Shown: positions 1 through 64,000 of the stretch, one piece after another
Layout: the number at the start of each line of letters is the position of its first letter
How positions within the stretch are numbered: position 1 is the stretch's first letter
Assembly (NCBI GenBank): GCA_964019425.1
Contig: OZ025794.1
Location: forward strand, 1,178,001-1,242,000
Direction: 5' to 3'
Origin: Flectonema sp. DT1601
Taxonomy: Eukaryota
Length of the DNA stretch: 64,000 nucleotides
Made by a program: the position numbers and the translations under genes
The notes under the pieces: model-generated
The model's database searches: none
Told to the model about the DNA's origin: nothing
Seen by the model: only the letters and a program-made list of their open reading frames with translations

Positions 1-2
1 GT

Positions 3-3000
3 AACTACTCCTCTCTTCAAGAAATGAGAGTTAGCACTTTTGACTTCTCAGATATGTACACCAACTTACCACATACAAAAATTAAAGCTGTTATTAATAC
101 ATTAGTCGAAGAATACATTGGAGACAATTTGATAGTTAGAGATAAACGAAGTCGAATTGGTAAAGATTTCTACTTGGCAAACGAATTTAACGAAGATGTG
201 CAAGTTGCTTACAACATAGAGGAGATCAAGGAACTACTGAATGTAATACTATCTAATTCTTATATTAAAAATGGTGACCATATGTTAAGGCAATGTCATG
301 GTATTCCAATGGGTTCTCAATGCTCTCCTCACATTGCTAATCTGTACTGCTTTGGTATCGAAAAGAACTGGATTGACAACATCATCCATAGCAATGGTTT
401 AAGTATTGCTAATGACAGGATAATCTTCAGATATATTGATGACTTTCTAATCTTTAGTAAGAATGAACCTACTCCACCTCCGCAAGCTGAATATCAAATG
501 TCATACACAGATACGTCACTTGGACGCAATGACATAGTTTTCCTAGGAATGAGAGTAAGATTTGAAGAAAGACCAAGAGGACATCCATTCATTCGTCTGT
601 CAATATGGGACAAAGAAAATCTGTTCAATTTTCAACCCATCAAATACACAAGCTCGACATCAAACGCACCAAGAAGCCTTGGTCCGGGCATATTGAAAGG
701 AGCCTTGTACAGAGCAGCAACCAATATCAACAATGACTTCGACTTATACTTGGAAATCGAAAAGGTGATTTACAGGCTACGCAGCCGAGGGTACTCGAAG
801 AAGAGCCTCTTCCCACAATACAAAGATTTCATTCTTAGTACATACTGGGATTTTCCGAAACAGAGAGATAACCTCCAGCAATTCTTTTTCAAGACAAATT
901 GGAGATATGACAAGGAACTACCCGTCACCTCTGAGAAGAAAACAATCCAACAGTACTACAAACTGAATGGACGAGATGACATTTATAACATGTTACTCGA
1001 TAAGAACGTTGGGTATGCAAAACTCAAAAAATGTAATAACACCATGGTTACTGCATTCCGGATTGCAAGTCACTCAATCACTAACAATCCAGATCAATGT
1101 CTAATATGTTCCACCGCAATAAACAAGAACACTGAGACACAGATTGATGCTTTGGATATTAAATATCGCAATGGGATATTTAAAGTAACCAAATTTTGCA
1201 AAGACTTCGACAAAATACTACCTGTTCCCATCAGTATTCTATCATACGACCAGGGTAAGACAACCCGTGAAATAATTAACAAACATGTGAATCACGAATG
1301 TCACATGGTTGTTGGTCGTACTAATGGAGGTTATTACTTTCCAATTACAAGTAAATATACGGAAAGTGATATTCAAAAAATCTTCCTCAAGGTTGACACG
1401 CCTGGAAAATCGGCGGAAGTTACAACAGAAGGGAAGTCAACTCCTAACACACCAGATACTGATGTAGTTATGACAGATAATACTACAGAAACGCAAGAAG
1501 ATGAAACGGAAAAATCTCAAACTGAAAAACCAGTTATGAAGAATGATAGAGGTCCTGAATGGGATATCTCGATCGATAAAAGGTTTCCTATTTCTATGCA
1601 CACTAAACCAGCTGAAGGCCTTAACAGCGGTGAGTGTGGTTGGGCCACCATTAATTTTATGGCTGATTATCTGAACATCGAGAGAATTCAGATATCTAAA
1701 GTCTTTAAGATTCAAGATGAGTTGGCAACACAAGAAATGAAGTGGTTAGGATTGGTTGAAATGTTCCAATTCAATCCTGATGGATGGTTTCACCAATTAG
1801 TCATATATGAGACAATTAAGATTCATCTGTCCTTAGAAATACACCATTGTACCAGCGCAGAAGATTTAGATAAAGTCAACAATATACTCAAAGAACAAAA
1901 CCTAAAACGCTTTCCATTCGTTATAATTACACGTAGATTAGCATACACTCACTATATCTTATTTATCGGAAAAGATACAGAGTATGCAGGATATGATATC
2001 ATTCAACACACTCCAAGTTATGAAACGTGGAACGACATTGCCAGGATATATCCTTTGGAAACATTTGACTATCACTTCGCATTCTGCCCTACAAAAAACA
2101 ATCCTATGGAGAAACTCCAATTTCCGAACCTCGACTATCCAACAATGGAGCCCCACATGGAAAACAAACAAGAGAAAGATACTCTTAGTCAAAAGACGAA
2201 TGATAACGATGACACAGCACTGTTATACGAGATGTTACAGAAATTTGAAGAGGATGATATCTCTACAACAGCTAAAGCCGCAGATCCATTGGATTTGAGA
2301 TCTTCGAATGAAAATACTACTCATAAGGAAGTCCTTCAAGAACCAAAGAAAGTCATTCAAGAACCGAAGGAAGTCATTCAAGAACCAAAGGAAGTCATTC
2401 AAGATCCAAAGAAAGTCATTCAAGATCCAAAGGAAGTCATTCAAGATCCAAAGAAAGTCATTCAAGATCCAAAGGAAGTCATTCAAGATCCAAAGGAAGT
2501 CATTCAAAATCCAGAGATAGATACACACCTAGATCCAAAAATAGGTCAGCAAGATGTGGATTTGGACGATAAGGAAGCAATAGGTGTTGCTAACAAGGCT
2601 TCTAAACCCAATACTCACTTCGACATCACTGATTACATAACTTCTGAAGATCAAAAGTCAAATGATTTTGTAAGTGGAACCACAAAGCTCACTAAGGTTC
2701 CCAATCATATCTTGAACACCAATCAGAATACTAACTTATGTCATATGGAATATGCTACACCAAATACCGATGTACATATGGAATCACCAATGACCACTAT
2801 TCTAACTGGTCCACTTTATAATACGGATACACAATTTAATTACGAAAATACAACACTTATAATTGCAACACCGCAGATTATACCAACCATCCCAAACTTT
2901 CGTAACCTATATCACAGCTCATCTGGGTGTCAAATCATGGCGGTATCACCTCCGAGAATATACAAAGTAAATACAATTGCTGCCATCTCACCCCCACAAG

Positions 3001-3059
3001 TCTATCACAACGGGGACAGCATTGTTGCCATCTCACCGCCAACTATCCTCCGATACTAA
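3..3059 (+). CDS. PLE reverse transcriptase polyprotein, 5'-truncated by the window: RT + CxxC/His cluster + Josephin-like domain + repeats
   Basis: The frame is open from position 3 (NYSSLQEMRVSTFDF), so the ATG at 24 is probably internal. YIDD at 432-443. Candidate protease triad: Cys 1635-1637, His 1950-1952, Asp 1995-1997. Confidence 0.85.
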   Translation, partial: NYSSLQEMRVSTFDFSDMYTNLPHTKIKAVINTLVEEYIGDNLIVRDKRSRIGKDFYLANEFNEDVQVAYNIEEIKELLNVILSNSYIKNGDHMLRQCHGIPMGSQCSPHIANLYCFGIEKNWIDNIIHSNGLSIANDRIIFRYIDDFLIFSKNEPTPPPQAEYQMSYTDTSLGRNDIVFLGMRVRFEERPRGHPFIRLSIWDKENLFNFQPIKYTSSTSNAPRSLGPGILKGALYRAATNINNDFDLYLEIEKVIYRLRSRGYSKKSLFPQYKDFILSTYWDFPKQRDNLQQFFFKTNWRYDKELPVTSEKKTIQQYYKLNGRDDIYNMLLDKNVGYAKLKKCNNTMVTAFRIASHSITNNPDQCLICSTAINKNTETQIDALDIKYRNGIFKVTKFCKDFDKILPVPISILSYDQGKTTREIINKHVNHECHMVVGRTNGGYYFPITSKYTESDIQKIFLKVDTPGKSAEVTTEGKSTPNTPDTDVVMTDNTTETQEDETEKSQTEKPVMKNDRGPEWDISIDKRFPISMHTKPAEGLNSGECGWATINFMADYLNIERIQISKVFKIQDELATQEMKWLGLVEMFQFNPDGWFHQLVIYETIKIHLSLEIHHCTSAEDLDKVNNILKEQNLKRFPFVIITRRLAYTHYILFIGKDTEYAGYDIIQHTPSYETWNDIARIYPLETFDYHFAFCPTKNNPMEKLQFPNLDYPTMEPHMENKQEKDTLSQKTNDNDDTALLYEMLQKFEEDDISTTAKAADPLDLRSSNENTTHKEVLQEPKKVIQEPKEVIQEPKEVIQDPKKVIQDPKEVIQDPKKVIQDPKEVIQDPKEVIQNPEIDTHLDPKIGQQDVDLDDKEAIGVANKASKPNTHFDITDYITSEDQKSNDFVSGTTKLTKVPNHILNTNQNTNLCHMEYATPNTDVHMESPMTTILTGPLYNTDTQFNYENTTLIIATPQIIPTIPNFRNLYHSSSGCQIMAVSPPRIYKVNTIAAISPPQVYHNGDSIVAISPPTILRY
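2325..2513 (+). repeat. Coding tandem repeat, 9 x 21 bp (K[E/K]V[I/L]Q[E/D/N]P)
   Basis: Unit close to AAGGAAGTCATTCAAGATCCA, repeated 9 times in frame within the RT ORF. Confidence 0.95.
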
Positions 3060-4866
3060 GAGTCCAACAGATGTTACTTCACCAACTCGGATGGATATTG
3101 ATATTGACACGGTGATTGCCGTCAATAACAGAAGTCTATATGATATTGACATCATCCCACCACCACATGTGGATACTCTTATAAGTGCCAAGAAAAAGAG
3201 TAACGACTCAATTCATAAAACTTGCCTTACCGATGTCGATACCAATAGCTACAACGAGATATCACCACCACAAACGGATGTACATATGTTGATCAATAAC
3301 AATGATCTCAACGTAATTGAGCCTATTGCACCACCACATACGGATGTTCATACGGTAATTAACAACAACAGTCTCGAGACATTCGAGTATATTTCACCAC
3401 CGCAGACTGGTATTCATATGCCTATAGTTATCGACAACAACAGTATCAACGCAAACGAACTTGCTTCACCACCACAAACTAATGTTCATATGGAGGTCAG
3501 AAACAATAGTCTCATTGCGACTGAGGCTATATCACCACCGTGTTTAGAAACACCTGAACATCGACATGTGTTTGAAACACCGGTAAAACAAAAGTCGGGA
3601 GGCAAAATCAAAACTCCGACAACCAACAAGATTGTCCCACAAGAACCACTAACTTGTTGGAATGGACACAATCGGGAGCTTATTTATGATTTAGCAATGA
3701 ATAGGCAACCTAACAAGATTGTTACAACATACACTGCACCATCGTTAAAAGTTACAACTCCGAAAACAGCAGCACGAAATAACACTGTTGTCATAGACAC
3801 AGAAGATAGTATGAACCCCGTAACTTCAATGCCGGAAAGTTTAAGTGATACCCTTGAACCTTGTTCAAAACGTAACAAAAAGTCCAATATACTGTCTCAT
3901 AAACATGCTATGAAGCAATCCAAAAAGAAAGCTTTCAATAATGGATCTCACGAGTCAATTATCCCTAAAACTAAAGTCATTACGCAATCACATACGCAGA
4001 TTAAGGATAAAACATCGGAACCTATCAATGAAGAATCTAGTAAGATACTTCCCCAACTTAAAGATGAAACCGGAAGTAAGAAAGATGAGACAACGTCGCA
4101 TGTTGAACTAGAAAAGGCAACAGAAGTTAATACAATAGTTGAGAACTCAATGACTGACGTGCCAACTACAACATCCTCGTCAGAACCATCCTACAAAGAT
4201 ACAACGCATATCAAGAGGAAATGTAAATATTGCTTCAAGACTAAAAAATCAATTATTGATCATGTCCACATATGCGCAATATTCAGAGCCTCAAAGGACT
4301 TTCCATATTACATGGATCATGATAATACAACGTATGAAGTTAACAACAGTGATGGCTCCAACAAGATCACAATGGTCATCAAGGAGAAGAAGAAACTAAA
4401 CGTGCGGTCTATCAAAAGAGGTGCAAAGCTAGTAACACAAATTCTTGAGAAAGAGGATAGTACACTAACTACACCAAAAAGAGATACCCGCAAAAGATTA
4501 AATTCTGAAAGTCCGATTCCAATAATCGAATTTAATGGATACATGGACAAGGACAAGAGAAAAAAGTTAGAGAATAAGAACGGATCTAAAAGTAAACGCA
4601 AGATCAAAGTTGAGGTTAATAAGATGCTAGTCGCTTCAGCAAAAAAGAAGGAGAAGTCGAAATATACAAAGAGATTAAATTCTGAAAGTCCTATGCAGCC
4701 GCTACTAAGAAAAGATGTACGAAAGAAACGAGCCAAACAAGAAGATATCAACACACCTAAAAGTGAAGATAAAGAGAACGTTACGAACATCTTAGATACT
4801 CCTTCGACTCCTGTTTTACATGATTTTGAAGATGTATCAGATTATGCATCAGATCTTGATAATTAA
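3040..4866 (+). CDS. Frameshifted continuation of the PLE ORF: ISPP repeats, CxxC...HxHxC zinc-finger-like motif, Lys-rich tail
   Basis: Overlaps ORF1 in the +1 frame. The [I/A]SPP motif series starts in ORF1 and continues here. KCKYCFKTKKSIIDHVHIC motif; KRLNSESP occurs twice. Confidence 0.7.
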   Translation, partial: QLSSDTKSPTDVTSPTRMDIDIDTVIAVNNRSLYDIDIIPPPHVDTLISAKKKSNDSIHKTCLTDVDTNSYNEISPPQTDVHMLINNNDLNVIEPIAPPHTDVHTVINNNSLETFEYISPPQTGIHMPIVIDNNSINANELASPPQTNVHMEVRNNSLIATEAISPPCLETPEHRHVFETPVKQKSGGKIKTPTTNKIVPQEPLTCWNGHNRELIYDLAMNRQPNKIVTTYTAPSLKVTTPKTAARNNTVVIDTEDSMNPVTSMPESLSDTLEPCSKRNKKSNILSHKHAMKQSKKKAFNNGSHESIIPKTKVITQSHTQIKDKTSEPINEESSKILPQLKDETGSKKDETTSHVELEKATEVNTIVENSMTDVPTTTSSSEPSYKDTTHIKRKCKYCFKTKKSIIDHVHICAIFRASKDFPYYMDHDNTTYEVNNSDGSNKITMVIKEKKKLNVRSIKRGAKLVTQILEKEDSTLTTPKRDTRKRLNSESPIPIIEFNGYMDKDKRKKLENKNGSKSKRKIKVEVNKMLVASAKKKEKSKYTKRLNSESPMQPLLRKDVRKKRAKQEDINTPKSEDKENVTNILDTPSTPVLHDFEDVSDYASDLDN

Positions 4867-5026
4867 TCATCTTATACTTTCTACATTTATTGTAGAAGAG
4901 TGCTCCACTAGTAGTGCGCTACGAACTAGTAATAACAAGAAGAATGTTTTTTTTATAAACATTATAACAAAGTAACTACATCCTAGTCTTGCTAACTAAG
5001 ATGCTTCAGTCACAACAGATGATTGA

Positions 5027-5094
5027 CTTACTTCTACACCATACTGATGATGAGAGAATAGAGGTAAGAGGTATATGGATTACTCTCGAAACCT
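5027..5094 (+). ncRNA. Hammerhead-ribozyme-like motif with non-canonical strand order
   Basis: Core CTGATGA 5044-5050 and GAAA 5088-5091. Stem I CCATA 5039-5043/TATGG 5074-5078. Stem II GAGAG 5052-5056/CTCTC 5083-5087. Stem III AGGT 5069-5072/ACCT 5091-5094. GUA cleavage triplet 5071-5073. Extra 10-bp helix 5027-5036/5059-5068. Confidence 0.7.
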
Positions 5095-5610
5095 AATAGT
5101 TACTTTAAAAGGCTAAGTTAAGCATCACACCTAGTCACTGTATCTCAGAACTAATGTTAAATTATCGTTATGTTTTTTATGATACAAAACATTTGTATTT
5201 TACGTACAAAATCAAACAGTTAACCCCCCAGACAGCACATATGTGTTGTCGATACTGACTGTTGGTCTTTTTTACATGGCAACCGGAATTGGTCGGACGC
5301 CACTTTAGTTTTAGCCAGTTTCAAGTTGCTTTCCATCCTTTAATATTAGTCTCAAGTTACCCCCTTCGCATCAGATACATATTCTAAAATGAAAGCTTAA
5401 GCTTCTGTCGTTTTTTCAGTTTAATTTTATTACTTATTTCAGTATTATAAAATTTCTTATTGTTTTCTACATTGTCAAACTATCACCCTTACTTCACATC
5501 AGATACATAAATTATTAAAAAAAACAAACAAACTATAATTAATATAAACCAAGAGAGCAAGAGAAAAGGAAACCTTTAAATATCCTTTTTCCTCTTTGTG
5601 TACTAGCAGT

Positions 5611-8600
5611 ATGAAATCTGCTATTATCTCGGTTGGGGCAATTCTTTGCCTTTTCGGGCAGGCTGATGCTGCACCTGTCACAACATGCAGTCCGAAAGGA
5701 CTGCGTCAGTTTGGAGAGCTTCATCAAGATGTAAAGCATCTCCAAGGATCAATTTTCCAAAAGACTGCTGCGTATGTTACTTTATTTTATTGAAACGAGA
5801 GATACCCTTTTTTTTTTTTTTTGCCCCCCTTCTTCTTTAATGTTAGTTTCCCGAGCGAAAGAGAATCGCGGGAGCAGCAGCAGCAATAGCGTTTTACTTT
5901 CCTTTACAGATTTGTTTTCCAGGTGCGCACAAGCGAAACCAAAGCTGGTGTTGTAAGTTATTCATTATAGTGAGGCGACGATTCATTTTTTAAGTCGCAT
6001 GAATTTTATTTTTCGCCGTCTCAATATCTGTTTTTATTCCTGTTTCGCAATCGTTCATATGAGCAAGGGACAAAGGAAAGATGTTTTTCTTTGCGTTGAC
6101 GTCCTTACAAAGGGAAACGATTTGTTTAAATTAACAACAAACAAAAACAACACCAACCAAACAGTGATGTTCAGGCAAGACAGGATGCTGTCGTTTGTGA
6201 TAACTGCGAAACTTTCACCGTGCCGAGCGTTCAAACACAAGAGCCATTGAACATCCATGTTGATTATTCTCTTCTTGATTCCCAAAGGTTTGCCTGTCAG
6301 GGATCAAACGGAGAAACTATTCAACTTGCCCACGGTGCCACTGGCGGTGCGAGTGAGGCCAAGGACGCGTATACTACTACTGACGGTCAGACCTACAACT
6401 GTGAGAGTACGTGGGTTATTGATAACACGAAGTTGACTAGAATTAGAACCATCGTTTCTGAAGCCATCAAACGCATTCGCACTGGTATTATGGCCTTGAA
6501 GAGATCCGAGGGGGAATCCGTTATTCAGGTTACTAACAACCAGGCCAACTGTAACGCCAAGGACGGGCTTACCGATGTGTTTAGCAACCTTCCTTTGACT
6601 GCTACCACTGCAGACTTTTACCTTTTCGTCGCTGCTAACCCGGTCTTGATCTACAACAGAGATGGTACTAGAATTCAGAGTAACGCTGCTGCATGGCCTT
6701 GTCACTTTGCAAAGCAGAGTTTTAGACCAATTGTTGGTATGCTAACGATCCAGCCTGATCAAATCTTCGGAGACACTGATTACATGGCATCTGTTGTACT
6801 TCACGAGTTGGTCCAGGCACTCGGATGGACACCTGAACTGGCTGAAAAATACGCTGACTGGAGTGACGACTACACTCAGGCACCTACCCCCGTGGAAGCT
6901 GACTTGATGTTCCAGACTCAGACTCGTCACAGTAAACGTGTTTTCGACACAGCTGGAAACCGCAACCAACACGACAACGGGCTTTCCACCGATGCATTGT
7001 ACAGGACGGGATTTGATGGATGGCGGAATTCAGTTCCTATCGGTGTGCCTACCGAGGTTACTCTTGTGAGCTCTAAGAAGGTTATCCAGCAGGCAAGACT
7101 TCACTTCAATTGCCAGTCGATGACAGGATTGGAAGTTGAGGATTACACGCACACGGCGATGGGATACGGTACCGGTTTTACTGACTTCCCTTCGCGCTTC
7201 ACAGCCCTGTGGGAGCGTCGTATTACGAGGGGAGAAGTTATGAACATGCAAGTTGATGTTGGTGCGGTGCTTTCCGGTCTTACTCTTGCTATGCTTGATG
7301 ACACCGGTTTTTACAGAGCTGATTTCAATTCTGCAGAATACCTCTCGTGGGGTTTCGATGCCGGTTGCGTGATGGCACGAGAGACTTGCTACCATTGGTA
7401 CCACCAACCAAGCTTAAACAACTACCAGTGTTTCTTTGAAAGTATCCTCCAACCTGGCGCCGGATCACGTTTAACTGCTAAGCAGTGTACTGTCGACGGA
7501 GGTCGCATTGGAACTTGCAACAGTAGAAGGATGTTCTTCTCAAGTAACAGTCCTCCTACGGTTCCATTGGAGTACACTTCCCCAGCCATGTGGAAGGTCG
7601 GACTTCTGAGGTCTATACCCGCTGATATTGCAGAGAGATTGGCTCGTCAAAATGGTGGTTGTGACGAAATGATGGACCACTGTCCTATTTACGAGCCGGT
7701 GGGTGCTGAATCGAGTTGTCTGGCGCCTGCTATTTTAAATGGGGCAGGGCAAGACTGCACTGGTTCTCTCTGCCGACCTTACAGCATTGCTGGATCGGCC
7801 TCTGGGTGTTTCACGTCAAACATGGAATACGCCGATCGTGTGACCAACCCGCAGCCTTTTTCTGGTAAGTGTTTACCATATTCCTGCGTTTCTCGGGGAG
7901 ACAAATTTGACCTCATTATGGAAGTTGGGAACTCAACTGTTACCTGTACCGATCAGGGAGGTTTTAAAGAATTGGTGTATGTTGGTGGCTTTGGATCTTC
8001 ATCGATCAGGGGATTTGTGTCGTGTCCTTATTCTGCAACGAGATACTGCTCAACTCGTCAGGAACTGGAGAGGATTGATATTCAATTCAAAGACGAAGCT
8101 GGAAAGACCACTGTCGCTGGAGAACGTCGTGAATTTATAATTCAAGCAACCACCCGCACTCAAGCCGGACGCACAGTCGTAGCAATTGGTGCGCAAAACC
8201 AGATTGTAATGTGCTTGATTGAGGGGGAGGTCGAATCTGCCGCAACTGACATCGTTGCCACGCCTCCAGCAGGAGCACTTCAGGCAGGAGAGTCCTGCAA
8301 GGGACAGTACCTTTCCAGACTTGACCCTGCCACCGGAGAAGTTACCTTTAGAACCATCTTTAGATCCCTTCATGCGAAGGTCTTATTTTACGCAGTTGGA
8401 GGAAACTTGGGTGTTAGCCACGTCAGAACTTCTCTCATCATCAGACCAGGTACTCCGGACCGCGTTCGTATCCAAAGCCCTTCCAACGGTACCGAGGTTG
8501 AAAGTGGAATCGGATTTGACATCAGGGTAGACATCGTTGACCTGCTAGGCAATCCAACCAGCGCACCTTCCGATTATTCAACCTGCCCATGGGGTGCAAT

Positions 8601-11600
8601 GATTAAGGACGACAGCGACAACAATGATGGAAACTTTGTAAAGGACAAACGCTGTTTCACATACGTCCCTCAGGCAGCAACCAAGGCCGCAGCGAAAGAG
8701 TACTGCCGCATGATGGGACGGAATTCGAACACTTACGGATACTTGGCTACCATTCCTAATGCTGCTGTTGAGTCGACTTTCGCTATGAAGTCTCCACAGC
8801 CATACTGGACTGGTCTCGAAGTGGCGGGCGCTTCAACTCCGCTTAGCGTGATCTGGGACTCTGGTTCTGACTCTACCTGGTGGAGCAGCACGTACGGAAA
8901 CCCGGCTAACCCGGATTACTCTTTCGAATTCAGAAAGGGTTGCTGCGCCGGTCTTTGGGAACCAAACAGCGCCGGCTACCTCGAAACAGCTGACTACACG
9001 GCCAAGCCAAGTATGGATGGCTGCATCTCATACGACCACAACACCGTTTACTACCCATATGCAGCAATCGAGTGTGAGAATACCCTTCCATTCTTCTGCG
9101 AGTTCGCTCCAAAACTCGAAATTAATTTAGCAGTTGTTGGAGTTGACGGAACAATTCAGTCCCAGAAGGGTATCTACAAGGGAGACCCTGTTCTAGAGTT
9201 CAACGGTGTTGTCCTTACCCGCTCACGATTCGGAGAAGACTACCCAACTGTTATGGTTCAGGCCAGCGCCAGCACGGGATTCCTGTTTGCCAGCGGCGTT
9301 CTGTTGAAGTGGAAACCATCACCTGTTACTGGTCTTCGTGCTTACTTCACAGTTGACGGAATGAAGAGCAACTTCCTCGAGAGCAAGGCTGGTGCTGATA
9401 TTCACATCTTCGCTGAGGGTGTTACTGACATGAATGCGTTTGCCCCTTTGACTGATGGCATTTACCTTGCAATCTATGAGAACGAAGATTCGGAGGTTCC
9501 GCTCTGGACTGCTGGTGTCTGTTATGCAAGGACCGAAGGAGGATGCCGTGTAATATTGACTAAGGAGGATAACCGTGACATTGTCACAAAGGCCAGGACC
9601 CTTATCGTCAGGGCTCGCTCTGGTACGCTCGAGAGAAGACCTTTAAAGATTGATCTCCAGGTGATTGCGGGTGATGCCTGCAGAATTGGTGAGGGTACCT
9701 GTCCAGAAACAGCCTTGTACAACGTTGAAATCGGACCAATGCAGTTCCCAGTTCTGGATTGCTACGGTAATCCGGTTTGTGATTCGCAAGATGTCAGCAT
9801 CACCGGAAATGGTAGGAAGGCACTCACCAGTACCCTCAAGATGATCTGTCCTCACTTGTCGGCAACTGACTGCTGTGCTTCGTTAACTGAAGTGGGTCGG
9901 TGTCAGCAAGTTGGTTGCTTGTGGGGTGACAGAGCTACGATGAGTGATACGATCTGCCCGCATGGCACGTGCTGCTTTTCAAGAAACGGTCCTGAGTTGG
10001 AACCGTTTGTTGGAGGCAGTCGCATTTACTTTCCTGAGAGAATGTGTTTCCCAAACTCACACGGTGTTCTCTACCAGGGAGGTGCTAAGAATACCGGTAG
10101 AGCTGCCAACTGCGACTACTCATCAAACGACAAGCTCGAAGAATCAGAATTTGAAGACAACTTCTACATCAAGGTTATTGAGGGCGGAAGGTTGCAGCTT
10201 GAAGTTACTGGAGATCGACGCGAGGTTGAGTTCGCCGGGAGTTACGACGTCATTGGCAGCACTTGTGTGCCAACTGCTAACGGTGAGGTGAACCTTTTCG
10301 ATTCCTACGTGTTGGACAGTACGAACGTTTGTGACACTACAAAGGATTCGTACAACGCTGCCGACTGCCTTCAGTTGGATCGTCCACTGTGCGAAAGTCA
10401 CTGCACGCGGGAAAGCGGTTGCCTGGGATACTCATACACTGACGAAGAGAGTACAACGGTGACGCAAATCTACGCCCAGACCTTATTCGAGGCTGTCGGA
10501 TGCACAAAAACATACAGCGGATCTCTTTCCATGTCGGTGGAAGCAATGACTGAACTATTCAGCGCTATGTGCAGGAGTAACTTGGGGGGGGATTGCTGCA
10601 CTGGAACCTGCAATTGTGCTGTGCCACAACATTGTCCTTTATCTCACCCGCACAGTTACACCGGCGGCTGTTGTTCTAACGCTGGTTTTGACAGTGCCGC
10701 TGGTACATGCAGCGATGGAGCCGCAATGCCTTGCCTCAGGGAAACTGGCACAGCGGGAGTGTATGCGGTTCTTGTTCAGTCAGAAGCATTCAGTGAAGGG
10801 TTTAATGTTCAGGGAACATCTGATGTTTCGAACTTCGGCGTGAATTTCGTCACAACTAGCGGATGCAGTTCTGGTAGGTCGTTGTCAGTTACTCTGGGGG
10901 GAGTAGTTGTTCGCGATTTGGGATGCACATCTGAAACATCTGTTGTGGTTAGTGTAACTGGTTTCACACCTTCACCGTTAGGAAGCGTATTCAGGGGTTG
11001 CTACCAAGACCAAACTGGAGACAAGGTAAGCAGGTTCACAGTGGTGTCTGAGTGTAGAGCCTTCTGTGATGGTAGCGCATTCTGGTCCATGACTTGCCCA
11101 GAGACTGATGGAAGTTTCACGTGCAAGTGCTTTGCCGCCGAACCGGCAACAGCTCTCGATCAGTCGCAATGCTACGCAACAAACGATTACTGTGGTGGTT
11201 CTACCTCGAAGGGTACCTTCGTTATTGGTGGAAATGCACTCGCAGTCTACGAACGTTCAAACTCCATGTTTGTATCTACTTCATGTGTTCCACATTTACC
11301 ACAGAACGTCAGAAAGTGTGAACTGTTCATGAGTGGGAGAGATGTCTTGGATGTCATCTTAGAAAACGATCCGTTCAGAAACTACGTCAGAGGTGCGAGA
11401 GGCAACGACAACAGCTATGTCAACGTCCTTTCGATGGCCGAAGGTTCAATTTCCACCAAGGAATGCTACACTAAGTCGGTCACAAGCGCATTGCCAATGC
11501 CTCTATTCTCTGTTCAAATTCTCGGACCTGCGGCAAGCGTTATTGACTTGGTTGGTCCTCCAAGAGATCGGGATCACATTCTGAGCATCGAGAATGCAGC

Positions 11601-14600
11601 GAACTGGCAATGCGAGCCAGCTGCGTCACCACAGACTGTTGTCAACGCACTTAAAGATAGAGTGGAGCAGGGTGAATACTACATCGTTAAGATCAATGCG
11701 ATTGAGAAGAGAGAGAACTGGCCCGAGGGTATCAGATATACTGTTCGTCAGATGCAGGTTGCAAACGTGGTCAATGCAAATCTCGGATGCAATGACGCCA
11801 GCTTGGATATTCCTGAGCCAGAGTGCACTGCTGGATACAACTGTCCATCAGGCTGCAAGGGAGCGAAATTTACGAATTCTGTGCTTCCTGCTGATGGTAC
11901 TTGTGAGGAGACGACGCTCACAGTTCGGGCCACTACTGCTGCTGCGAGTGTGTCTGATGGAATTTGTCAGATAAGGATGGGATGTGCTTCATTCGCTATC
12001 ACCAGGTCTCCTCCAACAATCAGATCGGGTGTTCCTATCAGGGAACCAGGCGCTTTCAGGTTCGAAATAGTTGAAGCTGCATTCAGGAACTCGGACAACC
12101 AAGTCGGTTGGAAACTTGACATCACAGACTGCAACAACGTTGTTGTGAAGTCCTGGTCTTCAACTTCTACAACTCTTCTTACGAGAGCCATCAACTACAT
12201 GTCGGAAGGTCTAACGATGGAGCCAGGGACTTGGTTCCCAGAGGGTTACACTGGCCGGTGCAGCTCTTTGAGGGTGACCGTTACATCGACCACACACTCT
12301 ATTAGGAAGGCGGTAGCAGTTATTGCTGTTCTTCCGGGACACCCATACGAAGTGTACGTCAAGGAAGACATTCCTAGATGCATTGAAGCATGTGACACCG
12401 CCATTGTTTCTTCGTGTGAGCAGCTCAGATGGAAGATTGGATTAAGAACCAAGAATGGAATGATTGCTAGAAACAGGGGAATGCAGTGTGTTGCAAGTGC
12501 CTCGATCTTCGACAATTCGGTCTCTGACTACGTTCCAACCAGATTCTCAAGCAGTTTTAATACCCTTTCTGGAACTACTAACGCAGAAGGAGAAGTTTCG
12601 TTCTCGTCAGGATTCAGTGTTGCTGGTCAGTTAAAGATTGTTGTTGAGTGCAGTTGTCCAACCTGCTTAAGACCAGACGGTAACAAGGTTAGACTTCAGA
12701 GATTCCAAGGATATGTTAATGTCTACCCGGCTGCTCCTTTCCAGTTGAGTTGCGCTACCGACAGATCAGATGTGCTCGCGATGGACTTTATTGATGTTCA
12801 GGCATCAGTTAGAGACATTTACGGAAACTTGAACGCTGACAGAGCTGACAATATGGTGATTTCCTTGACCGAGGACTCCCCGGGAATGCTTTTGGGATCA
12901 ACTCGCGAGGAAATTATTGACGGTACCACTTCGTTGAGAGTCATGACCGACAAGGTCGCCGAGTCCTTGACTCTTTCGGTTTCCGTTGCCCCTGCCACCG
13001 ACATCACCCCGACTAATGCATACTCACACGTTGGCTGCTACACTGACTTCTCAAGGTTCTCGTTGGTCGATCAACAAGTGTGTATGAAGACAACCAGCAA
13101 GGCTACGTTCTCACCATCTGAATGTGCGGCTGAATGTGGGATCTACCCAACATTCATAATTACTAAACCTGAGGCTGGTGTTGAGTTGTGTATCTGTACT
13201 ATGCAACCCCCTCAGTCACTCACTGAGTATGGATCGTCTGAAAATTGTCAGACTAGCCAGACTGGTATAAGTAGTGACGTTCGCTACCTAGCCGTGTACA
13301 GGAGAGAAACAGCATTCCCGAGAGTGTTGGTCGCTGCTACCTGCAGAGCCATTACTGTTCACCCTAATAGGCCAAGGAGACTCGTCCTCATCAACGAACC
13401 TTGTTATGAAAACGACAACGGAATCCTTGTTGGTGACTACAGTCAGAGATGTCAGCAGACGTCGAGCAGAGTCACATGTCCAGAGGCAGCGGTTGGACAG
13501 GAATTGTCATACACTGTTCATGTCCTTGATGCTGGTGGTAACTTGGCAGATGTTGCCGGGCTCTTCAAATCCCACCAACACTCGTCTAACGTAGTCGACT
13601 GTCAGAACATTGTCGAGTCGTCGATTTCCGACGGTGGAGATGTGATTCCTTCAACGAGTGTTTGCATTGATGGTTACCCAGAAGAAAACGCATTCCTCAA
13701 CGTTCGTGATTTCAGGGACGAGGGAGACAGGGTTACCGTCTCACCACCGCAAATCATTAACCGTGACGGCCCTGTGCTCGAGTTCACACTCACGTCCAAC
13801 ATCGCTGAGTGCTTGACTGTGAACATCCAAACTACTGGAAGCGTTGAAGAGACTCGCGTTTCCAGAGAAATCTGCTTCCACGCCGGTCCAATCTCCAGAA
13901 TTGCAATTTCGAACTACCCGGACGTGCACCCAGCTCTCGTGCCATTCCCGGAAATGAATGTTAACGTTTACGATAAGTTTGAGAACGCTGTCATGTGGAG
14001 CAAATCTAAGCTAAACATCATTCCAACTGATGACGGTGCCGTGGCTTCTGGACCTGATATGTGCAAGTACTTGAACCCTGCCGACAACACCCGTCAAACG
14101 AGAGTTGTGAACGCCCTATACAGGGTTGGAGGAACTCACGCTGATGGCACTGGTGAGTTAACTCCTTACAGACCATTAGTTCAACTTAGTGATGGAGAAG
14201 GTACCTTTGGAGGATTTGCCTACCACTCTCTTGAGACTGGGCTCGACACCCCGTGCTTTAGACTGATGCTTCAGCTTAGGAGAACTACTAACGCTGTTTT
14301 CTCGTGCCCTGCTGGAATTACTTCCGACACGCTCATTGAAAACCTGATGTTGGAAAATGATGAGTACACCACAATTGATGAACTTACTTCGAGAATCGAC
14401 ATTGTTGGACCTGCTCTCGTTATTATCAACCCACCAAACACCAACCGAATTGTTGTGAAAGCGTTGCAGTTGTACGATGTTGTTCTGTCTGTTCTTCTTG
14501 GAGATGATGGCACCAACAGAGAGAGAAGGTGTTGGGAAGACAGCTCCTGCAACATCGTTGGCTTCGCTACCCGCATGGAGTACGTTGCGGGACCAATCCC

Positions 14601-17600
14601 ACTGAGCGAATGTCCAATGTGCGGCCGGGATATTGGACCAGCCCAAGGCACCGATGGCCGTCTTGTTAGGTTCTCCCGTATGAGTCGCAGGGTTGCGGGT
14701 GTGTACGATTTCAAGTTCTGGGGACAGGGAGGTATTCAGGGAGTTCCGTTTGCTACTCCTGTTGACTTTCAGGTTGTCATTCTCCCAGGTGATGCAAAGA
14801 AGTTGAGATACAAGGACTGCATTTTTGGACAAAGGATTGTTGCCGGGGCCAACTTTGATAAGACTATCGAGGTACTCGATCAGTCTGATAACGTTGTCAC
14901 CGCCTACACTATTGATATTGAACTTCAGCCATACAGAAGAATTGGAGCTTCTGGAGTTGGCGGGGCATACGGCTGGGTTGGAAGAACCTCCAACCTTCAG
15001 GGTTCTGACAGCGCTGTGTTCACTGGCCTCACTATTAACACAGCTGTGAGGTGGGTGATCACTGCAACTTCTGGCACTCTTACTCCAGCTCACTGTGATG
15101 TTCAGATCATCCCTGCTCCACCAGCAAGCTGCAACGTCTACAGGGGAGATTCATTCAGCACCCCACCAACATACACCAAGGCTGGTGAACAATTCAGGGT
15201 TGCTGTTGAATTCGTTGATGAGTACAACAACGTCATCTTCGAGCAGTTAAATGGAGGAACTGTCGTCGTTGCTGCACACCAGGCCAGGGGTCAGCTCAAC
15301 GGAGATTTGTCGGAAGAAATCATGGGACCAGTTACTTCGTTCTCTGTCAACTACCAGATCGCCCCTGAGGATCTCGTCATCTCTGCAACGACTCCGGGTG
15401 TACCACCATGTTTCACTAATGGTGGAAGCATTGTTCCTTCTGACCCAAAGAGGTTGGTTATTACTGAAGTGAAGGAGAGAGTTGGGGGTGTTACAAAGCT
15501 CCCACTCGACCCTATCACTGGACCAATGGATAATGAAAGGGAATCACCACTCCGTGCCAATGAGGAGTTCTGCGTCTTTGTTGAGATTAGAGACGACTAC
15601 GGCAACGTTGTTGATGAGAGCGTGGCAGCTATCCGCGCACTGTACGGATCTGAAATCGAGGGTGGATCTCTTTTCGATATTGGTAACTCTGGTTGTGTTG
15701 ATGAAGAATCGACCCCATTGGATCCATTTCAGTTGACACCTCCTTTCCCAGCATCTGACTTTTTCTTACCTTTACCCCTAGGCGGGTTTGAACTGAACAC
15801 ACTCAGTTCAACTGAATTACCAGATACTTGTGCCACAACCAGCTCTGATCCTCCTAGCGGATCTGCGGTTCCCGACATTGATGAAACGTCCGAAGCAATT
15901 GACAGACCAGAGCATCCAAACCGCCGCGTATCCCTTCGTCGTAAGAAGTGCGCTGGTGCATGTAAGAAGACAGATGACAGACTTGGCGGAATTAAATTTA
16001 TGGACTCCGATAAAGGAAGATTCCCAATCTGTGGAGTCACTTACAAGAGAGCCGAATGTATTTACATCGAGGCAAGTTCAGAAGACCTGACTCCAGATGT
16101 ATCGCCAAAGGTTTGTATCTCCCATGCTCAAGGGACACGATTGGAATGCAGAACCGCAGCCGTGGCCTTCCCTCAAGGCAGACCATTCGGAGCCGTACAC
16201 GCATTGTTGTACGACAGCTTTGGAAACACCGCTACTGACTGTGAGCGTGACGGTGACTGTTCCGTTACTATCAGGGAGCTGCCTGATTCGACGGCGTACA
16301 CCTGTTGTGGAAGGGTCACAAACCCAAACCTCCCAGCCGGGGAGTTGGAAGGCGACGAACTGACGAAGAACGCCGCTGAGGGAGTAGCGACATTTGATGA
16401 TCTGGTTTACACTCGCGAGAGACCAGCAGCCACCGACCCGCTCCGTTTGGAAGTCGTCAACGATGATGCCTCCATCAGGGGTTCATGTAATTTGATGTCT
16501 GTTTTGGGTCTCAGAATCTTGTGTACTGATTCACCTAACCAGGTTATCGCTGGAACTGACTTCAGTATCAGAGGTGCTTACGCATTCGTACAGAATGGAG
16601 TCTTCCGAAGCATTGTATGCGACGGCCCAACACCAAACGAGCACTGTGACAGCAGGTCATTTGCCAAGGTTGCCAGCGGTGGTGTTGCAACCGAAAACAA
16701 CCGATTCGGAGTCCAGGTCGCAGCGGCGGGTCCGATCGCAAATGACGCAGACCCATGTGCGCTCAGTACAAATGATGCCTGTCCAGAAAACACTTGCACC
16801 GTCCTTGCCATCAGAAGGCACCCATTTGACATGCCTGCGCAAACGTGCCGTGCTTCTATTCCTTGGGACCAGCCGGGAGTTACTGCAGCTCAGGGTGTCG
16901 TTACCTTCAGTAACTTGAGGTACCACGTTGCTGGCACCATCAGGACTGAGATCACCCCTCGATCAAACAGTCCGATATCACCACGTGCATGGATTAACGC
17001 ACCAGCGTGCAGCAACTCACCAGGAAATTGTCCAGCGGTTGTTGTTGCTCCAAGTGTTCCTTATGAGATGTGCATGGGAGGAGCCAACTGCAAGAAGTGC
17101 ACTCGCGCACACAGCCAGGACCTCAGTTGCGGTACCTGTCCAAAGAGAAAGGTCGTTGCTGGAGAGTCGCTTGAGATGGGAATGCACATTCACGACATTT
17201 ACGGAAACACCGTCGGTGCTCCAGCTACCTCCAAGACTGTTGTCTCGTGCAAGGTTACCAGCGCTAACCCGACGAGAAACCCAGATGAGCTTGCAAGGCT
17301 CTATCCGAAGTCTGTCTCCAGAAACGGAGCTCGGGCGATTTTGAACGCCGCAACCAATTTGAACACCTACGGTCAGGTTATCACCTCTGAATCAACTCTT
17401 CACGTTGCTGGTATGTACGATCTCACCTGCTGGGCTGATGTATGGAGCACCGATGGCTACAAGACCGGATTCCCAACAGTGTCGTCGCCAGGTAACGTGG
17501 CGTGGACCCCAGTTTTGAAATTGGGTGGTACTGAATTCGACGTTGGTAGCGCGCAGTTCAACGTTCTGCTTAACGCTGCCACCAACAAGGTCATCAGACG

Positions 17601-20600
17601 CAGCTCAGAAGGTCAGGACTCATTCATCAGAGTTCTTACAGTTGAAACTAACTTGCTGGATGCCTTGAAGGACGAGTTCAGGTTGACGAGAGGAAACATT
17701 GAGATCTACTCGACATACGCTGATGCTGTTGCGAGACAGAACGCTTGGCCACTTGACACGTGTTACGACCTCACCAATGCTCAAATTGGAAGTGACGTTG
17801 GGTTCCCAGGATTCTGCTCTCCAGCTGGCAACGCGGAGGCGGAATCATCCTGGTTGTTCAACTCTGCATCCGGGAAGCCATTTTCTCAGCCTGCTACTTT
17901 CTACATCGAGACGCCGTCGGGATGTTCCGAAAGAAAGGGAGCCGTTAACTCCAGAAACACACTTTTCGTTGCGGAAACCGACACCTTCGAAATGTGTGTT
18001 GCGGCTGTCAAGGAACACGCTTCTGGGTTTGGTGGTTCTGTGAACGCCAACGGTGCGTCATGGGAGTCGACTAACCGTTACTGCTATGCCGTCGTTACTA
18101 CATTCTCGAGTTCAATTGAAACAACTGAGTCAGCCACTTCCTTCACTTGTGATTTCCCTCTTGTTAACCGGTTGTCCGGCAATGGTCTCTGTTACTGCGA
18201 GGGTAATATTCAATGCCCATGTACTGCTCCATTGAGGTCTGATGAGAACCTTCGTAAAACCTGTCAGATTGAAGTCATTCCAGCTGCACCAAAACAATTG
18301 AAGTGCGTTCAGAGGTCACCTGATGTATTCGCTGGGGAGGTAACTAGCATCATTGCTACCGTTAGGGATAGGTTCGGAAACAGAGTTCACGACCTTCAGA
18401 CTGGTAGTGTCGTGGCATCCTTCCCTCTGAAGACCGCTCCTTCGATCCCAGCTGTTGTCAGCGGACGTATCGCAGATGGTGAAGCAAGGATGTCTGTCTC
18501 GTTCACAAAGGCCGAGGATGTTGCGGTCTTTGTGAGCGCGGTAAATGTGCCAAGCATCCGTTCCGGAACGTTCCTTTGCCCGGTCACCGTGATCAACAAG
18601 GAGAATGATCAGTGTCCGCCATGGAAGATTACCTGCCCGCAGGATACTGAGTTCTGCTGTGAAGGCAAGAGAACCTGTCCGGGAGGTAAGTTTTTGGCCA
18701 TCTGCCCAGCTGACCTTTCGGTGGCTGCTTTCATTGAACAGCCAACCGATGATGTGCCATGTACCCAGTCTGCGCACGTTGCGTCCGAAAGAATGATTCC
18801 AAGAGTTAGAATTGTTGTTCGCGACAGATTCGGAAACATCAAGAATCTGACTCCGTTGACGGTTACCATTATGCTTGCTTCGTCAACCAACCCATCGACT
18901 ACCCTCAGGGGTACGTTGACGAAGAAGACTGTGAACGGATACGCCACATTCGACGACTTGTCCTATTCCATTGCGGAGAAGATCACTCTTCGCATTGAAG
19001 TTCTTGAGAAGTTGGCCGTCATCGCAAAGAAGTCCCTCACTTACGAATTGAAGTCTGACAGAACGATTAACGTCTGCCCGGGTGACCTCTGCCAACTTCA
19101 CGAGATCTCCGCTCCGGACACCTGCACCTTTGACGTACCTAACGAAGACACTGTTGATATCGTTGCCAGGGATCGCGCTGGAAACGTTCTCAGAAGCCAC
19201 CAAGTTAGGGACTGCAGTGTCCAGCTGCAGGTCGCTAACTCGGACCGCATCACTGGATGGACATTTGATTCGGCCACAAACTTGTACAAGGTCAACGCCC
19301 CTGCTCTTGCAGCTGCGGGCACCTGGACCCGTTCCATTTCTGATGTTAGCCGTGAGTTGAGGTTCTTGTGGGGACACACTACCACCAAGCGCTTCGGTGC
19401 GGCTGCTACGAAGTTCACAGTTTACGGTGGTGCGACTGCTTCACCACTCGACCTGTACCAGCAGAAGGTTCCTGAAATTCCGAGATCCAGAGTGTTGAGC
19501 TATGACGTTGACACCAAGGAATGGGAAGTTGCTGAAGCTCAAGTTATGACTGGTCTGAAGGCCAGGCCAGGTTCCCTGAGGGGCAATGATGCTGGAGGTG
19601 AATGTTACGAACTCGACGGGACGACAAGGGCTCCGATGAGCTCTTGTGACGCTGCTGGTCCAGCTGGGAGACTCGGTCACGCTGCCCACTCGTTGAGGGC
19701 AACAAATGGTGGGGAAGTTATGTTTGTGTTCGGAGGTACTTCCAAGGGTTTGGAATGCTGCAACGGTGACATGTGGAGATACGAAACAGCTCAAAACAGG
19801 TGGAACCAAATTGGGTTGGCAGCTAACCTCAAGCCGCAGCTCGCCGGAGGTTCGTCGGTTGTTTACAAGAACAAGCTTTGGTACTTCTCGGGTATCGGTG
19901 GAGTGAACCGCAACGGCGGGATGCCAGCCAACACCCAACTGTACAGCATCGACCTAACTGCCGCTCTTGACCCTTCTTCAGTTCCTGAGCTACAGTGGGA
20001 GACGGTATCGATTTCGGGAGCTGCTCCCAACGCACGTGTCGAGGCAGAAGGCTTCTTGATTGGAACTCGTATGTACGTTGTGGGTGGTGTTCGAATTGTT
20101 CCACCGTTTGGTGCTGTTGTTGAATCGACTATCTGGTCGATTGATCTTGAAAACGTATTTGCCGGATGGAGACTGGAGACTGATGAGGGTCCAACTGTCA
20201 GCGGCTCAACTGTTGCATACGATGAGGACCGATTGGCGTTTTCGTTCTACGGAGGGTACGACAACCGCGAAGACGTCATTTCCGGCACATCAAGGAGGCA
20301 GGCAGTCAAGATGTACTCACTCGTTGATGGGTGGTTGACTTTGGGAGAAGACTTTATGGCACCAGTTGGAACTGAGGGATGTGTTGAAAGGTTCGGACTT
20401 ATCTCTTCAACAACGAAATCACCTGGCGTTGACCGTTGCTCTGAACGTGGTAGTGAGGCAGCATGCAATGCAGACGCTGCCGCTTGCGGCATGTTGGCCA
20501 CTCAGGAAGATTGCGAAGCCGAAAGTGCCTACAGGTGCGCTTGGGACACGGACGTCAGGGCTTGCATTGTTCCATGTGAGTGGAAGCCTGAAGTTAAGAT

Positions 20601-23600
20601 GCCACAAAGATATGGCGGTCGCAGGGCTCACTTCTTCAACCACGCACCTAGCCAGAACAAAGCATTGTTCTTCTTTGGAGGATACTCTGAGTCTTCAATT
20701 GAGTGCCGGTACAGGTTCAGGGATGCCAGTCCAGCAATCACGTGTGCTGGTGATGCCGATGTTTGGTATCTCGAGTACCCAGAGAGGAGTTTGAACAAGC
20801 TTGCTTGGGATCTTCGCCCTCACGAGACTGCGTGCAGTGGATCCGCTGAATGTACCAGACACTGGAGAAGAACCCAGTGCGTCGCTGCTGGATGTACCTG
20901 GGCCAGAGGAGTTGTTGCCACTTCTGACGAGTCCGTTAAATGCAGGCCTGAAGACACCGACTGCATTAGATTAACTGGTCCACTCCAGGTTCCAATGACT
21001 ACGGCAAACGTTGAATTCAGCGGATTTACGGTCTCGTCACTCAGAAACATTGCAATTGGCAATCCGCTGATTGATGGTTACTGTGTTTCAAGGGATGACG
21101 CTACTGCTTGCGCTGGCAGAGTCCAGGCTGATTGCACTGGGAGCTGTACCTGGGTCAACAAGGTTACCCCAACTGAGATGCTGGCTCAGATGTCTGTTAC
21201 TGTTACTTGCCAGACCACCCCACCAACTAAGGTATGCAGGACTAAGCCATTGGTACTGAGCAACGCTATGAAGTGCTCTCGTTGTAAGTTGACCATCCCG
21301 GCATCCAGCTCACCGAGATCGGGCAGCAGAACGATGATCGCTGGAAAGCAGATGAACGCATCCCCATACACGATGCACAACATTAACGCCATTACTGTTC
21401 TTGTCACCGGACCGGGTGGTGAGCAGCTTGCTAACGGTGACGAGGTAAGCACTGGAACTGAAATCTATTTGAAGCAATCGAGATTTGTCAACAACATTAA
21501 CAGTCCAAGAGACGTTCTTGCGGATGCCACCCCAATTGCCGCAGCAGCACTTGACGGGCAGTACTCGGGATACTTCGGGGCTTCATTTAGTGGCCTTGAC
21601 TGGACCGTATACAGTTCCCCTGCCGTGTTCTGGGTGACAGCCGTCCACAGGGATGGTGTTTGCCAATCCAGTGAGCCATGGCCGATTAACGTTGTCCCAG
21701 GTACCGCATGCAAGTTTGCGATTAAAAGGCAGCCAGCTACTGTGAGAGCGGGAACTGTGTTCTCTGTTACTGTTGCCCTTCACGACGGTGTTTCAAACCC
21801 AAGTGGGGGATTTGGAAACGTTGCGTACTGTGATGTCCAGAGGAACCAGTGGAGATTACCAGTAAAGACTAAGGGCAGACTCATCAGGAGTGTCGACGCC
21901 CTCAACTGGAACGCTTGTCAGTCTGTATGCAAGGGCGATGCCCGCTGCACGGCTTGGAACTTTAACACCCGTGGGGTCTCTTTTGCTGATGCCGAAGATG
22001 TGACCCAACAGGTTCCAGCAAACACCTGTCAGCTATTCAGAGGACTGTCATACATCCCAGACAATGGATGGGCACAGGTTGCATATGGTATTACTGGTCA
22101 AATTGGTGGTATTCCTTGTCAGGATGCCTTCCTAACACTTGACGTGTTTACGCCTACGTTGGGAACTCCGGAGGGAACTTTGTTTGATGCCGGAAATTTC
22201 TTGGGAGCGAGAAGATGCGTGAAGGTCCCTCTCGAGTTCAGACTGACGAGCATGATTCACACAACTGGACCTAGTTGCAACAGGTGCTGCCGTGACCAGG
22301 GTGCTACTTCTGTTGCTATATTCGACAACCAGTGTGGATGTATCTTTGATGGGGAGTACCCACCTGCTCAGGGACTTTGCCAAACTACGGTCGGGAACGG
22401 ATTGAACGTCATCGTTAGGGACATCATTGAACCATTCCGTGAGGCTATCGTCAGCCACAGAGTTAACTTCGGAGGTCTCTGGCACAACAGAGCTGAGACT
22501 ATTAGATTCGAGTTCACTCACTCCATTCCTTCTACGATGTCGAGATGTGGACCTTCCTACAGTCAGGACATTATTGTTATTCCAAACGATCCTCATCACA
22601 TGAACATTCTTTCTGTTCCAACTGAGTGGCACGTATCAGAGTGCGGGACTGCTGATGGTCCGATAGAGGTCAGGCTTGAGATTGTTGATTTCTGGAACAA
22701 CGTGGTTCCAGTTTCTCACAGAGTTGTTGCTCAATTGAGACAGGGAACTGGTGAACTTGGAGGAAATGCTGTGCTCGCTGTGAATGGTCTTGTTACCTTC
22801 CGATTCACTTACGACAAGGCTGAAGACATTAGAATCTACGTCGTCAACACGGATCTGGTGGAAGGGTTCCCCACATCATCTGGGGTTGCGGATGCGTCCC
22901 AACTATCTCAGGGGGGACTTTCGCAGTGCTCCAGGCCCTGCTCTGGCAACTCGTGCTTGCATCCGACTCCGCGAGTCTGTTGCAACTCTCTCCCAGAAAT
23001 TAAGATGCTGACGGGTCCTGCTCTCAGGCTGAAAACCCTTACTCAGCCGCCAACGGAAATCAGATCATACGGAAACGGTGACTGCGAACCGTTCCAGTAC
23101 GAAGTTGAGCTCCGTGACAAGTGTGGTAACAGAATCACCGACGCTCGATCGGGCAGGTTTAACACTCACGCCAACGCCGCACTGGCGTTGTCGATGAGAA
23201 CGTTGCAGCCAGAGAAGTATGTGAACAACGACCCAGAAACGAAGTACACTCAGATGTCTAACTTGATCTTAGTCCAAGGTCATGCTGTCATCAAGGGAGC
23301 TCACTCCCTTGTCGACTCTGGCATCGCATTCACTATTTCCCTTGACGGAGTTCCTGCTATCAGGCCTGCCATGCCACAGGCCATCAAGGTCAACCATTGT
23401 ATCCCAAGAAGGCTCCAGATCATTTCTCCAAAGGCGTGCAACGACGAAACCCGATCAATTCCAGTTGTCGGAACGAGGCAAACGATATTCGATTTGAACG
23501 TCGCTGTGTTGGATGCCGATGGAAACGTTTGCACGACTGAGAACCCAATGTCGGTAAGCGACTTTAGCTGTAAGACGGGATCGTTGTCCGGTGGAAACTA

Positions 23601-26600
23601 CGCTACGATCTCGGGAGCGTTGAACCTCAACAAGTGTATGCTTGCATGCGCCGATGAGGGAGCGAAGGACTTTGCAATCGTTAGGGACACCGGTTGTTAC
23701 TGTTTCAGGTCAGATGTTCCAACCTACCCTGATGCAGACGCATTTCAGTGTCGGGTCGGATGTCCAGGTGGTGAATTGGAGTGCACCAATCCTGGGACTT
23801 TTGCGGTCTACGAGTTGAGAACTTCATACTCAGAGGTTCGATACGCCGTATCGACACGGGCAGCTGACTTTGCTAACGTGGACCCGAGGGTTGGCGGAAC
23901 CGCTCCAAATGCCTTCGCCGGAAGGGGAGGAGTTCTCAGTGGTTCCCTCACTAACGACGTTGATGTTGGATACGCTCTCTTTGATGATGCTATTTGGATT
24001 CCAGATGCTGATGTCAGAAGTGCGTGTTTGGCTGATGCCTCAGCTAACGAAAGGTGCGATGGTCAGACAACACTCGTGGTTTACGATGGATATGGTGCGC
24101 TTGATGGTGATAGCTGTGATGTTGTAGTCAAAAACGACGAAGTTATTTGTCCATTCCAGCAACTTACCGTCAGAGCTGGAGAGGAATTCGATCTGTCTGC
24201 TTACATTAGAAGCAACATTGCAGGGGGTATGCAGGCTGCTACCATCTCCATCAGTGTCTTTGATGAAAGTGGTGAGATGGTTGTGTCTGACGACACTTTG
24301 TTCAAGGCGGAAACGGCATTCCCTTCTTACTTCGATACCATGACTGTTTCAGCATGGAGCAGTGAGAGGAAGTCTAATGGTGTTACTACTTACACTTTGA
24401 CTGTTGACCCAACTAGAGTCCTATCTGAAGCAGGAAAGGTTTGGTTCCCTCGCATGAAGTTCAATTCAAGAATTCCTGGAGTCTTCAGTGATGACGATCA
24501 GCCCAACCTTGTGAGAAGAAAGATTACGATCCAATCTGACTTCGCTGAGGAGTGTGAGATTGCGGTGACCGTGTTGCCAGGAAGGGTTGATAAATGTTCC
24601 CGCAGAGGACCAAAGCAGTGCGCCAGAGCCGGTACAAGCTTCGACTTCACCTACACCGCACGTGATACCTACGGCAGCGCTGTTGTCCAGGACTCTGCTC
24701 GCTGTGTGTCAACTCGCATGGGCTCCTGTCCTGCGGGAAGTCTTCCGTTTTTCCCTCAGCACCGTGAGTGGAAAACAATGGTCGGTCCTCTATTCGATTC
24801 GTCGTTGTTTTCTCAGGAAATTGTTGTTGGTGTTTCCACCAGATACGTAAACAATGTTCGTGAGTTGATCACCAGAGACAGCCACCTGTACTTAAATTCT
24901 CTCGGATTCTGGGTCGACGACGCCGGCGTGAGGCTTCCAGCTGGTCAGCATCCATTTGAAGACAGCAGATCGTACGCTCAGATTGTTGAGGCTGTTGCAA
25001 CTGGTGGAGAATGCATTGCCATTAGAAGAGAACAGGTGATTACCCCGGAGTCTGACAACGGTGCTGTCAAGTACTCGATGAAGTTGGTGCAGTGCGCAGC
25101 TTCACCGGAAGTGCTTTGCGTTGAGGAATCCGTGACCAGCTGCTCAGGTTTGGGAGCCACTGTTGTTCAACAGGCGTCGGCAACGTTGGCACTTACCCAG
25201 GGTACCTCATCTTTGATCGGTGAGACTTCAGCCTTCTCCGAATCCGGAAGATTCGACTTCTCGCTAAGATACACGAAGTCCGAGGAAATCAAGGTAATGG
25301 CTACCATTTACAGGGCTGATGGATCCGCCATCACCTGTGAAGACGCTGAGATGACCGTTGACATCGCTCCTAGCAAGCCAAGGACTCTTACCTCGACGAT
25401 TACGGCGACCAACCCTGTTAGTCCGGGAGTTGTTTGTATTTCCTGCAGTCCGATTGATGAATTCTCAATCACCGTAAGGGCATGGGATGAGTATGGTAAC
25501 CTTGCCTCAAGAACATGTCAGGAGGCAGACAAGTGGACTTCACTCATTGGAAGGTTGACCGTTTCAGTTACCAGGGGAGACGGATTCATCGTCACGAGCT
25601 CCGATTCCGACAACGCTTCTCCAGCACTCCACACGGCGGTTACAAATGGATTACTGTTGGTGAATGGAGTGGCTACTTTCAGTGGTCTCAGATACACCAG
25701 ACCTGGAACTGCTACCTTCCAGGTCGACACACCCAACTGGATTACTAACGGTTTAGGTTCTAAGCCGGCACCACCAACTACCAGTCTTCGCTTCGAAGCA
25801 TGCAACCCTCGTGGAATCAGAATTACGAAGTACGAATCACTGCCAGTTGCTGGTAAGCCATTCGACGTCGAATTCGAAATACACGATCAGTACGGTAACG
25901 TCCTTACTATTGACCACGGGGGTGTTGTCGCGAGAGTTATAGCCGGGTTTTCTTTCTCATACGGAAACGGATACCAACCGAGCTCGGCAACATCCTTCAC
26001 CGCCACTGAAGTACTAAACACTGCCAAGTACACCACCGATCCAGGTCGCTACGCCTACGTCATCACCCATACTGGTGTTGTCTACGTAGAGAAGGAAACC
26101 AACGTCGACAGAAATGGATTTATTGTGACTACCCAATCCAAGCAAATCTTTGAACTTCAGACTCGCCTGGAAGAATTCATGCGGGTTACGGCGTCGACGA
26201 TTTTCGCTACTTGCACACCTGTGGGAATTACATTCGATCAGGAAGTAATTGGAAACATGCGTCACAACGAACCTTATGAGTTGAGGGAATTGAGATACGA
26301 CACTTCAGTCAGATTCGATGAGCCGTTTGACTACGGTGTCAGTGCCAGTCACTTCGATAGGTTTGGAAACCAAGGATTTGAGTGGCACCGTTACGGACCG
26401 ATTGAGTGCCGACTGGAAGTCTCGGAGGCCAGGTTTGATGCCGTTGAAGGAGAAACGTTCCGCGCTGAGGCCCCAACATCTGACAACAGGGCAGCTATTG
26501 AGATTACTGTTGAGCAGGAGGGTTTCAGTGTGGCAACTGCCACCGCCGAGTTCTTGGATATCTCCGGCTTGGAAGAGGGAGAGGTCGTTCTCGAGTCAAT

Positions 26601-29600
26601 CAACGAAGTCACCCCCAGCGCAACTTCGGGTGCCGACCGTCATCTGTCGCAACAAGGCACGACTTACCTCGTCCTGAAGTTTGTTATCACCACCCCAAGA
26701 GCGTACCTCATTGCGGTTCAAATTGTTACCATTCTAACAACGTGTGCTGACAGACGCTCTGTTGATAATTCATACAATAACTGCAGAGGTAGACTGAACG
26801 TCGTTATCTCTGCGAGATGGTTCTTAGTCGTCATTTACAGACCGAGAGTTACTGAGGGAGAACCAGACTTAACCCCTCTCGACAGTTCACCACAGGAAGC
26901 TGCCACCATTCAGAGCGGTAGGTCGGCGAGAAAGCTGATGGCTGCCATCGATGACCACTTGGCTCAGTTCCCACTTGAGCGTGGACTCACAAACTCACTG
27001 ATTAACCCTGACCCACTTACTGGAGCATTTCCTCCTAAGGAGTTCTACATTCCGACCTTATTGATGGGAACAACATCTGACCTCGGCTCACCAACGGGAT
27101 CTGTTCCATTCTACAGTAGTTACGTCTGGTTTAAGGACACCTTCACCAGAAGGTCATTGGGTGAATTCAAGTTAGTACTCAGCTGCCAGCGTCTTGATGA
27201 ATTGAAGGTAAGAACTGATGATCCAATGGCTCCGTTCACCTACTGGAAGGAGACCGGTTGGATTGAAACCATTCAGAATGCCATCGTCATTATCACCGAG
27301 CCAACTCCGAAGAATGCGGATGCCTGCAGAAGAGCTGGTGACCAGTTTGCGTACCAGGTTGAATTGTTGCGTTCTACTCACGAGGAACTTGTCTCCACTC
27401 CTGCCGGGGCAAGGGTCATGGTTGATTTGAGAACCGTGGACGGTCTTGTGTCGAACGGTCCATTCGCTTGCGATGCTGCCATCTCCACCAGACCGCACAC
27501 CATCACTTGCACTTTGAACACCGTTGATGCCACTCCGGTAGGAGCCATCAACGGACAGGTTGACAGAAGCGCTGCCTGGACCAGAAGGGGACGCATCTTG
27601 GCTAGCTTCAGACACGACTACGCAACTGGAGGTGAGGGATACACTCCAGCTTTCGCAACTGAAGCTGTTCAATTCATCCACGGCTGTCCAAGAAACATTG
27701 TCGTTGACTCTTCTTTACCTTCGGAGGTCGTCATCCACCGTGGTTTCACTGTAGCTGTTCACCTTGAGGATAGGTTCACCAACGTTGGTGGTAACTTCAA
27801 CATCAGGGTGCGTGCTTTTATCGAGAACCCATTCAATGGGGACGGCACGTTGAGATTTACTACCGCAGCTGAATTAGAGGCTGTTGAGGTTTCCCAGTTC
27901 CAGTCTTCTGCCCAACAGGACGGAGGTCACCAATTCGTCGATCAGCTGACTGTTGGCGGCGAAGCGGTCTTCGGTGGGCTGTACGTATCTGCTGACTTCC
28001 TGAGGACCTTGCCAACAACATCCCAGGGATACATCTGGTTGGTTGCCTACGCAACTCACGGACAAGAGGGCACCTGCGATGGAGCGAACTCCTGTTCATT
28101 GTCCACCTACTGCCTCGGAATGGGAGAGACCGAGGGACTGTTTGGTTGTCTGTTTGAGAGACTCCCTCCAATTCTGGTCACTCCGGATATTCCGCAATCC
28201 TGCAACATCCTTGCATCCCCTGACTACGATGGTGTCGTTGCCGGACCAAGATTCTCGTTCCCAGTTGAGTACGACCTCGTTGACAGATGGGGAGTGCGTG
28301 TTCACGAGGTTCCATATGCAACGGAGTCATTAATCTATTCAGTTGCGGCTGGTAATTCCGCCAACAGAATTAGTGAACTGCTCTTCGACTTCAACTTCTT
28401 TGATGAGATTCAGTACCGCAGGGGATCGCTAAGAAGCGTTGCATTGCGCGAGCCAATTAGTTTCACCGGAGACGTAGTTTCTGTTCCACTTCAGGCAACT
28501 GCGGGTGATGAGGTGACCATTTCCCTCGTACATCGCATTGTTGGAGCTGAGGTTGGTACCCAGTTCAACATTGTTGAGCTGTACGAACCTACTATGGGAG
28601 ACGATTACGCTTTCTTGACACTGAAGTCTACCCTTCTTGCTAATGGTAACTACTTACTGGCTATGACTGTTGGTGAAGTGGTGTTCACGGGAGCTATCCA
28701 AATGTCAGGGGAGAGCACATTCAGCGGACTGGAATGGTACACTCACTCTGCTGATGAGATGAAGATTGTCCTAAAGAGAGATGAAAACAGAAGAGTTACC
28801 GATGTTTCTATTACTCTCAGCTGGCAATACAGAGTAACTCTGGTGAGAACTTCTGCCGACGACGTCGCGTTGCCAATTGTATCTCAATTCAAGACATTGG
28901 TATATGGAGATAATCATGTCATTGCATTCGGTGCTGATGTGTACACAACTGCTACTGTCGATGGTAACGTACACTGGACCCGTTACCTGAAGGCAATTGG
29001 TGAACCATATGTTCAGGACAGCACATCAAATGTTGGATTCCTCGTCTGGGCTCTCGGAGTTCCATTCACTGTAAGTGAGACGATGTTCACAACAATTCCG
29101 TTCTTCGATGGCTTCCCGCTGGATGTGTCGTTCTCAGCCAACCGTCGCTGTGTTGCTGCTGCTGGTGGCGTCACCGAACCTGCAAACTGCATTCACGAAG
29201 GATTACAATTCACAAGAAGAGTCGAAGACTTGTGGTATCCTGTCGCTCATGAAGACTTCAGAATTGTTGTTGGTGTCTATGACCTCCGCTCCCGTTTTTT
29301 TGTCTCTTGCCGTACTGACATCATTCACGCCAGACCAGGTCCACCACATGCTCTGAAGTGTTTGGATGTCCAAGAGATGGTATACACAAGGGAAGCTTGG
29401 CACTCATCTGTTGGATTAGTTGATTTTATGGGCAACTCCATTGATTGCTTTGAGTCCTTTGACGAAACCAGAGCATCCGTCTTCCCATCGAAGGAGTATG
29501 ACTGCACGATGCACACGGCCACTGTCTCGGTCCTCAACAAGGAACCAGGCCAGCAGCTTCTCACACCAGCGAGTATGACGACCACTTCGTTCAACAACGT

Positions 29601-32600
29601 TGGTGTTGCTGGGTTCTCTGTTCACTATGCCCAGCCTCCAATGGACCCGCTCACCAACGGAGGAGCTGGTTCACTAACTGTTGGACAAGCTCTACAGAGC
29701 TTCGGAATTGATACATCTGTGGCTGGAAATGAAAACACTGGAGGATGGGATAACTTCGTCTCGACAGTCGATGAAAGAGTTAACTTTGTCGGTGACTGGG
29801 TCGTTGCTGCACCTGTTGCTGGAAGCATCGGAAACTACTTCACTGCCAGCACAACTGCCGCGGAACCGATACTTCACATGAGGTACGTCACGAACGGTAG
29901 AAAGTTGATTACCGGAAACGCATGCGATACATCTTCCCAGAATATTTGCAATGCCGAACAGGCACCGGAGACCAATGACTGTTGCCGTCTCCACCAACCT
30001 GGTAGAATCATCCCACTCAGATCATACTCCGTTCAGTTTAAGCACAGAGTGTCGGCATCCGCAAACAGACACACTGGTCGCGTCGAGGTATCGTACTGGA
30101 GAGATATCAGAGGAACTGAGCAATCTGCGTTGTTGAACACCTTCGTTGTTGAGATTCCAGCCACTTCAACTGGCGCTGGCTGGGTCACCAACGCGTTGGC
30201 TCACACCGCTCCAGCTCGTTCGAACTACGTCTCGATTAGATTGGTTTGCGATAGAACTGAGGATCTTGCTTCAACTACTTGCGGTATTGACTTTGATGAA
30301 TTTAATCTCGCACTGCTTGTTGAAGAAGAGGAGGTCAGTCTCCTGTACACTACAACTGTTCCCCGCCAGAATGACGCTGCGGCTGACCGCAAGTTGGTAC
30401 TCGTAGCTGAGTGTGGACCAACTATTGTCAGAACTCGTACTCTTCCTCCAACACCAAAGATTGCGACTTGCACTCCTGCCACCTGCAACAACAACGGATA
30501 CTGTGGTGGAAACGACCCAGCTTGGTCGTGTCCAGCTGAATTGGAGGGCTTGTTCTCACCTTTCTGTTGCAGAAGAGCTCTGTCATTCTGCTGTGGTGGA
30601 CTCATGCGCGACACCGCTGATTCTGAATTCCGTTCCAAGTGTGGAAACCGGTTCTGCTCTGGAAACGGAGGCCAGTACCCGCTTCCGCCTCCATGTAGAA
30701 ACTGTCACAGAAACGACTTGTTGGGATACTGGGACGGTGACAACTGTGAGAAGTGCGCTGAGGGATACTACGGAGAGAGATGTCAGTTCCGCATCTGTCC
30801 AATCAACGAGCAGAACGGAAAAGAGTGCTCTGGACACGGTCTGTGCCAGAGCAACGGCGAGTGCACCTGTTTTGGAGACAGACAGATCGAGAACACTGCC
30901 GCTGTTCAGGCTTTGAGAATTAACAACGATTATCTGAGATTTACCGAAGACTTGACTATTCCAGCATTGAACACACGTGACAACATCGTCTACGAGTCTT
31001 GTGACACAATCTTGAGCGCGTACGCAACCGGATCCCTTGCTGGTGTTACTGGCGCTGCTTTGGGTCTTCCTGACGAAGGAATATTCGCTCTCGGTAGTTC
31101 AGACACCACCAGCAGCGACTACTTCTGTAGATTCCTCCGCACCCGTCTTGGAAACTACGTTGGTGGAGCTGTTGTTGGAGGAGCGTACAAGCTCGGATCG
31201 GGTACCCTGGCCAGCAACATGTTCAACTTGGATCGTACCGGCGAGGCCACCGGATACATGCCACTTGCTGACTTTGGTGCACCTGCTGTAAGGGGAGCCT
31301 CCTTATTTGCCACGACTGTTGGCCGTCTCTGGCAGCTCACTTCGCTTCAGGATGGCGGCGGTGTTGCTGGAGGTGCTTTCACTAGAACTAGCGGTACCCA
31401 GGCCTGGAACTCGGTCATCTTCGCTACCAACCCACGCAACCCACAAAACGCCCCGGAGTGGATTCAAATCGACAGCGATGTTCTGTTCGCTGCTCTCAAG
31501 ACTGTCACCGCTTCGGCTACGGAGACGTACGAAATTATCGCTCTGAAGAACAGCAACACCATGACTCCATTGGCCACTGTTTGTGTGTACTCTGGAGGTA
31601 GGGATGAAAATGGTAACCTTATATTGGTTGGTATCTTCTCAGACTGCAAGCCACAGAGTGACTCCGTTGTGAGACGCCAGCGTCACACCGCGTGGCCAAT
31701 GTGGTACGGGGAGGGAGCCACAGGTAGAACTCAGAGCGTGTTGGCAAAGTCTATGAGGGTTCTGTTATCAAACTCTGGAGAGGGAGTAAGATTCACTGCT
31801 GACCAATTGAGGTGGGAGATCTCCGGAACCGCGTCCATCCCAACTCAGACTGCCCAGAGGGCACCAGCCAGCTTCTCGACATCTATTAAGGGAGTCATCG
31901 GAGGTAGGAAGAACTTCAGGTGGTCAACCTTCTCGGGAACCACCACCATGAAGCTCACTCACGGTGTTGGTCGCGTTGTCAACTCTTTCGAGAGAGGTGC
32001 TTCGTTCAGAGGACTTCCATCTACTCTTGTTGAGTTGTCGAGTGTTGGGTTCGTACTTTACGCGAGGGCTCCTGCGAATGTGAGAGGACAACTCTCCCTC
32101 TTCACCGCGGAGGGTAGAAAATACGTTCTTCAGAGTGACATCACTTTCCCAGTTGTGAGCGACGGAAATTACGTACCTGTGATAGTTACTGTTCCAAGTA
32201 GTGTTGGAATTCAAGTTGACGATCTACCAGGAGCACAAACGGTTCTCGAATTTACTTCAACTGGTGAATTGGGAAGTGAAGTTACCTACCACGGCAGCAC
32301 TATGCAGATTAAGTACTACAGGGTACCACCACTTGAGGACTTCTCTGTTGAGATGATGTTGAGGATGTCTCATGGCAACCAGGACAGCCCAATGAACATC
32401 TTCACGAGCGACCGCTCGCAGGAAGGCGGTGGGTTCATCGCCATTGACCTCAACACCGATTCTGCGGGCAGACCAACTCCAGCTAGTGTTCGGGTCAGAG
32501 TAATTGATTCATTAGGAACCAGTCTTGAATTCACTACTGAAGGTCTCTTTACAATGTACGGTAACCGTTGGGTCCGTTTGAGAGTTGAAGTCAACCTGGA

Positions 32601-35600
32601 AGACGGAGAGGTGGGCGTCTTCCTCGGTAAGTCGAAGTTGGAGAACGGACGCAAGGCATTCACTCAGATGAACTCCAATGCCATCTCTCGTGGCCGCCCT
32701 ACGATGAGAGGATTCAGCAATCAGATTGCTCAGGATACTACTTTCGGTACTTCTGGTTTGAGATTCAGCGGATGGATGAGAGAGATCATCGTGGTGGCAA
32801 ACGACGTGGTCGTCGAGAAGTTGAACATGCCACTTGCGATCATCTCTCCAGCCACCGCTTCAACTCTGGCTGACTTCTCCCTTTTTGCTGCTCCGGGAAT
32901 AGTCTACGATGCAACTTCAAGAGCCGTAGTGCCACCAGCTGGTACCAGCTTTGACGGTGTAATTGCTCGTGTCGTACCAACCAGTCTGGGAGTATGGGCT
33001 GGTGAGATGTGTAACATCTGCAAGGATGGATGGTATGGTTCCTCATGTAACAAGATGAGTTGTGAAACTGCAGCGGACTGTAACAATGCTGGTACCTGTG
33101 TCGAACGCACTGGAACTGTTGGACTAGTGACCTTCACATGGAGGCAGTGTGTGTGTTCTGAAAATTATGATGGCGAGGAGTGTGAACGCTGTCTACCACC
33201 ACCAGTTGTTGGTGCTCCACGACTTGACGCACAGGGAAGAGTTGTTGGAATAGTCTGCACCGCAGGTAATTGCCCACCAACAGACCCAGCCACCGGTGAG
33301 CCACAGTGTGCTAGAGGAGGAAAGACCGTTGAGGGTGAATACTTTACTGGCGAACCAACTGTAGTAGTCGAATGTTTCGCCCAATTGCAACCACTTTGTC
33401 TCCCACCACAGGCGCCGCTCGATGAGTGTGGTTGCCCAATGACCCCAGTTCCGGTCTGCCGTGAAACACCAGCAGCTCCGGCACTTTACCAACCAGCCGA
33501 ACCACTTGCATACGACTGCAGAGGTTACGCTCAGCTGTACGTCTCGTGTCCTACCGAGGAATGTGGAAGGGCCTCTGTAAACGCGCCTGTTTGTGCTGCT
33601 GACACTGCGGGAGCTCGTCAGTACCCAGGTTACTGTTACACTGAACGTGCGGAGGGATGCAGTTCTACTGATGTAACTGTTGCTGCAACTTTTGTGGAAG
33701 CAAGGACACGTGGTTGGAATCTCAGGAGATGGTTGAGGTTTGTTGGAGACTGTCCAGGACTCTGCGCATCGCCTGCCTTCCAGCAGGAGGGAGGAAGCTG
33801 TGGAAGGTGTGCGGAAGTTAAATTGGAATTCCAAACCATTCCATGTGCGACTGTCCTTCGGGACCATGTTCCACAACAGAAGTTTAAAGAAGACTTCTGT
33901 GGATGTGGATCTCCAAGAGTTCCGGTCTGCGACTTGAGTACTACTATCGAATGGGACTTCGCTAACGGTGATGTGACTTGCCAGGCAACGTGCCCTGACT
34001 GGGTTCAGTTATACAGCGATGGAGGTGTTGAGGTTGACGTGGCAACTCAGGAGATCATCGTCGACTGTGGTAACTGGCCAGCACCAGAGTGGACACAGCT
34101 TCCATGCAGTCACGACGGAACCGATCCTTGTGAATGTGATTTGCCAAGGTTCCGTTGCAAGGTTGACGACGACGGACAAACTACTGAAGGTTTCTGTACC
34201 GACAACAGTTGCCCAACTTGGGGTCCAGCACCACAGGTTGACTGCCGTGGAGCCCTTCCACCGAAGGTCAACCAGGTTGTCGAACACGTCTGTGGATGTG
34301 ACTGGCCAAGGGAACCAGTTTGCGCCCCGGGCACTGGTCCAAGAATCTTTTGTAACTTGGCACCGCCACCTGCTCCAGTTGATTGCTTGGGTAGATCGCT
34401 GTTGAACGAACAGATTTGGGTACCTGGGGTTCCAAGACACACCTTCACCAGAGCATGCAACCTGTGCGGTTCAACCTCGCACAGCAGACAGTGCGTTGAA
34501 GGAACTCAGTGTCCAAAGCCGTTCCCGTGTGCCCAGGAGCCAGGTTCCGACAAGGCGCCTGGTGGAATCGCTTACGGCGTTCCGTGTCCAACACCGACGT
34601 ACGTTGACATCGATTGCCAGGGAGGATACCTTCCGGCAATTGTCACTGAGGCTTGTTGGTGTCCACCGGCAACGATCCCAAGATGTGTCACGGAGGAAAC
34701 TTGCTTCGGCAATGCCACCAAGTGCGGTGCCTACGTCTGTGGTAAGTCTCGAAGTGTAACTCCAATTCCTGGAGACAGATGCAGAACCACCTGTTCACTT
34801 GACGGGCACTGTGTCGAAGGATTTATCTGCATTGAGAACGAGTGTACTCCGGTTGGAACTGTCGCCCCGCCACTGGGTGGATGCAAGGCCGACCCAAGCA
34901 TCTGCGAGCCATTCGCTTGCGACGCCGTAACTGGAGGATGCATTACTGAGTGCTTCACCGACAGGCATTGTTTGGGAGGTGCAACTCTCGCTAGAAATGA
35001 ATCGGGTTACAGATGTAGTTTTGCTACCCTCTCGGGATTGTCTCCGTTGAGTGCCTTCCAGCAGATCGGAGCAACTGACGACGTCGCCACGCAGAGAACA
35101 CAGCCAGCTAACTTGTGTGGTTCTTCGGGTACCGCAACTGGAGGAGGAGTTCAAACCGAACCGGGTAGATGTGTTTGGACTACCAGGGATTCTAACGCCT
35201 GCTTCTCCCAGAATGGTGCGACTAACGGATGTGGTTTGTACGCATGTGGTAAGAACAACACTCAGATCTACTTCGCTAACGCCGCATGCAGAACATCGTG
35301 TTCAAACGATGCTCACTGTAGCAGTTTGGCTCACTGTCAGAGATCTACAGGAAGCTGTGTTACGGGGTCTGCTGGATCTCCACAATCATGCAGCACGAAG
35401 GATTACGACTACTGTACTCCATACGCATGTGGAAAACACATTACTCTCTCACCACTTTCAACCGCCGTTTGCAGAACTGACTGTACTGAAGACGGTCACT
35501 GTTTGTACTTCTACACGTGTAGCATGGGTAAGTGTGTTTCGACTGACGTGATTAACCACGCTCATCAGGCTCCTCCTGCAATCTCACCAACCTGCTACAC

Positions 35601-38329
35601 CGAGGGACAGGAGTTCTTTGGTAACCCATGGAGGTGCTTGAGAGTTCCACTCGCTTTGAACGGCGACCCAGCAGCCAGATATGCCTTTGTTCCTCCTCGC
35701 AGTCCACCGGCACCGGTCATTAAGAGCAGTATTGTTTGCAACAGGCACTCTGACTGCCATCCATACAGATGTGGTTCAATTAGAGGAGTTCCTGACTACG
35801 AATTGGCTCAGGACACCTGTCAGATTACTTGTGAGATCTTCGATGACTGCTCTGAAGGATTCGCTTGTTTCAACAAGTTCTGTATCCAGTTGAGAGCACC
35901 TGCTGCTCCATGTTCGATTGACCGTCAGTGTGCTTCGGGACACTGCGTTGATGGAATCTGTTGTAACACTGCGTGTGACAGTCCATGTCAGACATGCAAC
36001 AACCTCGGTGTTTGTGGATGGGTTGATGTTGGAACTGATGATAGAAATGACTGTGGTTCGTGTATGACTTGCGTTGAGGCCATCGCTGCTGAGAACGACG
36101 GATCGCTCCGTACCTGCGGACTGGTGAACGATGGAATTGACAGAAAGTTCGACTGCGGAAACAACGGAGTTTGCAACGGAAATGGTGCGTGCCGCTGTGA
36201 CGCCAACCTCGAAACCGGATTCTGGGCAGGAGAAAAGTGTGACCGCTGCTTCAGGGGATACTCTGGTCCGCTGTGCACAAGGATTGATGCTCGCTTGGCG
36301 CCACCGGCACCAGCAACCAGAGGAGCTCCTCCACAGACGGTGAACGCCCCCCTCACTGTTGAAAGAAGAGCTATTCAATTCCCAATTAGAGTTCTCGACT
36401 TCTCTACTCAAATCATTCCAGGAAACATTCACAACCTTGTCGGTGAACCAGATGCTGCTGAAGACTACTACGTGCAGGATGAACCACACAGAAGCGCTGC
36501 TTGGGAACCAGTTCAGGTATGTTTATTTGTTATATCATCGTTTTGTGGAAAGAGTGAGTGAACACCGCGGTCGGGGAGTTTTCTACTTTGTCAGAAATGG
36601 AAAAAAAAAAAAAAAAAAAAAAAACAATCGCACCACAACAAAAACAGTACTACTGCGACCGTAGAAGAACTTACAAGGGACCATGCAGACAGCCAACCAG
36701 AAAGGTTGACTGGCAGAATGCGCTTCAGTACGTAGTGTTGGAGTACGAGGAGCCAGTCTACTTGTCTCAGGTATGTTGTTATTTACTTTAGTGAACTGAT
36801 GTCTTTTATTATTATATTAGAATGTGTGGAGGAACGTGAGAGGAAAAAAAAAAAGAAGGCAGAAAAGTAGCAAACAACTAAACAACAGGTTTATGTATTC
36901 GAGAACGCTGAGCCAGGTTCCGTCGTGTCCATCTGGGCTCAGCCAGCGCAGAAGGGTGCTGATGCTTCCCCAGGTGGAGGTGCTCCAGGAAACGATGTCG
37001 TGGGTGCCACTGGTGTTGTCGGAGCCGCGGCCGCAGTCAGAAGACCAACAAACGTCAACGCTCAGGTACTTGAGAACGTCACTCCGGAAACCGCAAGCGC
37101 TGCTGCCACCGCCACCACCGTCCAAGCGTCTTCCGTTAACACCAATCCGCAGAACTTCGAACTCATTTGGAGCAGAGAGAACCCTGTATGTGTTTTTAGT
37201 TAGTTGTTGTAGTTGTTTCAGGGATTTAACGAAATCAATGTCGTCGTTGATATTTTAGTTCTAATTTAGGATATTTCTTTTGGATGAAAAAAATATTCGG
37301 AAACCAAAAGAGAACAAAAAAAAACAGGAATTCTACACCGAATCCATCTCTCGTATCTACACACCTGCTTCAAACGCCAACCCGTTTGCACACCCAAGCA
37401 CTCCGGTGTTGTTGCGTGCAGGAGACCCAGACTCTGCTGTTAACGTGCAGTGGAAGACGAAGGTGATCAAGTTGGTTATTCAGCCAAACAGCAACAGAGT
37501 TTCACAGATTGACTCGGTTGCCATTCTCGGATTCTCTGTCTCAAGTCTAAACAGAACTGGTGAATGCCCGGGAGCAACTTCCGTTCCAACTGGTAATGGA
37601 AGAACCATCGACGTCATGTGCAACGGTAACGGTGTTTGCAGAGCAAAGGGATGTGAGTGTAAGGGTAACTGGGATGGTGCCGACTGTGGTAACTGCAAGT
37701 TCGGATGGGCCGGTGAGGACTGTGAAGTCAGCGTCGTCCGCAGCGTCCCAGCGATCAACTTCTGCGCCGTCGCCATGTTCGAAGACCTTCAGGACTTCGA
37801 AGGAGACACTCTTGAGATTCGTTGGATGATCCAGGACTACACTTTTAGATCATCGAGAGTTATGAGACCTCGTCATTTTGGTACTAAGTTTGTGTCACCA
37901 CAAATCACTTTGGGTGACCATTCTCACGTTCGTATCCAATCTGGATTCTTCATTATGGACATGCCAAGATCTGAGGACTCTGGTGTTATCTCTCGTGTTG
38001 CAAGACGTAGAACTTCAGCTCCAGGTAGAGACAGAACTGAAACTGAGAGACAAGAAGATGGAGAGAGAGTTATCTACTTGAAGAGAGCCCCATATGTCAC
38101 TGGTGTGAACGTTATCGGTTCAGGAAAGGGAGACACTTCTGATCAAATGGACATCACCACATCATGGGATTCTTCAACTCTCAGTGTTGAATTTGAGATC
38201 TGGTCCCCAGATATCGCTGACAACGCCAACAGAGGAAACCACAGATTCACTCTCACTTACTTCATTGTTGAATCATGCACCTACCCATCACAGTCGGGTA
38301 CCGACAACCCAGACACGGAATTGAACTAG
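5611..38329 (+). CDS. Giant secreted multidomain protein (~10,644 aa) with an N-terminal degenerate leishmanolysin/GP63 (peptidase M8) domain. Exons 5611-5771, 6165-36516, 36648-36770, 36889-37185, 37328-38329
   Basis: Signal peptide MKSAIISVGAILCLFGQADA. Four GTATGT...AACAG introns all preserve frame (31,935 nt spliced CDS). M8-like motifs RPIVG, HELVQALG, ARLHFNC, GLEVED, LTLAMLDDTGFY, LSWG..AGC. C-type lectin ~8580-9110, many D-x-x-G-N Ig-like repeats, WSC/PAN-like modules, Kelch ~19340-20780, laminin-type EGF and Cys-rich repeats. Confidence 0.9.
5772..6164 (+). other. Spliceosomal intron 1 (393 nt, phase 2)
   Basis: GC|GTATGT ... CAACCAAACAG|T joins the signal-peptide exon in frame to the 30-kb ORF (..QKTAA-DVQARQD..). 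Confidence 0.8.
36517..36647 (+). other. Spliceosomal intron 2 (131 nt, phase 0)
   Basis: CAG|GTATGT ... ACAAAAACAG|TAC; removes an in-frame stop and a poly-A run. Confidence 0.85.
36771..36888 (+). other. Spliceosomal intron 3 (118 nt, phase 0)
   Basis: CAG|GTATGT ... AAACAACAG|GTT; yields continuous YEEPVYLSQ-VYVFENAEPGSVVSIWA. Confidence 0.85.
37186..37327 (+). other. Spliceosomal intron 4 (142 nt, phase 0)
   Basis: CCT|GTATGT ... AAAAAACAG|GAA; joins in frame to the terminal exon. Confidence 0.85.
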
Positions 38330-38389
38330 ACTCATTCTCAGTGTCATTTTTTGATCCTCCCCTCCCATTCTCACCTCCAAAAACCACCC

Positions 38390-38424
<35 letters not shown>

Positions 38425-38963
38425 CTTTCCGTATCGTTCACGCGGGTGAACGATTCCGACCGAACCATACTTCAGAAAAGAAGGAAAATTTAAAAACAAA
38501 AGGAAGAAAAAAAAAAAAAGAAAAGGTGAAACCTATTATATGATTCCCTAATGTAATCGCCATGGAATCATGGCAGGGAATAATTGAATGAAACAGAAAA
38601 GGAAACCAATCATTGATCCCATCCATCTCCTTGGCATCCCCCCCCCCCACCCCTTCACCTTCTAGAATGGAAGAGAGGGTTTTTGCCACTGCTTTGTTTA
38701 CGTTTTTTTAATTTTGTTTTCGTGTTTTCCATTTGAAAAGCTCTGTACCTGCACCTCCCAGGGGGAACCGCCGTAAACAGCTTATGTTGTGTTGCGTTGT
38801 GTTGTGTTGTGTTGTGTTGTTTTGTGTTGTGGAATTATTGTGTCGCCTGCATTTGGGTGATGCTATCAACTTGCTAAAAAGATTTTCTATTTCTCTATAC
38901 TGTTTTTTTTCCCTGTGCGATTCATGGAACAGGAAGGAGAAGAAGGAAAAAAAAAAAAAAAAG

Positions 38964-38994
<31 letters not shown>

Positions 38995-38998
38995 ACGG

Positions 38999-39037
<39 letters not shown>

Positions 39038-40794
39038 TAATGTAAGAAAACCGTAGGAGTTTTTTTTTGATTAAAGACGTTGCCTCAACGAAGGATGTGG
39101 GGTCTGCACTTTATTTATGTCAGAAGAGTATTTATCCCCCATCATGACCCTTTTTTGATGTCCTTCTTCTTGAAATGAACGAAGGTCCCAACCCCAGCCA
39201 CTTGGGTTAGTCTGCAGCTTTGTTCCTGGAAGGAGTGAAAGAAAAAAAGAATGCTCTCTGTATGTGGGAAAAAGACGAAAATTTCGTTTTTTCTATCTTT
39301 TTGACGTCTTTTTTTGTTTGTGGAATTCGGCTAACATGAAATCAGGATGGTGGAGGAAGGTTCTTCGCAGTCTTTCCGTCCTCTCACCCGAGCCTGTTTT
39401 ATTATGTGTGATGGTGTTCGCGAAACTCAAAACTGTTTATGGTTTTGGGCCACATACTTAGAAATTATTCTGTAGTCTATTTGAAGAGACTCATGGTTCT
39501 TCACGTGATTGACTTTTTCTTGCACTTTTCCTGGAAAGGAAGTGTTCCCCAGACAATACCATTCACGCAACACTTTGAGTTCTTGATTAAGCATGTAAGA
39601 TATTTATTCTTGTGCGTCTCGTGGTTAAGGAGCTTCAGCTCTTTTTTTTTACCATTCGACTGCTGTCATTGCTTAACACTTCTTAGCACTGCAAATCATA
39701 TGCAACACCAATAATGGGTTGGCGTTTAGTTGTTTTTTTACCTCCCCCCTCTCTCTCCCCTGATAACCCGTGCGTGGAAATCTCATGGTGATTTTCTGTA
39801 AAGCTACGCAAATGCGAGTTTTACGGAAAGACTTAGCACCGTGTAGTTACCAAACGCAATCTGCGAGCGATTTTATATCATATTCGAAACAGCTTCAGTT
39901 CAATTATCGTGTCCCGGAAGGGAGACGATCGGTCGGAGCTGTCTGCAAACTGTCTTGATTTAGTTTCCCCTTCTTTGCTCCCATTATTTTACTCCTTGAT
40001 TTGCTTTCCTTTCCTTTCGAACTTACCTGGATGCTTTTTCTCGAAAATTCGAAATGTGGAAAAAAAATTCACAGAAAAAAAAGAAAAGAAAACAAGCTCG
40101 TTCACAATCTCACCCTCCAATTCCTTATCCCCATTCTAATTATGTGCATATTATAGTGATTGTCGCTTTTGCGGTATCAGGATCTTCGTTTCATTTTCTC
40201 ACACAAGGTCTTGTTTTTGCATTATATTTGCAAACATTTTCCCTATAACCAGTTGCTCGGCTGCTGAGGGGTTGAAAGTTAATGTAAGGCTGGCTTTTTC
40301 CCTTCTGCACTTGCACTGTTCTGTAGCAGCTCTTTTTTGATGTTTCCGTCATTTGTTTGGTCTCTTTTTACGCTTTCCCCTCCACCCCCGCCATTCGATT
40401 TTTTTATTTTATTTCCTTTATCGAACATTCCAGCAAAGAGAAAAAAAAAAAAAAAAAAAAAAAAAACTGGTTGATATCAACAGGCAACTCCCTTTTATTA
40501 GTATCTGCAACTTTCTTGAGCCTTCAGGGTGCTTGTCATCATCTCCCTTTGTGGCGCTAGGAAGCAACAGTTGATGATCCGTTTACTTTTAATTATCATT
40601 TTTTCTTTTTACAGAAGAGAACACTGCAGCTAATATTTAAAAGAAAGAACAAGCAAACCGGATAGTCAGTTATTCATAGAAGCACAACAATCCTATAAAG
40701 GTAGATCGCAACTCCCTCTCAGCAGAAAGTCGTAAGCTAAATAACACATTACGAATTATATTATTTCTTCAGTATTCCATATCTGCTGAGTAAA

Positions 40795-43700
40795 ATGGAA
40801 GAAAGTTGTACCCGTCAGCATTTGGTAGTTACGTTGACAGCCAACCCACCGACTGTTCGAGTTGTTGGTCCCGTTGCTGCCGAAACGGTTTGGAGGATGA
40901 AGGCTGCTCTGCAGTCAGAATTAACAAGTGGAAAAGGGTGGAGTGAATTGAGAGAAAAACCACTACCTCATTGGATAATTCGTTTTGACTCTGAACACGT
41001 CGATCCTGTTATAAAAACAAGTTTCCTACTACTACAGATAATTGAAACCTTAGAGACAAGAGTATGTGGAAAGTGGATGATACTTGATAGCCATGGCACA
41101 GCTGATCAAGCATTAATACCTGGTGCGAATGCTGCTTGTGTTAGACATCCTTTCTCTGATGATCCAGAGAAAGCATCATTCACAACAACTCTCTTCTTTG
41201 AGAGAATCGTAGAAACGAAAATTGTAAACAACTACTGTAAACATGAAGCCTCTACTCCTTCAGAGATCGCAACCCTTTCCTCAAAGGGGAAAGGCGTTAC
41301 AGAGGAACACAAAGAACTAAAACTAATGCTACAAGGAATTGAAGCAGGCTACATAACTGTTAACATGCCCGATGCTGATGGACAAACAGCCCTTCACCTC
41401 GCATGCAGCATTGCACAAAGAATTGTTGCGGAAGATGCAAAAGAGAATATAACATTTTTGTTAGAAATGGGTGCCAATCCGATGTTGCTGAACCGAGACA
41501 AGGTCCGCCCCGTTGATTATGCTCTGAGGCAATCCGTACCTCACAGTGAGAATAATTGTTTGTTAGCGATCAATAAGTACCTTCTAATTGTACATAAGAA
41601 ACTCATGGAGAGAAAGCCGCCCGACCCGATAGCTGAACTCAATCACAGTGATATTTCTGACTGCTGTTTTTCAAGAGTCGTGTCCAGCATGGTTTACTAC
41701 TCATCTGATGTGTCAGCGTCGTTGTGTTGTAGAGATCTTGTGGGATGTGTTTCAGCTGTAGTCTTTACACCTCTTCCTCCGGGAAGTTCATTCATTGTAA
41801 TCCCTTATAGTGATTCGTTACACACAGGTAGGGTACTTGATTATATTTTACTTAGCAATGGCTACCTGCTAAAAGTTGATCACAGAACTTCAGAACCAAT
41901 TACTACGCAATATCAAACGGACTTTCGTTGTAAACGTAGACTGTCAACAATGATCTGGGTCGATGATTCCATAGCAGTTAAACAGAAATTGAACGCAAAC
42001 GACACCCAGACATCACGTCGTAAGCTGCGGCCTACCTACTTGGATGCGATGAAAAAAGAGTTAGACAGTTTAGAAGAGGAAGATCGCGAGGCGGAAAAAA
42101 CAAAAATTGGATCGAGATCGAGATCGAGTATTATTGATAGCGACACGGACATCTCTCTGGCATTTGCTAAGAACTTGTTGCTGTATCCGCATAATCAAAT
42201 CGAAAGCAGTCAGGAAGAAAATACGAAGCCTGTTCCTGATACGTCTGACTTAGCAACACAGACATCATCATCACCTGGATGTTGGGTTGGTATACTTGCT
42301 GCTATTGTCACACAATCTGAATTAGATTTGCCATCTGGAGAAGTAGCACCTGACAGAATGGTTTGTCTTTACATCCCACCTTTGTGTGGCACCACCACCG
42401 ATTCTGGAAAAGCCCTCTCTGACGCTATTCAAAAGGGATGGTCTGAACTCCCTTTCATTAAAAAAAGGGAATCAGACCAACCTCTCCGATCTTTAGAATT
42501 CCAGCTGACCCAATCCCAAGTTATTACATGTATCGGATCCAGTTCAAGTCCGGGCCAGGGAATAATTGCAATCGGATCAGAATCTGGAGGCTACGGTGTT
42601 TATAATTCTGTGACGATGGATTTTTCGTATGTAGAAGTTGATCCTTCTGAAATGAAGGAATCTCGTGGTAATTTAGAAGCGGACACGGAGCCTCTAAATA
42701 TCTCATCTATAGAGGTGCAGTGTTCGAACAGTATCACGACTGTTATTTTATTCTCAAAAGGCATTTCCATTTTTGAAGCGAAACTACCTCAGGGAAATAA
42801 AGGTTCATCGCCACTTGTAGAAAAATATCGTTTTTCTAGGGGGCTTGAAACCTGCAGTGGCATTTTTCATCCAAATAATAAAAATTTAATTATTTATTTC
42901 AAAGATGGTATTGTATATTGTTACTGTACTAAGTTACAGCAGGTGTGTTGTGTAGCACCATTGCTTCTTACAACGTATGAGGTCGATCGAAAAAAAGAAG
43001 ACGACGACGCATCTGATGTAGCGACACTAAGATACTCTTCAGGAACTCAGCATCTCTCCTTCTCATCTGATGGGGAATATCTTATGAGACGTAATGAAAT
43101 GTATCATTGTGTTAGTATTTATTCATGGAGTCCGTTCTTTAAGAATTGTATAACAAGAATGCATCAGGCAATGTCTGTCGATAACACACCAGTGGATATA
43201 TATTGTCCATTGTTGCAGCATTGTATTCCAAAGACTTTGTTAAAAGCGTTTTTATCTCAGCAACACAGCAGTCAGAAATCAGTTATTGAACTGACAGAAC
43301 AATTGGTGTCGTTTTACAATGCGACGGAGAGTTGGGGTCTTCCGACGTCGTTTTGTGATGCTGATGGAAGGACTGCAATTCATTTGGGAATGATATTGGC
43401 GTCAGCAACTGATTTGAGAATATCACAATATGCATCGGAAGTAGTAACGAAATTATTACAAAAACAATGTAATCTTTTCACGTGTGACTACTCTCAACTC
43501 CGTCCCTACGATGCATTGAATTCTTCCTGTGGTGGTACTCTACAACTTTCAGATTCTACTTCAACTAATTTAGCTCTTAAAGCTGTGATTCAGTACAAAC
43601 AGAACGTTATTCATGAACTTAGTGAGAACCCAGTACTTCTTAATGTTGTATCGGAGCTTTCTGACAGATGCAGTCAGGCATCATTTTCTGGATTTTGTGA

Positions 43701-46700
43701 TAGTCTAGTATACTTTACTAGTTTAGAAAATGATTTGTATGTGGTTAACATTGAGAAAAGGTTTAGTGCGAGGATAGGATCGTATCCTGAGACTATAAGG
43801 ATGGCTGTTTTCCCATATTCGATTGCGATGCATGGTCCTCATCGTTGTAAGGATTTTATTATCTTATCGAACGGACTAATTCTAGTCATCGACTACATCA
43901 ATGGTATTACAGAAACACCAATTGTATCTCAAAAACAAACACTACTCAGAGCTGACGTACTTGTTGGTGCCAACCACGGATGCTGCTTAGCAGTTTCTTG
44001 TATAAGAACAAAAAATTATACAAAGCCTCAAAAAGGACACAACGCAACATCATACATGGATTACAGCATGGGAGCTGTTGCTGCAATATGTTACAACGAA
44101 TCAACAGATGCAAGAGAGATAAGAGTGTTGCAGATATCGTCTATATTATATTCTGATAATAAAACAGGATTAGATTTTATTTGCGGAGCCATAGACATGG
44201 GATGGGTCTCTAAAAACGCTCTCTCCACAGTCATAAGTCTTCCTTCTGAAGTAATCCCATCTCAAATGTCTGCAACGAACACTGAAAAACACACTGCCGG
44301 CTACGTTATGACCGTACTTGAGTGTCCGTATGATGGAATAACTGTTGGTTATGTGCAGGGTCCTAATAGAACCATTTTAATTCAGAGTAGTCGTTTTTCG
44401 GATGAAGGGTGTTCAGTCGGATGTAGCATTAAAATAACAGAAACTGATGACGATAAGGATGTGCTTACGGCAGTCCGATGCAGCCGTTCCATTGAAATAT
44501 TTCAAATCTTTATCAAAGAAATTGACAATTCTTCTGCCAGTCGAATAGAAGAGTTGTCCCCAATAATCGACATCCCTGGATGTGATCATATGTCTGAACC
44601 AGTCTCTGCTACTTTCTGTAATAAAAAAATAAATACTCACGATCACCTTCTATACATCAGAGAAGGTACTCTTTTCATAATTGACATACAAACCAAAAGC
44701 ATAACTGAAATAACCCGAACTGTGTTATCAACAGCAGAACAAAGGCGAAAATTAAGTGATGGAGACGACCCTTCAGAAGTCGGAGTGTCGGGGTATCAGT
44801 TATTGAATATGAGTGGTGGTGATGAATACTTATTTAGATTAAATACTTTTTACGAAACCGTTGTGTTGTATGAGTGGGATTCTATAAAAAAAAGATTAGA
44901 ATCCGGATTTATAAATAATGCTGTTCCCTTGCAAATGACACCCGAGGATAGACCTCCACGGAGAATCGAACTGCGCGGGTCATTACGACGGATGTCAACT
45001 ATAAATAAATCTCTTAGAGAAAAGCGACATGAGCTTTTAACACTTATTGATGCCATCACAGCAGGGATGGTAAATGTTAACTTTGTTGATAGTGATGGCA
45101 AGTCTACTTGTCACATTGCTTGTGACATAGCTCATCTCTTGCCTGCAGCTGAGTCGGTTAACATTATTTACTTTCTAATAACGAAGGGTGCGAATTTGTA
45201 TCTTTGCGACAACACAGATGCTCACAGTCGTCCAATTGATATTTTATTCTCAAGTGGATCTCAACGTGAGAATCTCTCAAAAGCAATATCTCGTTATCAG
45301 CAACAAACGCTACACACAGAACTACCTGTCCCTGATGAGCCTAAGTATGTTGGAGAAGATTATGTTTTACAAGTTTCTGTATCAGAGGTCTCTCCCTGTA
45401 CATTCTTTGTTATGTCTTTGCAAGACAGTAATCAGAGAACGTTGAATGAGAATCGCTATGCTGACCGACTCACAAAAATCACCTCATACAATGTAGAGAC
45501 GAACACTGTTGGTGTAGTACGAGACTCGATGAGAGGCACATCTTTTAAAGTGATTCCACACAGTAAGGCGATTCACGGGACTACCGGAGGTATTGATTTT
45601 ATAATAACACAGGATATGATTATATCCGTATTGTTCACATCAAAGGGAACAGCAATTGATGAACACTTTATTCCTATAGTTGATTTATTTCCAGGACTAT
45701 CTCCAGTCTCTGGTGATTTAGATAATCTTATTACTTTCTTGTGGGCTCCCGACACCATCTCAGACGAACAAGACCCCCCTGAAGAGTACAGAGATATGTT
45801 TGGATCTGTTGCGTATCCCTGTGATAATAATCAGTTTAAAATTATGAGGATACCGAGAATCGAACATGATGATCGACATAGAGCAAAATACTTTATAATG
45901 CTGATGAAGTTATCAAGTCCAGTTGAAGTGACTGTTGGATTTAAAGAAGGGGACTTTGGAGATTGTTTGAAAATAGCAACCTCTTCATGGCATCGCATTA
46001 CTAATATAGGCCTTTACTACATAGTAGCTGCTGCTCCTCCTTTGGGATGTCAGGTGACAGTTATATCACATAGAGGAACAGTACTTCAACAGTCATTTGA
46101 GAAAGATATGTTTTCATCAGAGCCAGCAACCCTAATGAATCTCACGAACGTTGCTAATGACAATCTTCGATGTCCTCCTCACATCAGACCACTGAGCACT
46201 CCTTTTAGGATGTATGCTCAGTCAGAGTATTTTGTTGTAGTCACTTGTTTTTCTTTTAAATTATACAAAATTGATTTGGTGTTCGCAGCAGAATCAAAGC
46301 AAAGCTCAAATACGATTTCATTCATAAATAAAACGAAAATAATAATGAGAGAAACTGATACTCTTGACTGTATGACTGCAATGTTTGTACCTGGTGGTGG
46401 TGATGATTACTTGTACTTACTTGTTGATAATGAGCTGTTGGGATATTCATTGCGCGATGATATTATGTGTGCTCTGGGAACCTTAGGACTACACACCGTA
46501 GATAGACAACGATTAAGCTTTGATGGTGACAAAACTGAATCAAAACTCATCGGAGAGCTCTCACTGAAATCTTCTTTTTCCGGAAGGTTTTTTTCTACAT
46601 TCAATTCATACACTTCGACATTTGCTATTTACGATGTGAAATCATATTATTTTGCGTTGGAATCCACACTCTCCAGACCAGTTGTAAGTCAGAATGCTAT

Positions 46701-48390
46701 CTACGTTGAACTGTTGTGTCTTAATCAAAAAACTGCCAAACAGAATGTAAAAAGTATAATCCAGCCTCATAGAGTAGGAAACAATAGACGAAAAGAATCA
46801 TTAGTCGGATACTACGGAAGACTATCGACTTTAATGTTATCTTCGAGAGGTTTACTTATGAAAATGATAACCGGAATTAGAAAAGGTATTCCACCAAATC
46901 TTAGAGACGCTGATAAAAGAACAGCTTTGCATCACGTATTTTCATTATCTGGTTTACTTTGTGGAAGTGATATAAAAAATATGACTGCTTTCTTGTTGAA
47001 TCTTGGAGCTTCTTTATTCGTCTCCGATTCCCAAGGTAAAACACCCATAGACCTAATACCCCAAGATACACATACACCACCAGACACAAGTGCTTTGCAA
47101 GCAGTAATTCAGTACCACAGTAGTAAGAATATTTTAGATAATTTAACAGTAGTCGCTGCTGGTGGAGCTCTGTTTAAGTATCCTTCAGTAATTGTTATTG
47201 AACAATCAAGTATAGTGAATGCTGGTTGTTATGCTGTTTGTGAACGTGATGGTGCGACTCTTATAGTATTGTTGCCTTTAAACAAAAAACCAGAACCGGG
47301 ATGGTCAGCTCCGACTCTGTACCACACAACTGAGGAGACAGGTTCTTCGTTGAGAGTTATAACGGCAACGCATCATAATTATAAAAATACGACAACAGAT
47401 ATCCTTCTTACGTCAACTGGGGATATGATTAAAGTAACGTACTCTACTACAGGTTCATATCTATCTCATCAAACATTCGAGTGTGGTCTTACGTTTTTTG
47501 TTGATAAAACACAACCTTTAGGACATGCTTCTTCGGGATACGTTTCCGATTCTGTAATCTCATTTACGCTCACTGAAGGAAATGAAATAAAATTATTTTC
47601 TGTTGAGATCGATGATGAATTAGACTTTCAGAAAATAGCATCTGAATTCAAGACGCAGGTGGGATCTGAAAGAATTGTAAAACAGTTGGTTGGTAATAAA
47701 CCAGTAGCGGTTTCTCAAGTTAAATATAAAGATCGATTGGCGACGTTTGTTCTTCTCTGCAATGGAGATATTGTACTGATAGTTGATGAAGAAGTGTGTT
47801 TGTTAATAGGAGGTTATGAGTTCTCTTCGGGGATATCTTTTAGTAGCTGTTTCAGTGAAGGGCAATTTCATTTTGCGATTTATAGCGAAGAGTTGGTCGT
47901 CAGTTGTGTTTCTCTCGATTCGATTAATTTTTGTACTCCTTCTGTTGAAAATATTTTAAAATCAAAGATTACAATCCTTTCTGTAGTATCTGACAACTCA
48001 ACCAGTCTAATTAGTGGTTGTTTCCATCCATCAGATGATTTATTTATATTTATAAAAGATAATGATCCTTGTGTTTATAATCTTGTTGACAGTTCCTTTA
48101 CTTTGATTGGTCCGTTGGATCGTTCTGACTCTGCGATCTCAAAGAATGAAGTTGAGAAGTCATCATCATCGTTAACGTTGATATCATTCTCTCAAGATGG
48201 TCAGGGTTTACTTTGTAATAATATTTTCAATGAAACTCTTTCGGTCTACAACTGGACAGATGTAACGACACGACTGGAAGAGTTATCGTTGCAACCCAAG
48301 ATTGGAAGCAACGCCGTGTTTCTTCCTCCTCAAATTGGAGAGATATCTGTTCGCGACGTTTACGAGATCGTAAAAAACGACGCAGACTAG
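40795..48390 (+). CDS. 2531-aa protein with four diverged modules, each a short ankyrin-repeat unit followed by a probable beta-propeller
   Basis: Ankyrin-like motifs DADGQTALHLA (~41370), DADGRTAIHLG (~43357), DSDGKSTCHIA (~45088), DADKRTALHHV (~46906). Each module ends in an (L/I)SFSxDGxxL...N...(S/A)xYxW-like segment. Confidence 0.8.
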   Translation: MEESCTRQHLVVTLTANPPTVRVVGPVAAETVWRMKAALQSELTSGKGWSELREKPLPHWIIRFDSEHVDPVIKTSFLLLQIIETLETRVCGKWMILDSHGTADQALIPGANAACVRHPFSDDPEKASFTTTLFFERIVETKIVNNYCKHEASTPSEIATLSSKGKGVTEEHKELKLMLQGIEAGYITVNMPDADGQTALHLACSIAQRIVAEDAKENITFLLEMGANPMLLNRDKVRPVDYALRQSVPHSENNCLLAINKYLLIVHKKLMERKPPDPIAELNHSDISDCCFSRVVSSMVYYSSDVSASLCCRDLVGCVSAVVFTPLPPGSSFIVIPYSDSLHTGRVLDYILLSNGYLLKVDHRTSEPITTQYQTDFRCKRRLSTMIWVDDSIAVKQKLNANDTQTSRRKLRPTYLDAMKKELDSLEEEDREAEKTKIGSRSRSSIIDSDTDISLAFAKNLLLYPHNQIESSQEENTKPVPDTSDLATQTSSSPGCWVGILAAIVTQSELDLPSGEVAPDRMVCLYIPPLCGTTTDSGKALSDAIQKGWSELPFIKKRESDQPLRSLEFQLTQSQVITCIGSSSSPGQGIIAIGSESGGYGVYNSVTMDFSYVEVDPSEMKESRGNLEADTEPLNISSIEVQCSNSITTVILFSKGISIFEAKLPQGNKGSSPLVEKYRFSRGLETCSGIFHPNNKNLIIYFKDGIVYCYCTKLQQVCCVAPLLLTTYEVDRKKEDDDASDVATLRYSSGTQHLSFSSDGEYLMRRNEMYHCVSIYSWSPFFKNCITRMHQAMSVDNTPVDIYCPLLQHCIPKTLLKAFLSQQHSSQKSVIELTEQLVSFYNATESWGLPTSFCDADGRTAIHLGMILASATDLRISQYASEVVTKLLQKQCNLFTCDYSQLRPYDALNSSCGGTLQLSDSTSTNLALKAVIQYKQNVIHELSENPVLLNVVSELSDRCSQASFSGFCDSLVYFTSLENDLYVVNIEKRFSARIGSYPETIRMAVFPYSIAMHGPHRCKDFIILSNGLILVIDYINGITETPIVSQKQTLLRADVLVGANHGCCLAVSCIRTKNYTKPQKGHNATSYMDYSMGAVAAICYNESTDAREIRVLQISSILYSDNKTGLDFICGAIDMGWVSKNALSTVISLPSEVIPSQMSATNTEKHTAGYVMTVLECPYDGITVGYVQGPNRTILIQSSRFSDEGCSVGCSIKITETDDDKDVLTAVRCSRSIEIFQIFIKEIDNSSASRIEELSPIIDIPGCDHMSEPVSATFCNKKINTHDHLLYIREGTLFIIDIQTKSITEITRTVLSTAEQRRKLSDGDDPSEVGVSGYQLLNMSGGDEYLFRLNTFYETVVLYEWDSIKKRLESGFINNAVPLQMTPEDRPPRRIELRGSLRRMSTINKSLREKRHELLTLIDAITAGMVNVNFVDSDGKSTCHIACDIAHLLPAAESVNIIYFLITKGANLYLCDNTDAHSRPIDILFSSGSQRENLSKAISRYQQQTLHTELPVPDEPKYVGEDYVLQVSVSEVSPCTFFVMSLQDSNQRTLNENRYADRLTKITSYNVETNTVGVVRDSMRGTSFKVIPHSKAIHGTTGGIDFIITQDMIISVLFTSKGTAIDEHFIPIVDLFPGLSPVSGDLDNLITFLWAPDTISDEQDPPEEYRDMFGSVAYPCDNNQFKIMRIPRIEHDDRHRAKYFIMLMKLSSPVEVTVGFKEGDFGDCLKIATSSWHRITNIGLYYIVAAAPPLGCQVTVISHRGTVLQQSFEKDMFSSEPATLMNLTNVANDNLRCPPHIRPLSTPFRMYAQSEYFVVVTCFSFKLYKIDLVFAAESKQSSNTISFINKTKIIMRETDTLDCMTAMFVPGGGDDYLYLLVDNELLGYSLRDDIMCALGTLGLHTVDRQRLSFDGDKTESKLIGELSLKSSFSGRFFSTFNSYTSTFAIYDVKSYYFALESTLSRPVVSQNAIYVELLCLNQKTAKQNVKSIIQPHRVGNNRRKESLVGYYGRLSTLMLSSRGLLMKMITGIRKGIPPNLRDADKRTALHHVFSLSGLLCGSDIKNMTAFLLNLGASLFVSDSQGKTPIDLIPQDTHTPPDTSALQAVIQYHSSKNILDNLTVVAAGGALFKYPSVIVIEQSSIVNAGCYAVCERDGATLIVLLPLNKKPEPGWSAPTLYHTTEETGSSLRVITATHHNYKNTTTDILLTSTGDMIKVTYSTTGSYLSHQTFECGLTFFVDKTQPLGHASSGYVSDSVISFTLTEGNEIKLFSVEIDDELDFQKIASEFKTQVGSERIVKQLVGNKPVAVSQVKYKDRLATFVLLCNGDIVLIVDEEVCLLIGGYEFSSGISFSSCFSEGQFHFAIYSEELVVSCVSLDSINFCTPSVENILKSKITILSVVSDNSTSLISGCFHPSDDLFIFIKDNDPCVYNLVDSSFTLIGPLDRSDSAISKNEVEKSSSSLTLISFSQDGQGLLCNNIFNETLSVYNWTDVTTRLEELSLQPKIGSNAVFLPPQIGEISVRDVYEIVKNDAD

Positions 48391-48635
48391 GTCCTCCGGG
48401 TTTGTTTATGTCACTTTTCTACAGTGTAGTTGGGTGAGTGTTAATATTCACGTCTTTTTTACCCCTACCTTTTTAAAAAAAAAAAAAAAAAAACTTAATT
48501 TACACGTGCGTCCTGTATATAAGGGATAATAAAAGAATCTGTTTTTTCTTCTCTTTTCTATTATTGTTATTTAACAATTTCTTTCAAACAGGAGGAAAAA
48601 AAAAAAAAAAAGAGAGAGAGAGAGAGGGGGGAAAA

Positions 48636-50885
48636 ATGTTTCACAAGTATTCAATAATTGACAGAGAAAGGGGACTTGCTACTAATAATGGAAATAATTA
48701 CATTCTTGAGAGGGACGGAGATAGAGCTTTTCTGAACTATGAAAACGCCATTAAAATATCAAGTAAGCCGACAACCAAAGTAACGAAGGCAATTGAAGAA
48801 CACTATTTTATTAATAATGAAAAAAGTTTTGTTTATGAAGGTGGCATAGACACTCTTAATAGCCGAACTATGCAAGATAAACTAAAATTAAACAGAACAT
48901 ATTGCTTGAAGATTATAACTGATTTAATCAAGGGACTTCAAGAACTGCAATCGAATGGTCTTTATTGTAGAATGACTTTACAGAATGTTGTGATTGAGTA
49001 CTCAGAAGGTAATACGATCGGTGTTAAAGTTGGTATTCATAATAATATTTTTAACGATGATGACGAGGTTGATTGTTTTATTGAAACAAAGAGAACGTTG
49101 GAATTTATTGCCAGACTTTGTCCGATACTTCAAAGGTCAACTGAAGAAGTTTCCGCATTCAGTTCAGTTGTTTCGACGTTAACACAGTTTATGAATACTT
49201 CATTTTATTCTAAAGAATGTCTTCATGGATTGGAGTCGTATGAATCTGTTATTCAATCAAAAAAAATCAACATCAGGGGAAGTAGTGTCCAGTGTAATAA
49301 TTTACTCTCAGCGAAAAACGTTTCCGTCATGAGTGAATCTGCGCTGGCAGTTGCTGGAGTGAGAGGGTTTACTTACTACTCACTCGATGGTTTGGGAGGG
49401 ACATCAACGTCATCAACTTCTGTGAGACTTGAAGGTACTGTAACACATCTAACATTGATCTCAACTACTTCAATTGCTTACATCTTCGAATCGTTGAGTT
49501 CTCCTTCTGAAAGGTATTTAGGAATTACTCGATCACTAAAATCATATCAAGAGATACCAACTCCTGTTCGTATTCACAGTTCAGAATCTGACCAAGAACA
49601 GTTAATAAGCAAAGGTCGTTGGTTAATTATCACTGGTGGGGATAAGTCATTTATTTATGATGTGTTCCATGATAAGGCAATACTTAGAAATACCTTAGAC
49701 ACGAAACTTATATCTGCTATGGCATCTGTTGGCGAAGATGAAACTCTGGTGACAATATCCTTTTGGGATAATGATACTGTTCACTGGTCATCTTTTCCTG
49801 GAAGTGCGAAATTATATCCGGAAGCAGCCCTTAAACTGAAGTACGAAGGAGCTGTTGATTGGAAATTAAATATAATGCTTTTACTGAATGACAGGAATAA
49901 AATAGAAGACGTAAATCCTCTACACCGAGAAAAACGATATAAATTAAAAATACAAAACGACTCTCCGACACCCAATGATGATCATAATTATCAATTATTA
50001 TGTCTTAGTGGTGATGGGTCGATTCTTGCTATTGCTGATAGTGGTCTTCGAATATTTCTAAATCCCAGAATATATAAAAATGAAACTCCTATTAAGTTAT
50101 CATGCTACAATGTTACAAGTTTATCATTTTTAACTGAGGATACGAACTCTCATTTACTATCAGTAACTTGTGAGCATAGCAGCGGTAATTGGCTAATGAC
50201 TCAAAGAAAGGTAATCGTCTACAGACTTCAACAGCCTGCTTTACCAGTGATTGTTTTTGAATGTGGGATTTGGAAAACAGAGGTGGCATCGATCTCACTT
50301 CAAAGTACATCTGAAAAGTTGATATTAAACATACTTGATTGCATGATTAAAGATGATGAACAATATGGAAGGTTAAAGTACATCACTGCGGTGAAACGAA
50401 AACGGAATTCATCCTACAAATTGTATAATCAAATGCCAGTAGCTCTTCAACAGATAAAAGAATCAACGTGGAGTAGGTCACTCAACGGAAGCGATCCTGA
50501 TATGTCAGTCGTACCCATCCATGGAATTACAGTAACTGTTGAAAGTGAGCAAATAAAAGATCTTTCTTGTTTGGTAATCCCAAAAGATAATTCTCTTTTC
50601 ATTCAGCCATACGATTTGACTGCTTGTTGGTATAATTTCCCACTGTTGATAACTCAATGTTTTCTTGTAGAGAACAGCTTGTCGATGATCGTCACTGCTT
50701 CTGTTAACAATCGAAAGCATTCAATTTTATTGACATTTCCATCGATTGAAACTCGAAAACAATTCTGCCGACCTTACGAAAGGCGATACGATCAGCTTCA
50801 TTCTGGAGTCACGAAGTCAAAGGCTCCAAAACCAATGCTGCCAAAACCAGAGGAATTGCCAAAGCAATCGTCAGCATGGTTTTAA
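48636..50885 (+). CDS. Hypothetical protein (749 aa): possible degenerate kinase-like N-terminus and WD40-like beta-rich region
   Basis: Long ORF with first ATG in an AAAAATG context at 48636. LKIITDLIKGLQELQSNGLYCRMTLQNVVI resembles the kinase alphaE/catalytic loop without HRD. LCLSGDGSILAIAD and VTSLSFL are WD-like. The product call is weak. Confidence 0.65.
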   Translation: MFHKYSIIDRERGLATNNGNNYILERDGDRAFLNYENAIKISSKPTTKVTKAIEEHYFINNEKSFVYEGGIDTLNSRTMQDKLKLNRTYCLKIITDLIKGLQELQSNGLYCRMTLQNVVIEYSEGNTIGVKVGIHNNIFNDDDEVDCFIETKRTLEFIARLCPILQRSTEEVSAFSSVVSTLTQFMNTSFYSKECLHGLESYESVIQSKKINIRGSSVQCNNLLSAKNVSVMSESALAVAGVRGFTYYSLDGLGGTSTSSTSVRLEGTVTHLTLISTTSIAYIFESLSSPSERYLGITRSLKSYQEIPTPVRIHSSESDQEQLISKGRWLIITGGDKSFIYDVFHDKAILRNTLDTKLISAMASVGEDETLVTISFWDNDTVHWSSFPGSAKLYPEAALKLKYEGAVDWKLNIMLLLNDRNKIEDVNPLHREKRYKLKIQNDSPTPNDDHNYQLLCLSGDGSILAIADSGLRIFLNPRIYKNETPIKLSCYNVTSLSFLTEDTNSHLLSVTCEHSSGNWLMTQRKVIVYRLQQPALPVIVFECGIWKTEVASISLQSTSEKLILNILDCMIKDDEQYGRLKYITAVKRKRNSSYKLYNQMPVALQQIKESTWSRSLNGSDPDMSVVPIHGITVTVESEQIKDLSCLVIPKDNSLFIQPYDLTACWYNFPLLITQCFLVENSLSMIVTASVNNRKHSILLTFPSIETRKQFCRPYERRYDQLHSGVTKSKAPKPMLPKPEELPKQSSAWF

Positions 50886-51556
50886 TTTGTTATTAGCGGA
50901 TGAATACTCTTTTTAATACACTGTGAGTTTGGAAAGTATTTTTTTTTTTTTTTTTTGTTTTGTTTCACAACAACAGTTTGTGTAACGGCACTGCTTTGCT
51001 CAATGTTCTTTGTCCTTCTCTCTCTTTTATACCTTCTAAATTTATACCGAACAAGTCTTGTTTTTCTCTTCGGGCATGTGTTCCTCATAAGCCTGGTTTC
51101 AATCTATCGCAGTATTTGGGACGCAAGGCTCCCTGAACAGTCAAGTCGGTCCTAAGGCAAGGTGTAATTACTCACCTCAAAGCCGTCGTGGAAGCGCTTG
51201 TGTTGTGTGCGGGTTTGCCGAAAGAGAAAGCGTGAACATTCCGCAACCTGAATGCGGAGAACTGAGGTGGTAACATGGAGCTGCATTCTTGTTGTCTTGC
51301 AAGACTTACGAAAGTAATTTAGTTTTCTGCGAAATGTCGGCACTGACTTAGTTAATGAGAGATGTGTTTTGTGCTTTTTGTTTCTTTTCCCTCTTTTTCT
51401 GATCCAAACAATTTTTGCTACACTTCAGTAATTCAATCAGATTGTAATCACTGTGTAGCTTACTCGTTTATTTTGTTAACACAAGAAGCTGTTGATGTGT
51501 TCTGATTAGATTATTAATATCTTTCTCTCTAAACAGGAAGAGGGTTGTCAATAGTT

Positions 51557-52185
51557 ATGGATATCCTGGTAAGTTATCCAATTGCGAATACAGAAAGTAT
51601 CTGTCAGTGAGCGTTGAGGACACAGTGCAGATTGTTAGGATGAGTATCGCTGATGAATTTGATATTCGTGTTGACGGGTTTGACATTCGAAATGGAGAAC
51701 AGCTACTCACAGACTACGACAGGAATTTTATTGAAATCACTGGAGCAACGAGTGGGTATAATGTGGTCGTGGAAAATAATTTTAAAATGAAATTGAACAA
51801 ATTAAAAATGGAGCATTTCTCGATGACCTCCCCAAATGGACAACTAGCGTAAGCCAAATCGTATTAGCAGCCTTACAAGAATCCCCAAAAGAAAGTACAG
51901 GTGTGATGACATTGGCAGATCCACAGCTTTACTCTGATATCTTATTTATGGCAGAGGTCGTGAAGTTTCAACCATTTCTTATAAAGTATGGCTCATCAGA
52001 TATTAAAAACAATAAAGAAATTGTACTCTCGGCAGTACGGAGGTACGGCTATGCTCTTAGAAATGTGTCTGAGACTACAAGACGACGAAGAGGTTGTCAC
52101 TGCTGCTATATCGGTATCTTTATATTGTCTGCAATATGCATCTCAGAGATTACAGTCAGCACTTAAGGTTACATCTGGCAACTGA
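51557..52185 (+). pseudogene. Frameshifted gene: ubiquitin-like N-terminus + DUF4116-like repeats
   Basis: Coding-like peptide is spread over four frame segments (shifts near 51595, 51805, 52072): SVSVEDTVQIVRMSIADEF; KNNKEIVLSAVRRYGYALRNVSE / RLQDDEEVVTAAI..LQYASQRL. Confidence 0.6.
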
Positions 52186-52341
52186 GAGAGAAAAAAAAAA
52201 AAAAAAAAAAAAAAAAACGTACGAACGCATTCTTGAACTTACACACCCTAACCTGATGCCTGTTGACCCTTTTGTGATTATTATCTTTCTTTGATAACAA
52301 TCAAATCAAATTATTATTTTTCAACAAGCCTCATTAACAAC

Positions 52342-53538
52342 ATGATTCCATCACAATCAAGACCTCTGAGTCCAAACAGTCCTGGTGTTGGTAAAGAAAT
52401 AAGAGATCGACTACGATTATTACAACGTACAATAGACGAAAGTATCGGTCCTACTTATCACAGCTCATACCATGAAGGTGATAGAAATAAGTTATTGAGA
52501 ATGTTTCGCAGTCTGGAACTGGCAGAAATGCAGCGAGAAGGCAAAATAAACTCGCACAGAGCAGCAGTAAAAAAGAAGGCGGGTGACTTGCAGGAAGAAA
52601 AATTAGAAAAATGGGCTGAAACGTTCGACAAGAAACATAGCGAACACGCAACACAATTTAATAGATTTCGTAAGGAGCGTGCGGAAGATCGAAAACTGTC
52701 GGCTAAAAAGTGGTTAGATAAACAGGCGAATTCTAAATTAAAACTTCACAACGACCACCTAAAACATTTGTGCAAAGTTCAAGTTTCACGTAAAACCCGT
52801 GATGCAAAATTCAAAAGAATTGCGGCAATGAAAGACGAAGAACTACAAAGTCGAGAACAACAAAGAGAAGAAAAGAGAAAAAGTACAGAAGCCAGACTCC
52901 GCCGCCTTGACGTCGAACACCAAGAGAAAGAACAAACAAAAGATCTCGAAAGAGAAGTTCGTAAAGTTGAATGGGACAAGCGACTAGCAAACGTAGAAAG
53001 AGACAGACTATTTAAAATACGAAAAGCTGAAGCAGGCAGAACGACTGCTAAGGAACGTCGCGGTGAAGCTACTGCTTTCGTAACGGCATCTGCTGGGTAT
53101 CGAGACCGAGAGAAGGTTCGTGAAGCTCGCCTCCACGAGTTGGAAATCCGCAAAAAAGAAGAACAAAAACGTCGTCAAGAAGACAACAGAATCAGAAGAG
53201 AACGAACAGAAGCAAATATGTTAAAAAACGTCAAAGGACTTGAAGAGTGCTACGTCGAAATGGACGTCCGTTCCAAAGCCAAAGACGACCACATCCGAAC
53301 TATGAAACGTCTTCGAGATCAGTCGATAGAAGAAAAGCGTCAATATCAGGAGAATGTTGCTGCTCATCACAAAGAGGCAAATGAAAAATCCCTTCGAGAA
53401 AAAGTTCAGCTAATGGAAGAGCGATGGAGTCGCAGAACAGAAAGATGCTTCGCATACTTTACTGGAGAACGAACTTATCGAAGTACAGAATCTCCAGATG
53501 AGGCTCCTGTTAGCAGCGCTAATTCAGAGAAGAGATAA
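52342..53538 (+). CDS. Charged coiled-coil protein (398 aa), function unknown
   Basis: Uninterrupted E/K/R-rich helical ORF; first ATG at 52342. Confidence 0.8.
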   Translation: MIPSQSRPLSPNSPGVGKEIRDRLRLLQRTIDESIGPTYHSSYHEGDRNKLLRMFRSLELAEMQREGKINSHRAAVKKKAGDLQEEKLEKWAETFDKKHSEHATQFNRFRKERAEDRKLSAKKWLDKQANSKLKLHNDHLKHLCKVQVSRKTRDAKFKRIAAMKDEELQSREQQREEKRKSTEARLRRLDVEHQEKEQTKDLEREVRKVEWDKRLANVERDRLFKIRKAEAGRTTAKERRGEATAFVTASAGYRDREKVREARLHELEIRKKEEQKRRQEDNRIRRERTEANMLKNVKGLEECYVEMDVRSKAKDDHIRTMKRLRDQSIEEKRQYQENVAAHHKEANEKSLREKVQLMEERWSRRTERCFAYFTGERTYRSTESPDEAPVSSANSEKR

Positions 53539-54280
53539 TATGAGTGCGTTGGGCTTTTCACGGGGAAAAAAAAACATTATCTTTGGTCACACTTCGCCGC
53601 GAAAGCCTTGGCTACCCATCCGAGGGTATGTCTGTTCTGTTTTGTGTGCTGTCTGTTTTATTTGTTTATTTCAAAAAATTATCTTTCCTTCCCCTTCCAT
53701 CACATTCTTGTTTCTGATGATAAAAACCATCAGACAATAAGATTACGCGCAGGTCCCTTCCATAAGTAAAGTAACTACTTCTTGTGTGTGTTGATAGATT
53801 CGTCGTTTACAGACAGATGGCATTTGTTTTGTTGTTATTTATAATTATCAGCGCACTGTAGTTGTATTTAATTAGTCTGTTTTCCTTTTCTCGGTCACTT
53901 TCAGTTGAAGCTACTCAACAATCCATATTGAGTCTTCGGAAACAGTTATGGATTGGTTCCTCTGTTGCTGTGAGTTACCTTCCTAGAGTACTCATAATAT
54001 ACATCGTTGGATTATATAACATAGATAGGATTCTTATTCTACTATTCTGTTTTAATTATGTTATAAAGATATAATACATTGACTCTTTAAATCTTTCCTC
54101 TGTTTGTTTTTGTTTCTTTCGGAACTGATGTTCAGTTGGGGAAGTTATTTTTATCCACTTGGCTTTGAGCTGAAGTGACAGTTTTTCTTTTTATTAGTTG
54201 TCTGCCCCGCTCACAAGCGAGTTCTTCTGAGCTCGTCGCCTGTGTTAGCTGGTGACAGTCTTTTGTTTTGTGTCATTCCC

Positions 54281-54312
<32 letters not shown>

Positions 54313-54544
54313 ATTTTTCATTCGTGTACACATTAGTCAGAGTAGTGTTCTAATGAAAGGAAATACGACTTCTAGTTGGATATTCAAAACAGTTTCAACA
54401 GGGTTAATGGACAACCAACAACATAAATATGTGAAATTACCTTGTTAGCTCTCACAGTGGTTGATTAGTTTTGTTTTGAATTTGATAATTATTTCTGAAC
54501 AGTTTACGTTTAGTCAACTAACCAACAAAACTAAAAAAAAGAAA

Positions 54545-55195
54545 ATGGGAAACTCTATGACTGGAGCATCAGAGATTAAGAGAACCAAACCATCAAGAGT
54601 AATGGACACTGACTCTGGAGTATTAAGTGATCCTGCACATATCAGAGGATGGATTCAAGGTAATGATGCTAACGCCATGTTAGTGAGATTACAAAGAGAA
54701 GTTCCATTTGAAAAGAATCCGAGATGGTCAGTCGGATATAAATTACCTCAAAGTGCTTACTACTATGATGAGAAGGCCAGAAAGAAGAATCCAATTCCTG
54801 TTCTCGAGGACTTAGCAATGGCTATGGAATCAAGTTTCAATTGTAATGTATTTACTATTTGGTGTAATCTATTTGAAGATGGTGGTTCTCATATTGAATG
54901 GCATCAAGACCAATATGGATATGATTGTTTTACTCTTTCTCTTGGAGCGACGAGAAGGTTTCTAATGAGACCGAAGGGAAAGAAGGAAATAATTGCCAGC
55001 TACGATCTCGCACACGGAGACGTTTATTTCTTCTCTCAAGATGCTGATAAGAGAAATGAGCATTCAGTTCCGAAAGATAGCTCATCGCTGTCAGCTGAAC
55101 GGTTGTCTATTTTATTCTTTGTTGACTTTCCTGGTAGCAAAGCTGAAGGATGGCACTACAACCCGAAGACTATCGATTACGGTAAAAGACGTTAA
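54545..55195 (+). CDS. AlkB-like 2OG-Fe(II) dioxygenase, copy 1 (216 aa)
   Basis: CNLFEDG..HIEWHQD, TLSLGATRRF, LAHGD, EHSVPK, RLSILF give the HxD...H triad and ALKBH2/3-type strands. N-terminus MGNS. Confidence 0.88.
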   Translation: MGNSMTGASEIKRTKPSRVMDTDSGVLSDPAHIRGWIQGNDANAMLVRLQREVPFEKNPRWSVGYKLPQSAYYYDEKARKKNPIPVLEDLAMAMESSFNCNVFTIWCNLFEDGGSHIEWHQDQYGYDCFTLSLGATRRFLMRPKGKKEIIASYDLAHGDVYFFSQDADKRNEHSVPKDSSSLSAERLSILFFVDFPGSKAEGWHYNPKTIDYGKRR

Positions 55196-55375
55196 TCAGA
55201 AGATGTGCTAATCATTACTGCCGACTTGTTTCTTATTTTTATTTCTCTTATTTCTTTAATTGGGGGGGGGACAATAAGCCTTTTTTTTGCCCCTCTATTT
55301 GCCAACTGTATCTGCCAACATTATTATTATTATTTTATTTTATTATTTTATTATCTTCTGAATTACTATAAGGCG

Positions 55376-55968
55376 GATGGCAGTACACTATGCCGTGATG
55401 GCAGTACAATATGCCGTGATGGCAGTACACTATGCCGTGATGGCAGTACACTATGCCGTGATGGCAGTACACTATGCCGTGATGGCAGTACACTATGCCG
55501 TGATGGCAGTACACTATGCCGTGATGGCAGTACACTATGCCGTGATGGCAGTACACTATGCCGTGATGGCAGTACACTATGCCGTGATGGCAGTACACTA
55601 TGCCGTGATGGCAGTACACTATGCCGTGATGGCAGTACACTATGCCGTGATGGCAGTACAATATGCCGTGATGGCAGTACAATATGCCGTGATGGCAGTA
55701 CACTATGCCGTGATGGCAGTACAATATGCCGTGATGGCAGTACACTATGCCGTGATGGCAGTACACTATGCCGTGATGGCAGTACACTATGCCGTGATGG
55801 CAGTACACTATGCCGTGATGGCAGTACACTATGCCGTGATGGCAGTACACTATGCCGTGATGGCAGTACACTATGCCGTGATGGCAGTACAATATGCCGT
55901 GATGGCAGTACAATATGCCGTGATGGCAGTACACTATGCCGTGATGGCAGTACAATATGCCGTGATGG
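55376..55968. repeat. Minisatellite, 28 x 21 bp (GATGGCAGTACA[C/A]TATGCCGT)
   Basis: Direct tandem units differing at a single C/A site; no spacers. Confidence 0.97.
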
Positions 55969-57045
55969 TATTATTTTCCCCCGACCAAATATCAATATAC
56001 CCGCACCTTTTTTCCATTCTACGGTGGAAACCATCAAGTTCTATAGAGAAGCTGCTGCTGACCGAAAGGTTTGGTGGTGACTGCCTCTATCAGAACTGCG
56101 GAAAAAAAGAGACAACCAACGTCTTGATGCTTTCAACTCTCGGGTGCGTACTTTCGGGTACTCCCTGTTGGTTAGAGTAACAAGGGATCTGGTTGATCCA
56201 GCTTTAATCTTTATTTTGTTCTCCTGATAAAGTAAGTTTTGTAAATGTAATGCTTGTTGACGAACCTCTGTTTTTTACTCATTCTTCTTCAATTAAGTAA
56301 AGTGAAAAAGATTTTCTCGTCGTCTGCTGAAGAAAAAGTTTTTACTGCCTGACGCCTACCTCCCTTTTTTGATTATTATACGAAAATATGAAATTCTTAT
56401 TTTTTTTTCAAGGAGAGAACCGATTTAAATAAAAAGTAGTTTTTTATCTACAATCTGTTTGCGTGATGTTTCGGCTCAATTTTGCCTGCACAAACTTCTA
56501 ATTACTAACTCAGTGAGTGTCATTTCTTCCTCTCTTTTCTTGTTATTTATTTCTCTTTTATCGATCATGGCTTTTGATCGATGTTTTCTTTTTATTAATT
56601 TGAATTAGTCTCCAACGTTTGTACAACTGGACGAGTTCTACGATTCGTATATTTATTTTATTTTATTGATCTTATTCTGTTTTAATTATGTTATAAAGAT
56701 ATAATACATTGACTCTTTAAATCTTTCCTCTGTTTGTTTTTGTTTCCTTCGGAACTGATGTTCAGTTGGGGAAGTTATTTTTATCCACTTGGCTTTGAGC
56801 TGAGGTGACAGTTTTTCTTTTTATTAGTTGTCTGCCCCGCTCACAAGCGAGTTCTTCTGAGCTCAGTCTTTGCGACTTCTCGTTGGTTATTCAGAACATT
56901 TTTAACAGGATTCGATATCAATAAAAAATATGTGAAATTACCTTCTTAGTTCTCACAGTGGTTGATTAGTTTTGTTTTGAATTTGATAATTATTTCTGAA
57001 CAGTTTGCGTTTAGTCAACTAACCAACAAAACCAAAAAAAAGAAA

Positions 57046-57696
57046 ATGGGAAACTACATGACTGGAGCATCAGTGATTAAGAGAACTAAACCATCAAGAG
57101 TAATGGACACTGACTCTGGAGTATTAAGTGATCCTGCACATATCAGAGGATGGATTCAAGGTAATGATGCTAACGCCATGTTAGTGAGATTACAAAGAGA
57201 AGTTCCATTTGAAAAGAATCCGAGATGGACAATCGGATATAAATTACCTCAAAGTGCTTACTACTATGATGAGAAGGCCAGAAAGAAGAATCCAATCCCT
57301 GTTCTCGAGGACTTAGCAACGGCTATGGAATCAAGTTTCAATTGTAATGTATTTACTATTTGGTGTAATCTATTTGAAGATGGTGGTTCTCATATTGAAT
57401 GGCATCAAGACCAATATGGATATGATTGTTTTACTCTTTCTCTTGGAGCAACGAGAAGGTTTCTAATGAGACCGAAGGGAAAGAAGGAAATAATTGCCAG
57501 CTACGATCTCGCACACGGAGACGTTTATTTCTTCTCTCAAGATGCTGATAAGAGAAATGAGCATTCAGTTCCGAAGGATAGCTCATCGCTGTCAGCTGAA
57601 CGGTTGTCTATTTTATTCTTTGTTGACTTTCCTGGTAGCAAAGCTGAAGGATGGCACTACAACCCGAAGACTATCGATTACGGTAAAAAGCGTTAA
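57046..57696 (+). CDS. AlkB-like 2OG-Fe(II) dioxygenase, copy 2 (216 aa)
   Basis: Near-identical to copy 1; N-terminus MGNY. Confidence 0.88.
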   Translation: MGNYMTGASVIKRTKPSRVMDTDSGVLSDPAHIRGWIQGNDANAMLVRLQREVPFEKNPRWTIGYKLPQSAYYYDEKARKKNPIPVLEDLATAMESSFNCNVFTIWCNLFEDGGSHIEWHQDQYGYDCFTLSLGATRRFLMRPKGKKEIIASYDLAHGDVYFFSQDADKRNEHSVPKDSSSLSAERLSILFFVDFPGSKAEGWHYNPKTIDYGKKR

Positions 57697-58772
57697 TCGG
57701 AAGATGTTTCTTATTTTTCTTTCTCTCATTTCTTTTATACACAAATTGGGGACACTAAGCCTTTTTCCCAACCATTACTGCAACGTTGTTATTTTATTTT
57801 ATTTTTATTATCTTCTGAATTACTATAAAGCAAAATGGCAGTACACTATGCCACAATGTTATTATTATTTCTCTACGCCTTTTTTTCAATTGCAACTTTA
57901 GTCTTTATTTTGTTCTCCTGATAAGGTTTGGAACATGTAATGATGGTTGACAAAACTCTCTTTTTTTCCCAATTCGTCCCCTCTTCCGTATTGTTTTTAT
58001 TTCTTCAGATATAAAAAATAAATAAATTAACAAAATCGGATTCCCCGTTGTTCTGTTCTGTTCTGGCCAAGTATTGTTGGGGGCTGGAATAATAATCTAT
58101 AAAAAATAATTTAAAAAAAAAAAAAAAAAACTGCCTGACGCCTACCTCCCTTTTTTGAATATTATACCAAAATGTGAAATATTGTTATTTTGATAAATTA
58201 TGCACCGACTGGGTCGAAGAAGAAACTATTCAGATTCAGGGAAATGTTATCTATTTCTCTGTGCGCCTGTCTGCGATCAACAAAACAAAATATATAAATC
58301 TTTATCCGGATGGTTTGAAAAGTAGTTTTTATCTACAATCTGTTTGTGTGATGTTTCGGTTCAATTTTGCCTGCACAAACTTCTAATTACTAACTCAGTG
58401 AGTGTCATTTCCTCCTCTGTTTTCTTGTTATTTATTTCTCTTTTATCGATCATGGCTTTTGATCGATGTTTTCTTCAATTTGTTCGACCCCGCTCAAAGC
58501 GAGTTCTTCTGAGCTCATCGCCTGTGTTAGCTGGTGACGGCCTGCTGGTGTCTGCCTACTCAAAAGTGAGTTCTTCTGAGCTCAGTCTTTGCGACTTCTC
58601 TTTGTTTATTAAGCATTTTCAACAGGATTTTATAGACAACCGTCGGCAACAAAAAATATGTGAAATTACCTTGTTAGTTCTCACAGTGGTTGATTAGTTT
58701 TGTTTTGAATTTGATAATTATTTCTGAACAGTTTACGTTTAGTCAACTAACCAACAAAACTAAAAAAAAAAA

Positions 58773-59423
58773 ATGGGAAACTCTATGACTGGAGCATCAG
58801 CGATTAAGAGAACTAAACCATCAAGAGTAATGGACACTGACTCTGGAGTATTAAGTGATCCTGCACATATCAGAGGATGGATTCAAGGTAATGATGCTAA
58901 CGCCATGTTAGTGAGATTACAAAGAGAAGTTCCATTTGAAAAGAATCCGAGATGGTCAGTCGGATATAAATTACCTCAAAGTGCTTACTACTATGATGAG
59001 AAGGCCAGAAAGAAGAATCCAATCCCTGTTCTCGAGGACTTAGCAATGGCTATGGAATCAAGTTTCAATTGTAATGTATTTACTATTTGGTGTAATTTAT
59101 TTGAAGATGGTGGTTCTCATATTGAATGGCATCAAGACCAATATGGATATGATTGTTTTACTCTTTCTCTTGGAGCAACGAGAAGGTTTCTAATGAGACC
59201 GAAGGGAAAGAAGGAAATAATTGCCAGCTACGATCTCGCACACGGAGACGTTTATTTCTTCTCTCAAGATGCTGATAAGAGAAATGAGCATTCAGTTCCG
59301 AAGGATAGCTCATCGCTGTCAGCTGAACGGTTGTCTATTTTATTCTTTGTTGACTTTCCTGGTAGCAAAGCTGAAGGATGGCACTACAACCCGAAGACTA
59401 TCGATTACGGTAAAAAGCGTTAA
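58773..59423 (+). CDS. AlkB-like 2OG-Fe(II) dioxygenase, copy 3 (216 aa)
   Basis: Near-identical to copy 1; N-terminus MGNS. Confidence 0.88.
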   Translation: MGNSMTGASAIKRTKPSRVMDTDSGVLSDPAHIRGWIQGNDANAMLVRLQREVPFEKNPRWSVGYKLPQSAYYYDEKARKKNPIPVLEDLAMAMESSFNCNVFTIWCNLFEDGGSHIEWHQDQYGYDCFTLSLGATRRFLMRPKGKKEIIASYDLAHGDVYFFSQDADKRNEHSVPKDSSSLSAERLSILFFVDFPGSKAEGWHYNPKTIDYGKKR

Positions 59424-59583
59424 TCGGAAGATGTTCCTATTTTTCTTTCTCTCATTTCTTTTATACACATAGGGGGCAGTAATTCTTTATTGCACTACTG
59501 ACATTAATCTAGTACCCTGTGCTAGTTGTCGTTGTGCCATGAAAGTCTTTCTTGTGATAAGTGTCACATGCTTCCCTTCCCTT

Positions 59584-59618
<35 letters not shown>

Positions 59619-60718
59619 GAAGATTTTTTCAGATTCACCTGCCTTAATTACTATTACTGAAAAAAAAAGAGACAAGAAAAAAGGGTTTATTTTCCCTTCT
59701 TTTCATTCTCTTTTTCTCGATCTTCTTTTTTTTTTCCTCCCTTTTCGCATGTTTAAAAAAACGCAGAGGGTGTGGGTGTCTTATGTTTTAAGCAGCTTCG
59801 CTTTCGTTAAAAATAATATCAGAAAGCCAAAACTTAGGTGCCCACGCTGCTGCTGTCAACGTTGTTTCTTTTTTTTTTTTTTGAATTACTATAAAGCAAA
59901 ATGGCAGTACACTATGCCACGATGTTATTATTATTTCCCTACGCCTTTTTTTCAATTACAACTTTAATCTTTATTTTGTTCTCCTGATAAAGTTTGGAAC
60001 ATGTAATGATGGTTGACAAAACTCTCTTTTTCCCCCAGTCTTCCGTATTGTTTTTATTTCTCGAGATTTGAAAAAAAAAAAAAAAAAAAAAAAAAAGAAA
60101 TTTAACAAGTTCTGTTCTAGCCAAATATTGTTACTTGGATGCTGGAATAATATAAACAAAAAAAACGGCAAAAAAGAATAAAAAAATGTCTCATCGTTTA
60201 TTGAAAAAAAAAAAAAGTTTTACTGCCTGGAACCTCCCTTTTTGACCAAAGGTGGCCTTTTTTTTGTTGTTGTCTTTTTTCAAAAGAAGAAGGGAAGTGG
60301 ATCGATTTAAATAAAATCTGTTTGTGTGATGTTTCGGCTCAATTTTGCCTGCACAAACTTCTAATTACTAACTCAGTGAGTGTCATTTCTTCCTCTCTTT
60401 TCTTGTTATTTTCTTTTTATTGTCATGGCTTTTGATTGATATGTTTTTTTTTTGAAAGGGGTTGTCAACCGGTGCGAAACCAGTTCGGGAGAAATTTCCC
60501 TTTTCGCTCTCATCAATCGAAGTTATTAAGTGACTTGAATTGTGGTAATCTTTTTTTTTAAAATTTATTTTATAAAAACTATTTTCACACACACAGATCC
60601 GTTAACAAACAATAGTATGAAATAAGCAACTCTAACTCATTTCGTATCAACAGATGACAGAAGACATTTCATTACATTAAACACCGTACACTCCACAGAT
60701 AACATTTTTGTTTTCAAT

Positions 60719-61369
60719 ATGGGGAATTGCTGCAACAGTAACCCTTCGTTTCAGAGAATAAAACCGTCAGCAGTACTTGACAGCGATACAAATGTTTTAA
60801 GTGATCCTGCTGTAGTAAGAAAATGGATGTCAGAGTCAGAGGCTGATAAGATGTTCGTTAGACTCGAAGACAACGTTCCGTTTGAAAAAAATCCGAGATG
60901 GTCATTACTGTATAAATTACCTCAAAGTGCTTACTACTATGATGAGAAGGCCAGAAAGAAGAATCCAATTCCTGTTCTCGAGGACTTAGCAATGGCTATG
61001 GAATCAAGTTTCAATTGTAATGTATTTACTATTTGGTGTAATTTATTTGAAGACGGTAATGACTATATTGAATGGCATCAAAACCAATATGGATATGATT
61101 GTTTTACTCTTTCTCTTGGAGTTACGAGAAAGTATCACATGCGCTCGAAAAAAAACAAAAAAAACAAAAAAACATACAATCTCTCTAACGGAGATGTTTT
61201 CTTCGTCTCTCAAGATGCTGATCGCAAAAATGAACATTCGCTTCCCAAAGACAAAAAATCACAAATGGGAATGAGGATTTCTATTTTATTTTTCGTCGAC
61301 TTTCCCAACAGCAAACAACACGGGTGGCGGTATAATCCTCAGACAATTGACTATATAAGTGTAAAGTAA
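60719..61369 (+). CDS. AlkB-like 2OG-Fe(II) dioxygenase, divergent copy 4 (216 aa; HxN instead of HxD; MGNCC N-terminus)
   Basis: Same length and fold motifs, diverged termini, central part almost identical to copies 1-3; AAC (Asn) at 61082-61084. Confidence 0.85.
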   Translation: MGNCCNSNPSFQRIKPSAVLDSDTNVLSDPAVVRKWMSESEADKMFVRLEDNVPFEKNPRWSLLYKLPQSAYYYDEKARKKNPIPVLEDLAMAMESSFNCNVFTIWCNLFEDGNDYIEWHQNQYGYDCFTLSLGVTRKYHMRSKKNKKNKKTYNLSNGDVFFVSQDADRKNEHSLPKDKKSQMGMRISILFFVDFPNSKQHGWRYNPQTIDYISVK

Positions 61370-62061
61370 ATTTCAAAAAAATTTCCCCAATTCTTGTACT
61401 TCTATAAGTTATCGAGACTAAAGAATATTATCTTTTTTGGGTGAATGTATATTGTCTTTAAAAAGAGAAATAATGACGATTTGCGTTTCGTCATTAGAAC
61501 CTTAAAATTAACTCTAGCAAGCTGGTGCTCTACGTGAGATTCTATTCTCACTGAGCTTGCCTTAAAACGTCGTTATTGTGTAGCAGATGTGCTGCCTCCT
61601 CATCTGACTAGTGTCTCTGAATGAAGGTAAGGCAACGTTTGTACGCTGTAAAACGTGAAATGGAAAAAAAAAAAAAAGTTGTGAAAAATTTTCGCACCCC
61701 TTGATGACAGTACAAAAGGTTCAAAAAAATAAAAAAAGAAAATTATTTCTCTTCCCGTAAGGGAAGAATGCTTTATTTTAATTTTAAAATATATTTTCAA
61801 CCTCTTTTCTGAGGATTGTTATGATGCTGGTCATCATAAAGACGTGGCATAATATCTAGTGTTCGATTACGTGTCCCGTCTCCTGGCGATGCATCCTGTG
61901 TTCTATTAGTTAATTACAACCCTCTCTCTCTCTTTTCATATGCTGTGGCAGAAAAAAAAAAAAAAAAAAAAAAAAAAAACTGTTCTTTTTTATCCGTTTA
62001 ATGATTTGAAAATAATGATTTTCGGTACTATTTTCTTTTTTTTTAATTCTCCTAATTACTA

Positions 62062-62092
<31 letters not shown>

Positions 62093-62695
62093 TCGGGGGC
62101 AGTAACAATTTATTTTGTGCGCAACCTGTTATCTTATCAAAGTAAATAAGTTCAGTTAAGCTGCCACAATTATCTTAATACCGGACAATAGGTTTGTAGG
62201 TACAAAAGAACAGGCGAATACTTTTTCCAGATCAATTGTTATTGTGAAATGGTGCGTCTCTTCCTCTCTAAAAGTTGTTTCTGTCATTACGAGGTAATTC
62301 CGTTTACGGTATTTGTCTAAGTATTTGTATCCGCCAGTTCGATTCCTCGTTTGCACTATTTTTTTTTTCTTTTTCTCTCAATTTCCAACAACTACAATGT
62401 TTTCTTTCTCCTTGTAGTTATTTTTACTAGCTCTTTTACACCTTTGTTTTTTTTTCTTCTTTTTCTACAACATTGATATGCCTCTAATCAGTGAGCCTTA
62501 ACAGGGTGCGCCTTGTTTGCTTTTATTCCCAAATAATTACGTTTTGTATTTATTTAATGTTTGCGAAATAAAATCATTGCCCCTTTAGCTCTTTTTTTTT
62601 TGACAATTTTCGTCGAGTAAAAAAAAACATAAATTATATTGCTTATTTTTGTTATAGGTTGTGGTCAAAAAAAAAAAGAAAATAAATAAAAAAAA

Positions 62696-64000
62696 ATGAT
62701 TAGCCGGATTCTTGGGAGAGATGCTCCAGCGATCGTAGAGTCTGCTGTGGAACATATTATAACCGTAGCACCACCACCACCACCGAAAACGAGAGTACTT
62801 TATATTTCAAAAAATTGGAGAGGTTTGATGCATCATCTTGCAAAGAATTTACGAACAAAAGGAGTCAAACTTAACAAAGAAGAACAAGGTGAGAAATTAG
62901 GTAAGGGAATACTAAAAATAGGAAGTTCAATACCGAAAGTTGTCGGAGCAACACTCACAGGAAGAGAACATCAACTTGAAAGGGATTATCATGACTTTGA
63001 TCCGAGGACTATGAAAAAAAAGAAATACACGGAAATAAAAGATCGAGATGAACGAGAAGAGTTCCTCTACGGAATAAAGAAAGAAGACCGATTTATGAAA
63101 CATCTCACTAAAGTATTTGAGAGAAGTGGTTATCGACTTATTCAAAAGGAAGATGTTGCATACGCGCGAGTCCACTCATTTCATCGTTTTCGTTTTGATG
63201 TTAAGTATGCCTGGTTGGATTCTGCTCTCTTTAAAAGAATATTTCACTACTTGAAAATAGAAACTACATCGGTAAATCCACTTGACGATCTCCCCTTCAA
63301 CGGCAACGTTCTAATGTTTGTTCGTGGAGATGGGGAAGTAAGTACTTCTGGTTATTTTTATTTAGATAAGATCGATTCAATAATTCACAGAATATCTGAT
63401 TCATATTACTACCTACTCATGTTAACATTTCCTGTCAGCAGTAGATTCTTCAACCCGGATATTGATGATTGGGCTGCTGCTTACAAAAGTAAGCTGCACC
63501 ATTCAGAATTCATCCCTGATCGTCTTGATGTTGATGATCAGCTGTTACTCTCATGGAGATCAATCAGAACTTTATTAGGATCTTGTACACTTCGAGAAAG
63601 GACATATAAATCCGTTGTCTGTTTGTATAGAAGAAAAAGAACAGCTCAGTCGTTAGACACGAACACCCATTGGAGAACAGGTGGACAGGGGTTTAATGAT
63701 AAAAATATTGAAATTCAACAATACAGTCACGTTCCTGTAACTGATATTCAAATTCTACTTCCTGAAAAGACCGTTAGACAAAAACCAATGGACGTTATTG
63801 GATTGGCTTCAATGGGCGCAGTACTATCGACAATGCTTTTTAAAATGTATGCGATTGGAACTGTTTTTACCATGAGTCAGCTAGCCTTAATAGGAGCATG
63901 CAGTGGTTACACAATGCGATTGGTCAGTAAATGGAGATCAGCACAAGTTCGTTATATGCATTCAGCAGAAACTATGAGAGCAAAGAATCATCTTAGTACT
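62696..64000 (+). CDS. TMEM143/DUF3754-like protein, 3'-truncated by the window
   Basis: Hand translation from ATG 62696 (absent from the ORF track, presumably because no stop is reached): MISRILGRDAP...LERDYHDFDP...VLMFVRGDGE..SGYFYLDKID...TYKSVVCLYRRK...YSHVPVTDIQILLPEK, followed by hydrophobic segments. Confidence 0.75.
   Translation, partial: MISRILGRDAPAIVESAVEHIITVAPPPPPKTRVLYISKNWRGLMHHLAKNLRTKGVKLNKEEQGEKLGKGILKIGSSIPKVVGATLTGREHQLERDYHDFDPRTMKKKKYTEIKDRDEREEFLYGIKKEDRFMKHLTKVFERSGYRLIQKEDVAYARVHSFHRFRFDVKYAWLDSALFKRIFHYLKIETTSVNPLDDLPFNGNVLMFVRGDGEVSTSGYFYLDKIDSIIHRISDSYYYLLMLTFPVSSRFFNPDIDDWAAAYKSKLHHSEFIPDRLDVDDQLLLSWRSIRTLLGSCTLRERTYKSVVCLYRRKRTAQSLDTNTHWRTGGQGFNDKNIEIQQYSHVPVTDIQILLPEKTVRQKPMDVIGLASMGAVLSTMLFKMYAIGTVFTMSQLALIGACSGYTMRLVSKWRSAQVRYMHSAETMRAKNHLST

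Follow-up and report, generated by a model that had tools for sequence, protein, structure and literature searches.

A divergent Josephin-like protease domain that follows the reverse transcriptase in a Chlamys-type Penelope-like element, at a position where relatives carry several deubiquitinase and deSUMOylase families

The stretch analysed here (64,000 nucleotides, referred to as the window) begins within an open reading frame of the + strand, 3..3059 (1018 amino acids, open at its 5' end), and the next frame follows at 2971..4866. RVT_1 is the sole Pfam family matched in ORF 3..3059 (E 5.7e-8), and the best relatives of this reverse transcriptase (RT) are of the Penelope-like element (PLE) type, several of them with an N-terminal GIY-YIG, so that the Penelope-like assignment made by the initial annotation stands. 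The element comprises the following features:

3..920, + strand: C-terminal half (motif A to thumb) of a Penelope-like RT, matched by Pfam RVT_1, its 5' end cut by the window start
921..1391, + strand: segment of 157 amino acids leading from thumb to protease, seen only in the window's family, with no significant Pfam match
1575..2090, + strand: Josephin-like cysteine protease domain, from conservation, profile match, AF2 model and fold searches
2325..2520, + strand: coding 21-bp tandem repeat (7-amino-acid unit) detected by a repeat finder, with a copy number that differs among sister copies
3047..3052, + strand: frameshift (frame 3 to frame 1) splitting the long ORF 3' of the protease, from tblastn of P0009 and P0010
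3052..4866, + strand: C-terminal portion of that polyprotein, of low complexity; identity to P0009 residues 1340-1943 is 98%
5027..5094, + strand: hammerhead ribozyme predicted in the 3' UTR by a pattern scan, of type CSG (non-circularly permuted)

Three sister proteins, P0006, P0009 and P0010, join ORFs 3..3059 and 2971..4866 in a single chain that is intact across the frameshift site, while the C-terminal ends of two others, P0003 and P0014, are the same shifted tail as in the window copy. ATG 24, from which the initial annotation had started the protein, is not the start: the ORF runs off the window, and the sister copy P0016 has about 420 residues further upstream, with CxC and DK motifs present. 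The CxC motif, whose position upstream of the RT falls outside the window, is also found in P0003 and P0009. The third residue of the DK motif is not conserved (DKT in sister copies, DKG in the relatives P0184 and P0188), and the part of PMC8557442 covered here likewise defines the Chlamys DK motif without a conserved third residue. The window protein is a member of a 35-member cluster, and the 10 different longest-contig values among the 15 members listed indicate that many copies of the element exist. It is best classed as a multi-copy Penelope-like retrotransposon of the Chlamys type. Between RT motifs A and B, where Chlamys elements have the insertion-in-fingers, the distance from the motif A Asp to the motif B Gly is 86 amino acids, versus about 94, counted by eye, in the figure rows of Chlamys-1_cBra. 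One relative, P0160, resembles the Chlamys-1_cBra RT rows by eye; our trees contained no named Chlamys sequence.

The RT thumb and the protease are separated by the 157-residue segment plus a low-complexity linker. The segment (window 921-1391, + strand) contains Cys and His residues, and its relatives all belong to the window's family. A decayed USP or Josephin remnant at nt 921-1391 was considered and rejected, with a score of 12.5 versus 12.9 +/- 2.3 for shuffles. Further downstream, a motif scan detected a C2HC zinc-finger-like motif in the C-terminal tail, at about nt 4224-4277 (+ strand), which may correspond to the 'unknown C/H domain' described for the Chara families discussed below. 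C2HC/C2H2 finger-like motifs occur in the tails of many relatives, with up to five copies in P0029.

Other genes of the window were noted in passing. A very large gene extends over about 5572-38329 (+ strand), with an open frame of 10,143 amino acids (6130-36561) and a signal-peptide-like start near 5572; its N-terminal region looks metalloprotease-like (leishmanolysin/GP63-like by eye, with a zinc motif that appears altered), and it contains many repeats and kelch-like and EGF-like parts, the ORF 37265-38329 giving an EGF Pfam match. An ORF of 2,549 amino acids with ankyrin repeats occupies 40741-48390 (+ strand). Four tandem paralogues of about 220 amino acids (54449-55195, 56950-57696, 58764-59423 and 60626-61369, + strand) resemble, by eye, AlkB-type 2-oxoglutarate/Fe(II) oxygenases; there is also a tandem array with a 21-bp unit, at about 55360-55970.

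Behind the polyprotein, our pattern scan found a single match in the 64 kb, at 5027-5094, and 0 matches in 4000 shuffles of nt 4867-5600. Its blocks come in the order core, cleavage site, GAAA. Stems I (5039-5043/5074-5078), II (5052-5056/5083-5087) and III (5069-5072/5091-5094) have 5, 5 and 4 bp, the core is at 5044-5050, the cut is predicted after A5073, and an extra 10-bp helix is formed by 5027-5036/5059-5068. An Rfam search of nt 1-6500 found nothing, and the pseudoknot-free fold has a z of 0.07, this type of folding being incapable of representing the hammerhead topology. Type CSG comprises CSG-1 and CSG-2, two metagenome sequences that cleave according to the part of Eckert et al. (2023, PMC10085705) considered here. 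The window motif shares with them the order core, cleavage site, GAAA and the presence of an added helix; unlike these metagenomic sequences, it belongs to a Chlamys-type retroelement, in whose 3' UTR it lies. On this sequence pattern we predict that 5027-5094 is a type-CSG hammerhead ribozyme.

A strict hammerhead scan of 80 PLE loci gave 0 matches and a relaxed one gave 2, of which L188 is convincing: at L188:3455-3560 (+ strand), about 1 kb behind a PLE RT ORF, lies a type-CSG motif whose stems measure 9, 6 and 7 bp and which likewise has an added helix. The other match, in L144, lies inside an ORF and was discarded as likely due to chance. In the part of File S5 considered, the same block order is visible by eye at the 3' ends of Naiad_Hpol and of the preceding Naiad consensus record (both ends in view), with stems that differ but pair. 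We found no paper linking type CSG to PLEs in the literature covered, which included part of 10.64898/2026.07.22.740005. The permuted motif would offer a reason why the Chlamys group has been reported without canonical ribozymes.

The initial annotation had placed a Josephin-like protease at 1590..2090. The protease is there, with limits that we revise to about nt 1575-2090. Its three catalytic-type residues, counted from ATG 24, are C538 (nt 1635), H643 (nt 1950) and D658 (nt 1995), all read in the RT's own frame within ORF 3..3059 of the + strand; both the residue numbers and the 105 and 15 spacing given earlier proved correct. Relatives of the domain were collected by searching 1.84 billion representatives with amino acids 1-709, plus two profile searches, and the resulting conservation alignment has 8 rows of divergent relatives (pairwise identity 14-64%), 4 of which span the whole triad. 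Each of C538, H643 and D658 is invariant in 6/6 covering rows, and H643 and D658 are the sole invariant columns of the 8-row alignment past residue 593. Such invariance across divergent relatives argues that the triad is more than chance, and the assignment made from one sequence is borne out by this conservation and by its register with PLE Josephins. The usual position of the oxyanion Gln, which we take to be five residues before the catalytic Cys as in ataxin-3, is occupied by Leu533 in the window and by Leu or Val in 6/6 rows, in agreement with the earlier remark that this Gln was not obvious. The Gln is also missing in 5/6 of the Josephin-like rows from other PLEs, and present in P0035. 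The residue after the His is Y644 in the window and Tyr or Phe in 6/6 rows. An aromatic gatekeeper at this place is typical of conventional deubiquitinases (DUBs) and many clippases, and bacterial Josephins likewise have Cys-His-Asp triads, as stated in the part of bioRxiv 10.1101/2024.07.24.604956 covered here.

We modelled the domain with AF2 from 11 family rows, with no Josephin rows in the input; a single-sequence model (pLDDT 32.6) was not used. The model has a mean pLDDT of 79 and a pTM of 0.77, and is predicted to place Cys 25 where helix 23-36 begins, in its first turn, His 130 right before one strand (131-136) and Asp 145 right after the next (141-144). Among 48,161 PDB chains, its best structural match is ATXN3L (Z 12.2, rmsd 3.2, 147 residues aligned), followed by JOSD2 (Z 11.7), PcJOS (8.9), and then the ComA C39 domain and BpJOS (8.4). 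Foldseek returned five matches at E<=0.001, with PcJOS in the top two places and then ataxin-3, ComA and ATXN3L, that is, four Josephins out of five. In a viral structure library there was no match at E<=0.001, and the second row was an Orpheovirus Josephin. The predicted fold and the Z-scored and Foldseek searches thus put Josephins on top, and a papain-like fold, which the initial annotation had made its claim depend on, is what the model displays. Identity to solved Josephins is 13-15%.

At the sequence level, Pfam matched neither Josephin (PF02099) nor C39, whether the query was the ORF, the domain or one of 8 family rows, and family alignments run as HMMs against PDB sequences yielded no meaningful match. 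The family profile was compared with a profile of six PLE-borne Josephin-like domains, 4/6 of which have a Pfam Josephin match (three above cut-off). It matched with a probability of 93% and a score of 49, compared with a maximum of 19 over 100 column shuffles and 11-14 for USP, OTU and Ulp1, and Cys, Asn+6, Gly, His and Asp were all aligned in register. The family HMM, run against the stored proteins, had as its only non-family matches the P0035 cluster of Pfam Josephins (E ~1e-5), and the link to PF02099 is therefore only transitive, via P0035. Because Pfam misses it and the oxyanion Gln is Leu or Val, we file the domain as Josephin-like, outside PF02099; the modelled structure and the profile match support a Josephin-like papain fold of this kind. 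The domain extends the Josephin family to a form missed by Pfam.

Like ATXN3, ATXN3L and JOSD2 (PF02099), the domain has the predicted fold, a Cys-His spacing of 105, an Asn at Cys+6 and an aromatic residue after the His. It differs from them, beyond the low identity, in having Asp for Asn as the third residue, no Gln at Cys-5 and a fusion to an RT. The Josephin fold and the Cys-His-Asp triad are shared with PcJOS, BpJOS and PaJOS (bioRxiv 10.1101/2024.07.24.604956). However, those proteins are secreted bacterial effectors and not mobile-element cargo, and their structural score (Z 8.3-8.9 for bacterial Josephins in our fold search, versus 8.4 for the best non-Josephin) is below that of eukaryotic Josephins. 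Bacterial Josephins include DUBs and ubiquitin clippases, according to the covered part of the same source.

Two relatives, P0184 and P0188, are full-length, with an N-terminal GIY-YIG, CxC, RT and then the Josephin-like domain, which in both comes directly after the thumb and is followed by about 50 residues. Their RT cores are 39-41% identical to that of the window's family and their domains 29-35%. The GIY-YIG of P0188 has a Pfam E of 0.007, below cut-off. Chlamys GIY-YIG endonucleases are marked by the lack of a CCHH motif, and none was seen by eye in P0184 or P0188. P0022, from a Flectonema neradi transcriptome, bears the start of the domain, and the closest of six RT cores compared is from Diplonema papillatum (46%), which makes a diplonemid the likely host. 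Several other searches for relatives yielded little: a region search with a single protein recovered only the window's own cluster (1/87 candidates), metagenome contigs scanned for the domain gave 0 relatives among 191 pattern matches, the family HMM had 0 matches in 80 PLE loci, and no sequencing runs matching nt 1-2300 were listed.

The initial annotation did not know Josephin domains as standard cargo of PLEs. The cargo is present here as it proposed, but three Chlamys families of Chara braunii (Chlamys-1/-4/-6_cBra) have previously been published with a C-terminal Josephin-like motif (Craig et al. 2021, PMC8557442, part covered). Craig et al. cite Dualen as Josephin precedent, and the metadata rows of their paper that were covered list no USP, OTU or Ulp1 (PMC8557442). 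Like the Chara Chlamys elements, ours has one long ORF (about 1,800 amino acids there, more than 2,000 here), CxC and DK motifs and no canonical hammerhead, and its C-terminal extension contains both a Josephin-like domain and a motif rich in Cys and His. Compared with the Chara domain as described, the window's domain diverges too far for Pfam to match it and carries a signature of its own at the Cys. A diplonemid is the likely host here, and the nearest RT relatives bear USP, not Josephin.

The slot behind the thumb was surveyed in the 150 best hits of the search against 1.84 billion representatives. An extension of at least 80 residues past the estimated thumb end is present in 47 of them, all of which were scanned. 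Thirteen of these extended RT relatives have a domain above the Pfam cut-off at the slot (USP 8, Josephin 3, OTU 1 and Ulp1 1), and three more have sub-cut-off USP or Josephin matches. A look at other PLE ORFs, which the initial annotation had proposed, thus finds Josephin alongside three other families. The remaining 31 are without a Pfam DUB/ULP match, although 8 of them look protease-like (whole or partial) by eye; they also include one Mab-21 match and one chimeric kinesin gene model. Catalytic motifs are present in all of the 10 slot protease domains that were checked. Since many RT relatives stop at the thumb and 31 of the 47 have no DUB/ULP match, some elements of this kind evidently do without the domain. 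A further set consists of 80 loci retained out of 289 from metagenomes; 28 of the 80 have a long extension, with Ulp1 in 9 and USP in 1, several being near-duplicates. We conclude that several families occupy the slot; the data do not give the order of gains.

Some members of these sets are unusual. P0125 has a PLE-type RT followed by a Mab-21/cGAS-like region in the protease's place (Mab-21_C at cut-off, nucleotidyltransferase part weak). In L130, a USP-like domain (about 745-1705, + strand) lies upstream of the RT in the same 2,125-residue ORF, an N-terminal and not a C-terminal placement. P0019, P0021 and P0206 are Diplonema-type gene models, with a ubiquitin hydrolase label or fused to kinesin, that represent PLE proteins or chimeras; some annotated host deubiquitinases are therefore likely to be element cargo.

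In a 25-row RT tree, which is unrooted, the window's family falls within a group of 17 rows with 98/97 support, whose internal order is not settled by the tree and in which the window's row is a long branch. The group contains 10 USP-type rows (three of them partial or degenerate), 4 with the window's domain and 3 without any. Monophyly of the four carriers of the window's domain was not rejected by an AU test (p 0.064), a result that does not call for a domain swap between the window's RT and the other carriers. In the open-access literature we found nothing on USP, OTU or Ulp1 in PLEs, nor on Chlamys elements in diplonemids, and the covered parts of PMC5718144, PMC9940879 and PMC10161547 have nothing on protease-bearing PLEs. 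What is new is the four-family slot, the divergent Josephin subtype and the likely diplonemid host; Josephin cargo in PLEs was already known.

Combinations of this kind exist in other mobile elements. Dualen non-LTR elements reportedly carry Josephin (Kojima and Fujiwara 2005, as cited in PMC8557442). In Ginger1 transposases, OTU or Ulp1 alternate at the C-terminus, and a role for the ubiquitin pathway was suggested (Bao et al. 2010, PMC2836005, part covered). As in Dualen and Ginger1, a transposition enzyme is here followed by a C-terminal ubiquitin or SUMO protease, the Ginger1 slot likewise accepting OTU or Ulp1. Those are other element classes, however, whereas we find four families and a divergent Josephin subtype in one PLE group.

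What might the protease do? It is fused to the RT, its catalytic-type residues are conserved, and relatives have USP, Josephin, OTU or Ulp1 at the same position. We consider it probable that the Josephin-like domain behind this Chlamys-type RT acts as a deubiquitinase or ubiquitin-like deconjugase that aids transposition. The single large endonuclease-RT-protease protein would bind its own RNA, and the tethered protease may strip ubiquitin either from the protein itself or, where the element inserts, from host factors of repair or silencing, by which means the complex could escape degradation. The chemistry, cutting a ubiquitin-like tag, appears to be fixed and the enzyme family interchangeable.

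The initial annotation had suggested two roles, removal of ubiquitin-like modifiers and polyprotein processing. On the sequences at hand, the former is better supported and the latter less so, since unrelated deubiquitinase and deSUMOylase families share the position and there is no conserved Gly-Gly between domains. A cis-acting protease that frees the RT and endonuclease from the 2,000-residue polyprotein, or trims its low-complexity tail, would suit the one very long ORF, the flexible linker and the long tail. The altered oxyanion position hints at a changed specificity, and viral papain-like proteases combine processing with deubiquitination. Yet no Gly-Gly site was seen at the equivalent interdomain place in the 8 proteins checked, the domain of P0184 and P0188 sits right behind the thumb with only some 50 residues to follow, and processing does not require four ubiquitin- or SUMO-specific enzyme families in one slot, so that we regard such a role as unlikely.

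An even less probable alternative is that the domain represents a different type of papain-like peptidase, either C39-like or new, whose substrate is unrelated to ubiquitin. It draws on the ESM Atlas feature search, which pointed to C39, C39_2 and C70 clusters at 0.95-0.96 and did not indicate Josephin (the same search with a second family member gave no usable match), and on the fourth rank of the ComA C39 domain in both fold searches. The human Josephins, however, exceed ComA by more than 3 Z units, with 138-147 residues aligned versus 117, and there is a sequence-level link to Pfam-positive Josephins of sister elements. We give still less credence to a weak or dead enzyme retained as a ubiquitin-binding or scaffold module. 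Such a module would account for the absence of the oxyanion Gln and for the frameshift downstream in the window copy; but the catalytic-type residues, all three invariant, stand among variable neighbours, the frameshift is 3' of the domain, and in P0006, P0009 and P0010 that site is intact. It is mainly because the Gln is missing that a non-ubiquitin peptidase or a dead module keeps any place beside the deconjugase reading.

Returning to that reading, a more speculative extension, which we hold rather less likely than its opposite, is that Chlamys-type PLEs maintain a swappable slot, filled repeatedly (by USP, OTU, Ulp1 or Josephin), because tagging with ubiquitin or SUMO is a means by which protist hosts restrain retroelements. 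The window's domain might then be the founder of a new Josephin subfamily that lacks the oxyanion Gln, and possibly a ubiquitin clippase carried by a eukaryotic element, whose cut would destroy the tag for good.

Ever since the description of Dualen and Ginger, one could only guess why transposons carry ubiquitin and SUMO proteases. Four unrelated deconjugase families interchanging at one position would constitute a natural experiment, in which the activity itself is what has been selected. Matched elements with and without the domain exist, including in the cultured model Diplonema papillatum.

Follow-up and report, generated by a model that had tools for sequence, protein, structure and literature searches.

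A predicted type-CSG hammerhead and four candidate same-order flanking helices in the 3′ tail of a Penelope-like retroelement

What is to be made of a ribozyme-like core that is flanked by four helices whose partners return in the same order, and not in mirrored order? The question arises at positions 4969-5126 of a 64,000-nucleotide stretch of Flectonema sp. DT1601 DNA (contig OZ025794.1, positions 1,178,001 to 1,242,000, forward strand), which is called the window throughout. A first-pass annotation, made from the letters of the sequence, described the arrangement as a multi-pseudoknot of ~160 nt, a set of alternative conformers, or a scaffold for multimers. Any answer must consider the element in which the segment lies, the core itself, the probability that the flanking helices arose by chance, and whether they can exist together in three dimensions.

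The window opens on the + strand within the 3′ part of a Penelope-like ORF (1..4866), comprising reverse transcriptase (RT; PF00078), thumb, and a long C-terminal extension. A frameshift near 3050 splits this copy into ORFs 3-3059 and 2977-4866. The window begins inside the RT and a second copy is absent within its 64 kb; at 90% identity the element protein falls into a cluster of 35, and other contigs hold intact ORFs of 1921-1943 aa. Diverged families also exist, among them P0049-P0051 (73-83% identical) and P0052 (48%). One intact member, P0011 (1943 aa), carries the motifs CKCH (CxC), KGARY (GxKF/Y-like, with R for K), and IDKT (DK) upstream of the RT, as expected of an RT of the Penelope-like element (PLE) type. 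A GIY-YIG domain was not detected in P0011 or P0012, both of which begin near CxC or later; it is found at the N-terminus, upstream of the RT, in relatives P0064 and P0075, and also in P0002 and P0003. Because of the CxC and DK motifs, and the N-terminal GIY-YIG of relatives, we place the element with Naiad/Chlamys. Within that group DKT, the long ORF, and the protease-like extension lean toward the Chlamys rather than the Naiad subclade, a placement made on these characters and not on a tree. The closest named relatives of the protein are from Diplonema papillatum and Flectonema neradi (~33-42% identity); relatives in D. papillatum include KAJ9462022.1 and KAJ9458625.1. From these relatives and from the leishmanolysin domain encoded by the gene that follows the element, we take the host to be a likely diplonemid, and so probably a marine protist.

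The C-terminal extension deserves a brief comment. Penelope-like ORFs of the diplonemid clade end in a protease of deubiquitinase-like type: among P0065, P0067-P0069, P0072, P0075, P0078, and P0080, it is UCH (PF00443) in seven relatives and Josephin in P0080. With P0070 the window ORF shares a GECGW...HYIL stretch, with no Pfam match there. It also contains in-frame tandem repeats at ~2310-2540 and 3260-3540, made of 7-aa units, whose number varies among copies, and of longer SPP-containing units. Public records label some of these Penelope-like relatives ubiquitin hydrolase or kinesin.

The core lies downstream of the ORF, 178 nt from the stop codon, a location typical of PLE hammerheads (PMC4209133), and consists of three blocks on the + strand. 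Block C (5039-5056) holds the 5′ strand of stem I (5039-5043), CUGAUGA (5044-5050), an unpaired U5051, and the 5′ strand of stem II (5052-5056). Block S (5069-5078) holds one strand of stem III (5069-5072), a cut predicted by analogy after A5073, and the 3′ strand of stem I (5074-5078). Block G (5083-5094) holds the 3′ strand of stem II (5083-5087), GAAA (5088-5091), and the second strand of stem III (5091-5094). The CUGAnGA and GAAA motifs and an NUH cut triplet (GUA, 5071-5073) are thus all present, and stems I, II, and III abut the core with 5, 5, and 4 bp, with a G-C pair at the base of II and an A-U pair at the base of III. A further helix, e (5027-5036 with 5059-5068; 10 bp, one G-U), read from the sequence and recovered by nested folding, joins stems I and II as in type-CSG hammerheads. 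The 5′-3′ order of the blocks is C, S, G, so the suggestion that the core has a crossing order of its own agrees with the published type-CSG permutation.

A descriptor of this fold matched once in the window and nowhere else across 80 viral loci; on 300 shuffled windows it gave 3 matches with stems of 4/4/4 and none at the observed 5/5/4, and on intergenic shuffles 1 in 20000. The Rfam hammerhead families (types I-III) gave no match at gathering score nor to E=10, which is expected because the stem order crosses. In our view the core is, with high likelihood, a hammerhead of type CSG that occurs in a new setting, a retroelement tail; self-cleavage is predicted, and we think it highly probable that the ribozyme works.

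How close is the likeness to characterised examples? Eckert et al. 2023 (PMC10085705), in the available part of their article, describe two similar CSG sequences from soil metagenomes, CSG-1 and CSG-2, both of which cleave (0.004 and 0.03 per min), and rate the evidence for biological relevance as weaker for CSG than for type SGC. The tail described here shares with these RNAs the C-S-G order, every base of the core, three stems that cross, a helix that links stem I to stem II, and a short I′-to-II′ link (PMC10085705). It differs from them in the unpaired U after CUGAUGA, the GUA triplet, a 4-bp stem III that abuts e without a linker, and the four outer same-order helices. It also differs in origin: the published sequences are soil-metagenome DNA with no host element named in that part of the article (PMC10085705), whereas here the host is the retroelement of a protist.

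The other comparison is with the element family. In the part of Craig et al. 2021 (PMC8557442) available, Naiad/Chlamys elements are reported to lack a canonical hammerhead, and 8 "half cores" are flagged and not parsed. The present element resembles these families in having CxC and DK before the RT, a long ORF with a C-terminal extension as in the Chlamys of Chara, an N-terminal GIY-YIG (here in close relatives), and a 3′ UTR hammerhead core with widely spaced halves (PMC8557442); a euglenozoan family was not found among the Naiad/Chlamys families in that part of the paper. Motif matches occur at 28 places in the portion of its supplement covered; among them, five 3′ tails of Naiad elements can be read by eye as full CSG folds. 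These distant tails retain the order e-I-core-II-e′-III′-cut-I′-II′-GAAA-III, which is common to the window and to the cleaving CSG-1/2, and they do so with other stem sequences; their helix e is 8-13 bp long, and one has the same unpaired U. Three of the five adjoin nematode record names, names having been confirmed for fewer than five. Two octopus Naiads have the S-G-C order, and the remaining places are coding, canonical type I, or unparsed. One might guess that the soil-DNA CSG-1/2 of Eckert et al. derive from Naiad-type elements in soil animals.

We can now turn to the outer helices. Every segment was re-read and pairs as the first-pass annotation had it: a (4969-4978 with 5097-5106; 10 Watson-Crick pairs), b (4984-4990 with 5109-5115; 7 bp, one G-U), c (4993-4997 with 5116-5120; 5 bp), and d (5000-5005 with 5121-5126; 6 bp), in the order a-b-c-d ... 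a′-b′-c′-d′. Successive helices are separated by 5, 2, and 2 nt among their 5′ strands and by 2, 0, and 0 nt among their 3′ strands, so that after a′ come b′, c′, and d′ in an unbroken stretch of 18 nt (5109-5126). A seventh pair for d is possible only at the cost of A5120, taken from c. Helix c has TAACT in common with part of a, so the two are not independent. Between these segments and the ribozyme sits a hairpin, hp, which had been given as 6 bp (5007-5012/5020-5025); it is present, and its extent is 7 bp (5006-5012/5020-5026). Two further same-order complements lie past d′, 5068-5075/5139-5146 (8 bp, which would cover the cut site) and 5024-5028/5133-5137; complements after d′ are within the local background in strength.

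Would such a chain be expected in AT-rich sequence anyway? We scored the best chain of same-order helices by stacking energy, allowing gaps of up to 6 nt, against dinucleotide shuffles. The observed 28-bp chain was equalled in 5/2000 shuffles with flanks of 87 and 86 nt and in 7/500 with flanks of 160 nt, so four ordered complements, whose frequency in shuffled sequence had been raised as a possible objection, are not common there. Under the further requirement, imposed post hoc, that the chain reach the ribozyme domain at both of its edges, none of 3000 shuffles did as well. The real 5′ flank set against a shuffled 3′ flank did so in 1/3000, and among natural AT-rich positions of the window 3/751 did, two of these being simple repeats. 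Among nested chains, the best one here does not stand out, being equalled in 315/2000 shuffles. Because a can be explained as a plain closing stem, b-c-d were tested separately with a taken as given; 27 and 2 of 10000 shuffles matched them when anchored, 49 and 31 of 10000 when unanchored, and 27/5000 when either order was permitted. The chain is therefore clearly beyond chance for a single locus. It is not overwhelmingly so for a scan, since a large one could still meet a factor of the size found for b-d (~1-in-200 to 1-in-5000).

Secondary structure prediction tells a different story for a than for b, c, and d. In the nested ensemble a has pair probabilities of 0.79-1.0, and hp, e, and stem III are likewise high; b, c, and d stand at 0.0 in a model that has no means of scoring helices that cross, and in which stems I and II receive the same value. 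The place of b-d is taken by a local hairpin of 8 bp with one C-A mismatch (4979-4987/4995-5003; pair probability 0.92-0.99) that is mutually exclusive with all three. It contributes about 6 kcal/mol: a with hp and e comes to -21.9 kcal/mol, and to -28.1 with the local hairpin. There is also a nested 18-bp alternative (-22.4 kcal/mol), which exists because TAACT sits in both a and c. The local hairpin, this alternative, and helix e add to the features annotated earlier. That a closes the ribozyme domain is, in our judgment, highly probable.

The strongest competitor follows directly from this folding. It holds that a CSG hammerhead is closed by a alone, in a five-way junction of a, the local hairpin, hp, e, and stem III, and that b, c, and d are chance products of a sequence in which TAACT and TAG keep recurring. 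This junction is both the minimum-energy fold and the dominant nested one, and c does repeat part of a. By eye, moreover, no comparable chain flanks the CSG cores of the five Naiad tails in the supplement portion used, two of whose consensus sequences stop right after stem III. Against it stand the rarity of b-c-d among shuffles once a is given, and the fact that b′c′d′ form one gap-free run following a′. The local hairpin that it puts in their place is itself unremarkable (equalled or bettered in 183/2000 shuffles). We consider this account a serious possibility, if a somewhat unlikely one, and think it probable, by a modest degree, that b-d are selected pairings.

If they are selected, can they coexist? 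We built coarse models from rigid A-form helices and linker limits, in which linkers are straight lines, so that the models show only that a fold is possible. The A-form fibre parameters used reproduce the known span of 10 Å across the deep groove at 6-7 bp. Helices a and b fit together, as do c and d. Helices b and c, at their full lengths of 7 and 5 bp, fail to (0/25 with ideal helices, 0/15 under looser limits), their linkers being only 2 and 0 nt; it is enough that a single terminal pair, whichever it is, opens in either helix, and 11-14 of 15 models then fit. With b at 6 bp, a-d were feasible in 102/197 starts, of which 18 were unknotted and 84 knotted, and the core was feasible in 37/133, all unknotted. 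The whole fold was clash-free in 1/20 unstaged random starts (1/9 and 0/11) and, with staged docking, in 9/12, five of them unknotted. The multi-pseudoknot of ~160 nt thus holds up as geometrically possible with one terminal pair of b or c open; against it, nested folding prefers a plus the local hairpin, which excludes b-d. Coaxial stacking of b, c, and d along the contiguous 3′ run was ruled out by reasoning, as a 2-nt linker cannot span 12 bp.

The strain between b and c is one reason to consider a switch, in which the pairings are selected and a-d are never all together: the RNA would alternate between b-d, the local hairpin, and the 18-bp nested stem, timing or gating cleavage or product release. 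The three mutually exclusive states whose energies are given above share the same bases, and the 8-bp helix 5068-5075/5139-5146 would mask the cut. Helices of that strength are, however, common in the region, and neither the nested alternative nor the local hairpin does better than shuffles. We think a switch improbable.

Pairing in trans, by which the blocks would join element RNAs into dimers or small networks, is less probable again. It would remove the knotting and strain seen in the models, and dimeric PLE hammerheads have been described (PMC4209133). Yet in trans, too, same-order blocks fail to give a single collinear duplex; the three stems of the core all form in cis, and models of a monomeric core are feasible and free of knots. 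Least credible of all is an origin of the 3′ flank by direct duplication of the 5′ flank and later decay, with near-palindromic words yielding same-order complements: short direct matches do occur at offsets of 121-127 nt (around a/a′, at 4991-5001/5112-5122, and at 5008-5013/5133-5138), but the direct-repeat score is ordinary (reached by 1860/5000 shuffles), and as the origin of the chain duplication was rejected when 0/9000 simulated duplicates reached it.

The reading that we prefer, giving it an even chance, is that 4969-5126 is the 3′ tail of a multi-copy Penelope-like element, in which a CSG core is combined with same-order blocks that clamp the two predicted cut ends. All four helices span the cut, because after cleavage at 5073 the 5′ piece has a-d and the 3′ piece a′-d′. 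Whether b-d form together as such an end clamp is a question on which we stand evenly divided. In its favor, each module (the core and a-d) has a 10-bp helix that would form first, the later crossing helices being no longer than 7 bp, and the longest linkers come after the longest helix. Against it are the zero value of b-d in nested folding, the b-c strain, and the knotting of most feasible a-d models (84/102).

How might the end clamp work? The RNA would fold from 5′ to 3′, forming the local hairpin, hp, and e, and then stems I, II, and III; it would then cut. Helix a would close the domain, and the contiguous b′c′d′ run would open the local hairpin and pack b, c, and d next to one another, a single terminal pair being frayed. 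PLE hammerheads lie in repeated ends (PMC4209133), and because of this each end of the unit RNA would bear one half of the ribozyme. As known PLE structure suggests for a partial tandem (pLTR), the unit would be cut at both copies, starting with I′-II′-III-a′-b′-c′-d′ and ending with a-b-c-d-hp-e-I-II-e′-III′. About 27 clamp pairs and 14 core pairs could then hold the 5′-OH and cyclic-phosphate ends for ligation, probably by an RtcB-type ligase, to yield a circular template. Short same-order blocks would achieve this end-holding without a long double helix.

Several elements of this scheme have precedent. For retrozyme monomers, one report has RtcB circularising far better than self-ligation (PMC7229834), and an unpaired base 5′ of stem II is a known variant in PLE hammerheads (PMC4209133). 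The terminal-repeat location, the unpaired base, and the proposed cut-and-circularise route are all shared with the type I hammerheads of PLEs and retrozymes (PMC4209133, PMC7229834). Those differ in being circularly permuted and nested, and often dimers; the present fold crosses, needs only one molecule to be complete, and is surrounded by an outer chain (PMC4209133, PMC7229834).

As to the chain itself, same-order helices pack side by side in H-type pseudoknots and in engineered crossover RNA; an H-type pseudoknot has two, and here there are four in series. A natural case with four same-order blocks was not found in a search of the open-access literature at the level of titles. A bolder proposal, which we put forward tentatively and rate as rather unlikely in its entirety, is that the 158-nt tail is a single fold, with the core and four outer helices crossing in series as a side-by-side raft, perhaps with an interlocking strand, that locks the cut ends for circularisation, and that CSG is a standard tail ribozyme of Naiad/Chlamys from nematodes to diplonemids.

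What would follow? The thinly documented type-CSG hammerhead would gain a biological home, and CSG tails would explain part of why Naiad/Chlamys elements seemed to be without hammerheads. If a-d are true, a serial same-order clamp is an unusual natural architecture. A 160-nt construct makes it testable how Penelope-like RNAs join their ends for circles and pseudo-LTRs.

Searches for homologous tails were conducted in several collections. On viral contigs, a loose core pattern gave 80 loci, none with stems, the published CSG-1/2 motif gave none, and RT alignments gave 79 and 72 pattern matches, none related; a tight core pattern gave none in metagenomes. A flank homologous to a-d was not found in the viral, prokaryote, and metagenome searches, which we count against the end clamp. 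A degenerate RT pattern returned no viral and no prokaryote loci and six metagenome loci, whose long RT stretches are about 24-36% identical. Of the six, L083 alone extends far past the RT; none of four sites with CUGAnGA near GAAA parses by eye as CSG. On the - strand of L083, a distant relative, purine-rich tandem repeats at ~1020-1590 lie between the RT ORF and a second ORF, with no hammerhead core seen.

Finally, the rest of the window has features of its own. A giant gene on the + strand (~5611-38329), a single ORF exceeding 10,000 codons, encodes a leishmanolysin (M8) domain at its N-terminus and numerous cysteine-rich repeats. Further along, 54449-61369 holds a gene present in four copies, putatively AlkB-like, and ~55370-55970 a 21-nt tandem repeat that is open in several frames.

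What the first reader, a model, noticed from the sequence alone, without database searches (positions are those of the whole stretch)
5027..5094. Hammerhead ribozyme core with permuted (pseudoknotted) strand order at the retroelement 3' end
Seen: 5'-CTTACTTCTA CA CCATA CTGATGA T GAGAG AA TAGAGGTAAG AGGT A TATGG ATTA CTCTC GAA ACCT-3'. All conserved core residues are present, with one extra U after CUGAUGA, and stems I, II and III can all pair. Established: hammerhead types I-III are circular permutations of one strand order, A (stemI-CUGANGA-stemII), B (stemII-GAAA-stemIII), C (stemIII-UH-stemI), and PLEs commonly carry hammerheads. Here the order is A-C-B: the cleaved strand (AGGUA|UAUGG) lies inside what would be the stem II loop, which is not a circular permutation. 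An extra 10-bp helix (5027-5036/5059-5068, one G-U) could act as a strut from the tips of stems I/II to stem III. Inference: a hammerhead topology I do not recognise from known types, which descriptor searches would likely miss. Predicted cleavage is after A5073, as a monomer or dimer.
Basis: partly seen in the sequence, partly recalled or inferred. Interest (0 to 1): 0.92.

Follow-up and report, generated by a model that had tools for sequence, protein, structure and literature searches.

The report
Knotted hammerhead ribozyme in Penelope-like retroelement
This stretch holds every part of a hammerhead, a self-cutting RNA, in a rare knotted order first published in 2023 from two soil sequences; it sits in the tail of a jumping gene from a group reported to lack ordinary hammerheads and likely cuts that gene's RNA, though cutting was not tested here.

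Summary
In detail: 5027-5094 carries the full hammerhead core, stems I/II/III (5/5/4 bp) and a 10-bp extra helix; 0 of 2088 shuffled windows match as strictly. The strand order is not new: it is type-CSG of Eckert et al. 2023 (PMC10085705), which has the same extra helix and cleaves in vitro. New is the setting. Eckert had two unique soil-metagenome sequences with no host. Here the RNA lies 178 nt behind the stop codon of a multi-copy Penelope-like element of the Naiad/Chlamys clade (Chlamys-like side) in a eukaryote. That clade was published as lacking canonical hammerheads, with unexplained 'half cores' (PMC8557442). Intact CSG also follows the ORF in 2 of 116 related loci, a third has hairpins inserted in the core, and 6 (probably 7) of 8 published nematode Naiad consensi read by eye as CSG. 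Rfam and the published CSG pattern miss the window's RNA. Limits: no cleavage or RNA data, short stem III, most related loci show nothing. The scan earlier noted one type-CSG and a split-core Naiad form on other DNA. New member of a rare known kind.

The parts
3..3059 (+). Retroelement ORF, first part (its start lies before the window): Penelope-like reverse transcriptase, then a probable papain-like protease domain and a 7-residue repeat
   Evidence: Open frame; Pfam RVT_1 E 5.7e-8 at residues 79-155; 21-nt repeat 2325-2513
1590..2100 (+). Probable Josephin/C39-like cysteine protease domain (approximate limits; Cys near 1635, His near 1950)
   Evidence: Lead only: atlas scores 0.86-0.90; weak alignment (E 0.004) to the start of the Josephin domain of relative P0064
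2971..4866 (+). Retroelement ORF, second part; the window's copy has a frameshift near 3045, while family members P0008, P0011 and P0012 read through as one protein
   Evidence: no Pfam family
4867..5106 (+). 3' untranslated tail holding the ribozyme; the element's true 3' end was not established
   Evidence: Follows the stop at 4866; a 10-bp inverted repeat 4969-4978/5097-5106 encloses the ribozyme
5027..5036 (+). [quoted passage not shown]
   Evidence: Pairs with 5059-5068, 10 bp, one G-U
5039..5056 (+). Block C: stem I 5' strand, CUGAUGA core, one inserted U, stem II 5' strand
5059..5068 (+). Extra helix, 3' strand; joins stem III with no linker
5069..5078 (+). Block S: stem III strand, GUA triplet, predicted cut between 5073 and 5074, stem I 3' strand
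   Evidence: site predicted by analogy with cleaved CSG-1 and CSG-2
5083..5094 (+). Block G: stem II 3' strand, GAAA, stem III 3' strand

Best explanation
This is a type-CSG (non-circularly permuted, double-pseudoknotted) hammerhead in the 3' tail of a Naiad/Chlamys-clade Penelope-like retroelement, predicted to cut the element's RNA in cis between 5073 and 5074. Shown: the blocks, the four helices, the place behind the ORF, the element's clade features, and the same architecture with different stem sequences behind distant relatives. [quoted passage not shown] Inferred further: as proposed for other Penelope-like elements, the cut trims read-through or tandem (pseudo-LTR) transcripts to unit-length templates for reverse transcription.
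For: Anatomy and chance test. [quoted passage not shown] Intact CSG with an 11-12 bp extra helix on the sense strand behind the ORF in L101 and L106, 2 of 116 loci against 2 in 277 shuffled sets; none on the antisense strand; L107 is CSG with 30 nt inserted between A9 and G10.1. Across window, L101, L106 and L107, 4 of 5 stem I, 4 of 5 stem II and 2 of 4 stem III positions change on both sides, core-proximal pairs are fixed. L101, L106, L107 encode GIY-YIG before RT. By eye, complete CSG near the 3' end of Naiad_Parc, Naiad-1/-2/-3_Nbra, Naiad_Hcon, Naiad_Hpol and probably Naiad_Asuum. Family of 35 protein records on many long contigs, with three long read-through members among the 15 listed.
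Against: No cleavage assay and no RNA reads. No DNA of the other copies of this family, so no variation data for this very ribozyme. Stem III is 4 bp, shorter than in every other CSG seen (5 in Eckert's, 6-15 in L101/L106/L107) and joins the extra helix with no linker. The window's ORF is frameshifted, so this copy may be inactive. 104 of 116 related loci show no permuted form (L004 is an unclear case among them); of the 32 with 1 kb or more behind the stop only 5 do. None of the 116 loci that were placed in the tree (34) falls in the window's own group, and no CSG was seen in the Chlamys consensus passages displayed. The four stored examples are very distant, so the paired changes show a shared architecture, not proven descent. 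The role of hammerheads in any EN+ Penelope-like element is called unclear in PMC8557442.
Confidence: 0.76

Rival explanations
1. A real but decayed or very slow CSG hammerhead: inherited from an active ancestor, now weakened by a short stem III in a frameshifted copy, with no present role.
For: Stem III only 4 bp; frameshift near 3045; published CSG rates are low.
Against: All core residues and all 24 pairs of the four helices are intact with one G-U; the family is young, with near-identical members and read-through ORFs.
Confidence: 0.15
2. The RNA cuts as a dimer or in trans between two element transcripts, as described for minimal Penelope-like hammerheads, so that the knotted single-chain fold need not form.
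For: Dimer cleavage is known for other Penelope-like hammerheads (title of reference 58 in PMC10085705; paper not read); short stem III.
Against: The extra helix brings stems I and II together within one chain, as in CSG-1/2; stem III here is not a strained hairpin; the design recurs with long stems III.
Confidence: 0.06
3. A chance arrangement of hammerhead-like motifs in an AT-rich tail.
For: Folding z-score only -1.1; no Rfam match.
Against: 0 of 2088 shuffles as strict; same design, same strand and same place in relatives.
Confidence: 0.03

Closest known systems
Type-CSG hammerhead ribozymes CSG-1 and CSG-2 (Eckert et al. 2023, PMC10085705; read: main text parts 1-6 of 8, supplement part 2 and search passages; figures not seen)
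   Same: Block order C-S-G, full core, extra helix from upstream of stem I to between stems II and III, 4-nt linker between stem I' and stem II', about 66-68 nt.
   Different: Here one U after CUGAUGA (foreseen in their pattern file), GUA instead of GUC, stem III 4 bp, extra helix 10 bp with no linker to stem III; lies in a eukaryotic retroelement, whereas theirs are 2 unique (5 total) soil-metagenome sequences with no host or gene context given.
Naiad/Chlamys N-terminal-endonuclease Penelope-like elements (Craig et al. 2021, PMC8557442; read: passages, section 9, supplement part 1 and search passages)
   Same: CxC and DK motifs before RT, long motif A-B spacing, nearest relatives with GIY-YIG before RT, C-terminal cysteine-protease-like extension as in Chlamys-1_cBra.
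   Different: The paper reports no canonical hammerhead outside two Chlamys subclades and leaves 'HHR_core' and 'HHR_half_core' cases unexplained; this element carries a complete CSG. Its endonuclease was not seen.
Canonical type I hammerheads of other Penelope-like elements (as tabulated in File S2 of PMC8557442; Cervera and de la Pena 2014 and Lunse 2017 not read)
   Same: Same core, frequent extra U after CUGANGA, same place in the 3' tail / pseudo-LTR.
   Different: Order C-G-S, a three-way junction with a tiny stem III loop; no pseudoknots and no extra helix of this kind.
Type-SGC hammerheads (HRIMA-1, PMC10085705)
   Same: [quoted passage not shown]
   Different: Order S-G-C; found in metatranscriptomes on viroid-like RNAs.

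Membership tests
Type-CSG hammerhead | Block order C, S, G on one strand | tested here: met
   definition
Type-CSG hammerhead | All conserved core residues (CUGANGA, GAAA, UH, G10.1-C11.1) | tested here: met
   one inserted U, allowed by the authors' second pattern file
Type-CSG hammerhead | Stems I, II, III can pair | tested here: met
   5/5/4 bp, no mismatch; stem III is one pair shorter than the published search pattern asks
Type-CSG hammerhead | [quoted passage not shown] | tested here: met
   5027-5036/5059-5068; same position as in Supplementary Figure 10
Type-CSG hammerhead | Covariation of the stems | tested here: inconclusive
   Double-sided changes among 4 very distant stored examples and by eye in nematode Naiads; no close copies of this ribozyme were available
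Type-CSG hammerhead | Site-specific self-cleavage | not testable with these tools
   Needs an in vitro assay; no sequencing run was listed
Canonical hammerhead types I-III | Circular permutation of C-G-S, three-way junction | tested here: not met
   Only the CSG order is found; no other sense-strand cleavage strand; no Rfam hit
Naiad/Chlamys Penelope-like elements | Penelope-type RT | tested here: met
   RVT_1; best relatives are GIY-YIG + RT proteins
Naiad/Chlamys Penelope-like elements | CxC motif and DK motif before RT | tested here: met
   Present in family members P0005, P0011, P0018; this part lies before the window's first base
Naiad/Chlamys Penelope-like elements | Insertion in fingers (long motif A-B spacing) | tested here: inconclusive
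   87 residues against 84-85 in three GIY-YIG-first relatives and a median of 88 in 72 hits; no canonical element was on hand for contrast
Naiad/Chlamys Penelope-like elements | N-terminal GIY-YIG endonuclease | tested here: inconclusive
   Not found in the 12 family members scanned, of 15 listed and 35 in the cluster; their N-ends look incomplete; present in close relatives P0048 and P0059
Naiad/Chlamys Penelope-like elements | Pseudo-LTR / partial tandem structure | not testable with these tools
   The 5' part lies outside the window and no genome is held
Chlamys rather than Naiad | Outside the metazoan Naiad clade; endonuclease without CCHH | tested here: inconclusive
   Quick unrooted tree puts the family in a 27-row group apart from Naiad-type loci, SH-aLRT 100; no published Chlamys sequence in the tree; endonuclease not seen

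The most novel reading that the evidence does not exclude
A knotted hammerhead is the old, native 3' ribozyme of the whole Naiad/Chlamys clade. The intact CSG form survives on both sides of the clade's deepest split (this protist element; nematode and marine Naiads); hairpins inserted between A9 and G10.1 (L107) lead to the split-core form of other animal Naiads; and Eckert's orphan soil CSG RNAs are tails of such retroelements. This window would be the first case from the Chlamys-like side.
Probability: 0.4. Interest if true: 0.78.

Novelty: new member of a known kind. Interest (0 to 1): 0.6.

Why it matters
Type-CSG was known from two unique sequences with no host, and its authors called the evidence for biological relevance weaker. 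A genomic example on a multi-copy retroelement, with distant relatives keeping the design, gives it a biological home. It also bears on a published puzzle: Naiad/Chlamys elements were said to thrive without canonical hammerheads, which was used to suggest that hammerheads may merely parasitise Penelope-like elements. If many of them carry a knotted one instead, that argument weakens, and the role of self-cleavage in Penelope-like retrotransposition becomes testable in a new clade. It also supplies more natural CSG sequences for structure work.

Tried and rejected
No genome is held and no sequencing run was listed (no RNA holder listed, not evidence), so other copies and RNA ends could not be examined. 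Rfam: nothing at the site nor in L101/L106/L107 (it did give weak hammerhead hits for the type I control L197). PDB sequence search: nothing useful. A broad RT alignment had no conserved stretch to search with; narrower ones found no relative in viral contigs. MAFFT misaligned the three ribozymes, so pairs were counted from the structure in a script. The careful tree did not finish; the quick tree is cited. The atlas did not answer for the host gene; a homologue search with a host gene showed eukaryotic and environmental relatives but no host name, so the host stays unidentified; a diplonemid-like protist is only a recalled resemblance. An endonuclease-less telomeric element (Athena/Coprina type) was considered and dropped because of the CxC/DK motifs and GIY-YIG-first relatives. 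That the CSG loci were Hero-type elements was checked and rejected for L101, L106, L107.

Full report
Observation. It holds CUGAUGA (5044-5050) with one extra U, the triplet GUA (5071-5073) and GAAA (5088-5091), in that order, with stem I 5039-5043/5074-5078, stem II 5052-5056/5083-5087, stem III 5069-5072/5091-5094 and a 10-bp helix 5027-5036/5059-5068. A scan for all six block orders on both strands found this one site in 64 kb. In 2088 dinucleotide shuffles the loose pattern gave 3 CSG hits, one with an extra helix of 8 bp or more, and none as strict as the real site. No other sense-strand stretch of the window could serve as cleavage strand. Nested folding is unremarkable (z -1.1), as expected when two of four helices are pseudoknots; the minimum-energy fold holds the other two.

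The topology is known. Eckert et al. 2023 (PMC10085705; main text parts 1-6 of 8 read; supplement part 2 and search passages; figures not seen) divide the hammerhead into blocks C, G and S and report the non-circular orders SGC, CSG and GCS. [quoted passage not shown] They found none of their RNAs in known organisms' genomes apart from one GCS candidate, and mention Penelope-like elements only in a reference title. My re-coding of their two CSG patterns finds nothing in the window or in 116 loci; it finds the window once stem III may be one pair shorter and the linker up to 30 nt, and L101 and L106 once any base is allowed in CUGANGA. Rfam finds nothing.

The element. The ribozyme core starts 178 nt behind the stop codon (4866) of a long ORF whose start lies before the window. 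It encodes an RT (Pfam RVT_1). A protein nearly identical to it stands for a cluster of 35 records; the 15 listed lie on several long contigs and three read through as 1689-1943 residues, so the window's copy is frameshifted near 3045. Members show the CxC and DK motifs before the RT and an A-B spacing like that of GIY-YIG-first relatives. Of 20 relatives scanned, 7 match GIY-YIG and 9 match a cysteine protease (7 UCH, 1 Josephin, 1 calpain) at E up to 0.01; the window's own C-terminal part has a probable protease of that kind (leads only). This fits the Naiad/Chlamys clade of Craig et al. 2021 (PMC8557442; passages, section 9 and supplement passages read), and the Chlamys-like side of it. The endonuclease itself was not seen in the 12 members scanned. 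The neighbouring genes are eukaryotic; the host was not identified.

Why the setting matters. Craig et al. report that Naiad and most Chlamys elements lack canonical hammerheads, yet list cases with a core that fits no descriptor and eight 'half cores' with GAAA 35-50 nt away on either side. Here that distance is 37 nt. Searching the text of their consensus file for core motifs, I read by eye complete CSG hammerheads, each with the extra helix, near the 3' ends of Naiad_Parc (extra helix/I/II/III 11/6/5/12 bp), Naiad-1_Nbra (13/5/5/11), Naiad-2_Nbra (13/5/5/6), Naiad-3_Nbra (9/5/4/6), Naiad_Hcon (15/6/5/9) and Naiad_Hpol (16/5/5/9), and in a passage that is probably Naiad_Asuum (10/6/5/11, one mismatch, with the same extra U): 6, probably 7, of 8 nematode consensi; none was seen for Naiad_Ppac. 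This reading was not computed. It is incomplete: motifs broken by a line end are missed, as happened at first for Hpol, and three motifs were shown only in part. No CSG was seen in the Chlamys passages shown.

Computed test on stored loci. Among these 116, the strict pattern found 2 hits, both CSG with an 11-12 bp extra helix, both on the sense strand, 554 and 1047 nt behind the stop (L101, L106); 277 shuffled sets gave 2 such hits in all, and no locus had a type I, II or III hit. L107 is CSG with 30 nt, two small hairpins, between A9 and G10.1. All three encode GIY-YIG, CxC and RT in Naiad order. Among window, L101, L106 and L107 the core-proximal pairs are fixed and 4 of 5 stem I, 4 of 5 stem II and 2 of 4 stem III positions change on both sides. 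Nine further loci carry a split-core form in which the 5' strand of stem II lies upstream (sense strand 9, antisense 0; 1 hit in 149 shuffled sets; five of the nine are close kin). Against generality: 104 of 116 loci show no clear permuted form; many end early, but of 32 with 1 kb or more behind the stop only 5 have one. A quick unrooted tree of 65 rows (34 of the 116 loci, chosen for a ribozyme or 900 nt of tail and a long match, and 31 proteins) separates the window's family (27-row group, SH-aLRT 100) from L101, L106 and L107. So CSG occurs on both sides of a deep split, but no close relative of the window's element could be examined at DNA level, and shared descent is not shown.

Mechanism. 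Shown: anatomy, position, clade features, recurrence. Established for the type: cis-cleavage after the UH triplet (PMC10085705). Inferred: the extra helix replaces the loop I-loop II contact, the RNA cuts as a monomer between 5073 and 5074, and the cut trims tandem or read-through transcripts, the role proposed for hammerheads of other Penelope-like elements and still called unclear. The main doubt is the 4-bp stem III in a frameshifted copy.

Novelty. Searches of the paper library: 'non-circular permutation' + hammerhead, 'type-CSG' + hammerhead (only Eckert), Penelope-like + hammerhead + pseudoknot + permut, Naiad + hammerhead, hammerhead + SGC + permutation + retrotransposon from 2023, 'non-circularly permuted' + ribozyme, Chlamys + Penelope-like + ribozyme from 2022. 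Passages of bioRxiv 10.64898/2026.07.22.740005 (its supplements are closed and could bear on this) and of PMC13725137 make no such link; the other listed papers were seen as listings only. Subscription journals are mostly not covered. I found no paper tying CSG hammerheads to Penelope-like elements. This scan's own unchecked notes report one type-CSG in another genome and the split-core Naiad form in several animal genomes; nothing like this window by sequence or place and nothing on the Chlamys side under the words tried. I had noted the Naiad link before opening them. Verdict: a new member of a rare known kind, in a setting that gives that kind a host and bears on a published puzzle; interest 0.6.

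Noticed in passing
L019:2613, L040:4437, L044:4423, L047:4360, L049:5287, L054:4443, L066:3156, L098:3391, L109:3276 (core positions): Split-core hammerhead behind Naiad-type ORFs: order II, extra helix, III-UH-I', II'-GAAA-III', extra helix, I-CUGANGA, so block C is broken between A9 and G10.1, which Eckert assumed cannot happen. Also seen by eye in published ctenophore, coral, ostracod and octopus Naiad passages. 9 sense, 0 antisense, 1 in 149 shuffled sets.
   Followed up: partly
L107:4919-5045: CSG hammerhead with two small hairpins (30 nt) between A9 and G10.1; a possible intermediate between the intact and the split-core forms.
   Followed up: partly
L004:2335-2460: Possible SGC-order hammerhead behind the ORF, with a long insert and a bulged stem II, or a split-core form; unclear.
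   Followed up: no
P0049, P0051, P0052, P0057, P0063, P0064, P0079; L040, L044, L054, L066, L109: Many Naiad/Chlamys-clade ORFs carry a cysteine protease behind the RT, mostly of the ubiquitin hydrolase (UCH) family, one Josephin (for the loci by motif only). The passages read of PMC8557442 mention only a weak Josephin match in one Chara family.
   Followed up: partly
window 6130-36561: One open frame of 10143 codons starting with a leishmanolysin (peptidase M8) domain, Pfam E 5.7e-32; only its first 1000 residues were scanned.
   Followed up: no
window 54449-61369: Four copies of a 2OG-Fe(II) oxygenase (AlkB-like, PF13532) gene in a duplicated block, with a 21-nt tandem array of 28 units at 55376-55968.
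   Followed up: no
window 4969-4978/5097-5106 and 5000-5006/5120-5126: Perfect inverted repeats of 10 and 7 bp that flank the ribozyme and could close it into its own domain or compete with it.
   Followed up: no
L081-L116: 36 loci with Naiad/Chlamys-type RT lie in prokaryote assemblies, mostly on short contigs of metagenome-assembled genomes; most likely eukaryotic contamination.
   Followed up: no
L197:147-198, L207 (minus strand): Two ordinary type I hammerheads in viral contigs, used as positive control.
   Followed up: no

Follow-up and report, generated by a model that had tools for sequence, protein, structure and literature searches.

The 64,000-nucleotide window, a stretch of the genome of Flectonema sp. 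DT1601, a marine unicellular flagellate and most likely a diplonemid, encodes a giant protein that we interpret as a non-enzymatic extracellular scaffold or adhesin, likely a structural-adhesive filament in the diplonemid outer coat or hair layer. Judged from its sequence, we give this reading an even chance. New here are disabled M8 heads, giant and compact forms of one family, a bacterial-type Ig stalk with apparently nested modules, a tail like a reelin repeat, and the purging of N-glycosylation sites. Literature searches found no description of this family or architecture, which the initial annotation had likewise failed to recognise.

One long, probably secreted chain and its family

The spliced product (10,644 aa, 1.15 MDa) is read from five exons (Table 1), with no internal stop, and ends in SGTDNPDTELN, in agreement with the initial annotation of an intact frame lying mostly in one exon. 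All four introns have GTATG...ACAG borders, and a spliced transcript of relative P0007 backs the junctions of exons 2 to 5 and the C-terminus. The AG tract before the ATG has 15 T in 30 nt; the four cis acceptors are A-rich instead. Exon 2 contains no pyrimidine-tract AG, compared with nine in positions 38330-64000, although this is a weak test. Orthologous genes are split into several ORFs across the stretch that it covers, which makes this 30-kb exon a lineage-specific feature. No tandem array was found inside the gene, and BLAST of the protein against itself gave no self-similarity at E<0.01.

Table 1. Positions of exons and protein features in the window
Feature	Position	Strand	Basis or remark
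Pyrimidine-rich AG directly before the ATG; likely spliced-leader trans-splice acceptor	5577..5609	+	putative role
Exon 1: signal peptide (residues ~1-20) and pro-like segment	5611..5771	+	hydropathy only
Possible in-frame 30-nt mini-exon	5923..5952	+	donor GTAAGT; acceptor T-rich, not A-rich
Exon 2 (30,352 bp)	6165..36516	+	following intron in same place in relatives P0004, P0006
M8/leishmanolysin-like head, predicted disabled	6202..8073	+	Pfam E 1.4e-32; 1LML alignment
Stalk, at least 22 DxxGN Ig-like domains (Big_1/GH2-domain/intimin-like fold)	8101..29643	+	
C-type-lectin-like domain directly after an Ig N-half	8647..9105	+	family profile
WSC-like module 1	10981..11268	+	family-seeded profile
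WSC-like modules 2-4	~13051-13317, 22201-22437, 23566-23829		family-seeded profile; module 4 Pfam E 0.002
Kelch propeller (Pfam-hit core), then Cys-rich units	19420..20151	+	PF24681 E 1.2e-17
PAN/apple module; it and WSC-like 3 apparently separate the two halves of a single Ig domain	21865..22074	+	
Beta-rich block with EGF pairs (30451-30873)	29656..32883	+	
Cys-rich arrays: 6 Cys-Pro units, 5 CxPYxC units, EGF pairs	32971..36303	+	
Tail jelly roll 1, start (discoidin/CBM32/pappalysin/laminin-LN-like)	36358..36516	+	model of relative P0014
Exon 3, within jelly roll 1	36648..36770	+	junctions agree with spliced relative P0007
Exon 4, jelly roll 1 including low-confidence loop	36889..37185	+	P0007 junctions, model
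Exon 5: end of jelly roll 1, EGF pair, jelly roll 2, stop	37328..38329	+	

Hydropathy windows above 1.6 occur at residues 5-23 and, weakly, at 6893, and nowhere else. By the same measure no transmembrane segment, GPI signal or hydrophobic C-terminus is present in the 10,644 residues. The chain is likely secreted, the signal peptide being called from hydropathy. Collinear relatives span 10,578 of the 10,644 residues (99%) in the same order, and one Namystynia transcript ORF includes both head and tail without a break. With the signal-like start, these relatives bear out the earlier proposal of one continuous secreted protein of more than 1 MDa. Orthologues share 27-46% identity and keep 93-98% of cysteines in five orthologue sets, consistent with the old origin and purifying selection that had been suggested.

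The ortholog search in protist transcriptomes recommended at the outset shows the protein to be one member of a family with a giant form and a compact form (2.8-3.4k aa); the giant form carries at least 22 bacterial-type Ig domains beyond the compact one, and the compact form extends to a free-living kinetoplastid. Relatives were collected by word-index searches and HMMER, giants such as P0010 by HMMER only, and the resulting species list does not imply absence elsewhere. The compact paralogue of Diplonema papillatum, KAJ9441658.1, carries the automatic database label 'Leishmanolysin-like peptidase'.

Head, stalk and tail

The M8, Kelch and teneurin-type EGF assignments pass the Pfam cut-off in the window protein (scanned in 13 segments, down to E 0.1), so the M8-like head, Kelch propeller and EGF units of the initial annotation stand. 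The head is homologous to leishmanolysin/GP63/invadolysin (M8), aligning with structure 1LML at E 5e-9 and with Pfam profile positions 250-519 of 529, and an ESM Atlas search returned M8 clusters. What the earlier picture lacked was the predicted loss of catalysis, as two of the three zinc ligands are gone. HELVQ (6802-6816) lies where HExxH is expected, with the second His replaced by Gln here and in P0001 and P0008, and the third zinc His is replaced as well (LWERR at 7207-7221 versus HWEKR in relative P0003). The Met-turn (GEVMN) and the Cys-rich C-terminal domains of the M8 fold are kept. From these residues the head is predicted to be catalytically disabled; of 11 family heads compared, 10 are predicted to be disabled and one is intact. 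The zinc ligands were apparently lost in at least two events with the fold retained, which suggests that free-living trypanosome relatives have reused the GP63 fold at least twice as a non-catalytic head, and that such database entries are mislabelled as peptidases. Compared with GP63, the window protein also lacks a GPI anchor and adds about 10,000 residues.

The DxxGN Ig-like repeats noted previously are backed by a structure model. One modelled stalk repeat matches Big_1/S-layer proteins at Z 8.7-9.2 and GH2 Ig domains at Z 10.5, and an Ig N-half profile, seeded on the family itself, finds 22 matches in the stalk and none in nine shuffles. The stalk thus has its repeat fold in common with bacterial Big_1 adhesins and S-layer proteins (intimin, FdeC, InvE, SbsC), but the window gene is eukaryotic with introns, and its product is disulphide-rich, lacks a beta-barrel anchor and carries modules within repeats. 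The C-type lectin fold, also previously named, is supported by a family profile that matches tetranectin at E 4.6e-7. Calcium-dependent C-type lectins are defined by EPN/QPD and WND motifs; these are absent at the canonical places, where GNP-A/I/S and YxAxx stand instead. The Kelch region matches KLHDC2 at E 3.8e-5, and an NCBIfam scan gave a single Kelch-type match, under cut-off.

The WSC/PAN-like call fared less evenly. In the window protein neither module reaches the Pfam cut-off; WSC does so in orthologue P0005, and an apple fold is present in the model, where it matches the SML-2 lectin (Z 9.7, rmsd 1.8, 68 aligned). That model (residues 5200-5990) was built from five sequences with a mean pLDDT of 45.9; we used its apple domain and one Ig domain, the nested-module part being of low confidence. 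The Ig C-half after PAN and WSC was detected in two orthologues (P0005, P0010) and not in the window protein, so the lectin-like modules are apparently, and moderately shown to be, nested inside stalk Ig domains. PDB sequence searches gave no matches for residues ~5000-9000 or alignment A3, and A6 matched only at E>=1. Two further, weaker PAN-like units occur elsewhere in the protein.

Within the beta-rich block, the CBM-like label and the LamG-like label of the initial annotation are motif-based, and further searches did not confirm them. The number of Cys-rich units that follow is nearly fixed across the family. The pappalysin-like jelly-roll near the C-terminus was borne out by the P0014 model, in which jelly roll 1 scores Z 11-12 (pappalysin-like match 11.6) and jelly roll 2 (reelin-B/MAM/Eph-LBD-like) Z 10-10.7. 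With pappalysin only this fold is shared; the M43 catalytic domain is absent and the head is M8. As modelled, the tail is a jelly-roll/EGF/jelly-roll unit resembling one reelin repeat, and reelin chains took the top six Foldseek ranks. Most complete family tails aligned end in C-x-(Y/F/W)-P. For the last domain, ESM Atlas gave unnamed ciliate and bacterial clusters at 0.89-0.90, which are leads only.

Reelin itself has eight tandem repeats of the A-EGF-B fold, and both proteins are large, secreted and anchorless. In contrast, the window protein apparently has a single A-EGF-B unit in its tail, with a first roll nearer discoidin/CBM32; the self-comparison found no tandem reelin-type repeats, and the structure models left out residues 7885-8960. 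An M8 head and an acidic/polar tail take the place of the Reeler N-terminus and basic C-terminal tail, and the Ig stalk is a further difference. Attractin and MEGF8 combine a Kelch propeller, EGF pairs and a C-type-lectin-like domain, as does the window protein, which differs in domain order, is several times longer and has no transmembrane helix or cytoplasmic tail. No CUB domain matched in the 13-segment Pfam scan at E 0.1, a search that many diverged domains also escape. In the available part of one account, Chlamydomonas mastigoneme MST1/MST3 and polycystin-1, with large Ig-like and C-type-lectin ectodomains, build or carry ciliary hairs (PMC11015965). The window protein has a comparable ectodomain, an analogy only, but lacks the PKD-like multi-TM domain and the long polyproline helix of PKD1/MST3, its own Pro content being 5.7% with no such run.

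Glycosylation sites and codon usage

The window protein contains 10 N-glycosylation sites where 73.3 are expected. The minimum in 1,000 block shuffles was 49, and control motifs gave ratios of 1.0-1.3. Such purging is understandable only for a chain that is exposed along its whole length to the ER glycosylation machinery. D. ambulator, Artemidia, Namystynia and most compact forms do not show it, and therefore it is not essential. A seven-fold loss in one clade is an unusually clean signal of selection acting on how a very large secreted protein is made.

The higher GC that had been seen relative to neighbouring genes is evident at third positions (GC3 0.50 versus 0.29-0.36 in six neighbouring ORFs). 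NNC reaches 0.68 versus 0.29-0.58 and NNG 0.63 versus 0.24-0.42 in seven other ORFs, and four-fold T is similar. From these figures the codon bias would be of the high-expression type, and the raised GC looks like codon bias, not foreign DNA. Horizontal transfer as the source of the GC step was rejected, since the shift is mainly in two-fold codons and orthologues share introns.

A possible role in coat, hairs or extrusomes

Diplonemids rank among the most abundant marine eukaryotes. In the literature searched, no protein was named for their surface hairs, adhesive coat or extrusomes, and the family supplies concrete candidates, including KAJ9441658.1 in the model species D. papillatum, so the question is testable by tagging.

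In the coat or hair reading, the signal peptide would take the entire chain into the ER, where disulphides would form. Because the protein has no anchor of its own, we propose that its conserved tail, made up of Cys arrays and of two jelly rolls flanking an EGF pair, keeps it on the cell through contacts with surface glycans or partner proteins or through polymerisation. One Ig domain spans about 4 nm, and the stalk may act as a spacer at least about 100 nm long, from which the C-type-lectin-like, PAN, WSC and Kelch modules would branch off sideways. The head would bind rather than cut, and compact paralogues would be the same device minus the spacer. We count in favour of this filament the single intact, collinear, conserved chain with near-fixed repeat counts, the shared tail end without TM or GPI signals, the M8 fold kept after ligand loss, Ig repeats like bacterial adhesin, S-layer and GH2 folds, a tail like glycan- and protein-binding jelly rolls, the sequon purging, and the codon bias. 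Hair coats, glycocalyx and adhesive mucilage occur in diplonemids, according to the portions of the sources available. Counted against it are the lectin-like domain without canonical calcium/sugar motifs (a shared fold shows no function), the moderately shown nesting, the relatives without purging, and the giant paralogue P0003 with its full active site. Bodo bears non-tubular hairs, yet no Bodo member appeared among 23 matches whose source was looked up, so this is not a general euglenozoan hair protein.

A broader, tentative proposal is that the hair coat of diplonemids and predatory kinetoplastids, or else their extrusome lattice, would be built from this family. Each filament would be capped by a pseudo-GP63, and an inserted bacterial-type Ig stalk bearing nested lectin branches would set its length; the purging of sequons over ~8,700 residues in one lineage would let the megadalton chain fold or pack. 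As a rival to the coat or hair reading, the protein could be a lattice or core component of tubular extrusomes (trichocysts), stored in a secretory organelle and discharged at prey, which we regard as unlikely. Family members occur in the extrusome-bearing predators Artemidia (three giant-type transcripts), Namystynia and Apiculatamorpha, and tight packing would suit fixed repeat counts and glycan avoidance. The available part of one survey lists leishmanolysin-like-named orthogroups among diplonemid gains or expansions, and leishmanolysin-like orthogroups of the same range as absent from Bodo, trypanosomatids and three euglenids (PMC10161547); we infer that these are the present family. However, D. 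ambulator and D. papillatum have family transcripts or gene models although their extrusomes are listed as ND, Lacrimia has members although another Lacrimia species, in the excerpt available, has dense hairs and no extrusomes, and the giant proteins of extrusome-rich Artemidia and Namystynia are not sequon-poor.

It is improbable that the protein is instead the inactive partner in a proteolytic prey-attack complex, binding substrate and positioning an active P0003-type paralogue. P0003 has HExxH, the third His, the Met-turn and the same stalk, it groups with the disabled giants, and the three disabled giants retain the catalytic Glu, but intact heads number just one in 11. Slightly less probable again is a polyprotein precursor that is secreted whole and then cleaved into separate lectin-like and matrix fragments. 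The mosaic layout would allow it, and the D. ambulator locus is represented by two isoforms of a single Trinity gene, with two complete ORFs, but the whole chain contains only two RxK/RR motifs, modules are apparently located inside Ig domains and the Namystynia ORF is unbroken. Finally, an assembly or annotation artefact, a neighbour-gene fusion or foreign DNA, to which the gene's GC above that of its flanks might point, is largely refuted and scarcely credible, as conserved introns, the lack of a tandem array and, weakly, the lack of pyrimidine-tract AG in exon 2 stand beside collinear orthologues that cover nearly every residue.

Gene model and collinear relatives

The window gene is real. 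The five-exon model of the initial annotation holds, since the frame is intact and three of its junctions are matched by a spliced transcript (P0007). The spliced product has 10,644 aa (1.15 MDa, 4.2% Cys). Its ends are of the secreted type that had been described: the N-terminus is hydrophobic, and neither a TM nor a GPI-type signal was found at the C-terminal end. No tandem array was found inside the gene.

Coordinates of the gene and of other features in the window
Feature	Position	Strand	Basis or remark
Reverse-transcriptase ORF	3-3053	+	RVT_1, E 5.6e-8
Low-complexity ORF	2971-4863	+	
Exon 1	5611-5771	+	splice sites
Possible in-frame mini-exon, 30 nt	5923-5952		T-rich acceptor
Open frame, 10,143 codons	6130-36558		
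Exon 2, 30,352 bp	6165-36516	+	splice sites
CxSGxCVDGxCC repeat, one copy	~35880-36070		
Exon 3	36648-36770	+	splice sites; junction 2/3 aligned by P0007
Exon 4	36889-37185	+	splice sites; junction 3/4 aligned by P0007
Exon 5	37328-38329	+	splice sites; junction 4/5 aligned by P0007
Cis-intron acceptor tracts	6135-6164, 36618-36647, 36859-36888, 37298-37327	+	18-21 A per 30 nt, not pyrimidine tracts
Control ORF, ~2,530-aa single-ORF gene	40795-48387	+	weak ankyrin matches, low GC3, normal sequon frequency
Tandem 2OG-Fe(II) oxygenase ORFs (four)	54449-55192, 56950-57693, 58764-59420, 60626-61366	+	Pfam 2OG-FeII_Oxy_2, AlkB-like
Tandem array, 21-bp unit	55376-55968		28 copies, 98% matches, several frames open
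DUF3754 gene	62690-64000	+	extends past window end

Each of the four introns starts with GTATG, and an A-rich tract followed by ACAG closes it. The probable trans-splice acceptor before the ATG is T-rich; the acceptor of the possible mini-exon resembles it, unlike the A-rich cis acceptors. Acceptor composition may distinguish cis- from trans-splicing in this organism, which we infer to be a diplonemid.

Word-index searches gave three matches among 1,491 candidates, then four and one among 7,994 each. They comprise two ENA genes present as several ORFs that were grouped because their contigs have equal lengths (P0001 and P0004; P0008, P0005 and P0006), a Diplonema ambulator sequence (P0002) and a paralogue at greater distance, P0003. 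The probable tail of P0003 is P0020, from a contig equal in length. P0007 shares a Trinity gene id with P0002 and is thus probably also from D. ambulator; it has a C-terminal end like that of the window protein. Six sets of relatives jointly span 10,578 of the 10,644 residues with the order preserved, and identity is 27-46%. Five of the sets keep 93-98% of the cysteines, and P0003 keeps 78%. The ortholog search that had been proposed yielded collinear relatives, Namystynia and D. ambulator transcripts among them. P0004 and P0006 both stop at the intron after exon 2, at the same place as the window gene. The 30-kb exon is in itself unsurprising, as it is not conserved as a single exon among relatives and genes of D. 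papillatum average 1.6 introns (PMC10161547).

Head, stalk and tail

The head matches Pfam M8 (E 1.4e-32), as had been noticed, but compared with leishmanolysin (1LML) its second and third zinc His are substituted, and it is predicted to be inactive. Zinc ligands are missing in 10 of 11 aligned heads, P0003 alone having the complete set. In a quick tree P0003 sits with three disabled giants, apart from seven compact heads whose substitutions differ from theirs. This implies, on these alignments, that ligands would have been lost at least twice, provided regain is excluded.

The DxxGN Ig-like repeats were borne out. A half-domain profile places 22 copies in the stretch from residue 805 to residue 7814 and has no match in nine shuffles, and a profile from P0003 alone recovers most of them. 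The structure prediction of residues 5200-5990 was low-confidence, with one Ig and one apple domain usable. The Ig domain resembles GH2 domain, intimin, FdeC, InvE and filamin folds (Z 8.7-10.5, rmsd 2-3, ~100 residues), and the apple domain resembles Sarcocystis lectin SML-2 (Z 9.7). Among the modules previously named, PAN is supported by Pfam and WSC remains WSC-like; the C-type lectin fold is supported, but its sugar motifs are absent; the LamG-like label was not confirmed. The lectin-like domain, the PAN module, WSC-like module 4 and the Kelch region each begin shortly after an Ig N-half. A C-half model detects the other part of the Ig domain behind the PAN and WSC insert of P0005 (E 2e-13) and of P0010 (E 8e-6). 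It finds none there in the window protein, and it also yields three weak matches in nine shuffles. The modules are therefore only likely to be nested within Ig domains.

The tail was modelled on a relative (P0014, 48% identity to the window tail; 34-sequence alignment, mean pLDDT 74.8). An EGF pair lies between two jelly rolls, the first discoidin/CBM32/IFT25/pappalysin/laminin-LN-like (Z 11-12), in agreement with the pappalysin-like fold seen earlier, and the second reelin-B/MAM/Eph-like (Z 10-10.7). Reelin chains head the Foldseek list. These folds are common, and function cannot be read from them.

Sequon depletion and possible function

N-x-S/T occurs 10 times in the window protein against 73.3 expected (Poisson 2e-20); the minimum in 1,000 block shuffles was 49. 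Pro follows four of the 10, and residues 829 to 9569 hold no usable sequon. Control motifs (D-, Q- and G-x-S/T, and the reversed motif) occur at 1.0-1.3 times expectation, and N-x-S/T in two long neighbours at 1.2 times. Relatives are also sequon-poor (observed/expected: P0001 5/46, P0008 3/25.8, P0005 1/22, P0004 4/18.8, P0003 17/62). D. ambulator (37/37), Namystynia P0010 and the three Artemidia proteins show no such deficit, and among seven compact forms P0022 alone is mildly poor (8/16). We read this purge as evidence that the entire chain is routed through the ER and that glycosylation would be harmful in the sequon-poor clade, perhaps by affecting packing, self-binding or quality control. 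Codon use prefers C and G at two-fold sites and hardly changes four-fold T, as would be expected for a well-expressed gene.

The adhesin or scaffold proposed initially is kept, with about an even chance, as a structural adhesin that is rich in disulphides, lacks an anchor and would sit in the surface coat or hair layer. The sequences themselves show the architecture, the dead head and the sequon purge; place and function we infer. The tail would attach to the cell or to partner molecules, the Ig stalk would act as spacer, and the dead head and binding modules would point outward. A glycocalyx, a coat of hairs, vesicles covered with hairs and an adhesive mucilage are all known from diplonemids (PMC5845003, PMC10653844). 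An extrusome lattice (PMC7859406, PMC8061765) is unlikely. That the protein is the inactive partner of an active paralogue has a low probability, and that it is a processed polyprotein a slightly lower one. Transcripts point both ways on a single protein: Namystynia P0010 is one ORF of 6,827 aa running from the end of the head to the tail, but the D. ambulator locus is divided between two isoform ORFs. An artefactual ORF is very improbable.

In its workings the window protein would resemble MST3/PKD1-type hair proteins, reelin or bacterial Ig adhesins, but it differs from each in a defining respect, as it does from active M8 peptidases. No description of the head, stalk and tail architecture, reported initially as unfamiliar, was found by full-text searches of literature mostly outside subscription journals, judged from result lists and the openings of abstracts; a term search found no "leishmanolysin" in the main text of PMC13615690 or the supplements of PMC12699882. 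The family, made of known domains, is apparently undescribed.

Family distribution and neighbouring sequences

HMMER with P0007 returned 320 proteins (E<=0.001); among the 150 listed, most below about rank 40 align to a short Cys repeat alone. Distribution rests on 23 proteins whose source entries were consulted; several are unlabelled, and none has a euglenid, bodonid or trypanosomatid label. Giants occur in Artemidia (three), Namystynia, D. ambulator and the ENA genes. Compact forms (2.8-3.4k aa; head, EGF, Cys arrays and tail, without stalk) occur in Sulcionema (two), Lacrimia, Namystynia, D. papillatum (KAJ9441658.1), one ENA gene and the prokinetoplastid Apiculatamorpha spiralis. The two types separate at 100/100 in a tree built from 26 tails (midpoint root; several long branches), and repeat counts are almost constant in both, by models seeded on the family itself. 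According to the supplement of PMC10161547, diplonemids gained or expanded three "Leishmanolysin-like" orthogroups. Prokinetoplastids are represented in two of the three, and Bodo, trypanosomatids and euglenids in none; by name and range the three are probably this family.

In several compact forms the lectin-like domain lies ahead of the head; in giants it lies behind. An insert of ~270-620 aa splits jelly roll 1 in compact P0022, P0023, P0027-P0029 and P0037, in a loop that is short in giants. Part of the Cys-array/jelly-roll cassette appears, by sequence, outside Euglenozoa: P0057 of Fabomonas tropica (1,983 aa) shares Cys-Pro and CxPYxC arrays, an EGF pair and a portion of jelly roll 1, and further along has CBM96 and H-type lectin domains.

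All ORFs >330 codons in the window share the + strand, an arrangement like that of the unidirectional gene clusters of diplonemids. The two ORFs just upstream of the giant gene likely belong to a retroelement, and a DUF6799 match of the 21-bp array is probably a repeat artefact. The four oxygenase ORFs begin MGN(S/Y/C), which we take to be possible myristoylation sites. The CxSGxCVDGxCC repeat, presumably typical of myxobacteria, recurs in the large proteins P0019, P0038, P0040 and P0064, in up to 35 matched stretches.
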